Below are positions 1 through 64,000 of a stretch of DNA of 64,000 nt, in pieces. Source of the DNA: an uncultured delta proteobacterium (lineage in GTDB: Bacteria > Desulfobacterota > Binatia > UBA9968); assembly GCA_963771465.1 (NCBI GenBank), contig CAVYTU010000012.1, positions 1-64,000 of the forward strand, read 5' to 3'. Positions within the stretch are counted from its first letter, which is position 1, and each line of letters begins with the position of its first letter. The notes under the pieces are model-generated. The model saw only the letters and a program-made list of their open reading frames with translations. It had not been told where the DNA came from and searched no databases. Both the position numbers and the translations under genes were made by a program.

Positions 1-218
1 CAACCGTGAAGGTGGCGGACAAGACCGATCGCCAGCTCGCAATGGCGCAAAACTTCCAGCGCAAGGCGCGATTCTATTTGGATTTCGTCGAGACGAAAAA
101 CTCGACCGCCTTCCCCGCGCCGCAGGAGGCCGCGCGGATTCTCGGCGAGTCGATTGATTTTTCCCGGAAAGGGCAGATCGCACTGCGTGACGGCAAAAGC
201 GGAGCGCGCGCCAAATGA
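1..218 (+). pseudogene. nrfA: C-terminal fragment of cytochrome c nitrite reductase NrfA, probably degenerate
   Basis: QRKARFYLDFVETKNSTAFPAPQEAARILGESIDFSRKGQ matches the NrfA C-terminal consensus RKAQ(F/W)xLDFxxAENSxGFHAPQEAARILGExID. AENS has become TKNS and GFH has become AFP. The 5' part lies outside the window. Confidence 0.7.
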
Positions 219-276
219 CCTCTCTCGGTATCGCTTCCGGAAAATTCATCTGGCCCAAAGCGCCGTCTTTGATTGT

Positions 277-294
277 ATTGGACCAAAGTCCAAT
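277..294 (+). promoter_or_regulatory. Palindromic operator, copy 1 (ATTGGAC-CAAA-GTCCAAT), upstream of the fdn operon
   Basis: Perfect 7-4-7 inverted repeat; TATCGC at 317-322. Confidence 0.85.
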
Positions 295-406
295 GTACAA
301 ACTACTTTGCCTAGGCTATCGCAATCACAGAGTCGACGATCTTACTGAAGCTCTTGGTCAATCGCGCAGATCGACAACCCGCGTTTAGCCTCATACGGAG
401 GAAAAG

Positions 407-3400
407 ATGAAAGACAGGCATGAGGACGAGCGAAGGCCAGAAGACCACGATGATGCGAACAATCCCGCAGCGCCGCGTTCGACCCGCAGGCAATTTCTCA
501 AGGGACTGACCACCGGCACCGTGGCGATCGGCGCCTTGACCCAGGCCGGCTGCGCGCCGGCGATTCCGCCGCTCAAAACCCGCGGCGCGACCAACACGTC
601 GACCGTGTGCCCTTTCTGCGGCGTCGGCTGCGGCCAAGTGGTCTCCGCCCGCGCCGGTAAGGTAATCCACATCGAAGGCGATCCTCAGCATCCCATCAGC
701 GAAGGCACCTTGTGCAGCAAGGGAGCCGCCGGCATTCAGGTGGTGAACAACTCGCGTCGGCTGCAGAAGGTGCTTTACCGCGCGCCCGGCGGCGCGGCGT
801 GGGAAGAGAAGAGTTGGGACTGGGCGCTGCCGCGGATTGCCGCGCGTGTCAAACAAACCCGCGATAAAACTTTCCAGACCACAACCGAGGGGCGCACGGT
901 AAACCGCACCGAAGCGATCGCGTGCCTGGGCGGCTCGGCGCTCGATAACGAGGAAGCCTACGCCCTCGTAAAACTCATGAGGTCTCTTGGCCTGGTGTAC
1001 ATCGAACACCAGGCCCGGCTCTGACACAGCTCCACGGTCGCCGGTTTGGCGGCCTCCTTCGGCAGGGGAGCGATGACCAATCATTGGATCGACATGCTGA
1101 ACGCCGACGTCGTTCTGATCATGGGCGGAAATCCGGCGGAAGATCATCCCATCGCGATGAATTGGCTGGCCCGCGCCAAGGAGCAGGGCACCTATATCCT
1201 GCACGTCGATCCGCGCTTCAACCGCACCAGCTCGATCGCCGATGTGTTCGCGAAACTGCGCTCTGGCACCGACATCGCTTTTGTCGGCGGCATGATCAAT
1301 TACGCCATCGAGCACAACCGCATCCACGAAGAATACGTTCGCGAGTATACCAACGCGTCATGGATATTGGGCGACGATTACAATTTTTCCGACGGCCTTT
1401 TCGCCGGCTACGATCCGCAAAAACGGAGCTACGATAAATCGCGCTGGGCTTTTGCAATGGACGGGCAGGGGCGGCCGCGCCGCGACCCGACGCTCAAACA
1501 TCCGCGTTGTGTGTTCCAGTTAATGAAGCAGCACTTCTCCCGTTACAATGTCGACAAAGTTTGCAGCACCACCGGGACGCCGAAAGAAAATTATGTGAAA
1601 GTTTGCGATCTCTATACGTCGACGTTCGCTCCGGAACGCGCCGGCACATGGCTTTATGCCATGGGCACAGCGCAGCATAGCCACGGCACGCAGAACATCC
1701 GTTCCTACGCGATCCTGCAGCTGCTGCTTGGCAACATCGGCGTCGCCGGCGGCGGCGTCAACGCCATGCGCGGCGAATCCAACGTGCAGGGATCGACCGA
1801 TCAGGGGCTGAATTTCGACGGGTTGCCGGGCTACCTGCGGCTGCCGATCGAGAGCGATACCGATTTGAAAACCTATCTCTCGCGCGTGACGCCGACGAGC
1901 ATGGATCCGTCGAGCAGCGCCAACTGGCTGCAAAACACGCCCAAGTATGTCGTGAGTCTATTGAAAGCATGGTGGGGCGAGCACGCCAAGACGGAGAACG
2001 AATTCGACTTCGCCTACCTGCCTAAGCTTGGCCGTGGCTTTCAGGGAAAGGGTTACTCCTTCCTCGCGCTCACGCACGCGATGCTTGCCGGCGACCTGAA
2101 GGGCCTTTTCTGCTTCGGCCAGAATCCCGCGGTCGGCGGCGCCAACGCCCGTCTAATTCGCTCCGGATTGGATAAGCTTGAATGGCTGGTGGTCGCCGAT
2201 CTCTTCGAGCATGAGACCGCAGGCTTCTGGAAGCGGCCCGGCGCCGATCCGGCGAAAATTCCCACCGAAGTGTTTGTCCTGCCCGCCTCTTCCGGCGTCG
2301 AGAAAGAAGGCAGCATCGTTAACAGCGGGCGCTGGGTGCAGTGGCGCCACCGCGCGATCAAGCCGATCGCCGACTGCCGCCCCGATCTCGACATCGTCGA
2401 CGGACTGGTAAAGGCATTAAAACGCGCCTACGAAAAGGACGGTGTATTTCCCGAGCCGATCCGCCATCTCGCATGGGATTACGGCGAACATCCGGAACCG
2501 ACGCGGGTCACGCGGGAGTTGAACGGCCGCTTTCTTACCAACGTCGAAGAAAAAGACGGCAAGATCTTCGCGGCGGGCACCCAGGTGCCCGGGTTCGCGC
2601 AGCTGCGCGACGACGGCACCACGATGTCAGGCAACTGGATCTATTGCGGCAGCTTCACCGAGCAGGGCAATCTCGCGATTCGGCGCGACATGACCGATGC
2701 GACGAACAAAATCGGCCTCCATCCGAATTGGGCTTGGGTTTGGCCGATGAACCGGCGCATTCTGTACAATCGCGCGTCGGTCAATCGCAAAGGCGAGCCG
2801 TTCAATCCGCGCAAGTGGGTGATTCGCTGGAACGCGGAGAAGAAAGTATGGGAAGGCGATGTGCCGGACGGCGCCCTGCCGCCGGGCGAAATAAACCCAT
2901 TCATAATGCAGTCGTCGGGCGTGGGACACCTCTATTCGCCGGATCTCGCCGACGGTCCGTTCCCCGAACACTACGAGCCGGTAGAGAGCCCGGTGAAGAA
3001 TCCGTTTTCGAAAATCCAATCGAGCCCGTGCGCTGAAGTCTGGCAGTCGACCGAGTTCGACAAATACGGCACGCCGGCGGAGTTTCCGATCGTCGCGACG
3101 ACTTTTCGCGTTTCCGAACACTGGCAGACCGGCGCGATGAGCCGCAATATGCCTTGGCTTGTCGGTCTCGTGCCGAGTGCATTCGTGGAGCTTGGCACCG
3201 CGCTGGCACAGCGTCTCGGGATCAAGAGCGGCGACCGCGTGATCGTCAGCAGCGCGCGTGGGGCCATCGAAGTGTACGCGCTCGTCACCGAACGCTTCCA
3301 ACCGTTTTTCGTTGAGGGACAGATGGTCGATGAGATCGGCCTGCCATGGCATTGGGGCTACGCAGGCATCGTGCCCGGCGATATCGCCAATGATCTCACC

Positions 3401-3487
3401 GCCAGCGTCGGCGACCCGAATTCGAAGATTCCCGAGACCAAAGTTTTTCTCTGCAATCTGCGGAAAAAGCAAAGCGCGTCAGTTTAG
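407..3487 (+). CDS. fdnG: Formate dehydrogenase-N-type alpha subunit, selenocysteine-containing (Sec codon 1022-1024), Tat-exported molybdo/tungstoenzyme
   Basis: ORFs 407-1024 and 1046-3487 are in one frame: HQARL-UGA-HSSTVAGLAASFGRGAMTNHW (E. coli FdnG NQARVUHGPTVASLAPTFGRGAMTNHW). Also a Tat motif TRRQFLK, CPFCGVGC...C Fe-S motif, RGESNVQG and GPFPEHYEP. Confidence 0.96.
1036..1054 (+). promoter_or_regulatory. Bacterial SECIS element
   Basis: Stem GGUCGCC/GGCGGCC (7 bp, one G-U pair) with loop GGUUU, separated from the UGA by 11 nt, as in E. coli fdhF. Confidence 0.88.
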
Positions 3488-3521
3488 CGCAGCGCAACCG
3501 GAAAGCCTCGGAACGGATGAC

Positions 3522-3593
3522 TCACCACGAAGGACACTCAGACCACGAAGGGGAAAATAATTTTTTTCCTGTCCTTCGTGTGCTTCGCGGTGA
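3522..3593. repeat. REP-like intergenic hairpin (TCACCACGAAG...CTTCGCGGTGA)
   Basis: Nested inverted repeats CACGAAG/CTTCGTG around an A/T-rich loop between fdnG and the beta-subunit gene. Confidence 0.7.
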
Positions 3594-3639
3594 AATCGAG
3601 CGGTCGAAAGATTTCCGCTAGCGCGAAAGGGACCTGTAA

Positions 3640-4449
3640 ATGAGCACACCGAACGTTAAACCCAAGGCGATGATTCAGGACAATACCCGGTGCATCGGCT
3701 GCCGCGCCTGCATGGTTGCGTGCAAATCATGGAACGACCGGCCCGAGGACAAGACCGATTTTTTCGCCGGTTTAGGGTATCAAAACCCGCGCGACCTCGA
3801 TGCCAACAATTACACGCTCATCACTTTCAACGAGGTCGTCACCACCGAGAAGCCCGATTGGGTATTCGGGCGCCAGCTGTGCATGCACTGCGATCAGCCC
3901 GCCTGCGCCTCGGCGTGCCCGACTACCGCGATGTTCAAAACGGATCTCGGCCCCGTCGTGTTCGACGAGTCGCGCTGCATCGGTTGCCGCGCGTGCATGC
4001 AGGCATGCCCCTTCATCATTCCGAAATACGATTACGAGAGCTTCGCGCCGAAGATCCACAAATGCACGTTTTGCGCCGACCGCCTGGAAGTTGGACTCGA
4101 GCCCGCCTGCGCGACCGTATGCCCCACCGGCGCCATTAGCTTCGGCGACCGCGACGATATGGTTGTCGAAGCCAAGCGGCGCATCGCGAGCGCCCCCGGC
4201 GCCTACATTCCGGAAATCTACGGACTGGACGAAGTCGGCGGCACCAGCGTGCTGCATCTGTCATCCGTGCCGTTCGAAAAGATCGGCTACATTACCGGCC
4301 TGCCGAAAACGGCGATGCCGGACCTGACGCACCGCTGGCTGCGCGTCACGGCGCCGGTGTTCGCGGTCTTGTATGGGGTGTTTGGCGCGCTCAACTGGAT
4401 CGTGCGCCGGCGCATGCGCCGCCAAGGGCACGACGGAGAACACACATGA
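3640..4449 (+). CDS. fdnH: 4x[4Fe-4S] electron-transfer subunit (FdnH/HybA family) with C-terminal membrane anchor
   Basis: CIGCRACMVAC, CMHCDQPACASACP, CIGCRACMQACP and CTFC...CATVCP motifs; EVGGTSVL; C-terminal TM helix. Confidence 0.9.
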   Translation: MSTPNVKPKAMIQDNTRCIGCRACMVACKSWNDRPEDKTDFFAGLGYQNPRDLDANNYTLITFNEVVTTEKPDWVFGRQLCMHCDQPACASACPTTAMFKTDLGPVVFDESRCIGCRACMQACPFIIPKYDYESFAPKIHKCTFCADRLEVGLEPACATVCPTGAISFGDRDDMVVEAKRRIASAPGAYIPEIYGLDEVGGTSVLHLSSVPFEKIGYITGLPKTAMPDLTHRWLRVTAPVFAVLYGVFGALNWIVRRRMRRQGHDGEHT

Positions 4450-5627
4450 ACTGGCGCATCCGGCTTACCTGGTGGGACAAACTGCTGCTGGCCATTGTGG
4501 CGGTCGCCGCGGTCTTTGGCTTCGTGCGCTTCGCCACCGGCATCGGCAGCATCGCCAATATCAACAACGCTTATCCGTGGGGCTGGTGGGTCGGCTACGG
4601 CATCATGACGCTGATCGCCATCGGCGGCGTCGGCTTCACGATCACCGCTCTGGTGGAGATTTTAGGCGTGCACCGCTACCACTCTTTTCTGCGCCCGGCC
4701 GTGCTCATGGCTTTTCTTTGCTATGCCAGCGCGATCACCATGCTCATGGTGGAGCTTGGCCGGCCGTGGATGGTCTGGATGGTCCTCGTCTCCTGGGCGC
4801 CGACCTCCGCGTTGTACGAAGTCGGCTGGTGCGCGTTTTTGTATCTCACGGTGCTCGCTTTGGAATTCGCGCGGGTGCCGCTCGAGGAGGCCGGCTGGAA
4901 GCGCGCATTTCGTGTCGTCAGCGCGATTTACATCCCAATCATGCTCCTCGGTGTTACGCTGTCGCATCTCCATCAGTCATCGCTCGGCACGCTGATGACG
5001 CTCATCCCGCACAAAATCAACGCCCTGTGGTGGTCGGATAATTTGCCCTTGCTTTATCTTTTCTCCGCGATGATGGCCGGTCCGGCGCTGGCGATTCTCG
5101 AACACCTCGCCGCGGCCCGTTGGCTCGGCTTTGCGCCGCGCATGGATTTGCTCGCCGGGTTGGCGCGCATCGAAACCTGGCTCGTGGGGCTGTTCCTGGC
5201 CTTTCAGATGGGCGATCTGTTCTACCGCGGCGCTGAGGGCGCATTGTTCACCGCGAGTTGGTTCGCGTTGTCGTTCTGGGTCGAGATCGGCTTCGGTCTG
5301 CTGCTGCCGTTTGTGCTGCTGTTGATGCCGGAAGCGCGCGCAAGCCGCACAGCGCTGGCAACCGCGTGCAGCCTAATCCTCGCGGGCGTCTTGCTGCACC
5401 GTCTGAATGTGGCCGTGATCGGCTTGCGCGTGCGCCACTGGGAAACCTACGTGCCGTCGATCGGCGAGGTAACCATCACGCTCGGGATCACCGCGGCGGC
5501 GCTCTTTGTGTTTGGCTGGCTTGTGCGCATCTTGCCGATACACGAGGAATTGCCGGCGCCGCAGACGCGCCAACCTGTGGCCGCACATCCGGTCGCAACA
5601 CTGCACGGCGCGCAAGGAGTAACGTGA
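4446..5627 (+). CDS. NrfD/PsrC-family membrane anchor (HybB-like)
   Basis: N-x-N-x-x-YPWGWW, ELGRPW, SALYEVGWC and LHQSSLG motifs; about 10 TM helices; ATGA overlap with the upstream gene. Confidence 0.9.
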   Translation: MNWRIRLTWWDKLLLAIVAVAAVFGFVRFATGIGSIANINNAYPWGWWVGYGIMTLIAIGGVGFTITALVEILGVHRYHSFLRPAVLMAFLCYASAITMLMVELGRPWMVWMVLVSWAPTSALYEVGWCAFLYLTVLALEFARVPLEEAGWKRAFRVVSAIYIPIMLLGVTLSHLHQSSLGTLMTLIPHKINALWWSDNLPLLYLFSAMMAGPALAILEHLAAARWLGFAPRMDLLAGLARIETWLVGLFLAFQMGDLFYRGAEGALFTASWFALSFWVEIGFGLLLPFVLLLMPEARASRTALATACSLILAGVLLHRLNVAVIGLRVRHWETYVPSIGEVTITLGITAAALFVFGWLVRILPIHEELPAPQTRQPVAAHPVATLHGAQGVT

Positions 5628-5628
5628 T

Positions 5629-6189
5629 ATGATACCGGAACGAGCGCCGCGCCTGCCTGCGTTTCGCATCGTTGTGATGCTAGTGATTGCCGTGAACCTG
5701 ATCCTCACGATCGCGGTTATTACGCAAATACGCGATCTACAGCAGCGCGTTGCAAGCTTACCGCCGAATCTTGCGACCAAGGTCGACGTCGCGATGTTGC
5801 GGCCGCTTCGAGTGCGCGAGATTCTGATGCAGAACTGCGTCGAGTGCCACAGCTCACGCCGCCTCGGCACGACGATCTCGATGGAGCCGGGGCAAATTCA
5901 GAGCACCGTAGAACGAATGCAAGCCCATCCCGGCGCCAATATTCCAGCGAGCGAACTGGAGCGGATCAGCGCTTCGCTAATGGTCGCGCGCTGCGCGCGC
6001 TGCCATGGCGAGGAGACGCTCAACTTGATGGTGCTTAAAACGCAGCCCGAGCGCGTCGCGACGATCCGCCGCATGGCCGCGCTTCCCGGCTCCGGGGTGC
6101 GCGCTGACCAGGCGCTCGCGGTTGCACAAGCGTTCGAAAAACTGATTCATGAAACGGACGGCGGTAGGTCAGGTGGTGGCCAGAAGTAA
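5629..6189 (+). CDS. Membrane-anchored diheme c-type cytochrome with two tandem domains
   Basis: N-terminal TM helix; CVECH and CARCH, each followed by T(V/I)xRMxxxPG. Confidence 0.85.
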   Translation: MIPERAPRLPAFRIVVMLVIAVNLILTIAVITQIRDLQQRVASLPPNLATKVDVAMLRPLRVREILMQNCVECHSSRRLGTTISMEPGQIQSTVERMQAHPGANIPASELERISASLMVARCARCHGEETLNLMVLKTQPERVATIRRMAALPGSGVRADQALAVAQAFEKLIHETDGGRSGGGQK

Positions 6190-6413
6190 AGCGGCCACAT
6201 GGCGTGAACAATTGTGTTGTAAAAGCATGGAAAGAGACAGCTCGCGCGAATGAAGGCGATGAATGATCTCGGCGAGAGCGCGACCTCGATCGCCGGGAGA
6301 ATGGGCCGAAGTCACAACACCGTACTCCGCCGAGTAGGCAGAGAGCGCGTTATCAGGCAGGCCACGGAATCCAACGAATGGATGTAATGTCAGGTAGAAA
6401 GGAGCCAGTTAAC

Positions 6414-7071
6414 ATGAAGGCAATTATTTGTGTGATCGTGTCAGCATTGTTCAGCGCGTGCGCTACGGTTTCTCCGCGCGATGCGATGCAGGCAGATGTT
6501 GATCAAGCAGCGGCCATCATTGAACGGTTTGAGGCGATCCCGGAGAAAGGAATTCCGCCCGCCGTCATGCGCGCAGCGAGAGGTGTGGCGATTCTTACCG
6601 TCACAAAGGCCGGGTTTATTGGTAGTGCCAGAGGCGGTACTGGAGTTGTCATTGCGCGGACCGAAAAAGGTTGGAGCGCCCCGTCCGCGATCGGTACGGG
6701 GGGACTTGGCGTCGGTTTTCAAGCCGGGGTCGAGATCACCGAATTCGTTATTGTCCTCAACACTCCGGCTGCTGTTGATGCGTTTGCCAAACAGGGCAAC
6801 GTCACGCTTGGCGGCAACCTCAGTCGTAGCGGCGGGTCCTGTGGGACGCACGGCCGAGGCCGGCGTAGCTTTGCAAGCAGCGATTTACAGTTATAGCCGG
6901 AGCCAGGGACTATTTGCCGGCGTTTCCCTCGAGGGCACCGGCCTAGGTACGCGAGATGACGCCAACGCCGCGTATTACGGCAAGCCGGTTACGGCGGGAG
7001 AGATTCTTAGCGGCAGAGTACAGCCGCCTGCGGGCACGCGGAACTTACTGGCCGCTTTATCCAAATATTGA
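6414..7071 (+). CDS. YSC84/SYLF lipid-binding-domain lipoprotein (one frameshift near 6820)
   Basis: LFSAC lipobox; KAGFIG..GGTGV, WSAP, G.QAG, then AAGPVGR..YSYSRSQGLFAGVSLEG in the next frame. Confidence 0.88.
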
Positions 7072-7221
7072 GGCAAGCGGAATAGTGCGGTGGAGTTGCG
7101 AGCGAGCTCATCGAACTCATAATGAGCGCATAAAGTGCCTCGTCCGCATGCATCCCTACACGATTTCAATGCGATAAGCCGACTAATAGTCCGAGTAAAT
7201 TTCCAACTGCTTGCTAGTGAG

Positions 7222-7385
7222 GGGCTGCCCCGCTCGGGCGTGCGAGCGGATCAGGTACTCGCCACCGCGCTAGCATTCGAGAAGCTGATTGTTGAAACGG
7301 ACGGCGGTTAGGTGAGTAGTGGGAAGTAGTAAGCAGCCACATGGCGTAAACAATTCTGCTGCCAAAATCACCGAAAGAGATAGTT
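7222..7385 (+). pseudogene. Diverged copy of the 3' end and trailer of the diheme cytochrome gene (source about 6081-6243)
   Basis: GLPRSGVRADQVLATALAFEKLIVETDGG* versus ALPGSGVRADQALAVAQAFEKLIHETDGG; the downstream GCCACATGGCGT..ACAATT is also conserved. Confidence 0.85.
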
Positions 7386-7473
7386 CCTCATGAGGTCGCC
7401 CAAATGAAACTGACGAGACGGCGAGGTATTCGATCTCAATATCGATCTGAAACGCCAAGGCGAGGCGCGGCCG

Positions 7474-7749
7474 ATGAATGAGGCTGTTCTGACAGCTGCT
7501 GAGAAACGGGTTCTGACTCAGGTTTCCCGATCGCTGACCAATCGCGAGATCGCCTTGAGTTTGGCGATCAGCCCCGCCACGGTCAAGCGACACCTGGAAA
7601 ATATTCTGCGCAAGCTAGGAGTGCGTAACCGCGTCGAAGCGGCGATATTTCACTTGAGCATGGCTACGCGGTGCACGTCCAACGATTGTCCACTGACTGC
7701 ATGGCGGAAATGGCACGAGAACAGGAGAAATGGGCCGATCGGCCAATAG
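7474..7749 (+). CDS. Stand-alone LuxR/NarL-family HTH regulator (no receiver domain)
   Basis: LTAAEKRVL...LTNREIA..L.ISPATVKRHLENILRKLGVRNRVEAA; C-terminal C-x4-CPL. Confidence 0.88.
   Translation: MNEAVLTAAEKRVLTQVSRSLTNREIALSLAISPATVKRHLENILRKLGVRNRVEAAIFHLSMATRCTSNDCPLTAWRKWHENRRNGPIGQ
7730..7747 (+). promoter_or_regulatory. Degenerate copy of the palindromic operator (ATGGGCC-GATC-GGCCAAT) upstream of mtrA
   Basis: Same 7-4-7 geometry ending in CCAATAG; TGC-TATAAG -10 at 7771-7776. Confidence 0.6.
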
Positions 7750-7809
7750 ATTTTATTTTCTCAGCGATGCTATAAGCCAGTCATAATTCCGAGTGCCAGA
7801 CGGAGAGTT

Positions 7810-8778
7810 ATGAGACGATTTTTTTTCATGTCGTTGGCTGGTGTGCTTGTGTTTTACATTGCGCAATTCGACTCTGGCCGGCCGAAAAGGAACCGGCTAA
7901 GGAGGCGCCGAAGCCCAAGCTTGAAGCGCCGACTTATGTCGGCAACGAAGTCTGCCAAGGTTGTCACGCTCCCGCCTTTGAAAAATTTTCCGCCACGGTG
8001 ATGGGCAAAATTTTTCTCCACAGCCCACGCAACGAGACTGAGAAGCGAGCCTGTGAAAATTGCCATGGCCCCGGTAGCAATCACGTTGCCGCAGGCGGCG
8101 GCAAAGGGACCGGCGGCATGATCACGTTTCGTAAGGATTCCGGCGAGTCAGCCGAGGTACAGAACACGACGTGTCTCACCTGCCATCAGCGGGGAGTTCA
8201 AACCTATTGGAAGGCGAGTCCGCACGCGAGCCGCGGCATGTCCTGCGTCAGCTGTCACACGTTGATGGAAAAAACCACCGACCGTTACCAACTCGCGAAG
8301 GTCGGCGACCATACGCCGTTCTTTAACAAGCGTGCGCAGACGGAAGTCTGCGGTCAGTGCCATCTACAGCGCAAAGCGCAGCTCATGCGTTCGTCTCATA
8401 TGCCGCTGCGAGAAGGAAAGATGACTTGTACCGATTGTCATAATCCACACGGATCGCCGCAATCCGGCGCAGCTCATGCAAACCAGTGTCAATGAAAACT
8501 GTTACACCTGTCACGCCGAGAGGCGCGGACCTTTTCTTTGGGAACACCCGCCGGCCCTAGAGAATTGCTCCACCTGTCATGAGCCGCACGGCACCGTTAA
8601 CGATCGCCTACTTAAAGTTACCGATCCAAGGCTGTGCACTCAATGTCACACGGAGACCCAGCACCCCGCCACGCCGCGGGATCGCAATTCGAGGTTTTTC
8701 TTTAATCGTAGTTGCACCAATTGTCACAGCCAGGTCCATGGATCGAATCATCCCTCGGGGCGTCGCTTTATGCGCTAA
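7810..8778 (+). CDS. mtrA: Decaheme cytochrome c, MtrA/MtoA/DmsE family (two frameshifts, near 7870-7900 and 8460)
   Basis: Ten CxxCH motifs across the frames (CQGCH, CENCH, CLTCH, CVSCH, CGQCH, CTDCH, CYTCH, CSTCH, CTQCH, CTNCH); RGPFLWEHPP and VHGSNHPSG terminus. Confidence 0.92.
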
Positions 8779-8791
8779 GAGGAGACCCACA

Positions 8792-11050
8792 ATGAAATAT
8801 AAGCAAGCCAATATCGTTGTCTTCGGCTATACTCCATTGGCTAGTTTTGTTGGCGGCAGTGCGGCTTGGGCGCAGTGGGAGGTCGGCAATTATAGTCTTA
8901 CTGGAGAAGCCGAAGTGGGGGGATTGCCGCGGAGTTTTTCAGGGGAGAAGGCAAAATTTGAGGAATATCGCGACGTGCCCGAAAGCATTGTCGTCCCCGA
9001 ACTCAAACTCAGGATAGAGAGTAAGAAAAACGATTGCTATCTGAATTTTGATGCCATCAATGTTGGGCGCAAGGACCAGAACTATCGCCTGCGGGCCGGT
9101 CGTTATGGTTTGCTGGATATCGAGTTTGAGTGGGATCAAATTCCCCACATTTTTAACAAGGACACGGCGGCGACGCCATTTAGATCGCGGGACGGCACTT
9201 TCACCTTATCTTCCAAGCCGACAAATTTAGGCGATTGCCCAAGTGACGGCACGGTTTCCGGTTGGGTCAATGGCTGTGCGCACGGAATCGATCTCGGTTT
9301 GCTGCACGGTTTCGCCAAGGTGAAGCTGCGTTACACGCCGACGCCAGGCTGGACATTCGATGCCCGTTATACATCCCAGAATGTAACCGGCGACCGAGCC
9401 TTCGGCACGGCGATCAACGGATTTACCAACGTGGTGGAGCTGGCTGAACCGACCGACTATCAGATACACAATGTAGAGTTGGGCGGGGAATACGCCGGAC
9501 AATGGTGGAGTCTCGGCCTAAAATACAACGCCTCACTGTTTCACAATAATACCAGCACCCTGGTTTGGGATAACCCGTTTGCGTCCGGCTTGGGTTCGGG
9601 TTGCGCGGATGCGTCTGGCATAACTTGTCGCGGCCGCTTGGATCTCTATCCGAGCAATCAAGCGCATACTTTTACTTTGACCGGGACAGCCAATCTCCCT
9701 TACAAAACAAATTTCTTCGGCACATTCTCCTATGGTTGGAGATTGCAGGATGATAAATTTCTGCCGTTTACGACAAATTCGGCGATCGCTCCCCTCGCGC
9801 CGGGCGCGGCGCTGCCGAGCTCCCGTGCCGCCCTCCTCAGGCAAAGTCTTGACGGCGATGTGCGTCCGACGATGATCAACCTGACAGCGGTTAATCGATA
9901 CGTCGATCGTCTCGACCTCAAAGCGTATTATCGTTATTACGATTTCGACAATCGCAGCAAGAAACTTTTCTTGCCGGACGGCTACGTTCGCACCGATACC
10001 GGGGGTGCTTCGGCGGCCAATGAGGATTTGAGATCATTTCCGTACGCCTACTCAAAGCAGAACATGGGAATGGATGCCGGCTACCAATTTACCCGTTGGC
10101 TTAACGGCAAGTTTAGTTATAGTTTCGAAAGAATGCACCGAGAACGGCGCGAAGTTCTGAACTCTAACGAGCACAGCTTTGGGCCGACCGTGGATATCAA
10201 GCCAAACTCTTGGCTCTTGTTCCGGGCAGCTTATCGGCGCTCTTTGCGCGATGCTCCGGATTATGATGCCGGCAGAGCTGTAGTGTACCAGACGGGAGAG
10301 ACTCCAGAGGACATCCGGCTGGACAGACTGGAGGCGCTGCGGAAGGTCGACGAGGCGGCGCGCAAGCGCAACAAATTTAACTTCTTTACTCAAATCAGTC
10401 CGACTGAGACTCTGACGCTTCACGGCGGTTTTGATTTAATCACCGACGATTATCCGAACAGCGACATCGGCACCCAAAAGGATAACAATTATTCACCTTC
10501 GGTCGGATTCGTCTATGCGCCGTTAGCGTGGGCAAGCTTCTTTGGCGACTACAACTGGGAACGGTTCGATTGGAGAATGCGCGCCATGCAACGCAACGAC
10601 GTTGCGCAAACACCGGAGGGCAATCCCGATAGAGTTTGGACCAGCCGCGGCAAAGACCGTATCCACACCTTCAGTTTGGGGACAGACTTGAAGGTCATTG
10701 AAAACCTGTTGGGACTGCGCATTCAGTATGGGTTTTCCTATGGCGAAAGCCTGGTACACTCGAGCGGTAGCACTTGCTCCGAATGCACACGCGCTACGGA
10801 TTATCCCTCAGTAACGAACCGTTGGCACGAATTGCTGACGCGTTTTACCTACGCGCTGCACAAGAATGTCGAGCTCAAATTCGGCTACTATTTTAACCGT
10901 TATAGCTCGAAAGATTTCGGCGTCGATATCATGAGCTTGTTTATGGGCAATGTGGATAGCGGCGCAGGCACCTCGATCTATCTCGGTGATCGACTCAAAG
11001 GTTCGTATGAGGCGCATGTCGGGTTTATCGGACTAAAGTTCAAGTTTTAA
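8792..11050 (+). CDS. mtrB: MtrB/PioB-family outer-membrane beta-barrel
   Basis: Directly follows the decaheme gene with RBS GAGGAG; AKFEEYRD, EPTDY, YNASLFHN, P.NQAH; C-terminal Phe. Confidence 0.9.
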   Translation: MKYKQANIVVFGYTPLASFVGGSAAWAQWEVGNYSLTGEAEVGGLPRSFSGEKAKFEEYRDVPESIVVPELKLRIESKKNDCYLNFDAINVGRKDQNYRLRAGRYGLLDIEFEWDQIPHIFNKDTAATPFRSRDGTFTLSSKPTNLGDCPSDGTVSGWVNGCAHGIDLGLLHGFAKVKLRYTPTPGWTFDARYTSQNVTGDRAFGTAINGFTNVVELAEPTDYQIHNVELGGEYAGQWWSLGLKYNASLFHNNTSTLVWDNPFASGLGSGCADASGITCRGRLDLYPSNQAHTFTLTGTANLPYKTNFFGTFSYGWRLQDDKFLPFTTNSAIAPLAPGAALPSSRAALLRQSLDGDVRPTMINLTAVNRYVDRLDLKAYYRYYDFDNRSKKLFLPDGYVRTDTGGASAANEDLRSFPYAYSKQNMGMDAGYQFTRWLNGKFSYSFERMHRERREVLNSNEHSFGPTVDIKPNSWLLFRAAYRRSLRDAPDYDAGRAVVYQTGETPEDIRLDRLEALRKVDEAARKRNKFNFFTQISPTETLTLHGGFDLITDDYPNSDIGTQKDNNYSPSVGFVYAPLAWASFFGDYNWERFDWRMRAMQRNDVAQTPEGNPDRVWTSRGKDRIHTFSLGTDLKVIENLLGLRIQYGFSYGESLVHSSGSTCSECTRATDYPSVTNRWHELLTRFTYALHKNVELKFGYYFNRYSSKDFGVDIMSLFMGNVDSGAGTSIYLGDRLKGSYEAHVGFIGLKFKF

Positions 11051-11097
11051 ACGTCTGCATCGCTAGCACAGAACGACTATTCGAAGGGAATAAGCGA

Positions 11098-11700
11098 TTG
11101 GCAAACCACGCTGTTACGATCCTCGTCGTTCTGAGCATTATTCTCATCGGTTTGCTGATCGTGCGGCCGTCGCTCACCGCGGTGACCGGCGGCAAGATTC
11201 TTGCCTTTATCGCCTTATTTATTCTGCCGATCAGCGCGCTCGGTCTAGGCTCGGTGGCTCATCTCCAACACGCGACATCCACCAATTTTTGTCTATCCTG
11301 CCATCCGATGGAGGCCTACGGAAAAAGTCTACGCATCGATGATCCAAGCTATATTCCCGCCTCCCACTTTCAAAATAATCGCATCCCGAGAAATGAAGCC
11401 TGCTATGCGTGTCACACAAATTACGCGATGTTCGGCGGCTTGAAGGCGAAGCTCGGCGGGCTGAGGCATTTAGCTATCTATTACTTCGGCACAGTACCGG
11501 CCAAGCTTGCTCTTTATGAGCCTTATCACAATCGTGAATGCCTGCACTGCCACGCCGGCGCGAGAACTTTTGAAGATACCTCCCCTCATAAAGAAATGAA
11601 GGAGCAGCTGGGCGCCAACGACATGTCATGTCTGACCTGTCATAACAAGATCCATGACGTTCAGAACGCGGACAAGTTGAAGTTTTGGAAAGGACCGTGA
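11098..11700 (+). CDS. NapC/NirT (CymA-like) tetraheme quinol dehydrogenase
   Basis: Two N-terminal TM segments; FCLSCH, CYACH, CLHCH, CLTCH. Confidence 0.88.
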   Translation: MANHAVTILVVLSIILIGLLIVRPSLTAVTGGKILAFIALFILPISALGLGSVAHLQHATSTNFCLSCHPMEAYGKSLRIDDPSYIPASHFQNNRIPRNEACYACHTNYAMFGGLKAKLGGLRHLAIYYFGTVPAKLALYEPYHNRECLHCHAGARTFEDTSPHKEMKEQLGANDMSCLTCHNKIHDVQNADKLKFWKGP

Positions 11701-11702
11701 TC

Positions 11703-11894
11703 ATGGCTGAGAATCCTAGCCGCTTACATCGAAGGCTCAAGATCGCCGCTTACCTGCTGATTGCCGGCTTGGTCCTTGAAGCAATAACACTCTACTGGTC
11801 GAGCCCCTTAAGTTTCATCCTTTTTGCCGGGGGCGCCGGAACTCTCATGGTCTTGGGCATTATCGTTTATCTCACGGCGATCGCCGCCGCATGA
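11703..11894 (+). CDS. Small two-TM membrane protein
   Basis: 63 aa, two hydrophobic helices, starts 2 nt after the NapC-like gene. Confidence 0.7.
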   Translation: MAENPSRLHRRLKIAAYLLIAGLVLEAITLYWSSPLSFILFAGGAGTLMVLGIIVYLTAIAAA

Positions 11895-12044
11895 ACCGGC
11901 GGAACGCGACATAGCTTAGAGTTGCCGATCGGTTTTTTTGGCGTACTGAATATGCTACTCATTTTAACAGGTGAAATGAATAAGAAACGGCTGAAACAAT
12001 ATTTCGCAGACGTAAAACAACGAGTTTCAATGAGGAAAAGAGCA

Positions 12045-12377
12045 ATGAAGATTACGCATACATTAGCGATCAGCAGCATGATTTTTTTGTTCGGATTGCC
12101 CGTTTCACCGGTTGTGGCCGCCGACGCCCCGGCAGGTAAGGCACTTTATGAGAAAAATTGCGCATCGTGCCATGGCGCCGACGGCAAAGGAAATCCGGCC
12201 ATGATCAAAGCCCTTGGAGAAAAAGGCTTGAATATCACCACGAAAGAGGTAGCGCAGATGCCGGATGACCACGTCGCGAAGATTATTGCCGAGGGCGCCG
12301 GCAAGATGCCCAAATCAAAACTCAGCCCGGCAGAGCAAAAGCAAGTCTTGAATTACAGCAGAACTCTAGCCAAGTAA
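12045..12377 (+). CDS. Periplasmic monoheme class I cytochrome c
   Basis: Signal peptide, GKALYEKNCASCHGADGKG, G.GKMP (Met ligand). Confidence 0.9.
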   Translation: MKITHTLAISSMIFLFGLPVSPVVAADAPAGKALYEKNCASCHGADGKGNPAMIKALGEKGLNITTKEVAQMPDDHVAKIIAEGAGKMPKSKLSPAEQKQVLNYSRTLAK

Positions 12378-13028
12378 AATCCAGGACATTCCCGGTGGCA
12401 GCGACACGGTGCTGTGGCGTTGGTCTCAAACGGTCGCATCCGGCTGGTGCTCGTGAAGTCGAGGGGACGCGCAGAACGCTGACCCTTGACGACGCATTCG
12501 CCATCGCGGATACCTAATGACGCCCTTCACGCCTTCCAATACTGCGGGCCGCGGCGGTCGGCGATTTGCACTCCGCCATACTTTACGATTCGAAAACCAT
12601 TGCCCCAACCATGACCGCGTTAGTGCGGATCCCGTGCGGATCATTACGCGGAGATCTCCATCGCTAGTGGACTGTAACATCAACTTAACTTCAAATCTTC
12701 GCAGGCCTCAGGGCGAACGGCAACGGAGTTCCTTTCGTGGTGAGACGCTTGTCGAACCATGAACGTTAACGCGAATCATTGTTACAGTTCACTAGCTCAT
12801 ACTTTGCTTAGCGGATTAGCGCTAAGCGCGGCGTCGACCCATTTCTGCCGATTGGGCACCATTTTTGGAATCACTTTCTTCGCGGTCTTCACCGCAATTT
12901 CCCTGCCGGCGTGCTTGCCATAGCTGACTCAGAAACTCGGAGAAAATAGGCATTGCGCTGACTGAAGCTCTCGTTGCTTGTGTGGCGATCTTACCAACAT
13001 ACGAGCTCGGGCTGCTTGCCGGTACCGT

Positions 13029-13046
13029 GTGGGACTAAGGTCCAAT
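13029..13046 (+). promoter_or_regulatory. Palindromic operator (GTGGGAC-TAAG-GTCCAAT) upstream of the lipoprotein-DASS pair
   Basis: Matches the other copies; TAGACG-N17-TACAAG. Confidence 0.8.
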
Positions 13047-13138
13047 AGACGCGCTTTTCGCTTCTCGTTACAAGTCATCGTAAAGTCACATCGACTCGGC
13101 GGTTCATGGTATCGCTCCGATCCGGAGGGAAGAGCGAA

Positions 13139-13708
13139 ATGATTTCTCGACAGCATCGGTTTCTGTTGCCCGGCTGGCGATGGCCAACGCTCGTCGCTCT
13201 CCTACTAACGGCGGCGTGCGGCCAGTCAGGTGGCACGCCGCAGACTCCTCTCGCCAACGAATGGCACGCGTTCGAGGGCACGTGGACTGCAACAGGTACG
13301 CGCCGGACGCTGCACCTGGGCGCGAATGACCGTGCGGGCATCTTCGAACTGACAGGATCAGTACTGCTCAGCGGGGCACAGCGGCCGGCGGTCGGGTTCA
13401 GGGCGCAGGCGATCGGCTTCTCCGACAGCCGCACAGGCATGCAAGGACGCTCTGTCTGGACCGACGAGCGCGGCGACATGGTTTACAGCGAGTTGAGTGG
13501 CGAGTTCGTCGGTACTGGCAACCATATTGTGGGCACGTTCATCGGCGGGACAGGCCGTTACATTGGTGTAACCGGCGACTACAGTTTCCAGTGGCAGTAC
13601 GTGGTCGATTCAGAGGATGGTGCGGTGAGCGGACGGGTCGTCGACTTCAAGGGCCGGGCGCGGTTAGGCCAATCCGCTACGGCGCCTGTAGCAAGAGCCG
13701 GCGGATGA
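13139..13708 (+). CDS. Hypothetical lipoprotein, beta-rich
   Basis: LLTAAC lipobox; GGTGRYIGVTG motif; ATGA overlap with the DASS gene. Confidence 0.75.
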   Translation: MISRQHRFLLPGWRWPTLVALLLTAACGQSGGTPQTPLANEWHAFEGTWTATGTRRTLHLGANDRAGIFELTGSVLLSGAQRPAVGFRAQAIGFSDSRTGMQGRSVWTDERGDMVYSELSGEFVGTGNHIVGTFIGGTGRYIGVTGDYSFQWQYVVDSEDGAVSGRVVDFKGRARLGQSATAPVARAGG

Positions 13709-15120
13709 GTGTAGTCCCTGCCGACTTCCGCCAGCTGGGCAAACAAGCCCTCTCATTCGCCCTAGTCCTCGGCGTCTGGTTTGCGCCGATCCCGGCCGGA
13801 CTGAGTAGGGAGGCCTGGCACCTTTTCGCCGTTTTTGCGGCGGCGATCTTCTCGATCATCGTAAACGCATTTCCGCTCCTGACGGCCTCGCTACTCGCCG
13901 TGGGCGCAGTTGTGCTGACCGGCACCGTGGACCCGGCCAAGGCATTTGCTGGCTTTGCGAATTCGAGCGTGCTTCTGGTCGTGGTCGCGTTCCTGGTAGC
14001 AAATGCCGTGGTGAAGTGCGGCCTCGGCCGTCGCATCAGCCTGCTCGTGGTGAGCGCATTCGGACGGTCCACGCTCGGACTGGGTTACAGCATCTTTCTT
14101 ACCGATGCGCTGATCGCACCGGCGTTTCCGAGCAATACGGCGCGCGCCGGCGTGCTTTACCCGATCATTCTTTCCCTCGCCCAGAGCGCCGGTTCCACGC
14201 CGGAAGATGCAGAGAGACGCCGTCTGGGCGGTTATCTCATGTTCTGCGGCATGGCGAGTTTAAGCGTCTCGTCGGCTCTATGGCTCACAGCAACTTCCGC
14301 CAATCCGGTCGGCGTATCGCTGGCGGCGCAATCCGGGGTGAAGATTGCCTTCGGCACCTGGCTGCTGGCTGCGTCGGTTCCTGCACTGGCGACCATTATT
14401 CTGCTCCCTTTGATCCTTTCCAGGCTGTTCCCACCAGGCGTGACCGACACGCCCGATGCGCCCGCGCTAGCGCGTAAGGAGCTGCAGAGGATGGGGCGGC
14501 TCGCGCGCGACGAGTGGATCGTCGCGGTGACTTTTGCGGTCATGGTGACCGGATGGATAATGGCGGACACTCTGAAGCTCAGCCTCCCTGCGGTGGCGTT
14601 CGCCGGCCTGGGCGTGCTCCTCGCGACCAACGTCCTGACGCTCGATGACATCAATTTACAAGGCGGTACTCTGGCGACCTTTCTCTGGCTCGCGGTGCTT
14701 TTCGCGTTGAGCGGCCAGCTCAACGAGCTCGGTTTCATGGGTTACGTCGGCGGGAAGCTTACCGCGATGCTCGAGGGCATCGCCTGGCCGGTCGCCTACG
14801 TCGTTTTGCTGGTGCTCTACGTGCTGATGCACTATATGTTCGTGAGCCAGACGGCGCAGGTCCTCGCGCTGTTCGGCGTGTTCCTCGATGTCGCCGTGCG
14901 CACTGGAGTGCCCGCATCCCTGATGGCATTCGCACTGCTGTTTGCCAGCAGCTACTTCTCGACGATTACCCCGCAGGGCGGCAGCCAGAATGTCATCTTC
15001 GTTGGCAGCAACTACTTGACTCAGGGCGAGCTTTACCGCCTCGGCCTGCTGACTACGGGGTTTTGCCTACTCGTGTTCCTGGTGCTGGGAACGCCTTGGT
15101 TGCTTTTCGTCGCAAGGTGA
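13705..15120 (+). CDS. DASS-family di/tricarboxylate (anion) permease, CitT-like
   Basis: PSNTARAG, LGRRI, TATSANP; about 12 TM helices. Confidence 0.92.
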   Translation: MSVVPADFRQLGKQALSFALVLGVWFAPIPAGLSREAWHLFAVFAAAIFSIIVNAFPLLTASLLAVGAVVLTGTVDPAKAFAGFANSSVLLVVVAFLVANAVVKCGLGRRISLLVVSAFGRSTLGLGYSIFLTDALIAPAFPSNTARAGVLYPIILSLAQSAGSTPEDAERRRLGGYLMFCGMASLSVSSALWLTATSANPVGVSLAAQSGVKIAFGTWLLAASVPALATIILLPLILSRLFPPGVTDTPDAPALARKELQRMGRLARDEWIVAVTFAVMVTGWIMADTLKLSLPAVAFAGLGVLLATNVLTLDDINLQGGTLATFLWLAVLFALSGQLNELGFMGYVGGKLTAMLEGIAWPVAYVVLLVLYVLMHYMFVSQTAQVLALFGVFLDVAVRTGVPASLMAFALLFASSYFSTITPQGGSQNVIFVGSNYLTQGELYRLGLLTTGFCLLVFLVLGTPWLLFVAR

Positions 15121-15239
15121 CGCCGGCGGGCATAATGCTACGACACCGCGCACGCGTTCGAGAAGCTGATCGGCGACGTACCAAAATAGTGAAGTGCCCG
15201 CGGTCCAGTCACGCCAACAGTTTACGGCCAGAGGTAGAT

Positions 15240-15257
15240 GTTGGACTAAGGTCCAAT
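15240..15257 (+). promoter_or_regulatory. Palindromic operator (GTTGGAC-TAAG-GTCCAAT) upstream of frdC
   Basis: Matches the other copies; TAGACA-N17-TAGAGC. Confidence 0.85.
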
Positions 15258-15367
15258 AGACAGCATCTCAATCCCGCGATAGAGCAGAAATACCTTCAGG
15301 CGCATGCGCTCGAGAAACTGATCAATAAGCGATCGCGCCAACGTAGGCATAGACAAGGAGGAATACC

Positions 15368-16150
15368 ATGAACAACCAAGTCGATGTCATTGCCGGAACC
15401 GGCCTGGACCTCAAAGCGCGAAAGAGTCACTGGCCGGCGCGCTTGGATCTTGTCCAGAGCGCGAGCGGATTGTTCTTGGGCCTTTTCATGTGGGGCCATA
15501 TGGCTTTCGTGTCGACAATCCTGATCAGCAACGATGCCATGTGGTGGGTGACCAAGATGTTCGAGGGACAGTTTATTTTCGGCAAAGCCTATTCCGGCAT
15601 CGTGGCTGCCGTCGTCGCCCTGGTTTCGTTTCTATTCGTGCTCCATGGCTTGCTCGCCATGCGAAAATTTCCTGCGAACTTTCAAGAATACAAAAGTTTC
15701 GCCGGCCACCGGCAAATGATGCGCCATGAGGACACCACGCTCTGGTGGGTGCAAGCGTGGACCGGTTTTGCCCTCTTCTTTTTGGCTTCGGTTCATCTCT
15801 ACCAGATGCTCATGCATCCCGGCGATATCGGCCCCTACGAATCGGCGGAGCGCGTGTGGAGCGGCCGCTGGTGGCCGCTCTATCTGGTCCTGTTGTTTGC
15901 CGTCGAGCTGCACGGCGGCGTGGGTCTCTACCGGTTGGCGGTAAAGTGGGGCTGGTTCGAAGGCGAAGATCCGAATCGGACGCGCGTGATGCTCAAGAGG
16001 TTCAAATGGGCAATCACAGTATTTTTCCTGACGCTCGGTCTGCTCACACTGGGGGCGTACATGAAGCTCGGCCACGAACGCCGCGATCGGCTCGGCGAGC
16101 GCTACGTGCCATCCTGGGCCGCGCCTTCGGGTTCACCGGCACGGCATTAG
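15368..16150 (+). CDS. frdC: Fumarate reductase diheme cytochrome b subunit (Wolinella type B)
   Basis: QSASGLFLGLFMWGHM, AMRKFP, YLVLLFAVELHG.VGLYRLAVKWGWF; four His heme ligands. Confidence 0.93.
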   Translation: MNNQVDVIAGTGLDLKARKSHWPARLDLVQSASGLFLGLFMWGHMAFVSTILISNDAMWWVTKMFEGQFIFGKAYSGIVAAVVALVSFLFVLHGLLAMRKFPANFQEYKSFAGHRQMMRHEDTTLWWVQAWTGFALFFLASVHLYQMLMHPGDIGPYESAERVWSGRWWPLYLVLLFAVELHGGVGLYRLAVKWGWFEGEDPNRTRVMLKRFKWAITVFFLTLGLLTLGAYMKLGHERRDRLGERYVPSWAAPSGSPARH

Positions 16151-16174
16151 CGAAACATAGTCTTGGCAAAGGCG

Positions 16175-16319
16175 AGAATTCGAAGGACGAAATCCGAAAT
16201 TCGAAACAATTTCAAATGAATCAAAAGAGAAAAAATTCTAAACAATGTTCATCCGGCTTTCGTGTTTTGGATTTTGCCTTCAGTTTGTTTCGAAATCCGA
16301 ATATCGAAATTCGGATTTG
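16175..16319. repeat. AT-rich heptamer-repeat palindromic element (CGAAATC/CGAAATT...TTCGGATTT)
   Basis: Tandem CGAAATY units followed by their complements between frdC and frdA. Confidence 0.7.
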
Positions 16320-16351
16320 TTCACAGTGTTTCTAACGAAGGAAGTTAAGCC

Positions 16352-18331
16352 ATGAAAATAATTTACACAGACGTTTTGGTTATCGGCGGCGGTCTCGCAG
16401 GTTTGCGCATCGGCATCGGCGCCAAACGGCGCGGCCATGATGTGATCATTCTGTCATTGGTGCCGCCTAAGCGCTCTCATTCAGCCGCGGCGCAAGGCGG
16501 CATGCAGGCAAGCCTCGGCAACGTCATCAAGGGCGAAGGCGACAACGAAGACGTGCACTTCGAAGATACGGTGCGCGGCAGCGACTGGGGCGCCGACCAG
16601 CAAGTGGTGCGCATGTTCGTCGATACCGCTCCCAAAGCGGTGCGCGAGTTGGCGGCGTGGGGCCTCCCTTGGAGCCGGATAACCAGAGGCGATCGCGACG
16701 TCATCATCAACGGGCAAAAAGTCACCATCACCGAGCGCGACGAAGCCCATGGGCTGATCGCTCAGCGGGCCTTCGGCGGCACCAACAAGTGGCGCACCTG
16801 TTATGTTTCGGACGGCACCGGGCACGCCATGCTCAATACCATGAGCGATCAGGCGATTGCCCAGAAGATACCGGTGCATGAACGAGCCGAGGCGATTGCT
16901 TTGATCCACGACGGCAGTCGTTGCTACGGCGCAATCGTGCGCAATCTTGTTACCGGCGAATTGCTAGCCTACGTCGCCAAGGCCACCGCCATTACCGGTG
17001 GCGGCGCGGGGCGACTATACCGCGTGACCACTAATGCGGTGATCTCCGAAGGGATTCCCACTGCCATTGCACTCGAGACCGGTATCGCTTCGCTCGGCAA
17101 TATGGAGGCGGTGCAGTTTCATCCGACGCCGGCCTTTCCTCCTGGAATTCTGCTCACCGAGGGCGCCCGCGGCGACGGCGGGCTATTGAAAGACGTCGAC
17201 GGTCATCGCTTCATGCCGGATTACGAGCCGGAGAAAAGAGAGCTTGCCTCGCGCGACGTGGTCTCGCGCCGTATGGAAGAGCACATCGCCAAAGGCAAGG
17301 GCGTGAAGTCGCGATTTGGCGACCATCTCTGGCTGGATATTACTCTGTTGGGCGAGTACCACATCAAACACAACCTGCGCGAAGTTTATGAAATCTGCCA
17401 CTATTTTCTCGGCGTCGATCCGGTGAAGGAGTGGGTGCCGGTGCGGCCGGCGCAGCACTACACCATGGGCGGCGTGCGCACCAACCACACCGGTGAAAGT
17501 CCGACGCTCAAGGGGCTGTTTTCCGCGGGCGAGGCGGCCTGCTGGGACATGCATGGATTCAACCGCCTGGGCGGCAACTCGGTGGCCGAGACGGTGGCGG
17601 CCGGCATGATCGTCGGCGAGTTCATCGCTGATTTCTGCGAGCGGTCCGACTCGGGGGCGAGTATCCCCACCAGTCTGGTTCAGGAAACCTTGCAGCGCGA
17701 GCAAGCGAAGATCGATGCCTTGATCGACGGCCGGGGCACGGAGAACGCCGCCGCGATCATGGCCGAGATGCAGACGATCATGACTAATAAGGTTGGCATC
17801 TTTCGCAGGGGCCCAGTGTTGGAGGAGGCTGTGCACGGGCTGCAGCAGCTTCTGTTGCGCAGCCGCAACATCGGCCTGCGCTACAAGGCGCGCGGCGCCA
17901 ATCCGGAGCTGGTGACGGCCTACCGGGTGCAGAAAATGCTCAAGATGGCGCAGTGCGTCGCCTACGGGGCGCTCCAGCGAACCGAAAGCCGCGGTGCTCA
18001 CTTCCGCGAGGACTTTCCGCGCCGCAACGACGCCGAATGGCTGAACCGCACACTGGCGATATGGAAATCGGAAAGCGACACCCTGCCGTCGCTCGCCTAC
18101 GAAAAACTCGATGTCATGAAAATGGAGCTAGCGCCGGGCTGGCGCGGCTACGGCGCCAAGGATCACATCGATCATCCCGATACGCCCAGGCGTCTCGCCG
18201 AGATCGAAGCGCTCAAGCAGCGCCGCGACGGCGCCGATCGTTTCGCGGTGCAAGAGCAGCTGATGCCCTACGACCATATGTTGCCCAAACCTTTGCGCGG
18301 CAGGAATGAACGGATCGACGAAAGATTGTGA
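16352..18331 (+). CDS. frdA: Fumarate reductase flavoprotein subunit
   Basis: [16 protein letters not shown] (covalent FAD His), [28 protein letters not shown]. Confidence 0.97.
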
Positions 18332-18431
18332 AGCCCCGCCAGGAGCCCGGCTAGAGAAACGTCGCGATAGGATTTAGTTGAGGTGCTTGGAGTCTCTTTA
18401 CGTTCGTTAGAAGGAGAAAGGAGCATCTGTC

Positions 18432-19829
18432 ATGGCTGAGAATCGGATCGAAAAAGATACCATGGGCGACATTGCGGTCCCGGCGGACCGCTACTGGGGA
18501 GCGCAGACCCAGCGTTCGCTGAAATATTTCCAGGCCGGGGCGGGGCGGGACACGATGCCGAGAGAGCTTATCAAAGCCCTTGGTATCCTGAAAAAGGCCG
18601 CGGCCATGGCCAATGTCGAGCTGAAACTTTTAGATAAGGAAAGAGGCGACATGATCGCTCAGGTCGCCGACGAAGTTGTCTCGGGAAAGCTGGACGAGCA
18701 CTTCCCGTTGGTCATTTGGCAGACCGGCTCGGGCACCCAGACCAACATGAATGCCAACGAGGTGATCAGCAACCGGGCCATCGAAATTTCCGGCGGCGTA
18801 ATGGGGAGCAAAAAACCGATTCACCCCAATGACGACGTCAACAAAGCGCAAAGCTCCAACGACACCTTTCCCACCGCGATGCATATCGCTGCGGTGGAAG
18901 TTCTGGACGGTCTGGTCGAGGCGTTGAAAGATTTGAAGAAGCACTTGGAGGACAAGGCGAGTGCCTATGGAAAGGTAATCAAGATCGGCCGCACGCACTT
19001 GATGGACGCAACGCCGCTCAGCCTCGGGCAGGAAATCTCCGGTTGGGCGCAGATGATGAACAACGACCTACAGCGCATCGCAATGACATTGCCTGGTCTT
19101 TATGAGCTGGCCATCGGCGGCACCGCAGTGGGCACCGGACTCAATACACATCCCGATTTCGCGGCCAAAGCCGCGGCGAAGATTGCCGAGTTGACCAAAC
19201 AGCCGTTCGTCAGCGCGCCGAACAAGTTCGAGGCGCTGGCCGGCCACGACGCGCTTGTCTTTGCCCACGGCGCGCTCAAAACGCTCGCCTGCTCTCTGAT
19301 GAAGATCGCCAACGACGTGCGTTGGCTCGCCTCCGGCCCCAGAGCGGGCCTGGGCGAAATCAGCATCCCGGAAAACGAGCCGGGAAGTTCTATCATGCCG
19401 GGCAAAGTGAATCCGACGCAGAGCGAGGCGCTGACGATGATCTGCGCGCAGGTGTTGGGCAACGACGTGGCTATCAACATCGGCGGCGCCAGTGGCAACT
19501 TCGAGCTTAACGTCTTCAAGCCGCTGATGATCCACAACTTCATTCATTCGGCCAAGCTTTTGACCAAGGGCGTCGAGGGCTTCACGCACCATTGCATCGC
19601 GGGCCTCCAGCCCAACGCAGCGCGCATCGACGAGCTGATGAAGAAAAGCTTGATGCTGGTCACCGCGCTCAATCCACACATTGGCTATGACAATGCCGCC
19701 AAGATCGCCAAGAAGGCCCATGCCGAAGGCACGACACTCAAGGAAGCAGCAGTGGCGCTGGGCCTTGTGAAAGCTGAGGATCTCGACAAGTGGATCAAGC
19801 CCGAAGAAATGATCAAGCCGGGGATGTGA
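18432..19829 (+). CDS. fumC: Class II fumarate hydratase
   Basis: [34 protein letters not shown]. Confidence 0.97.
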
Positions 19830-19839
19830 AATCCGTAAG

Positions 19840-19942
19840 AGTGACAAGGGTCGAGTGGCGAGTGGGGAGTACATCAGCTTTCAAGGTTTCAATGTTCAGG
19901 TTTCAGTATAACCGAAACGTGACACCCGATCTCTCGACTCGA
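19840..19942. repeat. Heptamer-repeat palindromic element between fumC and frdB
   Basis: GTCGAGT-GGCGAGT...CTCTCGACTCG enclosing TTTCAAG/TTTCAAT/GTTCAGG/TTTCAG repeats. Confidence 0.55.
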
Positions 19943-19976
19943 GGAAAAGCGGTTTTTGCAATGAAGGAGACTGACA

Positions 19977-20717
19977 ATGAAAAATGAACCCGTGAAACGA
20001 CAGCTAAAGATCAGCGTTCTGCGCTTCAACCCGCAGGATCCGCAGAGCGAACCGCACATGCAGACCTACGAGATCGAAGAAGCGGAAGGTATGACGCTGT
20101 TCATCGCTCTCATGGAGATTCGCGAGAAGCAGGACCCGTCGCTGGAGTTCGACTTCGTCTGCCGCGCCGGTATCTGCGGCAGCTGCGGCATGATGATCAA
20201 CGGCAGCCCGACGCTCGCCTGCCGTACGTTGACCAAGGACCAGGGCACCGAGATCTCGCTGGCGCCACTGCCGGTTTTCGAGCTGATCGCGGACTTGTCG
20301 GTGGATACCGGCAAATGGATGCGCGGCATGAGCGAGCGTTTGGAGACCTGGCTGCACATGAAAGAGCAGGAACCTGACCTGCGCCGCATGGAAGAAAGGA
20401 TGGAGCCGGAGCTGGCGGAAAAGATCTACGAGCTCGACCGCTGCATCGAGTGCGGCTGTTGCGTCGCCGGTTGCGGCACGGCGCGCATGCGCGAGAATTT
20501 TGTCGGCGCGGTGGGACTCAATAAGATCGCCCGGTTCCGGATCGATCCGCGCGACCGGCGCACCGATGATGACTACTACGAATTGATCGGGGACGACGAC
20601 GGCGTTTTCGGCTGCATGTCCCTTATCGCGTGCCACGACGTGTGCCCGAAGAATTTGCCGCTGGCGACGCAGATCGCTTTTCTAAGACGGAAAATGGTCG
20701 CGGTGGGATGGAAATGA
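19977..20717 (+). CDS. frdB: Fumarate reductase iron-sulfur subunit
   Basis: [32 protein letters not shown]. Confidence 0.96.
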
Positions 20718-20768
20718 TGTGCGATTCAGGCTGGCAACGTCCGTGCAAGCGGTTAAAAGGAGTCTCCC

Positions 20769-22279
20769 ATGAGTAAGGTCGAAACGGCGCCGGTGGCGCC
20801 CACCGTCAGCGTCAAAAAAGAGAGTTCAAAAAAATCGGCTGGAAACATTTCGCGCCGATTGTTGTGGCGCTCGTGGTTGCACTCATCCCCGCGCCTGCAG
20901 GACTGCCGCAGTACGCGTGGTACTACTTCGCGATTTTTGCCGGCGTGATCGTCGGTCTGATGTTCGAACCTTTGCCCGGTGGCGCCATCGGGTTGATCGC
21001 CGTGACTTTGGTCGCCCGCCTATCCGACTACGTCCTATTCTCGCCGGAGCAACTCGCGAAGCCGGGTTTTAATTCACTCAATGCCTCCTTGAGCTGGGCG
21101 CTTTCGGGCTTTTCCAATAGCACGGTTTGGCTGATCTTCGGTGCGTTCATGTTTGCGCTCGGTTATGAAAAGACCGGGCTCGGCCGGCGCATCGCGCTGA
21201 TGCTAGTAAAGGCAATGGGGCGAAAGACGCTGACTCTCGGCTACGCGGTGGTGATTGCCGATGCCATTCTGGCGCCGTTCACTCCTTCCAGCACCGCGCG
21301 CAGCGGCGGGACGATTTATCCGGTGATTAAAAATTTGCCGCCACTCTATGATTCGAAACCCGACGACCCGTCCATGCGGCGCATGGGCTCTTATCTTATG
21401 TGGGTGGCGATCGCGGCGACCTGCGTAACCAGCTCGATGTTTCTCACTGCCCTGGCGCCCAACCTGCTCGGGGTCGAGCTGGTGCGAAAGACCGCGCAGA
21501 TCGAAATCGCGTGGATTGACTGGTTTAAATACTTCGCGCCGGTGGGCATCCTTCTGCTCGCGGTATTGCCGCTGTTGGTTTACTGGATCTATCCGCCCGA
21601 GGTGAAGGAGGGAGCGGAGGTCCAAAGCTGGGCGGCCCAGGAGCTGGAGAAAATGGGCGCGTTCACGAAGCGCGAGATTATCCTGGCAGTTCTGGTCCTG
21701 GTCGCTCTCGTAATGTGGATCTTTCGAGGCGATGAAGTCAACGCCACCACCGCTGCGCTGATCGTCATCTCATTGATGCTGCTGACCAGCGTAGTGAGCT
21801 GGGATGACATCATTAAAAATTCCGCGGCTTGGAACACATTGGCGTGGTTCGCAACCTTGGTGGCGCTTGCCGACGGCCTCACTCGCGTAGGTTTTGTGAA
21901 GTGGTTTGCGCAGACCGTTGCCGGTCAACTGACCGACACTCCGCCAGCAATTGCGGTCGCGGTACTGCTGCTGATCAATTTTTTCGGCCACTATTTGTTT
22001 GCGAGCGTCACGGCCCACGTCACGGCGATGATTCCAGTGCTGCTCGCGGTCGCCTCAACGATTCCCGGTGTCAACATGCACACGCTCGCGCTCGGCTTGT
22101 GCCTTCAGCTCGGCATCATGGGTATTCTCACGCCTTACGCGAGCGGGCCAAGCCCGGTGTACTACGGCAGTGGGTATCTGCCGGCGGCGGACTACTGGCG
22201 CCTAGGCGCGATTTTCGGCGCGATCTTCTTCGTCGCGTTTCTCGTGATCGGCGTGCCTTGGATGCTATTCATACGGTAA
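20769..22279 (+). CDS. DASS-family anion permease (CitT/TtdT-like; frameshift near the poly-A at about 20830)
   Basis: RBS AAGGAG before ATG 20769; KTGLGRRIAL, PSSTARSGG, TALAPN, TPYASGPSPVYYGSGY. Confidence 0.9.
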
Positions 22280-22302
22280 ACCCCGAATTTTGAGACACCA
22301 GG

Positions 22303-23010
22303 ATGATTCCAATTCACCTCACGAGTAGTTTTCGCGGAATAATCCCGCTATTAGCGGCAACGCTAATCGCTGGTTGCACACCTTTATATTTGTCGGATAC
22401 ACACACCACGTCGACTCCGAGGCCACAGCTTTTCAATGTCACCGAACTGGCGCGCGAGCAGGTGGCAACACTTGGCCTTCTCACGCCGGCCGGTCTCCAG
22501 GGCTTCAACCCGCCTCTGTCTCACGCCCTCAACGCGGCGCTCTCGGAAGTGTCCCCTCCCATCCGGGGAATTGCCGCTTATGAGACGGTGAACGTGCTCA
22601 ATCAACAGGGCCTGGCCACGGAGTACGGCACCTTGATCGCGGGGTTTGGTCGTGGGGGCATTCTGGAGAGCAAGCCGCTGCAACGGATCGGATCGGCCCT
22701 TTCCTCCCGCTACGTGCTGCTACCAGGGCTCGCGGAGTTCAATCAAGTTATAATCGACCGGCTTTCGATTTACGGCTGGAACTTTATCCAGAGTCGGGTC
22801 ACTACGCTGAGACTGTGGCTGCAGCTGTGGGACACGCAGACGGGAAGGATTGTTTGGGAGTCAGCTGGGGAAGTCACTGTGGCGACCAAGCTCCTAAGGT
22901 CGGAGCAGACCGTCGCTCTAGACGAGATCGCGCGGAAGCTGTGGCTGCGCATGATCCAGGATAACTTGCTCGAAGGGAAAACTGAATCGCGATTTTTTTT
23001 CACCGGTTGA
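22303..23010 (+). CDS. Hypothetical lipoprotein
   Basis: LIAGC lipobox; LWDTQTGRIVWES (LpoB/CsgG-like tail). Confidence 0.75.
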   Translation: MIPIHLTSSFRGIIPLLAATLIAGCTPLYLSDTHTTSTPRPQLFNVTELAREQVATLGLLTPAGLQGFNPPLSHALNAALSEVSPPIRGIAAYETVNVLNQQGLATEYGTLIAGFGRGGILESKPLQRIGSALSSRYVLLPGLAEFNQVIIDRLSIYGWNFIQSRVTTLRLWLQLWDTQTGRIVWESAGEVTVATKLLRSEQTVALDEIARKLWLRMIQDNLLEGKTESRFFFTG

Positions 23011-23047
23011 GGAGGTATGCGCGATCCTAGAGAGACAGGAGACTAGT

Positions 23048-23701
23048 ATGGATATCCCCGCTTTGAACTACTTGGTGCATTTCTCGAACATCCTGCTGGT
23101 CGTAGCATACTCGGTGCGGGACATTTTGTGGCTGCGCTGGTTTGCGGTTGCCGCCGCGCTCACCAACATTCCATACTTCCTCCTTCAGGATACTGTGCTC
23201 TGGCCGCCGGTTCTCTGGGCGCTCGTATTCACCGCGATCAATCTCTATCAGATCGTGCGCCTCTATCTCGAGCGACGTCCGGTAGTGTTCTCCCAGGACG
23301 AACAGAAGCTTTATGATCTGGGGTTCCGTTCTCTTCGTCCCCGCGAGTTCGTTTCACTGTCGCTCGTGGGCGAATGGAAGAGCGCCGACGCCGGTGAGAG
23401 AGTCATGGTCGAAGGGGAGCCGGTGTCGTCCCTCTGCATCCCGATCACCGGAAGCGCCGACGTACGCAAGCAGGGTGCGAGCATCGGGGCGCTGAGACCC
23501 GGGGAAATCATCGGCACCGCGCTGGCCCTCACGGGCGAACCCTCACCGGTAGAAGTGACCTTCACCGAGCCGGCACGTTACATGCGCTGGTCGCTTCCGA
23601 GCCTGCGGAGTTTTATGGACAAGCGGCCGGAACTGCGCGTCACCCTGCAAGGTCTCGTGAACCGCGACCTGGCCGGAAAATTGGAACGAGTGTTGTCGTG
23701 A
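23048..23701 (+). CDS. Popeye-like membrane protein with a cyclic-nucleotide-binding domain
   Basis: VRDILWLR, three TM helices, INLYQI..L..ERRP, followed by a cNMP barrel. Confidence 0.8.
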   Translation: MDIPALNYLVHFSNILLVVAYSVRDILWLRWFAVAAALTNIPYFLLQDTVLWPPVLWALVFTAINLYQIVRLYLERRPVVFSQDEQKLYDLGFRSLRPREFVSLSLVGEWKSADAGERVMVEGEPVSSLCIPITGSADVRKQGASIGALRPGEIIGTALALTGEPSPVEVTFTEPARYMRWSLPSLRSFMDKRPELRVTLQGLVNRDLAGKLERVLS

Positions 23702-23907
23702 AAGAACATAACGGTGGTCGCGCGTAGATAAGTCGAGGTGATCAGGTTCGAAGAGGTTTGGGCGGTTTGTTGGGGTGAAAGCGCCGTCCGGTGCGCGGTG
23801 TTCCGCTGGTGAGGCTTACAGAGTCAAACCGGCTCATGCATGGTAAATCCATAAACGCCAGATTCGGCACCCATACGCGGGTCGGTCCCGCAGAGAGAGA
23901 GGAGACA

Positions 23908-25320
23908 ATGAAATCGCCACAAGTCCGCATGGAGCACGACTTCCTCGGCGACCGCGAAGTTCCGGCGGATGCCTATTACGGCGTCCAGACGCTCCGAGGC
24001 AAGGAAAACTTCCACATTACGGGCATGCCGATATCGCGCGAACCGTATTTTGTTAAGGCATTCGGCTATGTCAAGAAAGCCGCCGCGATGGCGAACCGTG
24101 ACCTCAACGTGCTCGACGGCAAGATCGCCGATGCGATCATCCGCGCGTGCGACCGGGTGATCGCGGGCGAGCTGCTCGACCAGTTCATGACCGACTTTAT
24201 TCAGGGTGGTGCCGGCACTTCGACCAACATGAATGCCAATGAGGTGATCGCCAATCTCGCGCTGGAAATTCTCGGCCACAAGAAAGGCGAGTATCAGTAC
24301 GTCAATCCCAACGACCATGTGAACTTCGGACAGTCTACCAACGACGTCTATCCGACGGCCCTCCACCTCGGGCTGATCCTCCGGCTCGAGAGCTACATGG
24401 AAGCGCTGCGCCAACTTCAGCAGGCTTTCTTCGCCAAGGCTCGTGAGTTCGACAAGGTGCTCAAGATGGGCCGCACTCACCTGCAGGACGCGGTGCCGAT
24501 GTCGCTGGGAGCCGAGTTCCACGGCTGGGGTACGACGATCGGCGAAGAGGTTGAACGTATTTCCGATGTGAGAAAGATGCTGCAATGCATCAACCTGGGC
24601 GCCACCGCAATCGGCACAACGGTGACGGCCGCGCCTGGCTACCCGGCCCTGGCGACGAAACATCTCTCCGACATCACCGGCATTGAGTTTTGCCTCGCCG
24701 AGGATTTGATCGAAGCGACCTCGGACACAGGCGACTACGTGCTGTTATCAGGCGTGATCAAGCACACTGCGGTCAAGCTTACCAAGATCTGCAACGACCT
24801 TCGGATGCTGGCTTCGGGACCGCGTTGCGGGCTCAACGAGATCAACCTGCCGCAGATGCAGCCGGGCTCCTCGATCATGCCGGGCAAGGTAAACCCCGTG
24901 ATCCCGGAGGTCGTGAACCAGACCAGCTTCCTCGTGATCGGGCTCGACGTGACGGTAACGCTTGCCGCCTCGGCCGGGCAGCTGCAGCTCAACGTCATGG
25001 AGCCGGTGATCACTTTCGCGCTCTTCGCCTCGATCGCGACGATGGAGCGCGCGGTCAACAGCCTGCGGGTGAACTGCGTCGAGGGTATCACCGCCAATGA
25101 CGAGCGTACGCGCGACATGGTGCTCAATTCCTTGGGCATCGTGACTGTGCTCAAGCCATCCCTCGGTTATAGGCAGTGCGCGGAAATTGCCCGGGAAGGC
25201 TACGAGACAGGCAAGAGCCTCCACGACATCGTCGTGACGGAGAAGAAGCTCCTCAGCCAACAGAAATGGGACGAAATTTTTTCGTTCGAGAACCTGATCA
25301 ACCCCAAGTTTGAGCAGTGA
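23908..25320 (+). CDS. aspA: Aspartate ammonia-lyase
   Basis: [49 protein letters not shown]; RBS GAGGAG. Confidence 0.95.
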   Translation: MKSPQVRMEHDFLGDREVPADAYYGVQTLRGKENFHITGMPISREPYFVKAFGYVKKAAAMANRDLNVLDGKIADAIIRACDRVIAGELLDQFMTDFIQGGAGTSTNMNANEVIANLALEILGHKKGEYQYVNPNDHVNFGQSTNDVYPTALHLGLILRLESYMEALRQLQQAFFAKAREFDKVLKMGRTHLQDAVPMSLGAEFHGWGTTIGEEVERISDVRKMLQCINLGATAIGTTVTAAPGYPALATKHLSDITGIEFCLAEDLIEATSDTGDYVLLSGVIKHTAVKLTKICNDLRMLASGPRCGLNEINLPQMQPGSSIMPGKVNPVIPEVVNQTSFLVIGLDVTVTLAASAGQLQLNVMEPVITFALFASIATMERAVNSLRVNCVEGITANDERTRDMVLNSLGIVTVLKPSLGYRQCAEIAREGYETGKSLHDIVVTEKKLLSQQKWDEIFSFENLINPKFEQ

Positions 25321-25357
25321 GACCTAAGCGGCAAACTTTATACCTGGAGTCGCCAGA

Positions 25358-26866
25358 ATGACTGCCGCGATGGTCAAACGCATCGGACTTGTTGCCGGAC
25401 CGCTGCTAGGGTTGGTCTGCTATTATCTGCTGCCGCTTCATTACTCGAACGGCGCTGGGGAGTGGGTCGAGTTCACGCAAGCGGGGCGCGCCACATTGGG
25501 CCTCATGGTCTGGATGGCGACGTGGTGGATCACCGAGGCGGTGGATATCGAGGTTACGGCGTTGCTGCCGATCGCGACATTCCCGCTGTTCGGCATTGCC
25601 CCTCTGAATAAAGTCCTTCCGCCTTACGCGGCGGATGTGATCTTCCTCTTCATGGGCGGCTTCATCATCGGCCTTGCCATCGAGCGCTGGGGACTCGACC
25701 GGCGCATCGCCTTCTTCACTCTTGGGGTTGGTCGGCGCGCGCCCGGGCGCGATCGTCGGCGGCTTCATGGCAGTCACCGCCTTCCTGAGCATGTGGGTTT
25801 CGAATACCGCGTGCGCAGCCATGATGGTGCCGATCGCATTGAGCGTCATTGACCTCGTGTTGCGCAGCCGCACCGGCGCCGGCCTGAAGGAATCCGGGGG
25901 CATACCCCAGGACCGCGTTCCCGAGCGCAATTTTGCCACCGGTCTGCTGCTTTGCGTCGCCTATGCGGCATCGATCGGCGGAGTCGCGACCATCATCGGC
26001 TCTCCGCCCAACGGCATCGCGGTGCGCTACATGCAGCAGACGTTTCAGAAGGAAGTGAGTTTCTTCGACTGGCTGCTGATCGGCGGGCCGTTCACGCTGA
26101 TCTTCCTGCCGATCGCCTGGTTGATGATTACCCGAGTGCTATTTCGCGCCGACATCGGCGAAATCGCGGGCGGCCGGAAGCATTTCGACGAGGAGTACCG
26201 CAAGCTGGGTCCGCTGACCCGAGGCGAGAAGGTGGTCTTGGCGGTATTTTCCGCTGACCGCGCTTCTCTGGACCTGCAGCCCGCTGCTCAAATCGATCGC
26301 TATCGCGGGCATGAAGCCGCTGGCCGGGCTCTCCGACACCGGCATTGCCATGCTGGCAGCGATGGCGCTGTTTTTGATCCCGGTGGACCGCGCCAACGGC
26401 GTCCGCGCAATGGACTGGGCACACGGCTGTGAAACTGCCCTGGGGTGTGCTGATGTTGTTCGGCGGAGGCCTCACGCTCGCAGCTTCGATTGAAGCGAAC
26501 GGCGTCTCGGATTTCATCGGCAACGCGAGCCGCGGCTTTGCCGGCTTGCAGCCCATTCTCCTCCTGCTCGCGATCACGACCATGACCGTATTCCTTTCCG
26601 AGCTCACCTCTAACACAGCGCAGGTGGCGACCATGCTTCCGGTGCTTGCCGCGATGGCGCCAAAACTCGGAATCGATCCCTATGCCCTGGTCATTGCGTG
26701 CACGCTGGGCGCGAGCAGTGCCTACATGATGCCGGTGGGCACGCCGCCGAACGCAATCGTGTTCGGCACCGGGCTGGTGCGGATGCCGCAGATGATGAAG
26801 GCCGGCATCTGGCTGAACCTTTCCGGCATCCTGGTCATAACCGCGCTGTGCGCGCTGCTTCTATGA
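25358..26866 (+). CDS. SLC13/DASS sodium:dicarboxylate symporter (SdcS-like; frameshifts near 25725, 26255 and 26425)
   Basis: WWITEA, SMWVSNTA, GSPPN, SELTSNTA, PVGTPPNAIVFG. Confidence 0.88.
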
Positions 26867-28158
26867 AAGTCACGATTGCAGAACTGGTCAACGAGCGTCG
26901 TGCAATCAACGAAGGCGACGCACCGCCAGGCAAAAAGGGAAACCAGAGTGTGCAACTCCGCCACTTCGTCTATGTGTTCGCTGTGATCGCCGTTGCGCTA
27001 ATGGGAGCGGCACACGGTGCGGAGCCGCTCCGAGCCGAGCCGGAATCTCTCGAACGCGCGGCGCCCGAGCTGATCGAGCGACTTCGAGCCAACCCTTACA
27101 CTTTTTTCCGATTTGTGAACCGGCCCTGGATCGCGCGGGTCTGCGACGATTTGGGCAGTGATTTGCGCGACCTGCCAGTTGTGCGGTTGCACGGCGACGC
27201 GCACGTCGAGCAGTTCGCGATAGCGCAGAATGCATGGGGGCTCGATGATTTCGACGACTCCGCTCGAGGTCCGGCCGCTATCGATATCGTACGATTCCTG
27301 GGCTCCATCGATCTCGTGGCACGCCAGCGTTCCTGGGAAAAGGATCGTGACAGGCTCTTCGATCGATTCGTGGAAGGTTATAAGCGGGGTCTCGCCGAGC
27401 CCCACTATCTGCCTGGTCCGCCCGACGTCGTGCGCCGGCTACGCACCACCCAGGCGCCACCGACACGCGCGGCGTTTCTTGCGTGGGGCGAGACCAAGAT
27501 GAAGCCGCTGGCCGATGTGACAATGAAGGCTCTTGTCGCGGCGGTTGAAGCCTTTGCCCGCGTCGTGCTGCGCGAGCGGCCCGACCTCACGCCGGAATAC
27601 TTTCGTGTGGTGCGCGCTGGCTGGCTTCAGGGCGGCGTTGGCAGCGCCGTGAGTCCGAAAATCTTGGTCCGCGTGCAGGGGCCGTCCGATGATCCAGCCG
27701 ACGATGAGCTCCTCGAGTTAAAAAAGATCGAAGATCTCCACGGCCTCGGCTGCCTCAAGACGCCGACGGTTCAACCAACGCTCCGCATCATCGACGGAAG
27801 CAAACAGCTCGGTCGGCTGAAGTACGGCATACTGGCGGCTGGACCCGAGCTCGTCGTCCCTGAGGTAATGGCGCGCGGGCAGCGGTTGCAGGACTGGTGG
27901 ATGCACAATCTGGATCCGTCCTACCGCGAGGTTCGTTTGACCGACCTCCGTTCCGTCGCGGACCTCGCGGCCATTGTCTACGATGCCGGCGTGCAACTCG
28001 GCGCCGGCCGACTACAGGATAAGACGGTGCCGCTGGGCGGCTACGACCGGCAACGAATACTCGCCGCGACAGGCAGGCTCGAGAAACTCTATCGGCAGGA
28101 AGCCACCAAACTAGTGAATGACCTGCTCCAAGGATGGCGGGAGCTCGGAGCACGATGA
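26863..28158 (+). CDS. DUF2252-family (kinase-like fold) protein with apparent signal peptide; alternative start GTG 26950
   Basis: PYTFFR, LHGDAHVEQF, DDFDDS, GGVGS; hydrophobic VFAVIAVALMGAAHGA. Confidence 0.78.
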   Translation: MKVTIAELVNERRAINEGDAPPGKKGNQSVQLRHFVYVFAVIAVALMGAAHGAEPLRAEPESLERAAPELIERLRANPYTFFRFVNRPWIARVCDDLGSDLRDLPVVRLHGDAHVEQFAIAQNAWGLDDFDDSARGPAAIDIVRFLGSIDLVARQRSWEKDRDRLFDRFVEGYKRGLAEPHYLPGPPDVVRRLRTTQAPPTRAAFLAWGETKMKPLADVTMKALVAAVEAFARVVLRERPDLTPEYFRVVRAGWLQGGVGSAVSPKILVRVQGPSDDPADDELLELKKIEDLHGLGCLKTPTVQPTLRIIDGSKQLGRLKYGILAAGPELVVPEVMARGQRLQDWWMHNLDPSYREVRLTDLRSVADLAAIVYDAGVQLGAGRLQDKTVPLGGYDRQRILAATGRLEKLYRQEATKLVNDLLQGWRELGAR

Positions 28159-28232
28159 TTGTTGCGCAGCCACGCGGCAATCCAAGATTGGCCGCCGTTG
28201 CCCAAGCTTACGAGGCGCGTTCACAGGAGTTT

Positions 28233-29315
28233 ATGGTGACAATGAATTGGCTTCTCGTCTTTATTCCCATTGTGGTCGCGCTCGAGCACGTAAAGCCCGA
28301 GGCCCACACATGGATTTTTTTTGCCGCGTGTGTGGCCATTGTCCCAATCGCTTCACTTATTGTAAAAGCGACGGAACACATTGCGTCACGGACGGGTGAT
28401 GCCGTCGGCGGCCTGCTTAACGCGACCTTCGGTAACGCCCCTGAGCTGATCATCGCGACGGTTGCCCTAAAAGCCGGGCTGTTCGACATGGTGCGAGCTT
28501 CGCTCATCGGCGCGATACTGGCGAATCTTCTGCTGGCTCAGGGAGTCGCCTTTTTCCTCGGCGGACTGCGTTACCACAATCAGGAATACAATCCCGGTGC
28601 CACGCGGGTCTACAGCTCGATGATGCTCATCGCCGTTATCAGCCTGGTGGTGCCGAGCTCATTCAGCCGCTTCTTTTCGTCGGAGGCGATGATGCGCCAG
28701 GAGCAACTTCTAAACTTGGGCATGGCGTTCGTCCTCCTGATCGCCTACGGGCTGTACCTGCTGTTCATGCTCAGGACTCATCCAGAATTCTTCGCAGCCG
28801 CAGGCGGTCAAGAAGAACACCATGGCGAGGGCGAGCATTGGGGAATGCCCAGAGCGGTCGGCAGCCTGATTGTCGCCTCGGTATTGGCGGCGTGGATGAG
28901 TGAGATCCTGGTCGGCGCGGCAGAGGGAACTGGCAAGGCGCTGGGCATGTCGCAGACCTTCATTGGCATCGTTTTTCTGGCCATCGTCGGTGGCGCCGCT
29001 GAGAGCGGATCGGCGATCGCTATGGCGCGAAAAAATAAGCTGGATCTAACCGTGGGCATCGCCCTCGGCAGTTGTATTCAGATCGCGCTGTTTGTTGCCC
29101 CTGCTCTGGTGCTGATGAGTTATGCGCTGGCGCCGCAACCGCTTGAGCTTTCCTTCGGCAGGGCGGAGCTTGGCTCGTTGTTTCTCGCCGTTTTGATTGG
29201 CGCGATGGTTTCGGGTGACGGGCGATCGAACTGGTTTAAGGGCGTGCAACTCATCACGGTCTACGCAATCATGGCATTCTTATTTTACTTCATGCCGGAG
29301 GCGGCGCCGCGATGA
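28233..29315 (+). CDS. cax: Calcium/proton exchanger (CaCA, Cax/ChaA)
   Basis: GGLLNATFGNAPELI, GS(C)IQIALFVAP, DGRSNWFKG. Confidence 0.92.
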   Translation: MVTMNWLLVFIPIVVALEHVKPEAHTWIFFAACVAIVPIASLIVKATEHIASRTGDAVGGLLNATFGNAPELIIATVALKAGLFDMVRASLIGAILANLLLAQGVAFFLGGLRYHNQEYNPGATRVYSSMMLIAVISLVVPSSFSRFFSSEAMMRQEQLLNLGMAFVLLIAYGLYLLFMLRTHPEFFAAAGGQEEHHGEGEHWGMPRAVGSLIVASVLAAWMSEILVGAAEGTGKALGMSQTFIGIVFLAIVGGAAESGSAIAMARKNKLDLTVGIALGSCIQIALFVAPALVLMSYALAPQPLELSFGRAELGSLFLAVLIGAMVSGDGRSNWFKGVQLITVYAIMAFLFYFMPEAAPR

Positions 29316-30001
29316 ACGATACCGGTGTTGTCGTAACCGGCGGCCTGGGCGTTCTGGGGCCCGCTTACTTGCGCCGACGCTACGCGATTCTTTTCTACAC
29401 GCTGCTTCTTACGACGGTGGCCGCTCCGGTTTTTGCCGCTTTCGAGTTGAAAGGGTCTCTGATTGAGTTTTTTCTCGCCGCCAACCTGCTTGCCGCGGTG
29501 ATTCCTGCTGGCGCGGGGAGAGGTCGCCTCATTCTACTCGCCATTATGACTGTTGCGTGGCTGGCGCGTTCGGCGACGGAGTGGTTTGATTATCCGGCAC
29601 TGGCGGCGATGTCCCTCGGGATATGGACGCTGATTGCGCTGCTCGCGGCGGCGGCTGCTTTGCGCTTCGCCATGCGCGCCACATCCGTTGACGTCGAGCA
29701 TCTGTACGCGGCGCTCAGTGCCTACCTGCTCGCCGGGATCTTTTTCGGACTGTTCTATTGGGTTCTCCAACAGAGTTGGCCGGGCACCTTCGCGGTGACC
29801 GGTGAGTTCTCACGCATGAGCGCGATCTACTTTAGCTTCGTCACGCTGGCGACGCTTGGCTACGGAGACATTGTGCCGCGCAGCGATGTGGCGCGTGGTC
29901 TTGCCATCGTCGAAGGGGTCGGAGGGCAACTGTTTCTAGCGGTGATGGTTGCGCGGTTGGTGAGCTTGTATGGGAGAGGGTCGCCGGGAGCAAGATCTTA
30001 G
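29312..30001 (+). CDS. Potassium-channel-family (ion channel) protein
   Basis: YFSFVTLATLGYGDIVP pore motif. Confidence 0.9.
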   Translation: MNDTGVVVTGGLGVLGPAYLRRRYAILFYTLLLTTVAAPVFAAFELKGSLIEFFLAANLLAAVIPAGAGRGRLILLAIMTVAWLARSATEWFDYPALAAMSLGIWTLIALLAAAAALRFAMRATSVDVEHLYAALSAYLLAGIFFGLFYWVLQQSWPGTFAVTGEFSRMSAIYFSFVTLATLGYGDIVPRSDVARGLAIVEGVGGQLFLAVMVARLVSLYGRGSPGARS

Positions 30002-30275
30002 AAACTGAAATGGAAATATCCGACAAGCATAATTTCCCTTTGACCGACCCCGCGAAGTTAGGGGAACCTACGTGGCGGCTGAAGCAGGGATTACACTGGC
30101 CGGAGGCGTGGGTGGTATGGTGCTAAGGAATCAGGATGGAGTGGTCCTTCACATTCGTTCGGTTTCTAAGGGCGCCAAGCTCCAACTAGGCACCAGTGGA
30201 CTGACGATCAAGATGAAGTAAGAAGATGTGACAGAGGGGCCGGGGATGAGTAGCGGGTGAAGAAGGGCGGGAAAA

Positions 30276-30333
30276 CTAACAGGAGAGAACGGAGAAGTTA
30301 GGAAGAAACTCCGTTTTCTCTGTTAGCTCCTGG
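30276..30333. repeat. REP-like hairpin (TAACAGGAGAGAACGGAG...CTCCGTTTTCTCTGTTAG)
   Basis: Imperfect inverted repeat in an intergenic region. Confidence 0.65.
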
Positions 30334-30419
30334 TAGACCCCAACTCTGACCCCTTCGATCAGGTGTTGTAGACCTGCGCTAGAGCAAGATGAAACTTGTG
30401 AAGTAGAAATACAATTTTC

Positions 30420-30695
30420 ATGACGAAACTTTTTGACACGCTTCGGCAGTTCCCGCTGGCGCTTGGGATCTTGTTTTGGCTCAGTAGCCCAGCGGCGGCG
30501 CACTCCGGAATCACCGATGGCTATGGATGCCATCGCGGTCCGGACAAAGTCAGCTATCACTGTCACCAGGGGCAGTTCACTGGCCGGACGTTTAAATCGA
30601 AAGAGGAGTTTCTGCGCCAGTTGCGCGGCGGTAAATCCGAACAATTGGCGCCGAAAAACAACCCGCCTCTGGCGGAGAAGAAAAGTGATAGGTAG
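30420..30695 (+). CDS. Small secreted YHYH-domain protein
   Basis: Signal peptide ending AAA, then HSGITDGYGCH...YHCH. Confidence 0.8.
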   Translation: MTKLFDTLRQFPLALGILFWLSSPAAAHSGITDGYGCHRGPDKVSYHCHQGQFTGRTFKSKEEFLRQLRGGKSEQLAPKNNPPLAEKKSDR

Positions 30696-30759
30696 ATTTT
30701 AGCTCACGGGCTTGCGCGAGAAACCCTATCCAAGAGTTGCGAACCACAAGCGCTAATAG

Positions 30760-31017
30760 CGAAAAACCGCCGTTGACCTTGAGGAACAGACTCGCCGCCG
30801 TGCCTACGAACTCCACGAGAGCCGCGGGCGCGAAGGGCCACAGACGGAGGATTGGCTGCAGGCGGAAGCGGAGCTAGCGAGAGAGAGAACCATGCCGCTC
30901 CAGCCGATACGGTCAAAAGCAATCGTAAACCGCCGGTCACAAAGAGCGGAAAAAGCAACCCTGAGCAGGTTAAAAAAGTCGAGATCGTCGACGCCCAATA
31001 GAACGGAAAGGGAGTAG
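30760..31017 (+). pseudogene. DUF2934-family small protein without an intact in-frame start (absent from the ORF track)
   Basis: From 30781: EEQTRRRAYELHESRGREGPQTEDWLQAEAEL; in-frame TAG at 30757-30759. Confidence 0.72.
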
Positions 31018-31024
31018 AGAAGAA

Positions 31025-33762
<2,738 letters not shown>

Positions 33763-33902
33763 GGAGGAGCAATGCGCGATGTGAAATCCCGCCCTATTTC
33801 AGATCGACATCGATGCTCATCGTTCAGAACTATTTGAAAACTCATGTCCAGGCGAAGCCTGGGAGCAAAACGTAATTCATAGCCAGTATAGAAGTTGCCG
33901 AA

Positions 33903-34301
33903 ATGAATATGAATTGCTCCAACAGAGTGACGCTCGGTGTTCTCTTGCTGAGCCTTCTTACACTTCATGGCTGTGAGGACCTGGTTATACGCGACCCGTC
34001 GAGCCTGCTCATCCCCAAGTTTCAACGGTCTGAGATCCTTGGCTTTGTGGCAGGATTTGGAACGACCTTTGCCGCCGTACCAGACTTACTCGCAATGCTC
34101 AAGCGGCGGTCAAGCGCGGGGATGAACCCGAGGATGGCGGGCATCATCGGCGTCTTTCAAATCGCCTGGGTCTACTACGGCTTGTTGATCGCTTCGCGGC
34201 CGGTGATTGTATGGAACATGATCGGGGTGGTGATCAATTTCGTGAGCGTCGGAGTGTACCTATATTTCGCCCGCCAAAGAAAGGCAGTAACACTTGAGTA
34301 A
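33903..34301 (+). CDS. SemiSWEET/PQ-loop-family transporter with N-terminal extension
   Basis: ILGFVAG..TT.A.VPD, W..YG.L..S.PVI.WN. Confidence 0.8.
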   Translation: MNMNCSNRVTLGVLLLSLLTLHGCEDLVIRDPSSLLIPKFQRSEILGFVAGFGTTFAAVPDLLAMLKRRSSAGMNPRMAGIIGVFQIAWVYYGLLIASRPVIVWNMIGVVINFVSVGVYLYFARQRKAVTLE

Positions 34302-34384
34302 AAGTGCCCGCCCGGCGACGTTATCTACTCGTTCTTCCCCGGGCAGGTCTGGGAACGAGTAGCAAATCTTTGAGGAATACCATC

Positions 34385-35910
34385 GTGCCATTATCACCCT
34401 ATCCTTCGCTTTACCAAATCAACACTCGTGTCTGGCTCACAGAGCTATCTCACGCTCTAGGCCGACCGGCGACGCTGGATGATATCCCCGACTCCGAGTT
34501 GGACCGATGGCCGAGTTGGGTTTCGACTGGGTGTGGTTCTTGAGCGTCTGGCAGACCGGTCCTGCTGCGCAAGCGATCTCGCGAGCGAATCCCGGTTGGC
34601 GTCATGAGTTCGCCGAAACGCTGCCGGATCTCAAAGAAGAAGACATCGGCGGCTCGGGGTTCGCGATCCAAAATTACACCGTCCATCGCGATCTGGGCGG
34701 CGACTGCGGCGCTTGCCCGTTTGCGACAACGGCTGCAACGACGCGGACTGAAACTGATGCTCGACTTTGTCCCGAACCACATGGCCCCGGATCACCCGTG
34801 GAGCGATGAGCACCCGGACTACTTTGTCCATGGCAGTGAGAGTGACCTGGAGCGCGCCCCGCAAAACTTTTGCCGCCTACAGACAAAAAATGGCTCGCTG
34901 GTGCTCGCCTACGGTCGAGATCCGTACTTCGAAGGCTGGCCCGACACGCTGCAGCTTAACTACGGCAACCCGCACTTGCAGCAGGCGATGATCGGCGAGT
35001 TGGAGAGAATCGCCGGGCAATGCGACGGCGTGCGCTGCGATATGGCCATGCTGATCATGCCGGACGTGTTTGAACGCACTTGGGGCATCCGCGCCGAGCT
35101 CTTCTGGCCCAAGGCCACCGAGTCCGCGCGGCGACAGCATCCGAACTTCCTCTTCATGGCTGAAGTCTACTGGGGCATGGAATGGACGATGCTGGAACAG
35201 GGATTCGATTACGCTTACGACAAACGGCTGTACGATCGCCTGCGCGAAGGTCATGCGCGGTCGGTGCGCGAGCATTTTCATGCTGGGCTCGATTACCAGA
35301 ACAAGCTGGCTCGCTTTTTGGAAAACCACGACGAGCCGCGGGCGGCTGCGGCATTCTCTCCGGACGTACATGAGGCTGCGGCGGTCATTACATTTCTATC
35401 TCCGGGGCTGCGCTTCTTTCACCAGGGACAATTCGACGGTCGCAAGAAACGCATCTCGCCGCATCTGATTCGCGGGCCAGAGGAGCCGGTCGACCAGAAG
35501 CTTAAAGCAATTCTACGACCGGCTCCTTGCCGTGTTGCGCGCATCCGGTCGTCCGCAACGGCCAGTGGCAATCGCTCGAATGCGTCCCAGCCTGGGAAGG
35601 CAACTGGACTTGGGATTGTTTTCTAGCTTTTGCCTGGCAAGCCGGTAGTGGCGAGCGGCTGCTGGTGACGGTGAATTACGCGCCCAATCAGAGCCAGTGT
35701 TACGTGCGGTTGCCGTTTGCAGACCTCGGCGACGGCCAATGGCGGCTCGAGGACTTGATCGGTGAGGCCACGTACGATCGCCAGGGCGATGATTTGCAAG
35801 CGCGGGGACTGTACCTGGATGAGCCTCCCTGGCAAGCGCATGTTTTTTCGCTGACGAAAAACATGAGAGTAAGCACGAAATTCGAAACACTTCTAAATAA
35901 GCAAAAATAA
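34385..35910 (+). CDS. GH13 alpha-amylase-family protein (several frameshifts)
   Basis: LYQINTRVWL, LDFVPNH, DGVRCDMAML, AEVYW, FLENHDEPR. Confidence 0.88.
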
Positions 35911-35998
35911 AAACACGGGCCGCAAGCAAACTTGGTTCGGATTTGGATTTTAGAATTTCTGGGATTTTAAATTTTTTTGGATTGTTCCGAATTGCGAA
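35870..35998. repeat. AT-rich heptamer palindromic element, same family as 16175-16319
   Basis: GCACGAAATTCGAAACA...TTCGGATTTGGATTTTAGAATTT. Confidence 0.6.
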
Positions 35999-36051
35999 GC
36001 CTTTACCATGAGGAAGTTCTTCTGACTAACTTGAATGAGACGATCAACTTC

Positions 36052-36125
36052 GATAAGCCTACGGACTTCTCGCTCGTCGTAGGTGGGCCGCTGTGCCAGC
36101 TTTTGCGCCGGTTGCATCTGAGCGC
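36052..36125 (+). pseudogene. N-terminal relic of a conserved membrane-protein gene
   Basis: DKPTDFSLVVGGPLCQLLRRLHLS resembles a conserved hypothetical N-terminus (DFSLVLGGPLYQLxRR), recalled from memory; the similarity stops abruptly. Confidence 0.5.
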
Positions 36126-36190
36126 GCTTCAACAGGAAATAGATTCTTCGGAATTTTGAAAAGGCGAACCGAAAGTACAGGAGGCAATAA

Positions 36191-37612
36191 ATGAAGAGCG
36201 AAGCTAAGCAATTGCACGCAGTTGGCAAGCGTGGTCGCGGCAACGCGCCCAGCGAAGCACCGTATCGTTCTCAGGCCGAGCGCCGGGGCGAAGGCAAGGC
36301 GCTGCGCGACACCGTGCCCCGCGCGGAGCATAGTGGATGGAAGCCGCCCAAGGATCGTCCTGATCCGGTCGACATGGTGCTTGCCCAAAACGAGGGCAGG
36401 CTGCTCGACCTCGTGCCGATTCGCCACGGTCGGATGTCACAGTCGGCCTTCGCCTTCTATCGCGGCACCGCCGCAATCATGGCTGCCGACCTGGCTCACA
36501 CGCCAAGCTCCGGCCTCAGGGTGCAGGCCTGCGGCGACGCCCACCTCTCGAACTTCGGCGCGTTTGCCACGCCTGAGCGCAGCGTGATCTTCGATATCAA
36601 TGACCTGGATGAAACGCTTCCCGCTCCATGGGAATGGGACGTCAAGCGTTTGACCGCCAGCGTGGTGCTGGCCGGGCGTCACATCCAGCTCAAGCAAAGC
36701 GAGTCGGCGCGCGCCGCCCGCGCCGCGGTGCGCTCATACCGGGAACACATGACAGAGTATTCCTTCATGAACGCGCTGGACATCTGGTACGACCAGATCG
36801 ACCTCAGGCGGCTGATCGATACGGTGGGAAACGAAGAGGATCGCGCGCGCATAGAGAAGAAAGTCGAGAAGGCGCGCGGGCGCTCTGTTGCCGCGCACGA
36901 TTTCCCAAAGCTCGCCGAGCACGTTGGCTCGACGCCGCGCATCAAAGATAACCCCCCGCTGATCTTCCATTCCGAGATGACGGGAGACGTGGGTAGCGAG
37001 GAACTCAAGGCAGCATGGGCGCTTTACCACGATTCCCTGCCCGAGCACGTCCGCGTGCTTTTCGACCGCTTTCATCTGTGCGACATGGCGGTGAAGGTCG
37101 TTGGTGTGGGCAGCGTCGGTACGGCGTGCCTGATCGCGCTCTTCATGGCTGCGGACGACGACCCGCTGTTTCTGCAGATCAAGCAGGCGAACGCGTCGGT
37201 GCTCGAACCCTATGCCGGGAAGAGTCTGCACGGCAGCCACGGTCAGCGCGTCGTCGTTGGCCAGCGCCTGATGCAGTCGGCGAGCGACAGCTTCCTGGGG
37301 TGGACCCAGTCACATCGAGGGCGCCACTTCTACGTGCGGCAACTCCGCGACGTGAAGATTTCGGTGGACATTGACGGCATGGACGATGACATATTGCGGC
37401 GATACGCGGAAGCGTGCGGGTGGGCGCTGGCCCGAGCGCACGCGCGCTCGGGCGACGCCGCCATGATCGCGAGCTACATGGGTTCGAGCCGCACCTTTGA
37501 CGAGGCGATCTGCGACTTTGCCGGCGATTATGCCGACCAGGCCGAGTGCGATCACCAGGCGTTCGTGAAAGCGATCAGAGACGGACGCGTCAAAGCGGTC
37601 GTTGAATCCTAG
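36191..37612 (+). CDS. DUF2252-family protein
   Basis: LVPIRHGRM, FYRGTA.IMAADL, CGDAHLSNFG, DINDLDET, KVVGVGSVGT, YVRQLRD, LARAHARSGD. Confidence 0.93.
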   Translation: MKSEAKQLHAVGKRGRGNAPSEAPYRSQAERRGEGKALRDTVPRAEHSGWKPPKDRPDPVDMVLAQNEGRLLDLVPIRHGRMSQSAFAFYRGTAAIMAADLAHTPSSGLRVQACGDAHLSNFGAFATPERSVIFDINDLDETLPAPWEWDVKRLTASVVLAGRHIQLKQSESARAARAAVRSYREHMTEYSFMNALDIWYDQIDLRRLIDTVGNEEDRARIEKKVEKARGRSVAAHDFPKLAEHVGSTPRIKDNPPLIFHSEMTGDVGSEELKAAWALYHDSLPEHVRVLFDRFHLCDMAVKVVGVGSVGTACLIALFMAADDDPLFLQIKQANASVLEPYAGKSLHGSHGQRVVVGQRLMQSASDSFLGWTQSHRGRHFYVRQLRDVKISVDIDGMDDDILRRYAEACGWALARAHARSGDAAMIASYMGSSRTFDEAICDFAGDYADQAECDHQAFVKAIRDGRVKAVVES

Positions 37613-37744
37613 GCCGCGTCAACGATCACGAGGAGCTCCTGCGCGTGATCATGGCGCGGCAGTAGGAAGTGGCGAGTGAACGTCGTGAGATCGAATTGGT
37701 GAAGTGACTGAGCAAATCAACAACTAAAAGGAGACAACCATCGC

Positions 37745-38200
37745 TCCCGCGCCGATCCCGCCTGCGGCGATTCTGAGTTTTCTCCATGCCGGCTATCCGG
37801 TCGATGTGGTGCTGCGGCTCGCCGTTCATGCCGTCAAAGGCATTCATAGCCGCTACGGCTAGGGTGCACGCGCGCGCGAGGCCGATCCGGAGTTTTTTCC
37901 GCTTGTCGAGAAGCTGCGCAACGTTCAGCAATCCGGACAAATTAGCCTGCGGGTGAAAAAAACCTCCGGCCAGACCGCGTCCTTAATGGTATTCAGTAAT
38001 AAGCCAAACCCGGCGATAGAGGCGGAGCGCGACGAGAGTACGCAAACTCCTAGGTCTCGATCCTCAGACCAACGAGTTCAGCGTGGTCTACGGCTCGGTG
38101 GCTGATAATGACAAAGAGATTGCCCTGCTTACCCGTTCCGTGCTCGAATTCCTGGTGGACCTTCCTCCTACATTGATGTTCCGGCCGCCAACGTGGAGCA
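37745..38200 (+). pseudogene. Internal relic of a conserved hypothetical (lipo)protein gene
   Basis: PIPPAAILSFLHAGYPVDVVLRL...YG*GARAREADPEFF.LVEKLR..QQSG...LGLDPQTNEFSVVYGSVADNDKEIALLTRS; no start codon, internal stop. Confidence 0.6.
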
Positions 38201-38249
38201 AAATCGCGCGTTTTCCTTCGCCTGCGCCGGAGTTTGTCAACGGTGCTGC

Positions 38250-38429
38250 GGCGCAAGCCATCAGACGGGATGGACGGGCCAAGTCGCGCCCCTCTGCTCG
38301 ACCTGTGTGCGCGCGTCGACGCTAAACGTGCTGGAGACCGAACGCGGGCTGGTTTTGAATAAACTCGTGACCGAGCAAGTCGGTGGTGAAAAACAACGGA
38401 ACAAGACTCGGCTGTCGACAGTTAGTTAG
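38250..38429 (+). pseudogene. Relic 3' end of a third GH63 gene
   Basis: [10 protein letters not shown]...CTCGACCTG...GTCGACGCTAAA...EQVGGE parallels 33605-33745. Confidence 0.8.
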
Positions 38430-38544
38430 GACACGGCCTCGGCGCCGGTTCGGCCCTGGCGCGCGTGGAATAGTTGCTTCAAACATCGGGCATTAAGAAT
38501 AGTCCCGCGGCTACAACCGCTCGGGCATCCAAACCGCCATTGCC

Positions 38545-38562
38545 ATTGGACTAAAGTCCAAT
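38545..38562 (+). promoter_or_regulatory. Palindromic operator (ATTGGAC-TAAA-GTCCAAT) upstream of mlaC-aqpZ
   Basis: Perfect 7-4-7; TG-A-TAGGGG at 38585. Confidence 0.85.
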
Positions 38563-38635
38563 ATCAATCCCCCTGGTGCTTTGATAGGGGTCAATCATCT
38601 ATTCAGCCCAACAGCGCCTAACACGGAGGTGTTTT

Positions 38636-39250
38636 ATGCTAGCCCACGCAATGATGTCATGTACGCGGAGATACTTAAATCTTGGATCAATCGCGCTGGT
38701 GCTGGTGCTGTTTGTGCCCAATGCTCAGGCCCAGGGCCCGAAAGAGCAACTTCAAGGTACTATCGATAGCGTCATGAAAGTTCTCCTGACGATTCAAAGC
38801 CGGAACGATATTGAAAGAAACAGGGAACCGCTGCGAAAGTTACTTGTGGCTCGCTTTGATTATGCGGCGATGGCAAGGCAGTCGCTCGGGAATCGCTGGG
38901 TGGATCTGAAGGGTCAGGAAAAAGAATTTGTCGCGGTGTTCGCCGAGTTTCTGCAAAATTCATACATGAGCACACTCGGCTCATTTCGAGGTGAAAAAGT
39001 AGTTTACGACCGCGACCAGATAGATGGAGAATCTGCGGAAGTGGATACTCGAGTTGTTGGCGGCGAAGGGGCTCCGATCAGGATCGGCTACAAGCTCCAT
39101 CTCACGACTGGGCAGTGGATGGTCTACGACGCGATTATCGACGACGTTAGCGTGGTTGGCAACTATCGATCTCAGTTCGCAAGAATTCTTCGCACGGCCT
39201 CGTTGGACGAACTAATGCAAAGCATGCGGGCAAAGGCATCCGGCGGTTAG
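38636..39250 (+). CDS. MlaC/Ttg2D-family phospholipid-binding protein
   Basis: FDYAAMARQSLG.RW, W.VYD..ID.VS.V.NYRSQF. Confidence 0.9.
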   Translation: MLAHAMMSCTRRYLNLGSIALVLVLFVPNAQAQGPKEQLQGTIDSVMKVLLTIQSRNDIERNREPLRKLLVARFDYAAMARQSLGNRWVDLKGQEKEFVAVFAEFLQNSYMSTLGSFRGEKVVYDRDQIDGESAEVDTRVVGGEGAPIRIGYKLHLTTGQWMVYDAIIDDVSVVGNYRSQFARILRTASLDELMQSMRAKASGG

Positions 39251-39347
39251 TCGAAAGTGGTCTGGCGCATAGAGAGCAGCGGGTCGCGAATGCCATCAGC
39301 TTGAGCGCTCAAACACGGTGACGAAAATCTCAGAAGGGGATGAGACC

Positions 39348-40091
39348 ATGATACCTTTATCTAAACGGCTTGTAGCAGAATTCATTGGAACCCTTTGGTT
39401 GGTGCTCGGGGGCTGCGGAAGCGCAGTATTGGCAGCGGCGTTTCCCAACTTAGGGATCGGCTTTCACGGAGTCGCTCTTGCTTTCGGCCTTACTGTCCTA
39501 ACGATGGCATACGCGGTCGGTCACGTCTCCGGTTGTCATCTCAACCCTGCAGTTTCGGTTGGCTTATGGGCGGGCAAGCGCTTTCCGCCTTCCGATCTGG
39601 CCCCCTACATCATCGCACAAGTCCTCGGCGCGATTGCGGGTGCCTTTGTAATCTATCTCATCGCGACAGGCAAAGCCGGGTTTGATGTCGTTCAAAGCGG
39701 ATTTGCTGCCAACGGCTATGAAGCACATTCCCCAGGTGGGTATTCGCTTGTTGCCGCCCTCGTTTGCGAGATTGTGACGACGTATATGTTTCTTCTTGTC
39801 ATCTTGGGCGCCACGCACGGACGCGCGCCAGTTGGCTTTGCCGGTATCGCCATTGGTCTCGCATTGACCCTCATCCATTTGATCAGCATCCCCGTAACCA
39901 ACACCTCGGTCAATCCGGCCAGAAGCACGGGTCCAGCGATCTTTGTCGGAGGTTGGGCGCTTTCCCAACTCTGGCTCTTTTGGCTGGCGCCAATCATCGG
40001 TGCCCTTCTCGCAGGATGGACCTCCGTGTGGCTCGGCGAAGAATCTGTAGCGAGCAAAATCCCAGTGGTTGGCGACCGACCGACGAAGTGA
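39348..40091 (+). CDS. aqpZ: Aquaporin Z
   Basis: [10 protein letters not shown] and [10 protein letters not shown]; [10 protein letters not shown]. Confidence 0.96.
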
Positions 40092-40231
40092 CTATCAACA
40101 GAAATGACGCCCTCGTCCTAGCTCTGATGCGGGATGATCGATGTACTGGTTATCGCGGATCGATGGATGACTGAGTAGCGCATGTCGTAGTTCTTCTGGG
40201 CACGTGGAAGTACAAAAAAAGGAGCAGCCAC

Positions 40232-41155
40232 ATGATAAAAACAATCCTACTTCTGATCATTTGCCTGCAGGCCTCAGTGGCTTCGGCGTTTACCATCGCG
40301 ACCGGGCCGAGCGACGGAAGTTATTCTCAGATCGCGCAGGACATCAAGAGCGTGGCGGGGAAGGAAAACATCGATATTCAAGTGATGCCCACTAAGGGTT
40401 CCCTCGAAAATATCCAGCTCCTCGGTACCGGCAAAGTGGACATGGCGATCGTTCAGCTGGACGCTCTACGGTTTGTCTCCGACGTACTCAAACAACAGCA
40501 GAATTTGGATCTTTTCGACAGTATCAAGGTTGTATTGAATCTTTACCCCGAAGAAATACATGTGCTCAGCAACAAGAGCGACATCCAGACTTTCTATCAG
40601 CTCGAAGGGAAGCGCGTGTCGGTGGGTACCGAGGGGGGCGGCACCGCGATTACCGCCGCGGTGCTCTTGGCCATCTATGATATCAAGGCGACGGTTTCTT
40701 TCGACACCTTCGACGATGCCATGAAAAAGCTGGAGCAAGGCGGTCTCGATGCCGTGATGTTTGTCGGCGGGGCGCCGGTCCCCTTTATCGGCAAGTTGGA
40801 CGGTAAAGTTCATTTTGTCCGTCTGCCGGCCAACCCGGCACTCGAGCAATTCTACGCACGAACGAGCCTGGGGAAATCTCAATATCCTTGGTCTGCAACC
40901 GAGACCGAAACCTATGCCGTGCCGGCGTCGATTATGGGGTTAGACAAGAAAAATGAAAACGAGGCGGCCCAAATGCAAAAGCTGGTTCTGGCCATCCTAA
41001 ACTCGGCCGATCAGCTTAGAGCCAACGGCCATCCCAAGTGGAAAAGCTCGATCATCCAAAGCTATTTTCCGTACCGCGGTTACGAGCCGACCAATCAAGT
41101 TATCCAGACGTTCAATTTTCTCGACAGCCGGGGATACAAAATAGTAAAGAAGTAA
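40232..41155 (+). CDS. TAXI-family TRAP solute receptor
   Basis: IATG..DGSY, TKGSLENI.LL, LYPEEIHV; signal peptide. Confidence 0.88.
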   Translation: MIKTILLLIICLQASVASAFTIATGPSDGSYSQIAQDIKSVAGKENIDIQVMPTKGSLENIQLLGTGKVDMAIVQLDALRFVSDVLKQQQNLDLFDSIKVVLNLYPEEIHVLSNKSDIQTFYQLEGKRVSVGTEGGGTAITAAVLLAIYDIKATVSFDTFDDAMKKLEQGGLDAVMFVGGAPVPFIGKLDGKVHFVRLPANPALEQFYARTSLGKSQYPWSATETETYAVPASIMGLDKKNENEAAQMQKLVLAILNSADQLRANGHPKWKSSIIQSYFPYRGYEPTNQVIQTFNFLDSRGYKIVKK

Positions 41156-41404
41156 AAGCGTGCATGAGTTTTTCCGCAACCTGCGATAGATTCGAAGTTA
41201 GCGCTCAAGAGCGGAGGCGTCGCCCGTATTACTTTCGTTTACAAACTCTGCGACTGTTCGCCGGAGCGCTGGCCCGCTATCGGGGAGTGCGGCAAAGTCC
41301 GACATGGAAGAAAGTCGAGGCGTTCTGGGATAAATTTCTAGGCGGTGAGATCTGGTATAGACGGTTCTTCGGCGCGCGGTAATCTATCCTGCTCGGAGGA
41401 GCCT

Positions 41405-42709
41405 ATGCGAACAAGAACATCTTTGATCTTTCTCGTGGGTGCCGTGCTTGGGGCGGCGGTGGCCAGCCGGCGATTGCTCTCATTGGTGGGAGCCATCACA
41501 GAACGGCCACTGTGGGGCTATGGCGCCTCGCTAAGACGCCCGCAGGTTGCACCCGAGGATCTCCTTAGACGGCGCAGCACGGCCGATGAGCTGTCCGAAG
41601 CAGCCCGCGAGTTGTTCGGCCGCCTGGTTGAACGCATCAAGGCCAAGTACGACCAGGACGCCGCCAGCGGGCGGAAAGAACCACCGTTGGTCGATATTCT
41701 GATCATCTCAGGTGGGGGCGACTGGGGAGCTTTCGGCGCGGGATTTCTCAAAGGTTGGCAGAAGGTGCCAGTCGTCTCATCCGCTGGCCAAGCCGGAATT
41801 CGACGCCGTGACTGGCGTAAGCACGGGAACGCTGATCGCCCCGTTCGCATTTTTGGGCGACGAGCAGTCGATCGAACAGATCGTAAACATGTATCGCAAC
41901 CCGAAGAAGGATTGGGTGAAGCAGCGCGGATATCTTTATTTCTTGCCGGACAACATTTCGTTCGCCGAGGTGCCTGGACTGGAGCGCGAGATACGCGACG
42001 CACATCACCGTGGACATGCTTGCGCCGGATCGCGAAGGCGGGCGCTGACGGCCGCATTTTGTTAGTCAACACGACCGAGCTTGACGTAGGACAGCCGCGG
42101 GTGTTCGACCTGGTGGCGGAAGCGCAGCGGGTTGCCGATTCGGCAGACCCTGAGCGCGTTCACAACATTATACTCGCCTCGGCGGGGATTCCCGGCGCGT
42201 TTCCGTTCCGCATGATCGACGGAGAACTCTACGTCGACGGTGGGGTGACGGGAAACATCATCTACGGCGGTAGAATAGCGGAAGAGGACAACCTGCCGGC
42301 CCTATGGCAGAAAGCTTATCCGAACCACCGCGGTCCTAAGTTTCGCTTCTGGGTGATTTTCAACAACCAGTTCCGTCCGGTGCCTAAACCGGTGGCGCCT
42401 AACTGGCGGGCAGTCATTCAACGCAGCCTGGAGACATCCACGCGCGCGGCTACGGCGACCGCGGTGCGGCATCTCTTCGCGATGGCCGAGATCTCACGGC
42501 TCAAGCGGAAGGCCGATGTGGAGGTGCGTATCGTGTCAATTCCCGACGACTGGATTCCACCCGCACCGACACCTTTCCATAAAGAGACCATGAACAATCT
42601 CGCGGATCTCGGCGAAAAGATGGGCGCCGACCCGGCGAGCTGGAGCAGCGAGCCGCGCGAATCTTCCACTGCGCAGCACGTTAGCGAAGCTGGAACGAAA
42701 CCATCCTGA
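41405..42709 (+). CDS. Patatin-like phospholipase (compensating frameshifts near 41775 and 42005-42020)
   Basis: SGGGDWGAFGAG, VTGVSTG (other frame), YVDGG. Confidence 0.88.
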   Translation: MRTRTSLIFLVGAVLGAAVASRRLLSLVGAITERPLWGYGASLRRPQVAPEDLLRRRSTADELSEAARELFGRLVERIKAKYDQDAASGRKEPPLVDILIISGGGDWGAFGAGFLKGWQKVPVVSSAGQAGIRRRDWRKHGNADRPVRIFGRRAVDRTDRKHVSQPEEGLGEAARISLFLAGQHFVRRGAWTGARDTRRTSPWTCLRRIAKAGADGRILLVNTTELDVGQPRVFDLVAEAQRVADSADPERVHNIILASAGIPGAFPFRMIDGELYVDGGVTGNIIYGGRIAEEDNLPALWQKAYPNHRGPKFRFWVIFNNQFRPVPKPVAPNWRAVIQRSLETSTRAATATAVRHLFAMAEISRLKRKADVEVRIVSIPDDWIPPAPTPFHKETMNNLADLGEKMGADPASWSSEPRESSTAQHVSEAGTKPS

Positions 42710-42720
42710 CGAAGCCCGTT

Positions 42721-43445
42721 GCGAGTGTTCGATCTGGTGGCGGAACCGAAACGTGCTGCTGGCGCCAGTACGTGAAGAAGGGAACGCCACTGGCTTCGGC
42801 TACGGGCGATCTCGGCATGATGCAGGTCAATCGCAACATCTGGCGCGGGGCCCGGAAGAGCCGGTCGATGAAAAAGCTTAAGTCGTTCTACAGTCGGCTG
42901 CTTGCTGTGCTGCGCCACCCGGTCGTGCGCGACGGCCAGTGGCAATTGCTCGAATGTACATCCGTCTGGGAGGGAAACTGGACCTGTGATTGTTTCCTCG
43001 CTTTTGCCTGAAGGTTCTGACGGCGAGCGGCTGCTGGTGACGGTAAACTACGCCTCCAACCAAAGTCAGTGCTATGTCCGGCTGCCGTTCACGGATCTCG
43101 GCAACGGCCAGTGGCGGCTAGAAACCTGCTTTTTTTCCGCTTTGCCAATTTTTTCCTCGAACCTCTGTGGAATCGGCAGTGCGTCGAAAGCGTGCAGATC
43201 ACGATGGCAGAAAACTTCGGTGTCGAGGGTCGCGGTAACTTTACGACCGCACCAGCGCGCTGCCCGACGTCGTGCAGGGGTACGTCGCGTGAGGTCATCG
43301 CGGCGGCGGTGGATCGAACCCAACCACCGCCAAACCGGAAATGCTCGTCCCTGCATCGGTCGTTTTTCAAAAACCCAAACAACGTCAATCTCAACGACTG
43401 CCACCAATGGTGGACTTATGTGCCGGGCGCCAACTGGCGCCAGCA
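42721..43445 (+). pseudogene. Patchwork of six gene fragments (patatin, SLT transglycosylase, GH13, zwf, inverted zwf 3' end, FGE/SUMF1)
   Basis: Direct alignment with 42097-42135, 35471-35751, 45934-46090 and reverse complement of 46761-46787; CWRQY..GDLGMMQVN; [11 protein letters not shown]. Confidence 0.85.
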
Positions 43446-43528
43446 TAAAACTAAACGGAAGGGGCAGGGATAAAGATCGCTCTGCGATCTCTTGCGCCGT
43501 GCCTTAGTAAACCAGGACGAGGTGAAAC

Positions 43529-45079
43529 ATGAGGACAAGATATCAGTGGGACAACAGCATGTTGCCGATCCTCGGAATGGCGTTCCTTCTGAGCGCGTGC
43601 AGCGCCACAGTCAACTGGGATTACCCGCGCAATCCGTCAAATACTTTCGCACATCCGGAAACCACCACCGTCGGTGCGCTGTTTCAGGAAGCGGCCGACA
43701 AACATCCGGGAGTATCCGGCTTCTCTCTTATTCGGCAAGGCGGTCAGGCGTTTATGGCTCGGCTGGCGATGGCCGACTTAGCCGAAAAGACCTTGGACGG
43801 GCAGTACTACATCTGGGATGGCGACACCACCGGCCTGATTTTGGCCGACCATCTGCTGCGCGCCGCGGACCGCGGCGTCCGTGTGCGCTTGTTGATCGAC
43901 GATCATTATATGTCGGAGAGTAGAGACAACAACATTGCCGCGCTCGACGCCCATCCCAACATTGAGATCCGTTTCTTCAACCCGGTCAGGAACCGGCGTT
44001 GGCGCATGATGAGCTTCTTGGCCGAGTTTGGCCGGGTCAACCACCGCATGCACAACAAGCTGTTCGTTATGGACAACGCCGTGGGAATTGTCGGCGGACG
44101 CAACATCGCGGATGTCTATTTTGGCGTGAGTACAGCCCATAACTATCGCGATCTCGATGTCATGAACGCCGGTCCAATCGTCAACGAGATATCGGCGAGC
44201 TTCGATCTGTTCTGGAACAGCGAATGGGCACTACCCGTGGCTGCGGTCGTAGAAGAGCGCGCCAACGAACAGGATTTGCGGGACTTTAGGAAACGGCTAC
44301 AGGAAAAACTCGCCCCCACCGGCTATCCCTATCCGGTCGACGAACAGCTCGCTGGCCTCCGCGCGCGCTTGGTCCAGATCCGGGACAATTTCATCTGGGC
44401 ACCGGGCAAAGTTTTGGTCGAGCATCCCTCCAGAGTTGACACCAATTCGGACAACGTAATCGCTCTGGCACTCCGCGAGCGGGCCAATGAGGTAGAGCGC
44501 GAACTGTTGATCGAGTCGCCGTATTTCGTGCTGGGCGACGCGACTATCGAGAGGGTGCGACAACTCACGGCGCGAGGTGTCAAGGTGCGTGTGTTAACCA
44601 ATTCCGCGGCCTCTCATGACGTGCTCCCGGCGCTTGCGGGCTATGTCTATACGCGCAAGAAACTGATCAATGCCGGCATCGAGCTGTACGAGCTGCGTCC
44701 GGATACCAATATGCATCGAGACTGGTCGGTGTTGGCGGGCAAATCACAAGCCGCGTTGCATGCCAAGTCTCTTGTGTTCGATCGCAAGTCCGTGTTCATC
44801 GGCAGTTTCAATCTCGACCCTCGATCGACGGTCCTCAACACCGAGATCGGCGTGATGATCGACAGTCCAGAGATTGCCAGCCAGGTGGCAGAGTTGATGG
44901 ATGAAGGGGTCGCCCCCGGCAGCGCCTTTCACGTCACCCTCGACAAGAACGATAATCTGCTGTGGACCAATGAGTATAAAGACTCAAAAGTCGAGTACGA
45001 CACAGACCCCGACACAAACTTCTTTTATCGGTTTATCGTTAGCGTCATCGGCATGCTGCCGATTGAGGACCAGCTATAG
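43529..45079 (+). CDS. Phospholipase D family lipoprotein (ClsC/YmdC-like)
   Basis: Two HxKxxxxD motifs (HNKLFVMD, HAKSLVFD); GGRNIAD.YF; GSFNLDPRS; LSAC lipobox. Confidence 0.92.
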   Translation: MRTRYQWDNSMLPILGMAFLLSACSATVNWDYPRNPSNTFAHPETTTVGALFQEAADKHPGVSGFSLIRQGGQAFMARLAMADLAEKTLDGQYYIWDGDTTGLILADHLLRAADRGVRVRLLIDDHYMSESRDNNIAALDAHPNIEIRFFNPVRNRRWRMMSFLAEFGRVNHRMHNKLFVMDNAVGIVGGRNIADVYFGVSTAHNYRDLDVMNAGPIVNEISASFDLFWNSEWALPVAAVVEERANEQDLRDFRKRLQEKLAPTGYPYPVDEQLAGLRARLVQIRDNFIWAPGKVLVEHPSRVDTNSDNVIALALRERANEVERELLIESPYFVLGDATIERVRQLTARGVKVRVLTNSAASHDVLPALAGYVYTRKKLINAGIELYELRPDTNMHRDWSVLAGKSQAALHAKSLVFDRKSVFIGSFNLDPRSTVLNTEIGVMIDSPEIASQVAELMDEGVAPGSAFHVTLDKNDNLLWTNEYKDSKVEYDTDPDTNFFYRFIVSVIGMLPIEDQL

Positions 45080-45358
45080 AGGAGGCAGGGAGAGACGCGC
45101 CTAGATACTTTCGGTGGGCTCGAAGACTCAGGAATTCGGTATAAATATATAGAGCATTCGTCTGTTAGTGCGTTGACATCCACGTAGCAGCGAAGTCGAA
45201 GGGGCTGCCAATGACTGAGAAGCACAGACAAGACTAGAAACTCGAAGCTCGAAATTTGCGACAATTCGGACAAAGCAAAAATCGAAAGCACAAATGCACA
45301 CGCAGATTTTCGCTGCAAGACATGCGGTTTACGAAACAAAAGCGTAGCAAGGAAAGCG

Positions 45359-46786
45359 ATGGGTGACATGAGCACGATATTAGAATCTGTGAAGGAAGGA
45401 ATTGCGCCAAATGCTGCGTCTGCCGACGCCCTGGTTTTCTTTGGCGCTACCGGGGATCTCGCCCATAAGAAGATATTTCCCGCTCTGCAAGCGCTGGCCA
45501 AACGCGGCAAGCTCGACTTTCCGATTATCGGCGTCGCCAAAGCTGGTTGGACGCTCGACCAACTCCGCGCACGCGCGCGGGACAGCGTTGAGCACTATGG
45601 CGGTTTGGACACGGACGCTTTTAGCCGTCTGAGCGGACTCATGGACTATGTTGACGGCGACTATTCCGATCCGGTGACTTTTCAGGAGTTGCGCCGAAAA
45701 CTGGGCGACGCGCAGCAGCCGACGCACTATCTTGCCATCCCGCCCAGCTTGTTCGAGACCGTCATTCGTGGGCTCGACGAATCGGGTTGCGCCAAGGGCG
45801 CGCGAATCGTAATCGAAAAACCTTTCGGACAAGATCTTGCCACAGCGAAAACCCTCAACGGAGTGGTGCACGGCGTCTTCAGGGAAGAAAATGTTTTTCG
45901 CATCGACCACTATCTCGGCAAAAACGCGGTGCAAAACCTGCTCTTTTTCCGCTTTGCCAATTCTTTTCTCGAGCCTCTGTGGAATCGGCAGTGCGTCGAA
46001 AGCGTACAGATCACGATGGCGGAAAGCTTCGGTGTCCAGGGTCGCGGCAACTTTTACGACCGCACGGGCGCGCTCCGCGACGTCGTGCAGAACCATCTGC
46101 TGCAAGTGTCTGACCAATATTGCGATGGAGCCTCCGCCCGGGCTGGATGTCGAGATGTTGCGCGACGAAAAAGCCAAGGTGTTGAAAGGAATTCGCCCGC
46201 TCCGGCCGCGGGATGTGGTGCGCGGTCAGTTTCGCGGTTATCGCGACGAGCCAGGAGTAAAGGCCGACTCTCAGACGGAAACCTTTGTGGCGTTGCGGCT
46301 CGAGATCAATTCGTGGCGCTGGAAGGGTGTGCGGTTCTACATCCGCGCGGGGAAGAACCTTCCCGTGACGGCAACCGAAGTGATCGTCAAGCTGCGCCAG
46401 CCTCCGGCGGTTTTCACGGAGCGTTCCCCTTCCGGCCAACTATTTTCGCTTTCGCGTGACGCCCGATTTGATGATTGCGGTGGGCGCGTTGGTAAAGAAA
46501 GCGGGCGAGCAGCTCGAAGGGCAACAGGTCGAACTCGTGATCAGCCAGCAATCCGATCCCGCCGAGATGGGAGCTTACGAGGAACTGTTGTACGACGCGG
46601 TGCAAGGGAATTCCGGTCGCTTTGCGCGTCAAGACTATGTCGAAGAGGCATGGCGGATCGTGGATCCCATTTTTGGGGAGGAGGTTCCTGTTTACGAGTA
46701 TGAGCCGGGCACATGGGGGCCGCCGCAGGCGAGCGCGCTGATTGCGCCCGACGGCGGAGTGGTTCGATCCACCGCCGCCGCGATGA
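45359..46786 (+). CDS. zwf: Glucose-6-phosphate 1-dehydrogenase (frameshifts near 46108, 46425 and 46758)
   Basis: [53 protein letters not shown]. Confidence 0.92.
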
Positions 46787-46842
46787 CTCCATGGAATTCA
46801 GCAAAGCTTACACTCGCGTGAATTTTTTTTGCGGCAAGTACG

Positions 46843-47846
46843 TTGCCAGCGCGCGAGACGTTTTTCTCCACGGCTATCGTGGCGGGGCTGCCGCTCTTGG
46901 TGGCCGCCGGTTGTGGCGCGATCGAGAGCTTCAACCCGGTGACGCGCCAGGGACTTTCCATCGCCAACTTATTCGTTGTGGTGTTGGTGATCTCGGCTGT
47001 TATCTTCCTGCTCGTCGCCGGCTTGTTGGTCTACATACTTTTTCGCTACCGAGGACGGCCCGGAGAGCAGGATCCGGCGCAGGTGCACGGCAACAGGAAT
47101 CTCGAGATCGCGTGGACGGTGATACCGGCGCTCATCTTGGTTGTGTTATTCCTCTTGGGACTCCAGACCATGAACACGGTCAACGCCACCGATCCGTCAG
47201 CGCTGCGGATTAAAGTCATTGGCCATCAGTGGTGGTGGGAATTTCAGTATCCGGAACTTGCGTAGTGACGGCAAATGAAGTGCACGTGCCGGTAGGAGTG
47301 CCGCTCAAACTCGAGCTTGAATCCGCCGACGTGATCCATAGCTTCTGGGTGCCCCAGCTTGGCTGGAAGAGAGTACCAATTCCCGGAAAGACGAACGATA
47401 TGTGGGTGCAGTTTGATCGGGCGGGTGTGTATGACGGGCCCTGTACGGAGTATTGCGGTCTCCAACATGCTTGGATGCGCATCCGCTTGGTGGCCCTAAC
47501 GGCGGAACGATTTAAGGCCTGGATCGAGCAACAGCGGCGCTCGGCGCCCGATCATCGCGGGGGCGATACGGCATTGCGTGGGCAGGAGATTTTTTTGCGC
47601 AACACCTGCGTCAACTGCCACGCCGTGCGCGGAACTCCGGCCGCCGCCAAGATCGGTCCGGACCTCACGCACTTTGCGAGCCGCTCGACCATTGGCGCGG
47701 GGGTGGTGGCCAATTCGCCGCAGAACTTGCGCCGCTGGGTGAAAGAAGTCCAGACGATGAAGCCTGGAGTGTTGATGCCGAATTACCCAGAGCTGTCCGA
47801 TGAGGACGTGACGGCGCTCGCGGAATTCCTGGGAGGGCTTAAATAA
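46843..47846 (+). CDS. ctaC: Cytochrome c oxidase subunit II with fused cytochrome c (caa3 type; frameshift near 47260)
   Basis: LEIAWTVIP, GHQWWWEF, DVIHSFWVP, CTEYCGLQHAWM (CuA), CVNCH, MP. Confidence 0.9.
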
Positions 47847-49585
<1,739 letters not shown>

Positions 49586-49620
49586 CTGCTTTAAAGGGCA
49601 GCGAGGTTGAAGGAACTATT

Positions 49621-49808
49621 ATGAGTGAAGACAAGAAAACAACTGAAAAAATTCATCTCCCTCAGGCTTCGTGTGGCCCGCCGTGTGCGGCGCCGGCATC
49701 GCGTTGATGGGTTTTGGCCTGGTAACAAACATTTTCTTCAGCGCCGTCGGAGTGCTGGTGATGGCATGGTCGTTCGTCGGCTGGATCGGAGAGTTGTGCC
49801 ATGACTGA
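49621..49808 (+). CDS. Small cytochrome oxidase accessory subunit (CtaF/subunit IV-like; one frameshift)
   Basis: IHLPQAS.WP, two TM helices, GWIGEL; overlaps the Rieske start. Confidence 0.6.
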
Positions 49809-50286
49809 ACCCGTGAGTCGGCGCCGGTTTTTATCCCGGATTACTCTCGCGCTAAGTGGCGCCATCGGCGTAGTTGTCAGCGCGCCGATCGTGGCTTATC
49901 TGCTCAGCCCGCTGATAAGGCCCACTCGGCAATCCTGGCAACGCATCGGATCTACGGACAAGTTCAAAATCGGCAAGACAGTTCAGGTTGCTCTTGAGGA
50001 CCCGTCATCGTTGGCATGGGCGGGCCACACGGCGCGCACGGCAGCGTGGCTCAGGCGCGACAGCGAGACAAGCTTTACTGTGTTTACGGTGAACTGCACA
50101 CACTTGGGCTGCCCGGTGAGCTGGCTGGAAGACGCTCGGTTGTTTCTGTGCCCCTGTCACGGCGGCGTCTACAACGCGGACGGCTCGGTGGCCGCGGGTC
50201 CGCCCCCTCATCCGCTTCTCTGCTACGAAGTCCGCGTGCAAAACGGCGAGGTCGAAATACTGGGCCGCGGGCTCCAGTTCAGCTAA
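49801..50286 (+). CDS. qcrA: Rieske iron-sulfur subunit of a cytochrome bc complex
   Basis: SRRRFL Tat anchor; CTHLGC and CPCHGG; GPPP.PL. Confidence 0.93.
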   Translation: MTEPVSRRRFLSRITLALSGAIGVVVSAPIVAYLLSPLIRPTRQSWQRIGSTDKFKIGKTVQVALEDPSSLAWAGHTARTAAWLRRDSETSFTVFTVNCTHLGCPVSWLEDARLFLCPCHGGVYNADGSVAAGPPPHPLLCYEVRVQNGEVEILGRGLQFS

Positions 50287-50300
50287 TCATGGAGCATGGG

Positions 50301-51709
50301 ATGGCGCGCATAAAGCTCATTTACCTGTGGTTGGATGACAGACTGGGGATCTCGAGCTCGATCCTGCCGATCATCCAGCATCCGCTCCCTCCCAATCTCA
50401 CCTGGTGGTACGTGTTGGGCAGCGCGACGCTAGTGGCCTTTGTCATGCAGGTCGTCACCGGCGTTGCGCTGGCGTTCACCTACGTGCACGCGCCGAGTGA
50501 TGCCTACGAGAGTCTGGAATTCATTACCCAGCGAGCCGTGCTTGGAAACATCGTGCGCGGCATCCACTATTGGGGCTCCTCAGCCATGGTGGTGCTGATG
50601 TTCCTCCACATGGCATCGGCTTATCTAATGGCTGCGTACAAATATCCGCGCGAGCTGACCTGGGTCAGCGGGGTTTTCCTGCTTGCCCTGACGTTGGCCA
50701 TGGCGTTCACCGGTGAGCTCTGCGCTGGAATCAGGACGCCTACTGGGCGATCGTGCTCGTCGCCGCGCAGGTTTCCCGCGTGCCGGTGATCGGCACTTGG
50801 CTGACGCAGCTCGTGGTCGCCGGCCAGACAGTGGGCGGCGCGACGCTCACGCGCTTTTACGCAACTCATGTGTTCCTCATTCCTGCTCTCACGTTCGGGC
50901 TGATGGGTATCCATCTTTACATGGTGACGCGGCATGGTGTTTCCGAGCCGCCGAAGACGAGTGGGCCGGTTGACCCAGCGACATACCGGCAGCGCTACCA
51001 TGAAAAACTCACCCGGGAGGGCGTCCCGTTCTGGCCAGACTTCGCCTGGAAGGACGTGGTCTTCGCGCTTTTCGCCGGCTCGATTGTGCTGATCCTAGCA
51101 ATCGTATTCGGGGCACCGGAGCTCGGCGAGAAGGCGGATCCGACGCTGATACAGGCTCATCCCAAGCCGGACTGGTATTTTTTATGGCTTTACGCCCTTG
51201 CCGCTTTGATTCCCCCGGAGTTGGAGATAGTCATGACCCTCGGGATGGGCGCAGTGGGATTCCTCTTGGTCATCTTGCCGTTCATTGCGCCATTCGGCGA
51301 GCGGCGCGCTTCACGACGACCGTGGGCGATCGCGGTGGTCGGCTTTGCAACCCTTGCTATCGGGGTCCTGCTCTGGGAAGGGTTTCGCGCACCGTGGTCC
51401 CCTGCGCTTCACGCGCGCCTGCCAACGGAGGTGACCGCTAGGTTGCAAGGTGGCGCGGTCCAGGGCGGAAACCTATTTCAGCAGAAGGGTTGCATGAACT
51501 GTCACATCGTCGCTGGCGCCGGCGGCTTGCGCGGGCCCGAGCTTAGCGATGTGGCCAGCCGCCTCTCGCGGGAACAACTCACGTGGCGCATCCTGTACGG
51601 GGCGCACAACATGCCGGCCTATGCCACGACACTTCGACCAGAGGAGCTGAATGCGCTGGTTGACTTCCTCGGAATCCATCATGGGACCAAGACTAAGAAA
51701 GGTCATTGA
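50301..51709 (+). CDS. qcrB: Cytochrome b subunit with C-terminal fused cytochrome c (frameshift near 50720)
   Basis: RGIHYWG, FLHM, KYPRELTW, TLTRFYATH, PKPDWYFL, CMNCH...MP. Confidence 0.9.
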
Positions 51710-52637
51710 CGCGGTCGCTGGCGCCGTCCTGGTCGTGCTCGGGGCTCCAGTCCCCGCCGCACTGGGTCATGACGAGATCCCGCTGGCGCCGCAGTCCCTG
51801 TGGGGCGGCTGGAACTGGGAGCCAATGGTCCTATTTGGCCTGGCACTCGCAGCATGGGTCTATGGCCGAGGCGTGAGCGCGCTCTGGCGGCGCGCTGGTG
51901 CTGGACGAGGGATTCGCTACGGGAAGGTCGTAGCATTTGGCGCAGGGCTGATGGCGTTATTCGCAGCGCTCGTGTCGCCACTCGATGGACTGAGCGCAGC
52001 GCTGGCGTCGGCGCACATGGTTCAGCACTTGGTGCTGATCCTGATTGCCGCTCCAATGCTTGTTCTCGGCGCGCCACTTGTGCCCCTCTTATGGGCAGTT
52101 CCGAAACCGATGCGCCTTGCGCTCGGAAGCTGGTGGAAGCAAACAGTGATCTTGCGCGCGGCTTGGTCTGCCTTCACCCGGCCGGTCGTGGTGTGGCTGC
52201 TCAACGCGGCCGCCATGTGGATCTGGCACTTTCCAGCTCTCTACCAAGCCGCGTTGCGGAACGAGTTCATTCACGTCATTGAGCATGTGTGCTTGTTCGG
52301 CACAGCAGTCCTGTTTTGGCGGACAATTTTTCCGTCCGGCAAGAGCGGGCGCCTAAGCTACGGCACTCGGGTGCTCTACGTGTTTTTTATGGGGACGCAG
52401 AGCGGCGTGCTTGGCGCTCTCCTCACTTTCGCGCCGACGCCTTGGTACCCTGCGTACGCGGCGCGCGGCGCAGCGTGGGGCTTCACTCTTCTCGAGGATC
52501 AGCAGCTAGCCGGGCTCATCATGTGGGTTCCGGCAGGGCTGATCTACCTTCATGTGGCGGTTTTTCTCTTCATGACATGGCTGCGAGCGGAAGAGCGGAT
52601 AACGCTTCCCGCTGAGACCCGGCTCGGGTCAGCGTAG
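51705..52637 (+). CDS. ctaG: Cytochrome c oxidase assembly protein (Caa3_CtaG family); start uncertain
   Basis: SPLD..., AHMVQHL, W.WH.P.LY, EH, DQQLAGLIMWVP. Confidence 0.88.
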   Translation: MDAVAGAVLVVLGAPVPAALGHDEIPLAPQSLWGGWNWEPMVLFGLALAAWVYGRGVSALWRRAGAGRGIRYGKVVAFGAGLMALFAALVSPLDGLSAALASAHMVQHLVLILIAAPMLVLGAPLVPLLWAVPKPMRLALGSWWKQTVILRAAWSAFTRPVVVWLLNAAAMWIWHFPALYQAALRNEFIHVIEHVCLFGTAVLFWRTIFPSGKSGRLSYGTRVLYVFFMGTQSGVLGALLTFAPTPWYPAYAARGAAWGFTLLEDQQLAGLIMWVPAGLIYLHVAVFLFMTWLRAEERITLPAETRLGSA

Positions 52638-52715
52638 GAATTTAAATTTTGACGAGCCCCACTCTATGACAGTGCCCGCGCGGCACAGCCTCGGCGCCAC
52701 GGAAGGGAAAGCTCT

Positions 52716-54295
52716 ATGAGTAACGGAAAATACGACGTCATCATCATTGGCAGCGGGGCGGGTGGTGGGACTCTGGCTCGGAAGCTGCGCCTTCTCGGGC
52801 AAGAGCATCCTGATACTCGAACGCGGCGGATTCCTGCCGCGTGAGAAGCAGAATTGGGATGCAACCGAAGTTTTCATAAAGAACCGCTATGTGTCGAAGG
52901 AAACCTGGTATGACAAGCACGGCAAGCCGTTCCAGCCAGGTGTCCATTACTTCGTCGGCGGCGCAACCAAGATGTACGGCGCGGCACTGTTTCGCATGCG
53001 TAAGGAAGATTTCACCGCGCACCGCACCGCCGACGGGATGACGCCCGCCTGGCCAATCGGCTACGGGGATCTCGAACCTTATTACACGCAGGCCGAGAAG
53101 CTTTATAAAGTCCACGGCGCGCGCGGAGACGATCCCACCGATCCGCCGGCGAGCGCACCGTATCCCTTTCCGGCGGTCAGCCACGAACCGCGCATTCAGG
53201 AAATTGCACGATGACTTGACAGCGTGCGGGCTATCGTCCCGTCCTATGCACCCATGCGGCATCCTGCTCAACGAGCAGGACTGCGCCTAACAGCATCTGC
53301 ATTCGCTGCGATGACCTGCGACGGCTATCCCGTGCCTGGTCCACGCCAAGTCGGACGCCGAGGTGCATCGCTGTTCGTCCCGCCTTGAAGCATCCGAATG
53401 TGACATTGGTAACCAACGCCAACGTGCCAGCGGCTAGAGACCAGCCCAACCGGACAGCGAGGTAACCGAGGTGATCGTCGAACGCAGGGCCGGCGCGAGG
53501 AATACTATCAGGCGGCATCGTCGTGGTGTCGTGCGGCGCGGCCAACTCCGCCGGTTGCTCCTGATGTCGGCCAACGAGAAACATCCGCACGGTCTAGCCA
53601 ACGGCTCCGACAAGCTTGGCCGCCACTACATGTACCACAACACCGTCGCTGTGGTGGCCGTTTCCAGACGCGAACCGAATCCGACCGTGTTTCAAAAGAC
53701 ACTGACGATTGAATGATTTCTATTTCGGCATGAAGGACTTACGAATATCCCGATGGGAAATATCCAGATGCGTCGGCAAGTCCAAAGGACCGATGTATCG
53801 GGGGGAGGACGCGCCAAAGGTTCGCGCCCAGCTTCACGCTCGATGAAGATGGCGCAAGCACGCCGTCGATTTCTGGCTCACGAGCGAAGACCTGCCGATG
53901 CCGGAAAATCGCGTCACTGTGGATTCGCAAGACGGCACATCAAATTGAGCTACGACGTTCAACAATCAAGAGCCAAGCAAACGGCTCTACGACACAACTG
54001 AAGTCCATGCTCGATGACATGGGCATGCACCCGAGGCATTAATCCCGCGCAATCTCTACTTCGAAGAAAAAGATTCCGATCGTGGCGGCGTTGGCGCACC
54101 AGGCCGGCACCTGCCGCTTCGGCAAAGACCCGAAGACGTTCCGTGCTCGATGTGAACTGCAAGGCCCATGAACTGGATAACCTTTACGTCGTGGACACGA
54201 GCTTTTTCCCGAGCATCGGCGCGATGAATCCGGCTTTGACGGCCATCGCCAATGCGCTGCGGGTTGGCGATCATCTGCTCGAACGGCTTAAGTAA
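52716..54295 (+). pseudogene. GMC-family FAD oxidoreductase, heavily frameshifted (real decay or sequencing error)
   Basis: YDVIIIGSGAGGG, VGGATKMYGAAL, AHQAGTCRFG, LDNLYVVDTSFFPSIGAMNP.LT..ANALRV. Confidence 0.85.
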
Positions 54296-54307
54296 GAGAG
54301 AAGAACA

Positions 54308-55530
54308 TTGGCCCAACGAAACGAAATCGCGGCCATCTATGCTGCCGGTGTAATTCAAGGCGTGGCGCTCGTCACTTTTCCAGCAGCCAGCACGGTGTTC
54401 ACCAGCTCCAACGACTTCGGCCTATCGAGCACGGAATATGGCGGTATGTTTGTGCCCCAGGCGATCATGGCGATTGGTTCGTCGCTCTTGGGCGCGCGTT
54501 TGACGCGCGCTCTCGGCACCAAGCGCGTTTACCTGCTGGGCCTGGGCGCCAATGTACTGGCGATGGCGCTGCTTTTCTTGAGCCAATTCATAATGCACGA
54601 GCGCTCGCTTGCTTACAGCATCTTGCTGCGTGGCCACAGCTTGCATGGGTATCGGCTTCGGGCTAACGGTGCCGGCACTGAACACCTTTACCGCGGTGTT
54701 CTTTCCCTACAAGGTGGACACCGCCGTGCTGATACTGAACGCCATGCTAGGGCTAGGGACGATGCTGGCGCCGGTGTTTATCACCCTCTTCGTTGGCTTG
54801 GGCTTCTGGTGGGGGCTGCCTGTTCTCGTCAGCTGTGCTGGCCGCGGCGCTGCTATCGTTCAGCCTGCGCCTGCCTCTGCACGACGGAGCACAAACCCAC
54901 GGCGCGCGAGAGCCGAACAGCAAAGCGACGCTGCCAGCGCGGTACTGGGTCTTCGCCGCATTTGCCTTGCTCTACGGAGTTTGCGAAACGATAAACGGAA
55001 ACTGGGCCTCTCTCTACATGACGCAGAACCTCGGAGCGAGCACAACCTTGGGTTCCCTGGCCCTGACGATCTTCTGGGGCACTGTAACCGCCGGACGCAT
55101 TCTCTTCGCGGCCACCGGGCGATGGTTGCCTGAAGGCCGCACTTACCGGCTCTTGCCTTTCGTGGTGGCGCTCGCTCTTGTCATCGTCGCCTTCATCCCC
55201 AAGGAAAATCCGGTCCTTGGAATTCTAGCCTTTGGATTGGCGGGATTTGGCTGTTCGGCTCTACTGCCGTTGACCATCAGCTTCGGCCAGAAAGAACTAA
55301 CCCCTATCGCTGCTTCGGTTGCCGGCGGCTTGATCGCTTTTTATCAGATCGGCTACGGCATCGGAGCCTTCGGTGTCGGCCCATTGCAAAGCTGGGCTGG
55401 ATTGGATTTGGACGTCATCTTCGGCGCTACGGCGACCGCGGCGCTGGCGATGTCGGCGTTGTCCTTTGTCGTTGTTCGACCGTCGGCCGCCAGAATTCCA
55501 CTAACGGTTACAAAAGAGAAAATATCATGA
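54308..55530 (+). CDS. MFS transporter (frameshifts near 54628 and 54830)
   Basis: About 12 TM helices across frames; YAAGVIQG.ALVTFPAAS; LYG.CET..GNW. Confidence 0.85.
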
Positions 55531-55638
55531 AACTGAAAGGAGTGGCGCGGTGAAGGAACCACCGGCTGACAAATGCTCTATGCGTATCAATATCGATGAC
55601 CAGGAATCGAATCAAACCAGTAGATTGAGAACTCACGC

Positions 55639-58371
<2,733 letters not shown>

Positions 58372-58413
58372 CTTTGACATAAGCCGCATAAAATGAGATT
58401 GCGCTGAGGAAAA

Positions 58414-58857
58414 CTAGAAGTAACGGTGATCGCACTCCAGGGCCAATTCTCGAACATGCTTGGCAAGGAACATCGAAGCGTTTCGGTAGAAAATTAAACC
58501 GAAAGTCGGTCGCTCTGTAACCAATTGTGCCAGCTTATCGAAAGGTATCCGTACGAGCTGCGTGCGCTCCCGGACGACGGCCGAAGCGACTCGTTTATCG
58601 GAATGAAAAAAAGCCAGTTCGCCGAGGCTCTGGCCGCTTCCCATCGTGGCGAAGGGGATCTGTTTCCCTTGGGGAATAATGTCGACGGTACCCATCTCAA
58701 TGATAAAAATAGCATCGGAGTCTTGACCAGCGTCGTAAATTAGATTGCCCGCCGTAAGGTCTTTTTCCTCTGCGATTCCGGCCAGGGCGGAGAGATCGCT
58801 GGCCGCTATATCGCGAAACAAATAGGTATTCTTGATAAGGTCGAGTTTATTCATCAA
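58414..58857 (-). CDS. Stand-alone cyclic-nucleotide-binding domain protein
   Basis: LF, IFIIEMG.V, G.SLGELAF...RVASA. Confidence 0.88.
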   Translation of the reverse strand: MMNKLDLIKNTYLFRDIAASDLSALAGIAEEKDLTAGNLIYDAGQDSDAIFIIEMGTVDIIPQGKQIPFATMGSGQSLGELAFFHSDKRVASAVVRERTQLVRIPFDKLAQLVTERPTFGLIFYRNASMFLAKHVRELALECDHRYF

Positions 58858-59202
58858 CGATTATCCCCCAATTTCATTTTTGGTCCACTCGTGTTGCCAA
58901 GTGCCGATACGCCTTCGCGAGGGATCCATTTTTAAGTCTCGGTTGAATTGCGTACACCACCAAAGGCGACGATATCGGATCGACCATATATACCAAACGT
59001 CGGACGCTCTTCAACTTACTAAAAAGTAATGATGCGCCATTTGCCGAGTAGTAAAGAGTGGTGGCAAGACCTACAAACGACATCTCCTCCCGAACATCCC
59101 GGCGAGATTGAACTACTGAAGCGATGAAAAATTCAATTCAACGGAAGCAAACAGAGGCAAGATGTTAAACCCTATTTGGGGGCCCGGGGAGTGCTGCTTC
59201 GT

Positions 59203-59220
59203 ATTGGACTAAGGTCCAAT
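59203..59220 (+). promoter_or_regulatory. Palindromic operator (ATTGGAC-TAAG-GTCCAAT)
   Basis: Perfect, extended by one pair (TATTGGAC/GTCCAATA); TATGTG at 59243. Confidence 0.85.
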
Positions 59221-59469
59221 ATCTAAATGTTTGACCCTGGCATATGTGTGACTATGATCTAAAAAAAACTAACAATGACCGACCGCAATAACCGGTATGA
59301 GCGACAGCGGATTTCGCGGCGTAGTGCGGGAAGTAGAATAGCACATTAGTAAATGAGTGAACGAGTCAAAAATTAGTAGAGTTACGAAAGCGCAGATTAA
59401 CAAAATGTTCGGCGACGGTAATTCCCATACGGACATAAATCCAACCACCAAAACCCTACTGGACAATTC

Positions 59470-60300
59470 GTGAACGTAACTAGAGGCGAAATAACCGTCG
59501 GTAGATTCCTGATTCCATACCGGCTCTTTGGTCAAGGTAGCCGAATCTTGGTCTGTGTGAACGGTGCCCAGCAAACCATGGCGGCCTGGAGGCCTGTCGT
59601 AACCTATTTTTCAAAAGATTACAAATTATTGCTCTTCGATTTTCCCGGTCAGGGGCGAGCTCAAATCATCTTTGGTTCCGCCGTTGTTACCTTGGATGAG
59701 CAGGTCGAAGTCTTAAATCGAGTTCTCTCAGCACAAAATGCCCCTGACAAAGCGATCGTTGCCGGTGCCTCTTGGGGTGGGGTCGTGGTTGCGGCTTTTG
59801 CTTCGCGCTTTCCTCACTTAGTAGACAAAATCATATTGGCCAGTTTTGGCATCCGGGTAAACGAAAAGTTGGTGCAGGCGATTCGAGAAGGCCAACAATT
59901 GAATGGAACTGCAACCGGGGAACAGGTGGCCGATGTAATCATCAAGTACTTCGGACAGCATCTAAACGAAGCCTTCAAAAAGAGAATGCATGATCAATTT
60001 AAAAATATCAAAAAGGAGCATCTAGAGAATTTTCATGCGCATGGCCAGGTACTCAAAACGACCAAGCATATCAACGAAGTTGTCGACCTGCGTAGCATCA
60101 AAGCGCAGACACTAATTATCAATGGCGAAATGGATACCGTCATGGATTTCGACGATATTACGCTTGCGGCGGCCCAGATAGCGAATTGCGTGGTGAAAAT
60201 TGTACCGGGTGTGGGGCATTTCTTGCACAATGAGAGCGATGATGTCCTCGCTATTTATAGAGATTTTCTTTCCTTACCGTCGGAACTTCAACTGAGTTAG
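59470..60300 (+). CDS. Alpha/beta hydrolase-fold protein, RhlA/PhaG-like
   Basis: VNGA, LFDFPGQG, ASWGG, ING..D, G.GHFL..ES. Confidence 0.85.
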   Translation: MNVTRGEITVGRFLIPYRLFGQGSRILVCVNGAQQTMAAWRPVVTYFSKDYKLLLFDFPGQGRAQIIFGSAVVTLDEQVEVLNRVLSAQNAPDKAIVAGASWGGVVVAAFASRFPHLVDKIILASFGIRVNEKLVQAIREGQQLNGTATGEQVADVIIKYFGQHLNEAFKKRMHDQFKNIKKEHLENFHAHGQVLKTTKHINEVVDLRSIKAQTLIINGEMDTVMDFDDITLAAAQIANCVVKIVPGVGHFLHNESDDVLAIYRDFLSLPSELQLS

Positions 60301-60390
60301 GTTTAGTTATTTCTTTCAAAAGTGCGACGGTAGATAAAGTTCACGGGTGAAAGAGTCGAAATGACAAAGTAGCAGGAAGATCCTAGAGAA

Positions 60391-60774
60391 ATGAAAATTG
60401 CACTCAAACGGTCTGCTCGTTGGTGGCGCCGCGATGCCATCCACGTGGCGACACTTTTCTTGGCCGTGCTCCTGCAGGTCTCGGGCTGCGCCAGCGAGCC
60501 AGCTCCGTCCTACGCACCACCACCGAGTACTTTTGATCGCTCTTGGAGCGCCGCTATCGCGGCGGCGCGGGATGAGGGTGTGCAGATTCTTTCCGAAGAC
60601 CGGGCGAGCGGAGTCATCATCGGCAACAGAGGCGAACAGGAGGTCACGATCAACGTCCGCAATCAGGCGGACGGCAGTGTGCGCATGGAATTTGGCGCGC
60701 GAGGTCCAAAGGGCTCGGACCCCGGCTTGGCCGGTCGAGTCTCGCGGGCCTACGACCGGAGAATGGGGCGGTAG
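60391..60774 (+). CDS. Small hypothetical lipoprotein
   Basis: VSGC lipobox; FDRSW.AA..A; DRASG.I.G. Confidence 0.7.
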   Translation: MKIALKRSARWWRRDAIHVATLFLAVLLQVSGCASEPAPSYAPPPSTFDRSWSAAIAAARDEGVQILSEDRASGVIIGNRGEQEVTINVRNQADGSVRMEFGARGPKGSDPGLAGRVSRAYDRRMGR

Positions 60775-60876
60775 AGGCAAGAGTCGGCTGCCGAAAGAAT
60801 GAAGTTGACAGAGAGCAGATCGGTGAGAGCCGGTGGCGTTTGCGCTTATAGGCACCCGCCGAGCACGCGAGTGGGT

Positions 60877-60894
60877 GTTGGACCAAAGTCCAAT
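60877..60894 (+). promoter_or_regulatory. Palindromic operator (GTTGGAC-CAAA-GTCCAAT)
   Basis: Matches the other copies; TG-C-TAGCGT extended -10 at 60917. Confidence 0.85.
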
Positions 60895-61072
60895 AGTCGC
60901 AACCGTACGCGTTTGCTAGCGTGATGACGCGACGCACTCGTTCGGCATCGACGACGACCGCGGCCGCGGTTTAGCGAAGACCATTCTCTGCAGTTTACTA
61001 CGCCGATTTTTCCAGATATGTTTCTAAATTCTCAAAGGTGTTTGATGAGAGGAGGACGAACATGGTGAGGAT

Positions 61073-61801
61073 ATGATCGGCAAGTTATTCGGCGCATTGT
61101 TGTGTTTCGGTCTTGCCGCGTGCGGGCAAACGGGCATTCGAAAAGCGGTTCTGACTACGGAAAAAAATCTGCCACGGCCTTCGCGCATTCTTGTCTATGA
61201 TTTCGCCGTGAGTGAGCGCGAAATTACCGAGTATCAGGGAATCATGCGCCAGCAGCCGAGCATAAAGGATCCGGCCGAGCGCGAGCGACTGATCGCCCAG
61301 GAGGTGAAAGACGCGCTCGCCGAAGAAGTTGCCGATGGGTTGCGCAAGCTCGGATTTACCGTGGAGCGGGTCAGCCGCGCGACGACGGTGGCCGAAAACG
61401 AATTGCTCATCGATGGTCAATTTCTTACCGTGGAAGAGGGAAGTCCGCTGCGGCGTTTGGTGATCGGCTTTGGCTCCGGCAACTCGACCGTCAAGTCCCG
61501 TGCGCAGGTTTACCGGGGTGGAAGTTCCCGGAAGGTGCTTGAATTTACCACTCACTCGGATAGCGGCAGCCTGCCGGGTGCGGCGCCCATGCTTGGCGCT
61601 GGCGCGGCGGTGCAGGGGGGAGTCACCGCGGGGATGGTGGTTGCGAATACCGCCGTCTCGGGGGTCAAAACTTACAAATCGGATGTCGTGCGAATGGCCG
61701 CTGCCAGCGGCGATCACGTTGTGCGCTACCTCTCGGAGTTTTTCGCCCAACAGAGCTGGAACCGTGCGGATCAATGGCGCAAGGCGCGGATCGCGTACTG
61801 A
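61073..61801 (+). CDS. DUF4410-like lipoprotein
   Basis: LAAC lipobox; P.RILVYDF, EEG..LRR.VIGFG.G. Confidence 0.8.
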   Translation: MIGKLFGALLCFGLAACGQTGIRKAVLTTEKNLPRPSRILVYDFAVSEREITEYQGIMRQQPSIKDPAERERLIAQEVKDALAEEVADGLRKLGFTVERVSRATTVAENELLIDGQFLTVEEGSPLRRLVIGFGSGNSTVKSRAQVYRGGSSRKVLEFTTHSDSGSLPGAAPMLGAGAAVQGGVTAGMVVANTAVSGVKTYKSDVVRMAAASGDHVVRYLSEFFAQQSWNRADQWRKARIAY

Positions 61802-61887
61802 GCGGTTGCGCGATGGAAGACTCGTCGCGGCACCTTGTTCGGTGTTCCGGTCCGGATCATGATGCTAGTAGTTGACGCGGATTGATC

Positions 61888-63453
61888 ATGGCCAAACGAC
61901 TAAAAATCTGCCTCATCAATCCCAAGTTTGAACCTTCCTACTGGGGTTTCGAATATGCGTTGCCGCTTTATCCCGGCAACAAGAAATCTTCGATGATCAC
62001 CGGCGCGCTGCCCTATCTCGCCGGTCTAGTCCCAGAACACGAAGTCCGGTTACTCGACGAAAATGTCGAGGAGATTTTATGGCAGGAACTCGGTCATTAC
62101 GACATCGTCGGCGTGACTGGAATGAATGTGCAAAAGGATCGCATGCGGCAGATCCTGGAGAAGCTCCGGGAGATGAAGCTCTTCACCGTGGTGGGCGGTG
62201 CCTACGCTTCAGTCGACGAAAGCTATTTCGATGGTTTGTGCAGTGTTCTGTTCTCCGGAGAAGCCGATGAAACCTGGCCCGAATTTGTCCGCTGCTTCGC
62301 CGAAGGAAAAAACTACGACCGCCTTTACAAGCAACCGCATCCCACCGATATGACCACAGTCCCCAAGCCCCGCTTCGATCTTCTCAAGGTCGATCGTTAT
62401 GCTTCAGGGGCACTGCAGTTCTCCCGTGGTTGCCCATTTCAGTGCGAGTTCTGTGACATCATAGTCACCTTCGGCCGCCGCCCCCGCACTAAGCAGCCTG
62501 AACAAGTTATAGAGGAGCTCGACGAAATGCGCCGGGTGGGTTTTTACTCTTGTTTCATCGTCGATGACAATTTTATCGGTAATAAGAAAGCCGCCAAAGC
62601 GTTGCTTCGGCTGATCATCCCTTGGCAGCAAAAGAATGGCTATCCGTTGCGTTTGACCACTGAAGCGAGCGTCAACTTAGCCGACGATGCCGAGTTGCTC
62701 GAACTGCTCTACCAGGCCAATTTTCGCTCGGTGTTTGTCGGCATTGAAACTCCCCGGGTCGCTTCGCTCAATGAAACCAAGAAATTTCAAAACACCAGGG
62801 GAGACTCGCTAGAGGCCAAGCTGATCCGGATTCGCAACGCCGGCTTGGAAGTCAGCGCCGGATTCATCGTTGGTTTTGACAACGATGACGAAACGATCTT
62901 CGAAGATCAGTTTCGTTTCATCCAGGACAATGGAATCCTATTAGCGATGGTTGGCATGCTCACGGCGGTGCCTAAGACCCCGCTGTATGAACGGCTGGAA
63001 AAGGCCGGGCGGCTCAGGCTTGACGATCCCAACTGTAACATCGTCCCCGAGCAGATGACGCCGCAAGAACTCCAGCAAGGTTACTGGCAACTTCTCAAAC
63101 GGTTGTACGACCCGCAAGCCTTCTTCGACCGCTATTTCCAAGTCAATGAGTATCCCGATTTCAAGCGCCGGCGGGCGGAGATCAGCGTGCGGGCCAATGA
63201 AGGGAAGGCATTGCCGACCCTCGTGTATGGGCTGTTGTTGCTTCGGAGATTAATCGTCGCTCTCGTCAAAGAGCGCAGCTTGATGACGATCGGTGCGGTC
63301 TATTTCAGAAACTTCTTCCAACGCAGTCTACCGGTGCGCGCCGATATAATCGGTTTCGCGCAATTCATGAACCGCTGCGTGACCCATTGGCATTTCTACA
63401 AGTTTACCCGCGAAGGCACGGCCGGAAAACTGCGCTTGTTTAACTCCGGGTGA
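61888..63453 (+). CDS. B12-binding-domain radical SAM protein (DUF4070-type)
   Basis: SRGCPFQCEFCDI, DDNFIGN, TEASVNLA, VFVGIETP, GFIVGFDND. Confidence 0.92.
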   Translation: MAKRLKICLINPKFEPSYWGFEYALPLYPGNKKSSMITGALPYLAGLVPEHEVRLLDENVEEILWQELGHYDIVGVTGMNVQKDRMRQILEKLREMKLFTVVGGAYASVDESYFDGLCSVLFSGEADETWPEFVRCFAEGKNYDRLYKQPHPTDMTTVPKPRFDLLKVDRYASGALQFSRGCPFQCEFCDIIVTFGRRPRTKQPEQVIEELDEMRRVGFYSCFIVDDNFIGNKKAAKALLRLIIPWQQKNGYPLRLTTEASVNLADDAELLELLYQANFRSVFVGIETPRVASLNETKKFQNTRGDSLEAKLIRIRNAGLEVSAGFIVGFDNDDETIFEDQFRFIQDNGILLAMVGMLTAVPKTPLYERLEKAGRLRLDDPNCNIVPEQMTPQELQQGYWQLLKRLYDPQAFFDRYFQVNEYPDFKRRRAEISVRANEGKALPTLVYGLLLLRRLIVALVKERSLMTIGAVYFRNFFQRSLPVRADIIGFAQFMNRCVTHWHFYKFTREGTAGKLRLFNSG

Positions 63454-63498
63454 GAAGGCGTGCAAGTAGCCTGAATATTTCTTGAGACTCGAAAACGC

Positions 63499-64000
63499 AT
63501 GATGAAAGTCACGTTACGGGTATTAACTGGCGCAGCGATTATTGCGATAACAGTTTGGTGTGTCGGCGTTTTATATTTTTCGCCGCTGTTACCTGAATCT
63601 TGGCGCACGTTTGGCGCTGGCGGCTACGCAGCGCTTACGATTATGGCTTTTCTATTTCTGCCGCATCGTGGCAGAACCGTGCTCGGAGCTTTGGCGGCTT
63701 TCGGCATTTTAGTTTTTCTATTCTTGAGGATTCCCGCATCGAATACCCGTGATTGGCAGCCTGAGGTGGCGTATGCGCCTTATGCGACGACCATCAATGG
63801 TGACGTCATCACGATTCACAACCTGCGAAACTTCAACTATCGCACGGAAAACGATTTCGACGCGCGCTGGGAAGAGCGCACTTACGATCTCAGCAAGCTC
63901 GATTCAGTGGATATCATCGCGGTTTACTGGGCCGGGAAAGCCATTGCCCATGTGATGGTGAGCTTTGGTTTCGCGGGTAAAGATTACCTTACGGTGTCGA
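63499..64000 (+). CDS. DUF4105 (Lnb N-terminal periplasmic domain) membrane protein, truncated by the window end
   Basis: Open frame from ATG 63499: three TM helices then SNTRDWQPEV, TIHNLRNFNYR, YDLSKL, IAHVMVSFGF. Confidence 0.85.
   Translation, partial: MMKVTLRVLTGAAIIAITVWCVGVLYFSPLLPESWRTFGAGGYAALTIMAFLFLPHRGRTVLGALAAFGILVFLFLRIPASNTRDWQPEVAYAPYATTINGDVITIHNLRNFNYRTENDFDARWEERTYDLSKLDSVDIIAVYWAGKAIAHVMVSFGFAGKDYLTVS

Follow-up and report, generated by a model that had tools for sequence, protein, structure and literature searches.

Boxed promoters and their downstream genes

Analysis of the 64-kb window (the whole stretch of DNA examined) revealed a near-perfect 16-base palindrome directly 5' of six promoters, all on the + strand, with TTGGAC-YAAR-GTCCAA cores at positions 278, 13030, 15241, 38546, 59204 and 60878. 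The arms (TTGGAC-N4-GTCCAA) were exact at 278, 15241, 38546, 59204 and 60878 and carried one mismatch at 13030; the spacer on the transcribed side was always YAAR, and the extended form of the box was T-A-TTGGAC-YAAR-GTCCAA-T-A. Sites were scored with a weight matrix that had been built from 37 sites in three other genomes. Pattern search and matrix both recovered the six strong sites of a preliminary description of this DNA, and the constant spacer orientation reported there was seen at all sites.

Promoter 1 (276-322) was found to have its core at 278-293 (TTGGACCAAAGTCCAA), a -35-like hexamer at 294-299 (TGTACA), a -10-like hexamer at 317-322 (TATCGC) and a matrix score of 37.2. It lies upstream of genes for formate dehydrogenase alpha, Fe-S and NrfD-type membrane subunits and a c-type cytochrome (407-6189, assigned by Pfam), which by strand and spacing appear to form one operon; the alpha subunit gene (407-3487) has an in-frame TGA at 1022-1024. 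Promoter 2 (13028-13074; core 13030-13045, TGGGACTAAGGTCCAA; -35-like TAGACG; -10-like TACAAG at 13069-13074; score 32.6) precedes genes at 13106-15120 for a 200-aa protein of no known family and a DASS transporter (Pfam Na_sulph_symp), and an orthologous site with similar flanks was located in the related genome G003 at C12:304621. Promoter 3 (15239-15285; core 15241-15256; -35-like TAGACA; -10-like TAGAGC at 15280-15285; score 37.7) is upstream of fumarate reductase, fumarase and C4-dicarboxylate transporter genes. Its target operon, which probably extends over 15368-25320, encodes fumarate reductase/succinate dehydrogenase C, A and B, a class II fumarase, a DASS transporter, a 235-aa protein without known family, a cNMP-binding membrane protein and a second fumarase/aspartase-like lyase, and is syntenic with G019:614786-624716 (89-95% amino-acid identity).

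Promoter 4 (38544-38590; core 38546-38561; -35-like TATCAA; -10-like TAGGGG at 38585-38590; score 34.0) is followed at 38636-42709 by genes for MlaC, a MIP aquaporin, an NMT1/TAXI-type binding protein and a patatin-like protein. Promoter 5 (59202-59248; core 59204-59219; -35-like TATCTA; -10-like TATGTG at 59243-59248; score 37.2) precedes an alpha/beta hydrolase gene (59470-60300), the start codon of which is 266 nt past the box, and promoter 6 (60876-60922; core 60878-60893; -35-like TAGTCG; -10-like TAGCGT at 60917-60922; score 37.1) precedes genes at 61073-63453 for a DUF4410 protein and a radical SAM enzyme with DUF4070.

The box was rare. At up to two mismatches, 10 matches were found in the window compared to 1.98 expected, and none of 100 shuffles gave as many as 10. 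Eight perfect copies were present in the whole 6.9-Mb genome, five of them in the window. The genome-wide scan that the preliminary description had proposed returned exactly 10 sites scoring at least 32, those outside the window being C9:79912, C9:109342, C14:444814 and C19:16019 (minus strand); the next score, 19.9, came from the same boxes read backwards, and a two-mismatch match at 11028 scored below 14. When three promoters were compared to their orthologues in G019, the box was identical at 16/16 positions and the 40 nt upstream at only 9-12 (promoter 1, 11/40; promoter 3, at G019:614671, 12/40; promoter 6, at G019:584374, 9/40). Taken together, the presence of only 10 sites in 6.9 Mb, the score gap from 32 to 19.9 and an identity confined to the box support a genuine, strongly selected cis-element.

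The placement of the box relative to the promoter was likewise constant. Each of the six window boxes abuts a -35-like TAnACr hexamer, which is overlapped by the last two bases of the extended palindrome, and among 43 sites from four genomes box positions 17-22 read TAtaCr. A T-A step occupied positions 40-41 at 6/6 window sites and at 30 of the 43 (within one base in 41/43), compared to 1/43 for a mirrored-orientation control, and a G at position 38, two bases 5' of the TA, resembles an extended -10 element. Thus the element exists, its geometry and conservation hold, the fixed-distance TA described earlier was confirmed, and the class II-like arrangement was supported. Each box ends exactly where the weak -35-like hexamer (TAtaCr) starts, and the -10-like TAnnnn hexamer lies 17 bp further on. 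In the mechanism proposed here, the center of the bound dimer would therefore be some 31.5 bp 5' of the -10 hexamer; the dimer would touch RNA polymerase and would be expected to activate rather than repress.

A candidate FixJ/StyR-type regulator and its distribution

A gene encoding a response regulator with an EKT[IV]KVHR recognition helix was found to be closely associated with the box. Among ten primary orthologues (at least 60% identity; G002, G003, G004, G009, G010, G014, G018, G019, G020 and G024), all ten had a perfect box 70-235 nt past the regulator gene on the same strand, and for G009 this was the sole perfect match in the genome. A receiver-only gene followed this box in all three genomes inspected, and the core module would have the conserved order kinase, regulator, box, single-domain receiver protein. 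Similar results were obtained from independent metagenome contigs, in which 80 regulator loci were searched for a box with up to two mismatches within 800 nt downstream: the box followed 11 of 14 regulators with an EKTxK helix and at least 300 nt of downstream DNA (the other three had none) and 0/54 regulators with other helices, for which a box anywhere in the locus was found in 1/57. By strict definition, lysine as helix residue 2 paired with GG at half-site positions 3-4 in 8/8 boxes, and this GG was seen in no box of any other helix class; isoleucine went with AT in both arms in 6/9, and alanine with TT, AG and others. Paralogues within the genus had ERTIKAH with TTGCAC..GTACAA, or EITVK without a TTGGAC box. 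These results show that the box is linked to regulators bearing an EKT[IV]K-type helix. Of five boxes from other families of the phylum (four genomes), only one had such a regulator in the stretch examined.

The closest solved structures to the candidate were StyR (1yio, 1.2e-58) and FixJ (5xso, 2e-43), with the C-terminal domain matching FixJ 1x3u at 4e-14, and DevR trailed at 1e-13. The NarL/DosR-family activator of the preliminary description thus stands as to the NarL/FixJ (GerE helix-turn-helix) superfamily but not as to orthology with DosR. The accompanying kinase resembles the oxygen sensor FixL: its catalytic core matched that of FixL at 2e-53, and one of its PAS domains was similar to haem PAS domains, those of DosP (4e-14) and FixL (1e-12), and has a histidine that aligns to that of the DosP 'PAHP' stretch. 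The signal may be oxygen or redox state, as in hypoxia, and the FixJ-type regulator is possibly oxygen-responsive.

Within the genus (Candidatus Binatia), 18 of 24 genomes were found to have the box pattern, compared to 0/11 of family f3; a reversed-pattern control was near 0. The FixJ-like regulator was found in 13 of the 24 genus genomes, all 13 boxed, and was absent from all 6 box-free ones, counts that overstate the support because related genomes are not independent samples. The boxes cluster on an island of about 160 kb, and the system would sit on a variable genomic island of this one genus.

By genome search, the regulator, kinase and receiver-only genes were not found in the window or in the rest of its own assembly (19 contigs, 99.4% complete by marker genes). 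The best tblastn match in this genome had 36% identity, over the receiver domain only, and a six-frame search for EKT[IV]K helices gave a single one, in a core regulator on contig C15 that is distinct from the candidate. The FixJ-like regulator also had no match in box-bearing G006 (99% complete), G011 (24 box-pattern matches), G013, G016 and G023. Moving upstream from the first box, the assembly is interrupted after 277 nt, within the island. At the break lies the 3' end of an NrfA-type cytochrome c nitrite reductase gene (3-215, + strand), and of the 510-aa G019 homologue (Pfam Cytochrom_C552) no more than residues 439-503 have a counterpart anywhere in this genome. Because this gene is cut by the contig start, the island continues past the assembly, and we infer that the regulator of this genome lies in the missing DNA.

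The best explanation, which we regard as probable, is that the boxes are operators of a FixJ/StyR-branch response regulator with an EKT[IV]KVHR helix that works with a FixL-like kinase. The multi-PAS histidine kinase would phosphorylate the regulator, which as a dimer of the NarL/FixJ (GerE helix-turn-helix) family would occupy the boxes, its predicted target being TTGGACYAARGTCCAA. The ten boxed promoters of this genome, six of them in the window, would share this one regulator and drive genes for formate dehydrogenase, fumarate respiration with C4-dicarboxylate uptake, Mla-type lipid transport and aquaporin, the hydrolase and the radical SAM operon. If so, genes for anaerobic respiration and the cell envelope would be switched on together.

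Alternative readings of the box

That the boxes are served instead by a resident GerE-type regulator, either the C15 core regulator or a NarL-type pair at C9:93031-94640, appears unlikely. The C15 protein (helix SEKTVKTH) shares the K-x-x-K recognition residues and has the only EKT[IV]K helix in the assembly, but its orthologues at 77-81% identity occur in box-free G007, G008, G012 and G015 and in 10 of 11 genomes of box-free family f3, and there is no box near its gene. The C9 pair lies between two boxes, 13-16 kb from C9:79912 and C9:109342, and is accompanied by a HisKA_3 kinase and two PAS/sigma-54 activators; orthologues of its regulator at 55% identity or more were found only in box-bearing genomes (G003, G005, G006, G014 and G017-G020), including G006, which is without the FixJ-like gene. 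By contrast, box-rich G002, G004 and G011 yielded no protein more than 47% identical to the C9 regulator, whose helix (VKTIETHR) is without the second lysine, and no perfect box was near the orthologues checked, these being on other contigs in G019, G017 and G006 and 74 kb away in G003. The preliminary description had favored a stand-alone GerE/LuxR helix-turn-helix protein of 91 aa (7474-7749, + strand), with the porin-cytochrome (mtrA) module as a seventh regulon member, a proposal that is now hardly tenable. This protein is of the right superfamily (GerE, 60.8 bits) and is the sole helix-turn-helix gene in the window, but its helix reads PATVKRH, box-free G012 (70%) and G015 (65%) have orthologues of it, and none were found in box-rich G002-G006, G011 and G017; it is probably not the regulator. 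The degenerate copy upstream of mtrA (7731-7746, + strand; reported at 7730) was rejected, as TGGGCC-GATC-GGCCAA departs from the core at three positions, does not have the YAAR spacer and scored below 14. No box was detected at MtrB loci of other Binatia, two relatives (76% and 68% identity) having none within up to 10 kb on each flank, contig permitting, and MtrA and MtrB were not found in the G019 island. Since the mtrA site fails the matrix, six promoters are supported rather than seven: the formate dehydrogenase, fumarate, mlaC-aqpZ-TAXI, hydrolase and radical SAM promoters retain their place in the proposed regulon, and the porin-cytochrome module does not.

The mode of action and the protein family were weighed in the same manner. 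Class II placement is typical of FNR, and the box geometry and anaerobic targets appear to resemble FNR regulons; the central 14 bp, TGGAC-N4-GTCCA, share the GA..TC spacing of TTGAT-N4-ATCAA, and this genome has four CRP-type helix-turn-helix genes on C17. A site of the FNR/CRP type is nevertheless very improbable, given that the box co-varies with a GerE-type helix and that no CRP-type gene was found in or near the G003, G004 and G019 islands, the nearest being 1.47 Mb away (G004:C9). We also consider it rather doubtful that the box is a repressor operator, at which a dimer next to and partly over the -35 element would block RNA polymerase until removed by a signal. The overlap of the extended palindrome with the -35-like hexamer would suit repression, and EL222, of the same helix-turn-helix type, represses when its site is placed within a promoter (PMC5001607). 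The box, however, was never between the -35 and -10 elements, and its end always coincided with base 1 of a poor -35 (TAtaCr vs TTGACA), the layout of promoters that depend on an activator. Spacer orientation relative to transcription was the same at 43/43 sites, which would fit a complex that has to face the polymerase; orientation is here defined from the spacer itself, and the TA count serves as the directional control.

Relationship to known regulators

The proposed operation of the box by a FixJ/StyR-type activator has several partial precedents, and the proposed dimer placement is like that of LuxR at luxI and other class II activators. StyR/TodT of Pseudomonas, which belong to the FixJ subfamily of response regulators, have the REC and GerE domains of the candidate, and StyR is its best solved-structure match. 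StyR-like regulators recognise ATAAAC-N4-GTTTAT (PMC5874301), a 16-bp 6-4-6 palindrome with an ..AC-N4-GT.. center and thus the layout of the box, with half-site ATAAAC compared to TTGGAC here. StyR shares the K-V of the recognition helix (KVHR) and differs at residue 2 (V in StyR, K in the candidate). Its system uses a TodS/StyS double kinase and controls aromatic catabolism from one promoter, whereas here a FixL-like kinase carries multiple PAS domains and the targets are respiration and envelope genes at many promoters.

FixL/FixJ of rhizobia is similar in regulator, kinase core and one PAS domain, and low-oxygen respiration genes are the targets in both cases; the haem-PAS resemblance of the kinase is one of sequence, and haem binding is putative. 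In the classical cascade, FixJ acts on very few promoters and hands control to FixK, a CRP/FNR protein. By contrast, the boxes are found directly on 10-23 promoters, the island has no CRP-type gene, and the helix is EKTIKVHR compared to PRTVEVHR in FixJ.

DosR/DevR of Mycobacterium tuberculosis would be akin in its many promoters and its hypoxia-type response. The DosS/DosT kinases are of the GAF-haem type, unlike the HisKA/FixL-type kinase of the candidate, and the host here is a diderm soil bacterium. The match of the 12-bp core to the published DosR box (TTSGGGACTWWAGTCCCSAA), noted in the preliminary description, was borne out, GGAC-TWWA-GTCC being compatible with GGAC-YAAR-GTCC; the consensus string quoted there is carried by two papers, and the outer bases are TT/AA here and SG/CS in DosR. 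DosR contacts bases through Lys179, Lys182 and Asn183 (PMC4082495), and the i, i+3 spacing of these lysines equals that of the EKTIK lysines, in a register taken from the numbering. With DevR ranking well behind StyR and FixJ at 1e-13, the candidate is no orthologue of DosR.

A close likeness in the recognition helix is seen in EL222, a light-activated LOV-HTH transcription factor in which SEKTVKMHR is nearly identical to EKTIKVHR. EL222 binds RGNCY-WW-RGNCY (PMC4428443), a consensus met exactly by the box core GGACY-AA-RGTCC. EL222 has a LOV input domain in place of the phosphorylated receiver of the candidate, and it tolerates far more sequence variation than is seen in the near-invariant box of 16-20 bp.

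An oriented palindrome at six promoters of the window

The window was scanned for the palindrome TTGGAC-YAAR-GTCCAA found upstream of promoters (TTGGACYAARGTCCAA in full; hereafter, the box). By use of the pattern TTGGAC-N4-GTCCAA at up to two mismatches, 10 matches were detected compared to 1.98 expected, a number reached in 0 of 100 shuffles. The six strong sites of the preliminary description were recovered, with perfect copies at 278, 15241, 38546, 59204 and 60878 and one mismatch at 13030, and all six were on the + strand with a YAAR spacer. The whole genome (G000; 6.9 Mb, 19 contigs, of which contig 12 begins with the 64-kb window) contained only 8 perfect copies. For a genome-wide scan, as had been suggested, a weight matrix was trained on 37 sites from three other genomes, such that the sites of G000 itself had no influence. 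By this approach, exactly ten sites scored at least 32, with four outside the window (contig C9 at 79912 and 109342, C14 at 444814 and C19 at 16019 on the minus strand); the remaining scores, at most 19.9, were the ten boxes themselves read in reverse. The degenerate seventh copy proposed at 7730, before mtrA, scored below 14, as did a two-mismatch match at 11028. Thus, the supported promoters are six and not seven. The mtr (porin-cytochrome) site was also left without support by 12 MtrB-based loci from named MAGs, in which no box was detected at up to one mismatch. The box element is almost certainly real and strongly selected. Two G000 boxes (C9:79900-79985 and C14:444802-444887) were found to share near-identical flanks over at least 70 nt, revealing a duplicated promoter; an MlaC-like gene lies after one copy, and a gene for a 1049-aa penicillin-binding-protein-like product after the other.

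The anatomy of the box was examined by alignment of 43 sites from four genomes. The palindrome spans 20 bp (T-A-TTGGAC-YAAR-GTCCAA-T-A), and its centre was AA in 43/43 sites, with orientation defined by the spacer. Positions 17-22 (TAtaCr) resemble a weak TTGACA, and the next conserved bases were T40 and A41, with G38 two bases ahead as in an extended -10 element. The TA was at positions 40-41 in 30 of the 43 sites and no more than one base off in 41, compared to 1/43 in the mirrored orientation. The spacing described earlier (a TA 23 nt past the last T and a 17-nt spacer) was thereby upheld, as was the asymmetry of the spacer, which with its constant orientation points reliably along the direction of transcription. 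The box lies directly against the -35-like element, and its centre is 31.5 bp from the first base of the -10-like TA hexamer, if the TA at 40-41 does mark the -10 hexamer. Class II activation is characterized by a site centred approximately 41.5 bp upstream of the transcription start of an activator-dependent promoter. Based on column counts for the 43 sites, the box fits the 16-bp inverted repeat form xxxxAC-N4-GTxxxx. It is very likely the operator of a GerE-type dimer, and its function is likely activation.

All six boxes of the window were followed by genes. The box at 278 precedes genes for formate dehydrogenase and its Fe-S, NrfD-type and cytochrome c subunits; that at 13030, a 200-aa protein of unrecognised family and a DASS transporter; that at 15241, fumarate reductase, fumarases and a DASS transporter; that at 38546, MlaC, an aquaporin, a TAXI-type binding protein and a patatin-like protein; that at 59204, an alpha/beta hydrolase; and that at 60878, a DUF4410 protein and a radical SAM enzyme. 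The coding region for the alpha subunit of formate dehydrogenase (407-3487) consists of two ORFs with an in-frame TGA between them at 1022-1024 (context ...HQARL*HSST...), probably a selenocysteine codon. Within the fumarate respiration operon, a 217-aa protein (23048-23701) with a POPDC-like membrane part and a cyclic-nucleotide-binding domain was found, devoid of an HTH. Several window genes appeared split or truncated, including a DASS transporter in two overlapping frames (25358-26432), a G6PD in which no more than the beginning of the C-terminal domain is present (45359-46459), a 127-aa COX1 fragment (48254-48637), and a cytochrome b (50016-51709) and an MFS transporter (54308-55530) each in two frames. 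These could be assembly frameshift errors or decaying island genes.

Distribution of the box among relatives and on a variable island

The box pattern with a trailing T was next tallied in 40 relatives, including the unpublished genome G005. Within the genus of the window it was present in 18/24 genomes, compared to 2/5 in a sister family (as single matches with atypical spacers) and 0/11 in another family (f3), and a reversed-pattern control across the 40 relatives was near zero. Five well-assembled members of the genus (G007, G008, G012, G015 and G022) were without a box. Among 300 other genomes of the phylum, 4 carried the box in one or two copies each; of these five boxes outside the genus, one had the candidate regulator described below in the fetched stretch, and two of the contigs were shorter than 5 kb.

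In the relative G019, 23 sites (at most one mismatch) were clustered at C14:510-672 kb, and similar clusters were found on G003:C12 and G004:C9. The G019 cluster has been inserted between genes that are direct neighbours in G000 (C14:455.1-455.9 kb), which indicates that a variable genomic island carries the regulon. Its 603-657 kb portion was syntenic with the window. At three orthologous promoters of the window and G019, the box was identical at 16/16 positions, and the 40 nt upstream matched at only 9-12/40, the level of chance. Conservation of the box amid such flanks is a clean phylogenetic footprint. Beyond the respiration genes, G019 targets encoded MlaE, MlaA, a DUF3604 protein, a sulfatase, an OprB porin, a phospholipase D and a glycoside hydrolase. 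The latter two, the hydrolase being GH63-like, are divergently transcribed from outward-facing boxes 28 bp apart (G019:C14:651364 on the minus and 651392 on the plus strand). The window orthologues of the phospholipase D (43529-45079) and glycoside hydrolase (31025-33277) genes had no box; thus, regulon membership varies between species. At the left island edge (G019:C14:510082-510424, locus L021), 97 aa remain of the C-terminal HTH of the FixJ-like regulator described below, with helix MEKTIKVDR, followed by a perfect box at 510409. The pair looks like the vestige of a regulator-box module that was duplicated or recombined at this border of the island.

Candidate regulators and the helix-to-half-site relationship

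Five regulator candidates were compared: a 91-aa GerE protein at 7474 of the window, a NarL-type pair on contig C9, CRP-type genes, a regulator on C15, and a FixJ-like protein of the islands of relatives. The 7474 protein, a candidate in the preliminary description, was abandoned based on its phyletic pattern, as two box-free genomes (G012 and G015) have orthologues and none was found in the box-rich genomes G002-G006, G011 and G017. The C15 core regulator (helix SEKTVKTH) was rejected as a general answer, as it occurs in box-free genomes including 10/11 of the box-free family. CRP/FNR proteins were likewise set aside, with no HTH_Crp_2 gene detected in the islands of G003, G004 and G019. A minor rival explanation is that the boxes are served by the C9 NarL-type regulators and their HisKA_3 kinase. 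The pair sits between two boxes and its orthologues (at least 55% identity) were restricted to box-bearing genomes; however, no orthologue was found in G002, G004 or G011, and none had a perfect box nearby in the genomes checked. The C9 region (G000 C9:87175-99195, locus L005) encodes two large PAS-rich sigma-54 activators of 1210 and 1179 aa, the HisKA_3 kinase and the two NarL-type regulators, flanked by boxes. On C15 (139240-143201; 1240-2113 and 4337-5201 of locus L006), the core EKTVK regulator and its kinase lie between two copies of a small lipoprotein-like gene pair; of the two products, one (127 aa) does not differ between the copies, and the other, of about the same length, is highly similar.

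On the islands of relatives, the gene order was found to be multi-PAS HisKA kinase, FixJ-like regulator (REC and GerE), box and receiver-only gene. The regulator has the N-terminal receiver and C-terminal GerE/LuxR-type helix-turn-helix of the NarL/FixJ type (Response_reg at 1.2e-26 and GerE at 7.4e-18 for the G004 protein), and its receiver Asp, in an LVLDVxMP stretch, falls opposite the corresponding residues of FixJ in the alignment. It was present in 13/24 genomes of the genus, all 13 with the box, and in 0/6 box-free genomes. The primary orthologues (with G005 left out) had a perfect box 70-235 nt past the gene in 10/10 cases, with the same TATACAG continuation, and these ten shared the helix G-T-[VG]-E-K-T-[IV]-K-V-H-R. 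Paralogues of the genus had other pairings: helix EITVK with no box, EKTIKFH with CTGGAC..GTCCAG, and ERTIKAH with TTGCAC..GTACAA. It is reasonably likely that the box regulator is this FixJ/StyR-type protein with recognition helix EKT[IV]KVHR.

The chief weakness of this assignment is that none of the three genes (FixJ-like regulator, kinase and receiver) was found in the G000 assembly, where the regulator is thus not encoded alongside its operators, nor was the regulator found in box-bearing G006, G011, G013, G016 and G023. The window contig begins inside an NrfA-type gene, and residues 439-503 of the homologue in G019 (510 aa) are the sole part present anywhere in the assembly, so that the DNA immediately upstream of the first box is missing; this assembly break is within the island, 277 nt upstream of that box. 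In G019, the kinase-regulator module is 84 kb off, in the region upstream of the equivalent point, and we predict that the G000 module lies in the missing DNA. When contigs of 4 of 24 soil-type runs were compared to the G019 kinase-regulator locus at 80% likeness, no piece spanning the locus was detected. The pieces recovered were short, covered conserved domains only and were mostly less than 90% alike, and are therefore uninformative on the presence of the module in the strain of the window.

The FixJ/StyR-type regulators were further analyzed in metagenomes. An alignment of 13 FixJ-like proteins was used to retrieve 80 loci, the best 80 of at least 600 pattern matches, and five were dropped as the helix could not be aligned. 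Of 18 loci with an EKTxK helix, 14 had at least 300 nt downstream, and 11 of these 14 had a box (at most two mismatches, AA orientation, within 800 nt). By contrast, the 57 loci with other helices had a box within 800 nt in 0/54 with enough downstream DNA, and anywhere in 1/57. Strict boxes (arms with at most one mismatch, form xxxxAC-N4-GTxxxx, no more than 450 nt downstream) followed the regulator gene in 25/70 loci with at least 150 nt downstream. When the second helix residue was K, half-site positions 3-4 were GG in 8/8 strict boxes, and no non-K locus had GG at these positions; with I, both arms carried AT in 6/9, and with A, TT, AG and others were found. The AA centre faced the same way in 25/28 boxes irrespective of helix, and a receiver-only gene was next in 41/60 loci with room. 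Taken together, the helix-linked boxes and receiver genes reveal that the kinase-regulator-box-receiver module is family-wide and that the box tracks the helix. Among individual loci (L053, L059, L060, L064, L071, L113, L125 and others), regulators with the helix EIT[IV]K preceded CTATAC-YAAR-GTATAG and those with EATVK preceded CTTTAC-TAAA-GTAAAG, which suggests that a code for operators, with an AA centre that is constant and oriented, extends across the family. The covariation of helix and half-site could aid operator prediction for thousands of unstudied FixJ/StyR response regulators.

Significance and comparison with known systems

Binatia are abundant, uncultured bacteria of soil and sediment. 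A literature search on Binatia response regulators returned no paper on gene regulation in this group, and a search with the box halves returned no relevant regulator among matches judged by title and the start of the abstract. The results provide a concrete regulon and a candidate sensor-regulator pair for the switch of Binatia to formate-, fumarate- and nitrite-linked respiration, a first regulon for the group and a clear example of how a regulon grows on a genomic island. As a tentative overall reading, which we hold to be somewhat improbable in its entirety, a transferable Binatia low-oxygen island of about 160 kb may carry its own FixL/FixJ-type master switch, the private operator of which would have spread within one genus from a single ancestral site (regulator, box and receiver gene) until 10-23 promoters bore it. 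Both respiration and the remodelling of outer-membrane lipids would then be under the direct control of a single regulator, without a FixK-type relay in between, and across the wider FixJ/StyR family one helix residue would set half-site bases 3-4 (GG for K, AT for I and AA for V). If true, such a code could be read to predict orthogonal regulator-operator pairs, or to build them.

The island kinase core matched FixL at 2.3e-53, and one of its PAS domains matched the haem PAS domains of DosP (4e-14) and FixL (1.4e-12) with an aligned His, presumably the haem ligand. The G004 kinase begins with a MASE1 domain instead. We rate an oxygen or redox signal as slightly less likely than not. Compared to solved structures, the candidate regulator matched StyR at 1.2e-58, FixJ at 2.1e-43, NarL at 5.1e-17 and DevR at 9.6e-14, so that over its full length StyR and FixJ are its nearer relatives, and NarL and DosR the more distant ones, which places it in the FixJ/StyR subfamily. 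The NarL/DosR family named in the preliminary description holds for the candidate at the level of the superfamily; it is not a DosR orthologue.

The DosR consensus string quoted in that description occurs in two papers of the literature searched, and the core GGAC-YWWR-GTCC is common to DosR sites and the box. Contacts of DosR with bases are made by Lys179, Lys182 and Asn183 (PMC4082495), with an i, i+3 lysine spacing like that of EKTIK in a register inferred from residue numbering. By contrast to the 20-bp DosR box with its GGGAC half-sites, the base before GGAC was T in 41/43 boxes, which sets these promoters apart from a DosR regulon. StyR-like regulators recognise ATAAAC-N4-GTTTAT by way of Lys175, Val176 and His179 (PMC5874301); this operator layout equals that of the box, and helix residue 2 of StyR is V. 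EL222, with helix SEKTVKMHR, binds two RGNCY half-sites two A/T pairs apart (PMC4428443), and GGACY-AA-RGTCC of the box fits this consensus exactly. Judged by these motifs, the box and the EKT[IV]K helix would be of the EL222 type of DNA recognition. As a kind of system, two-component regulation at class II sites is well known.
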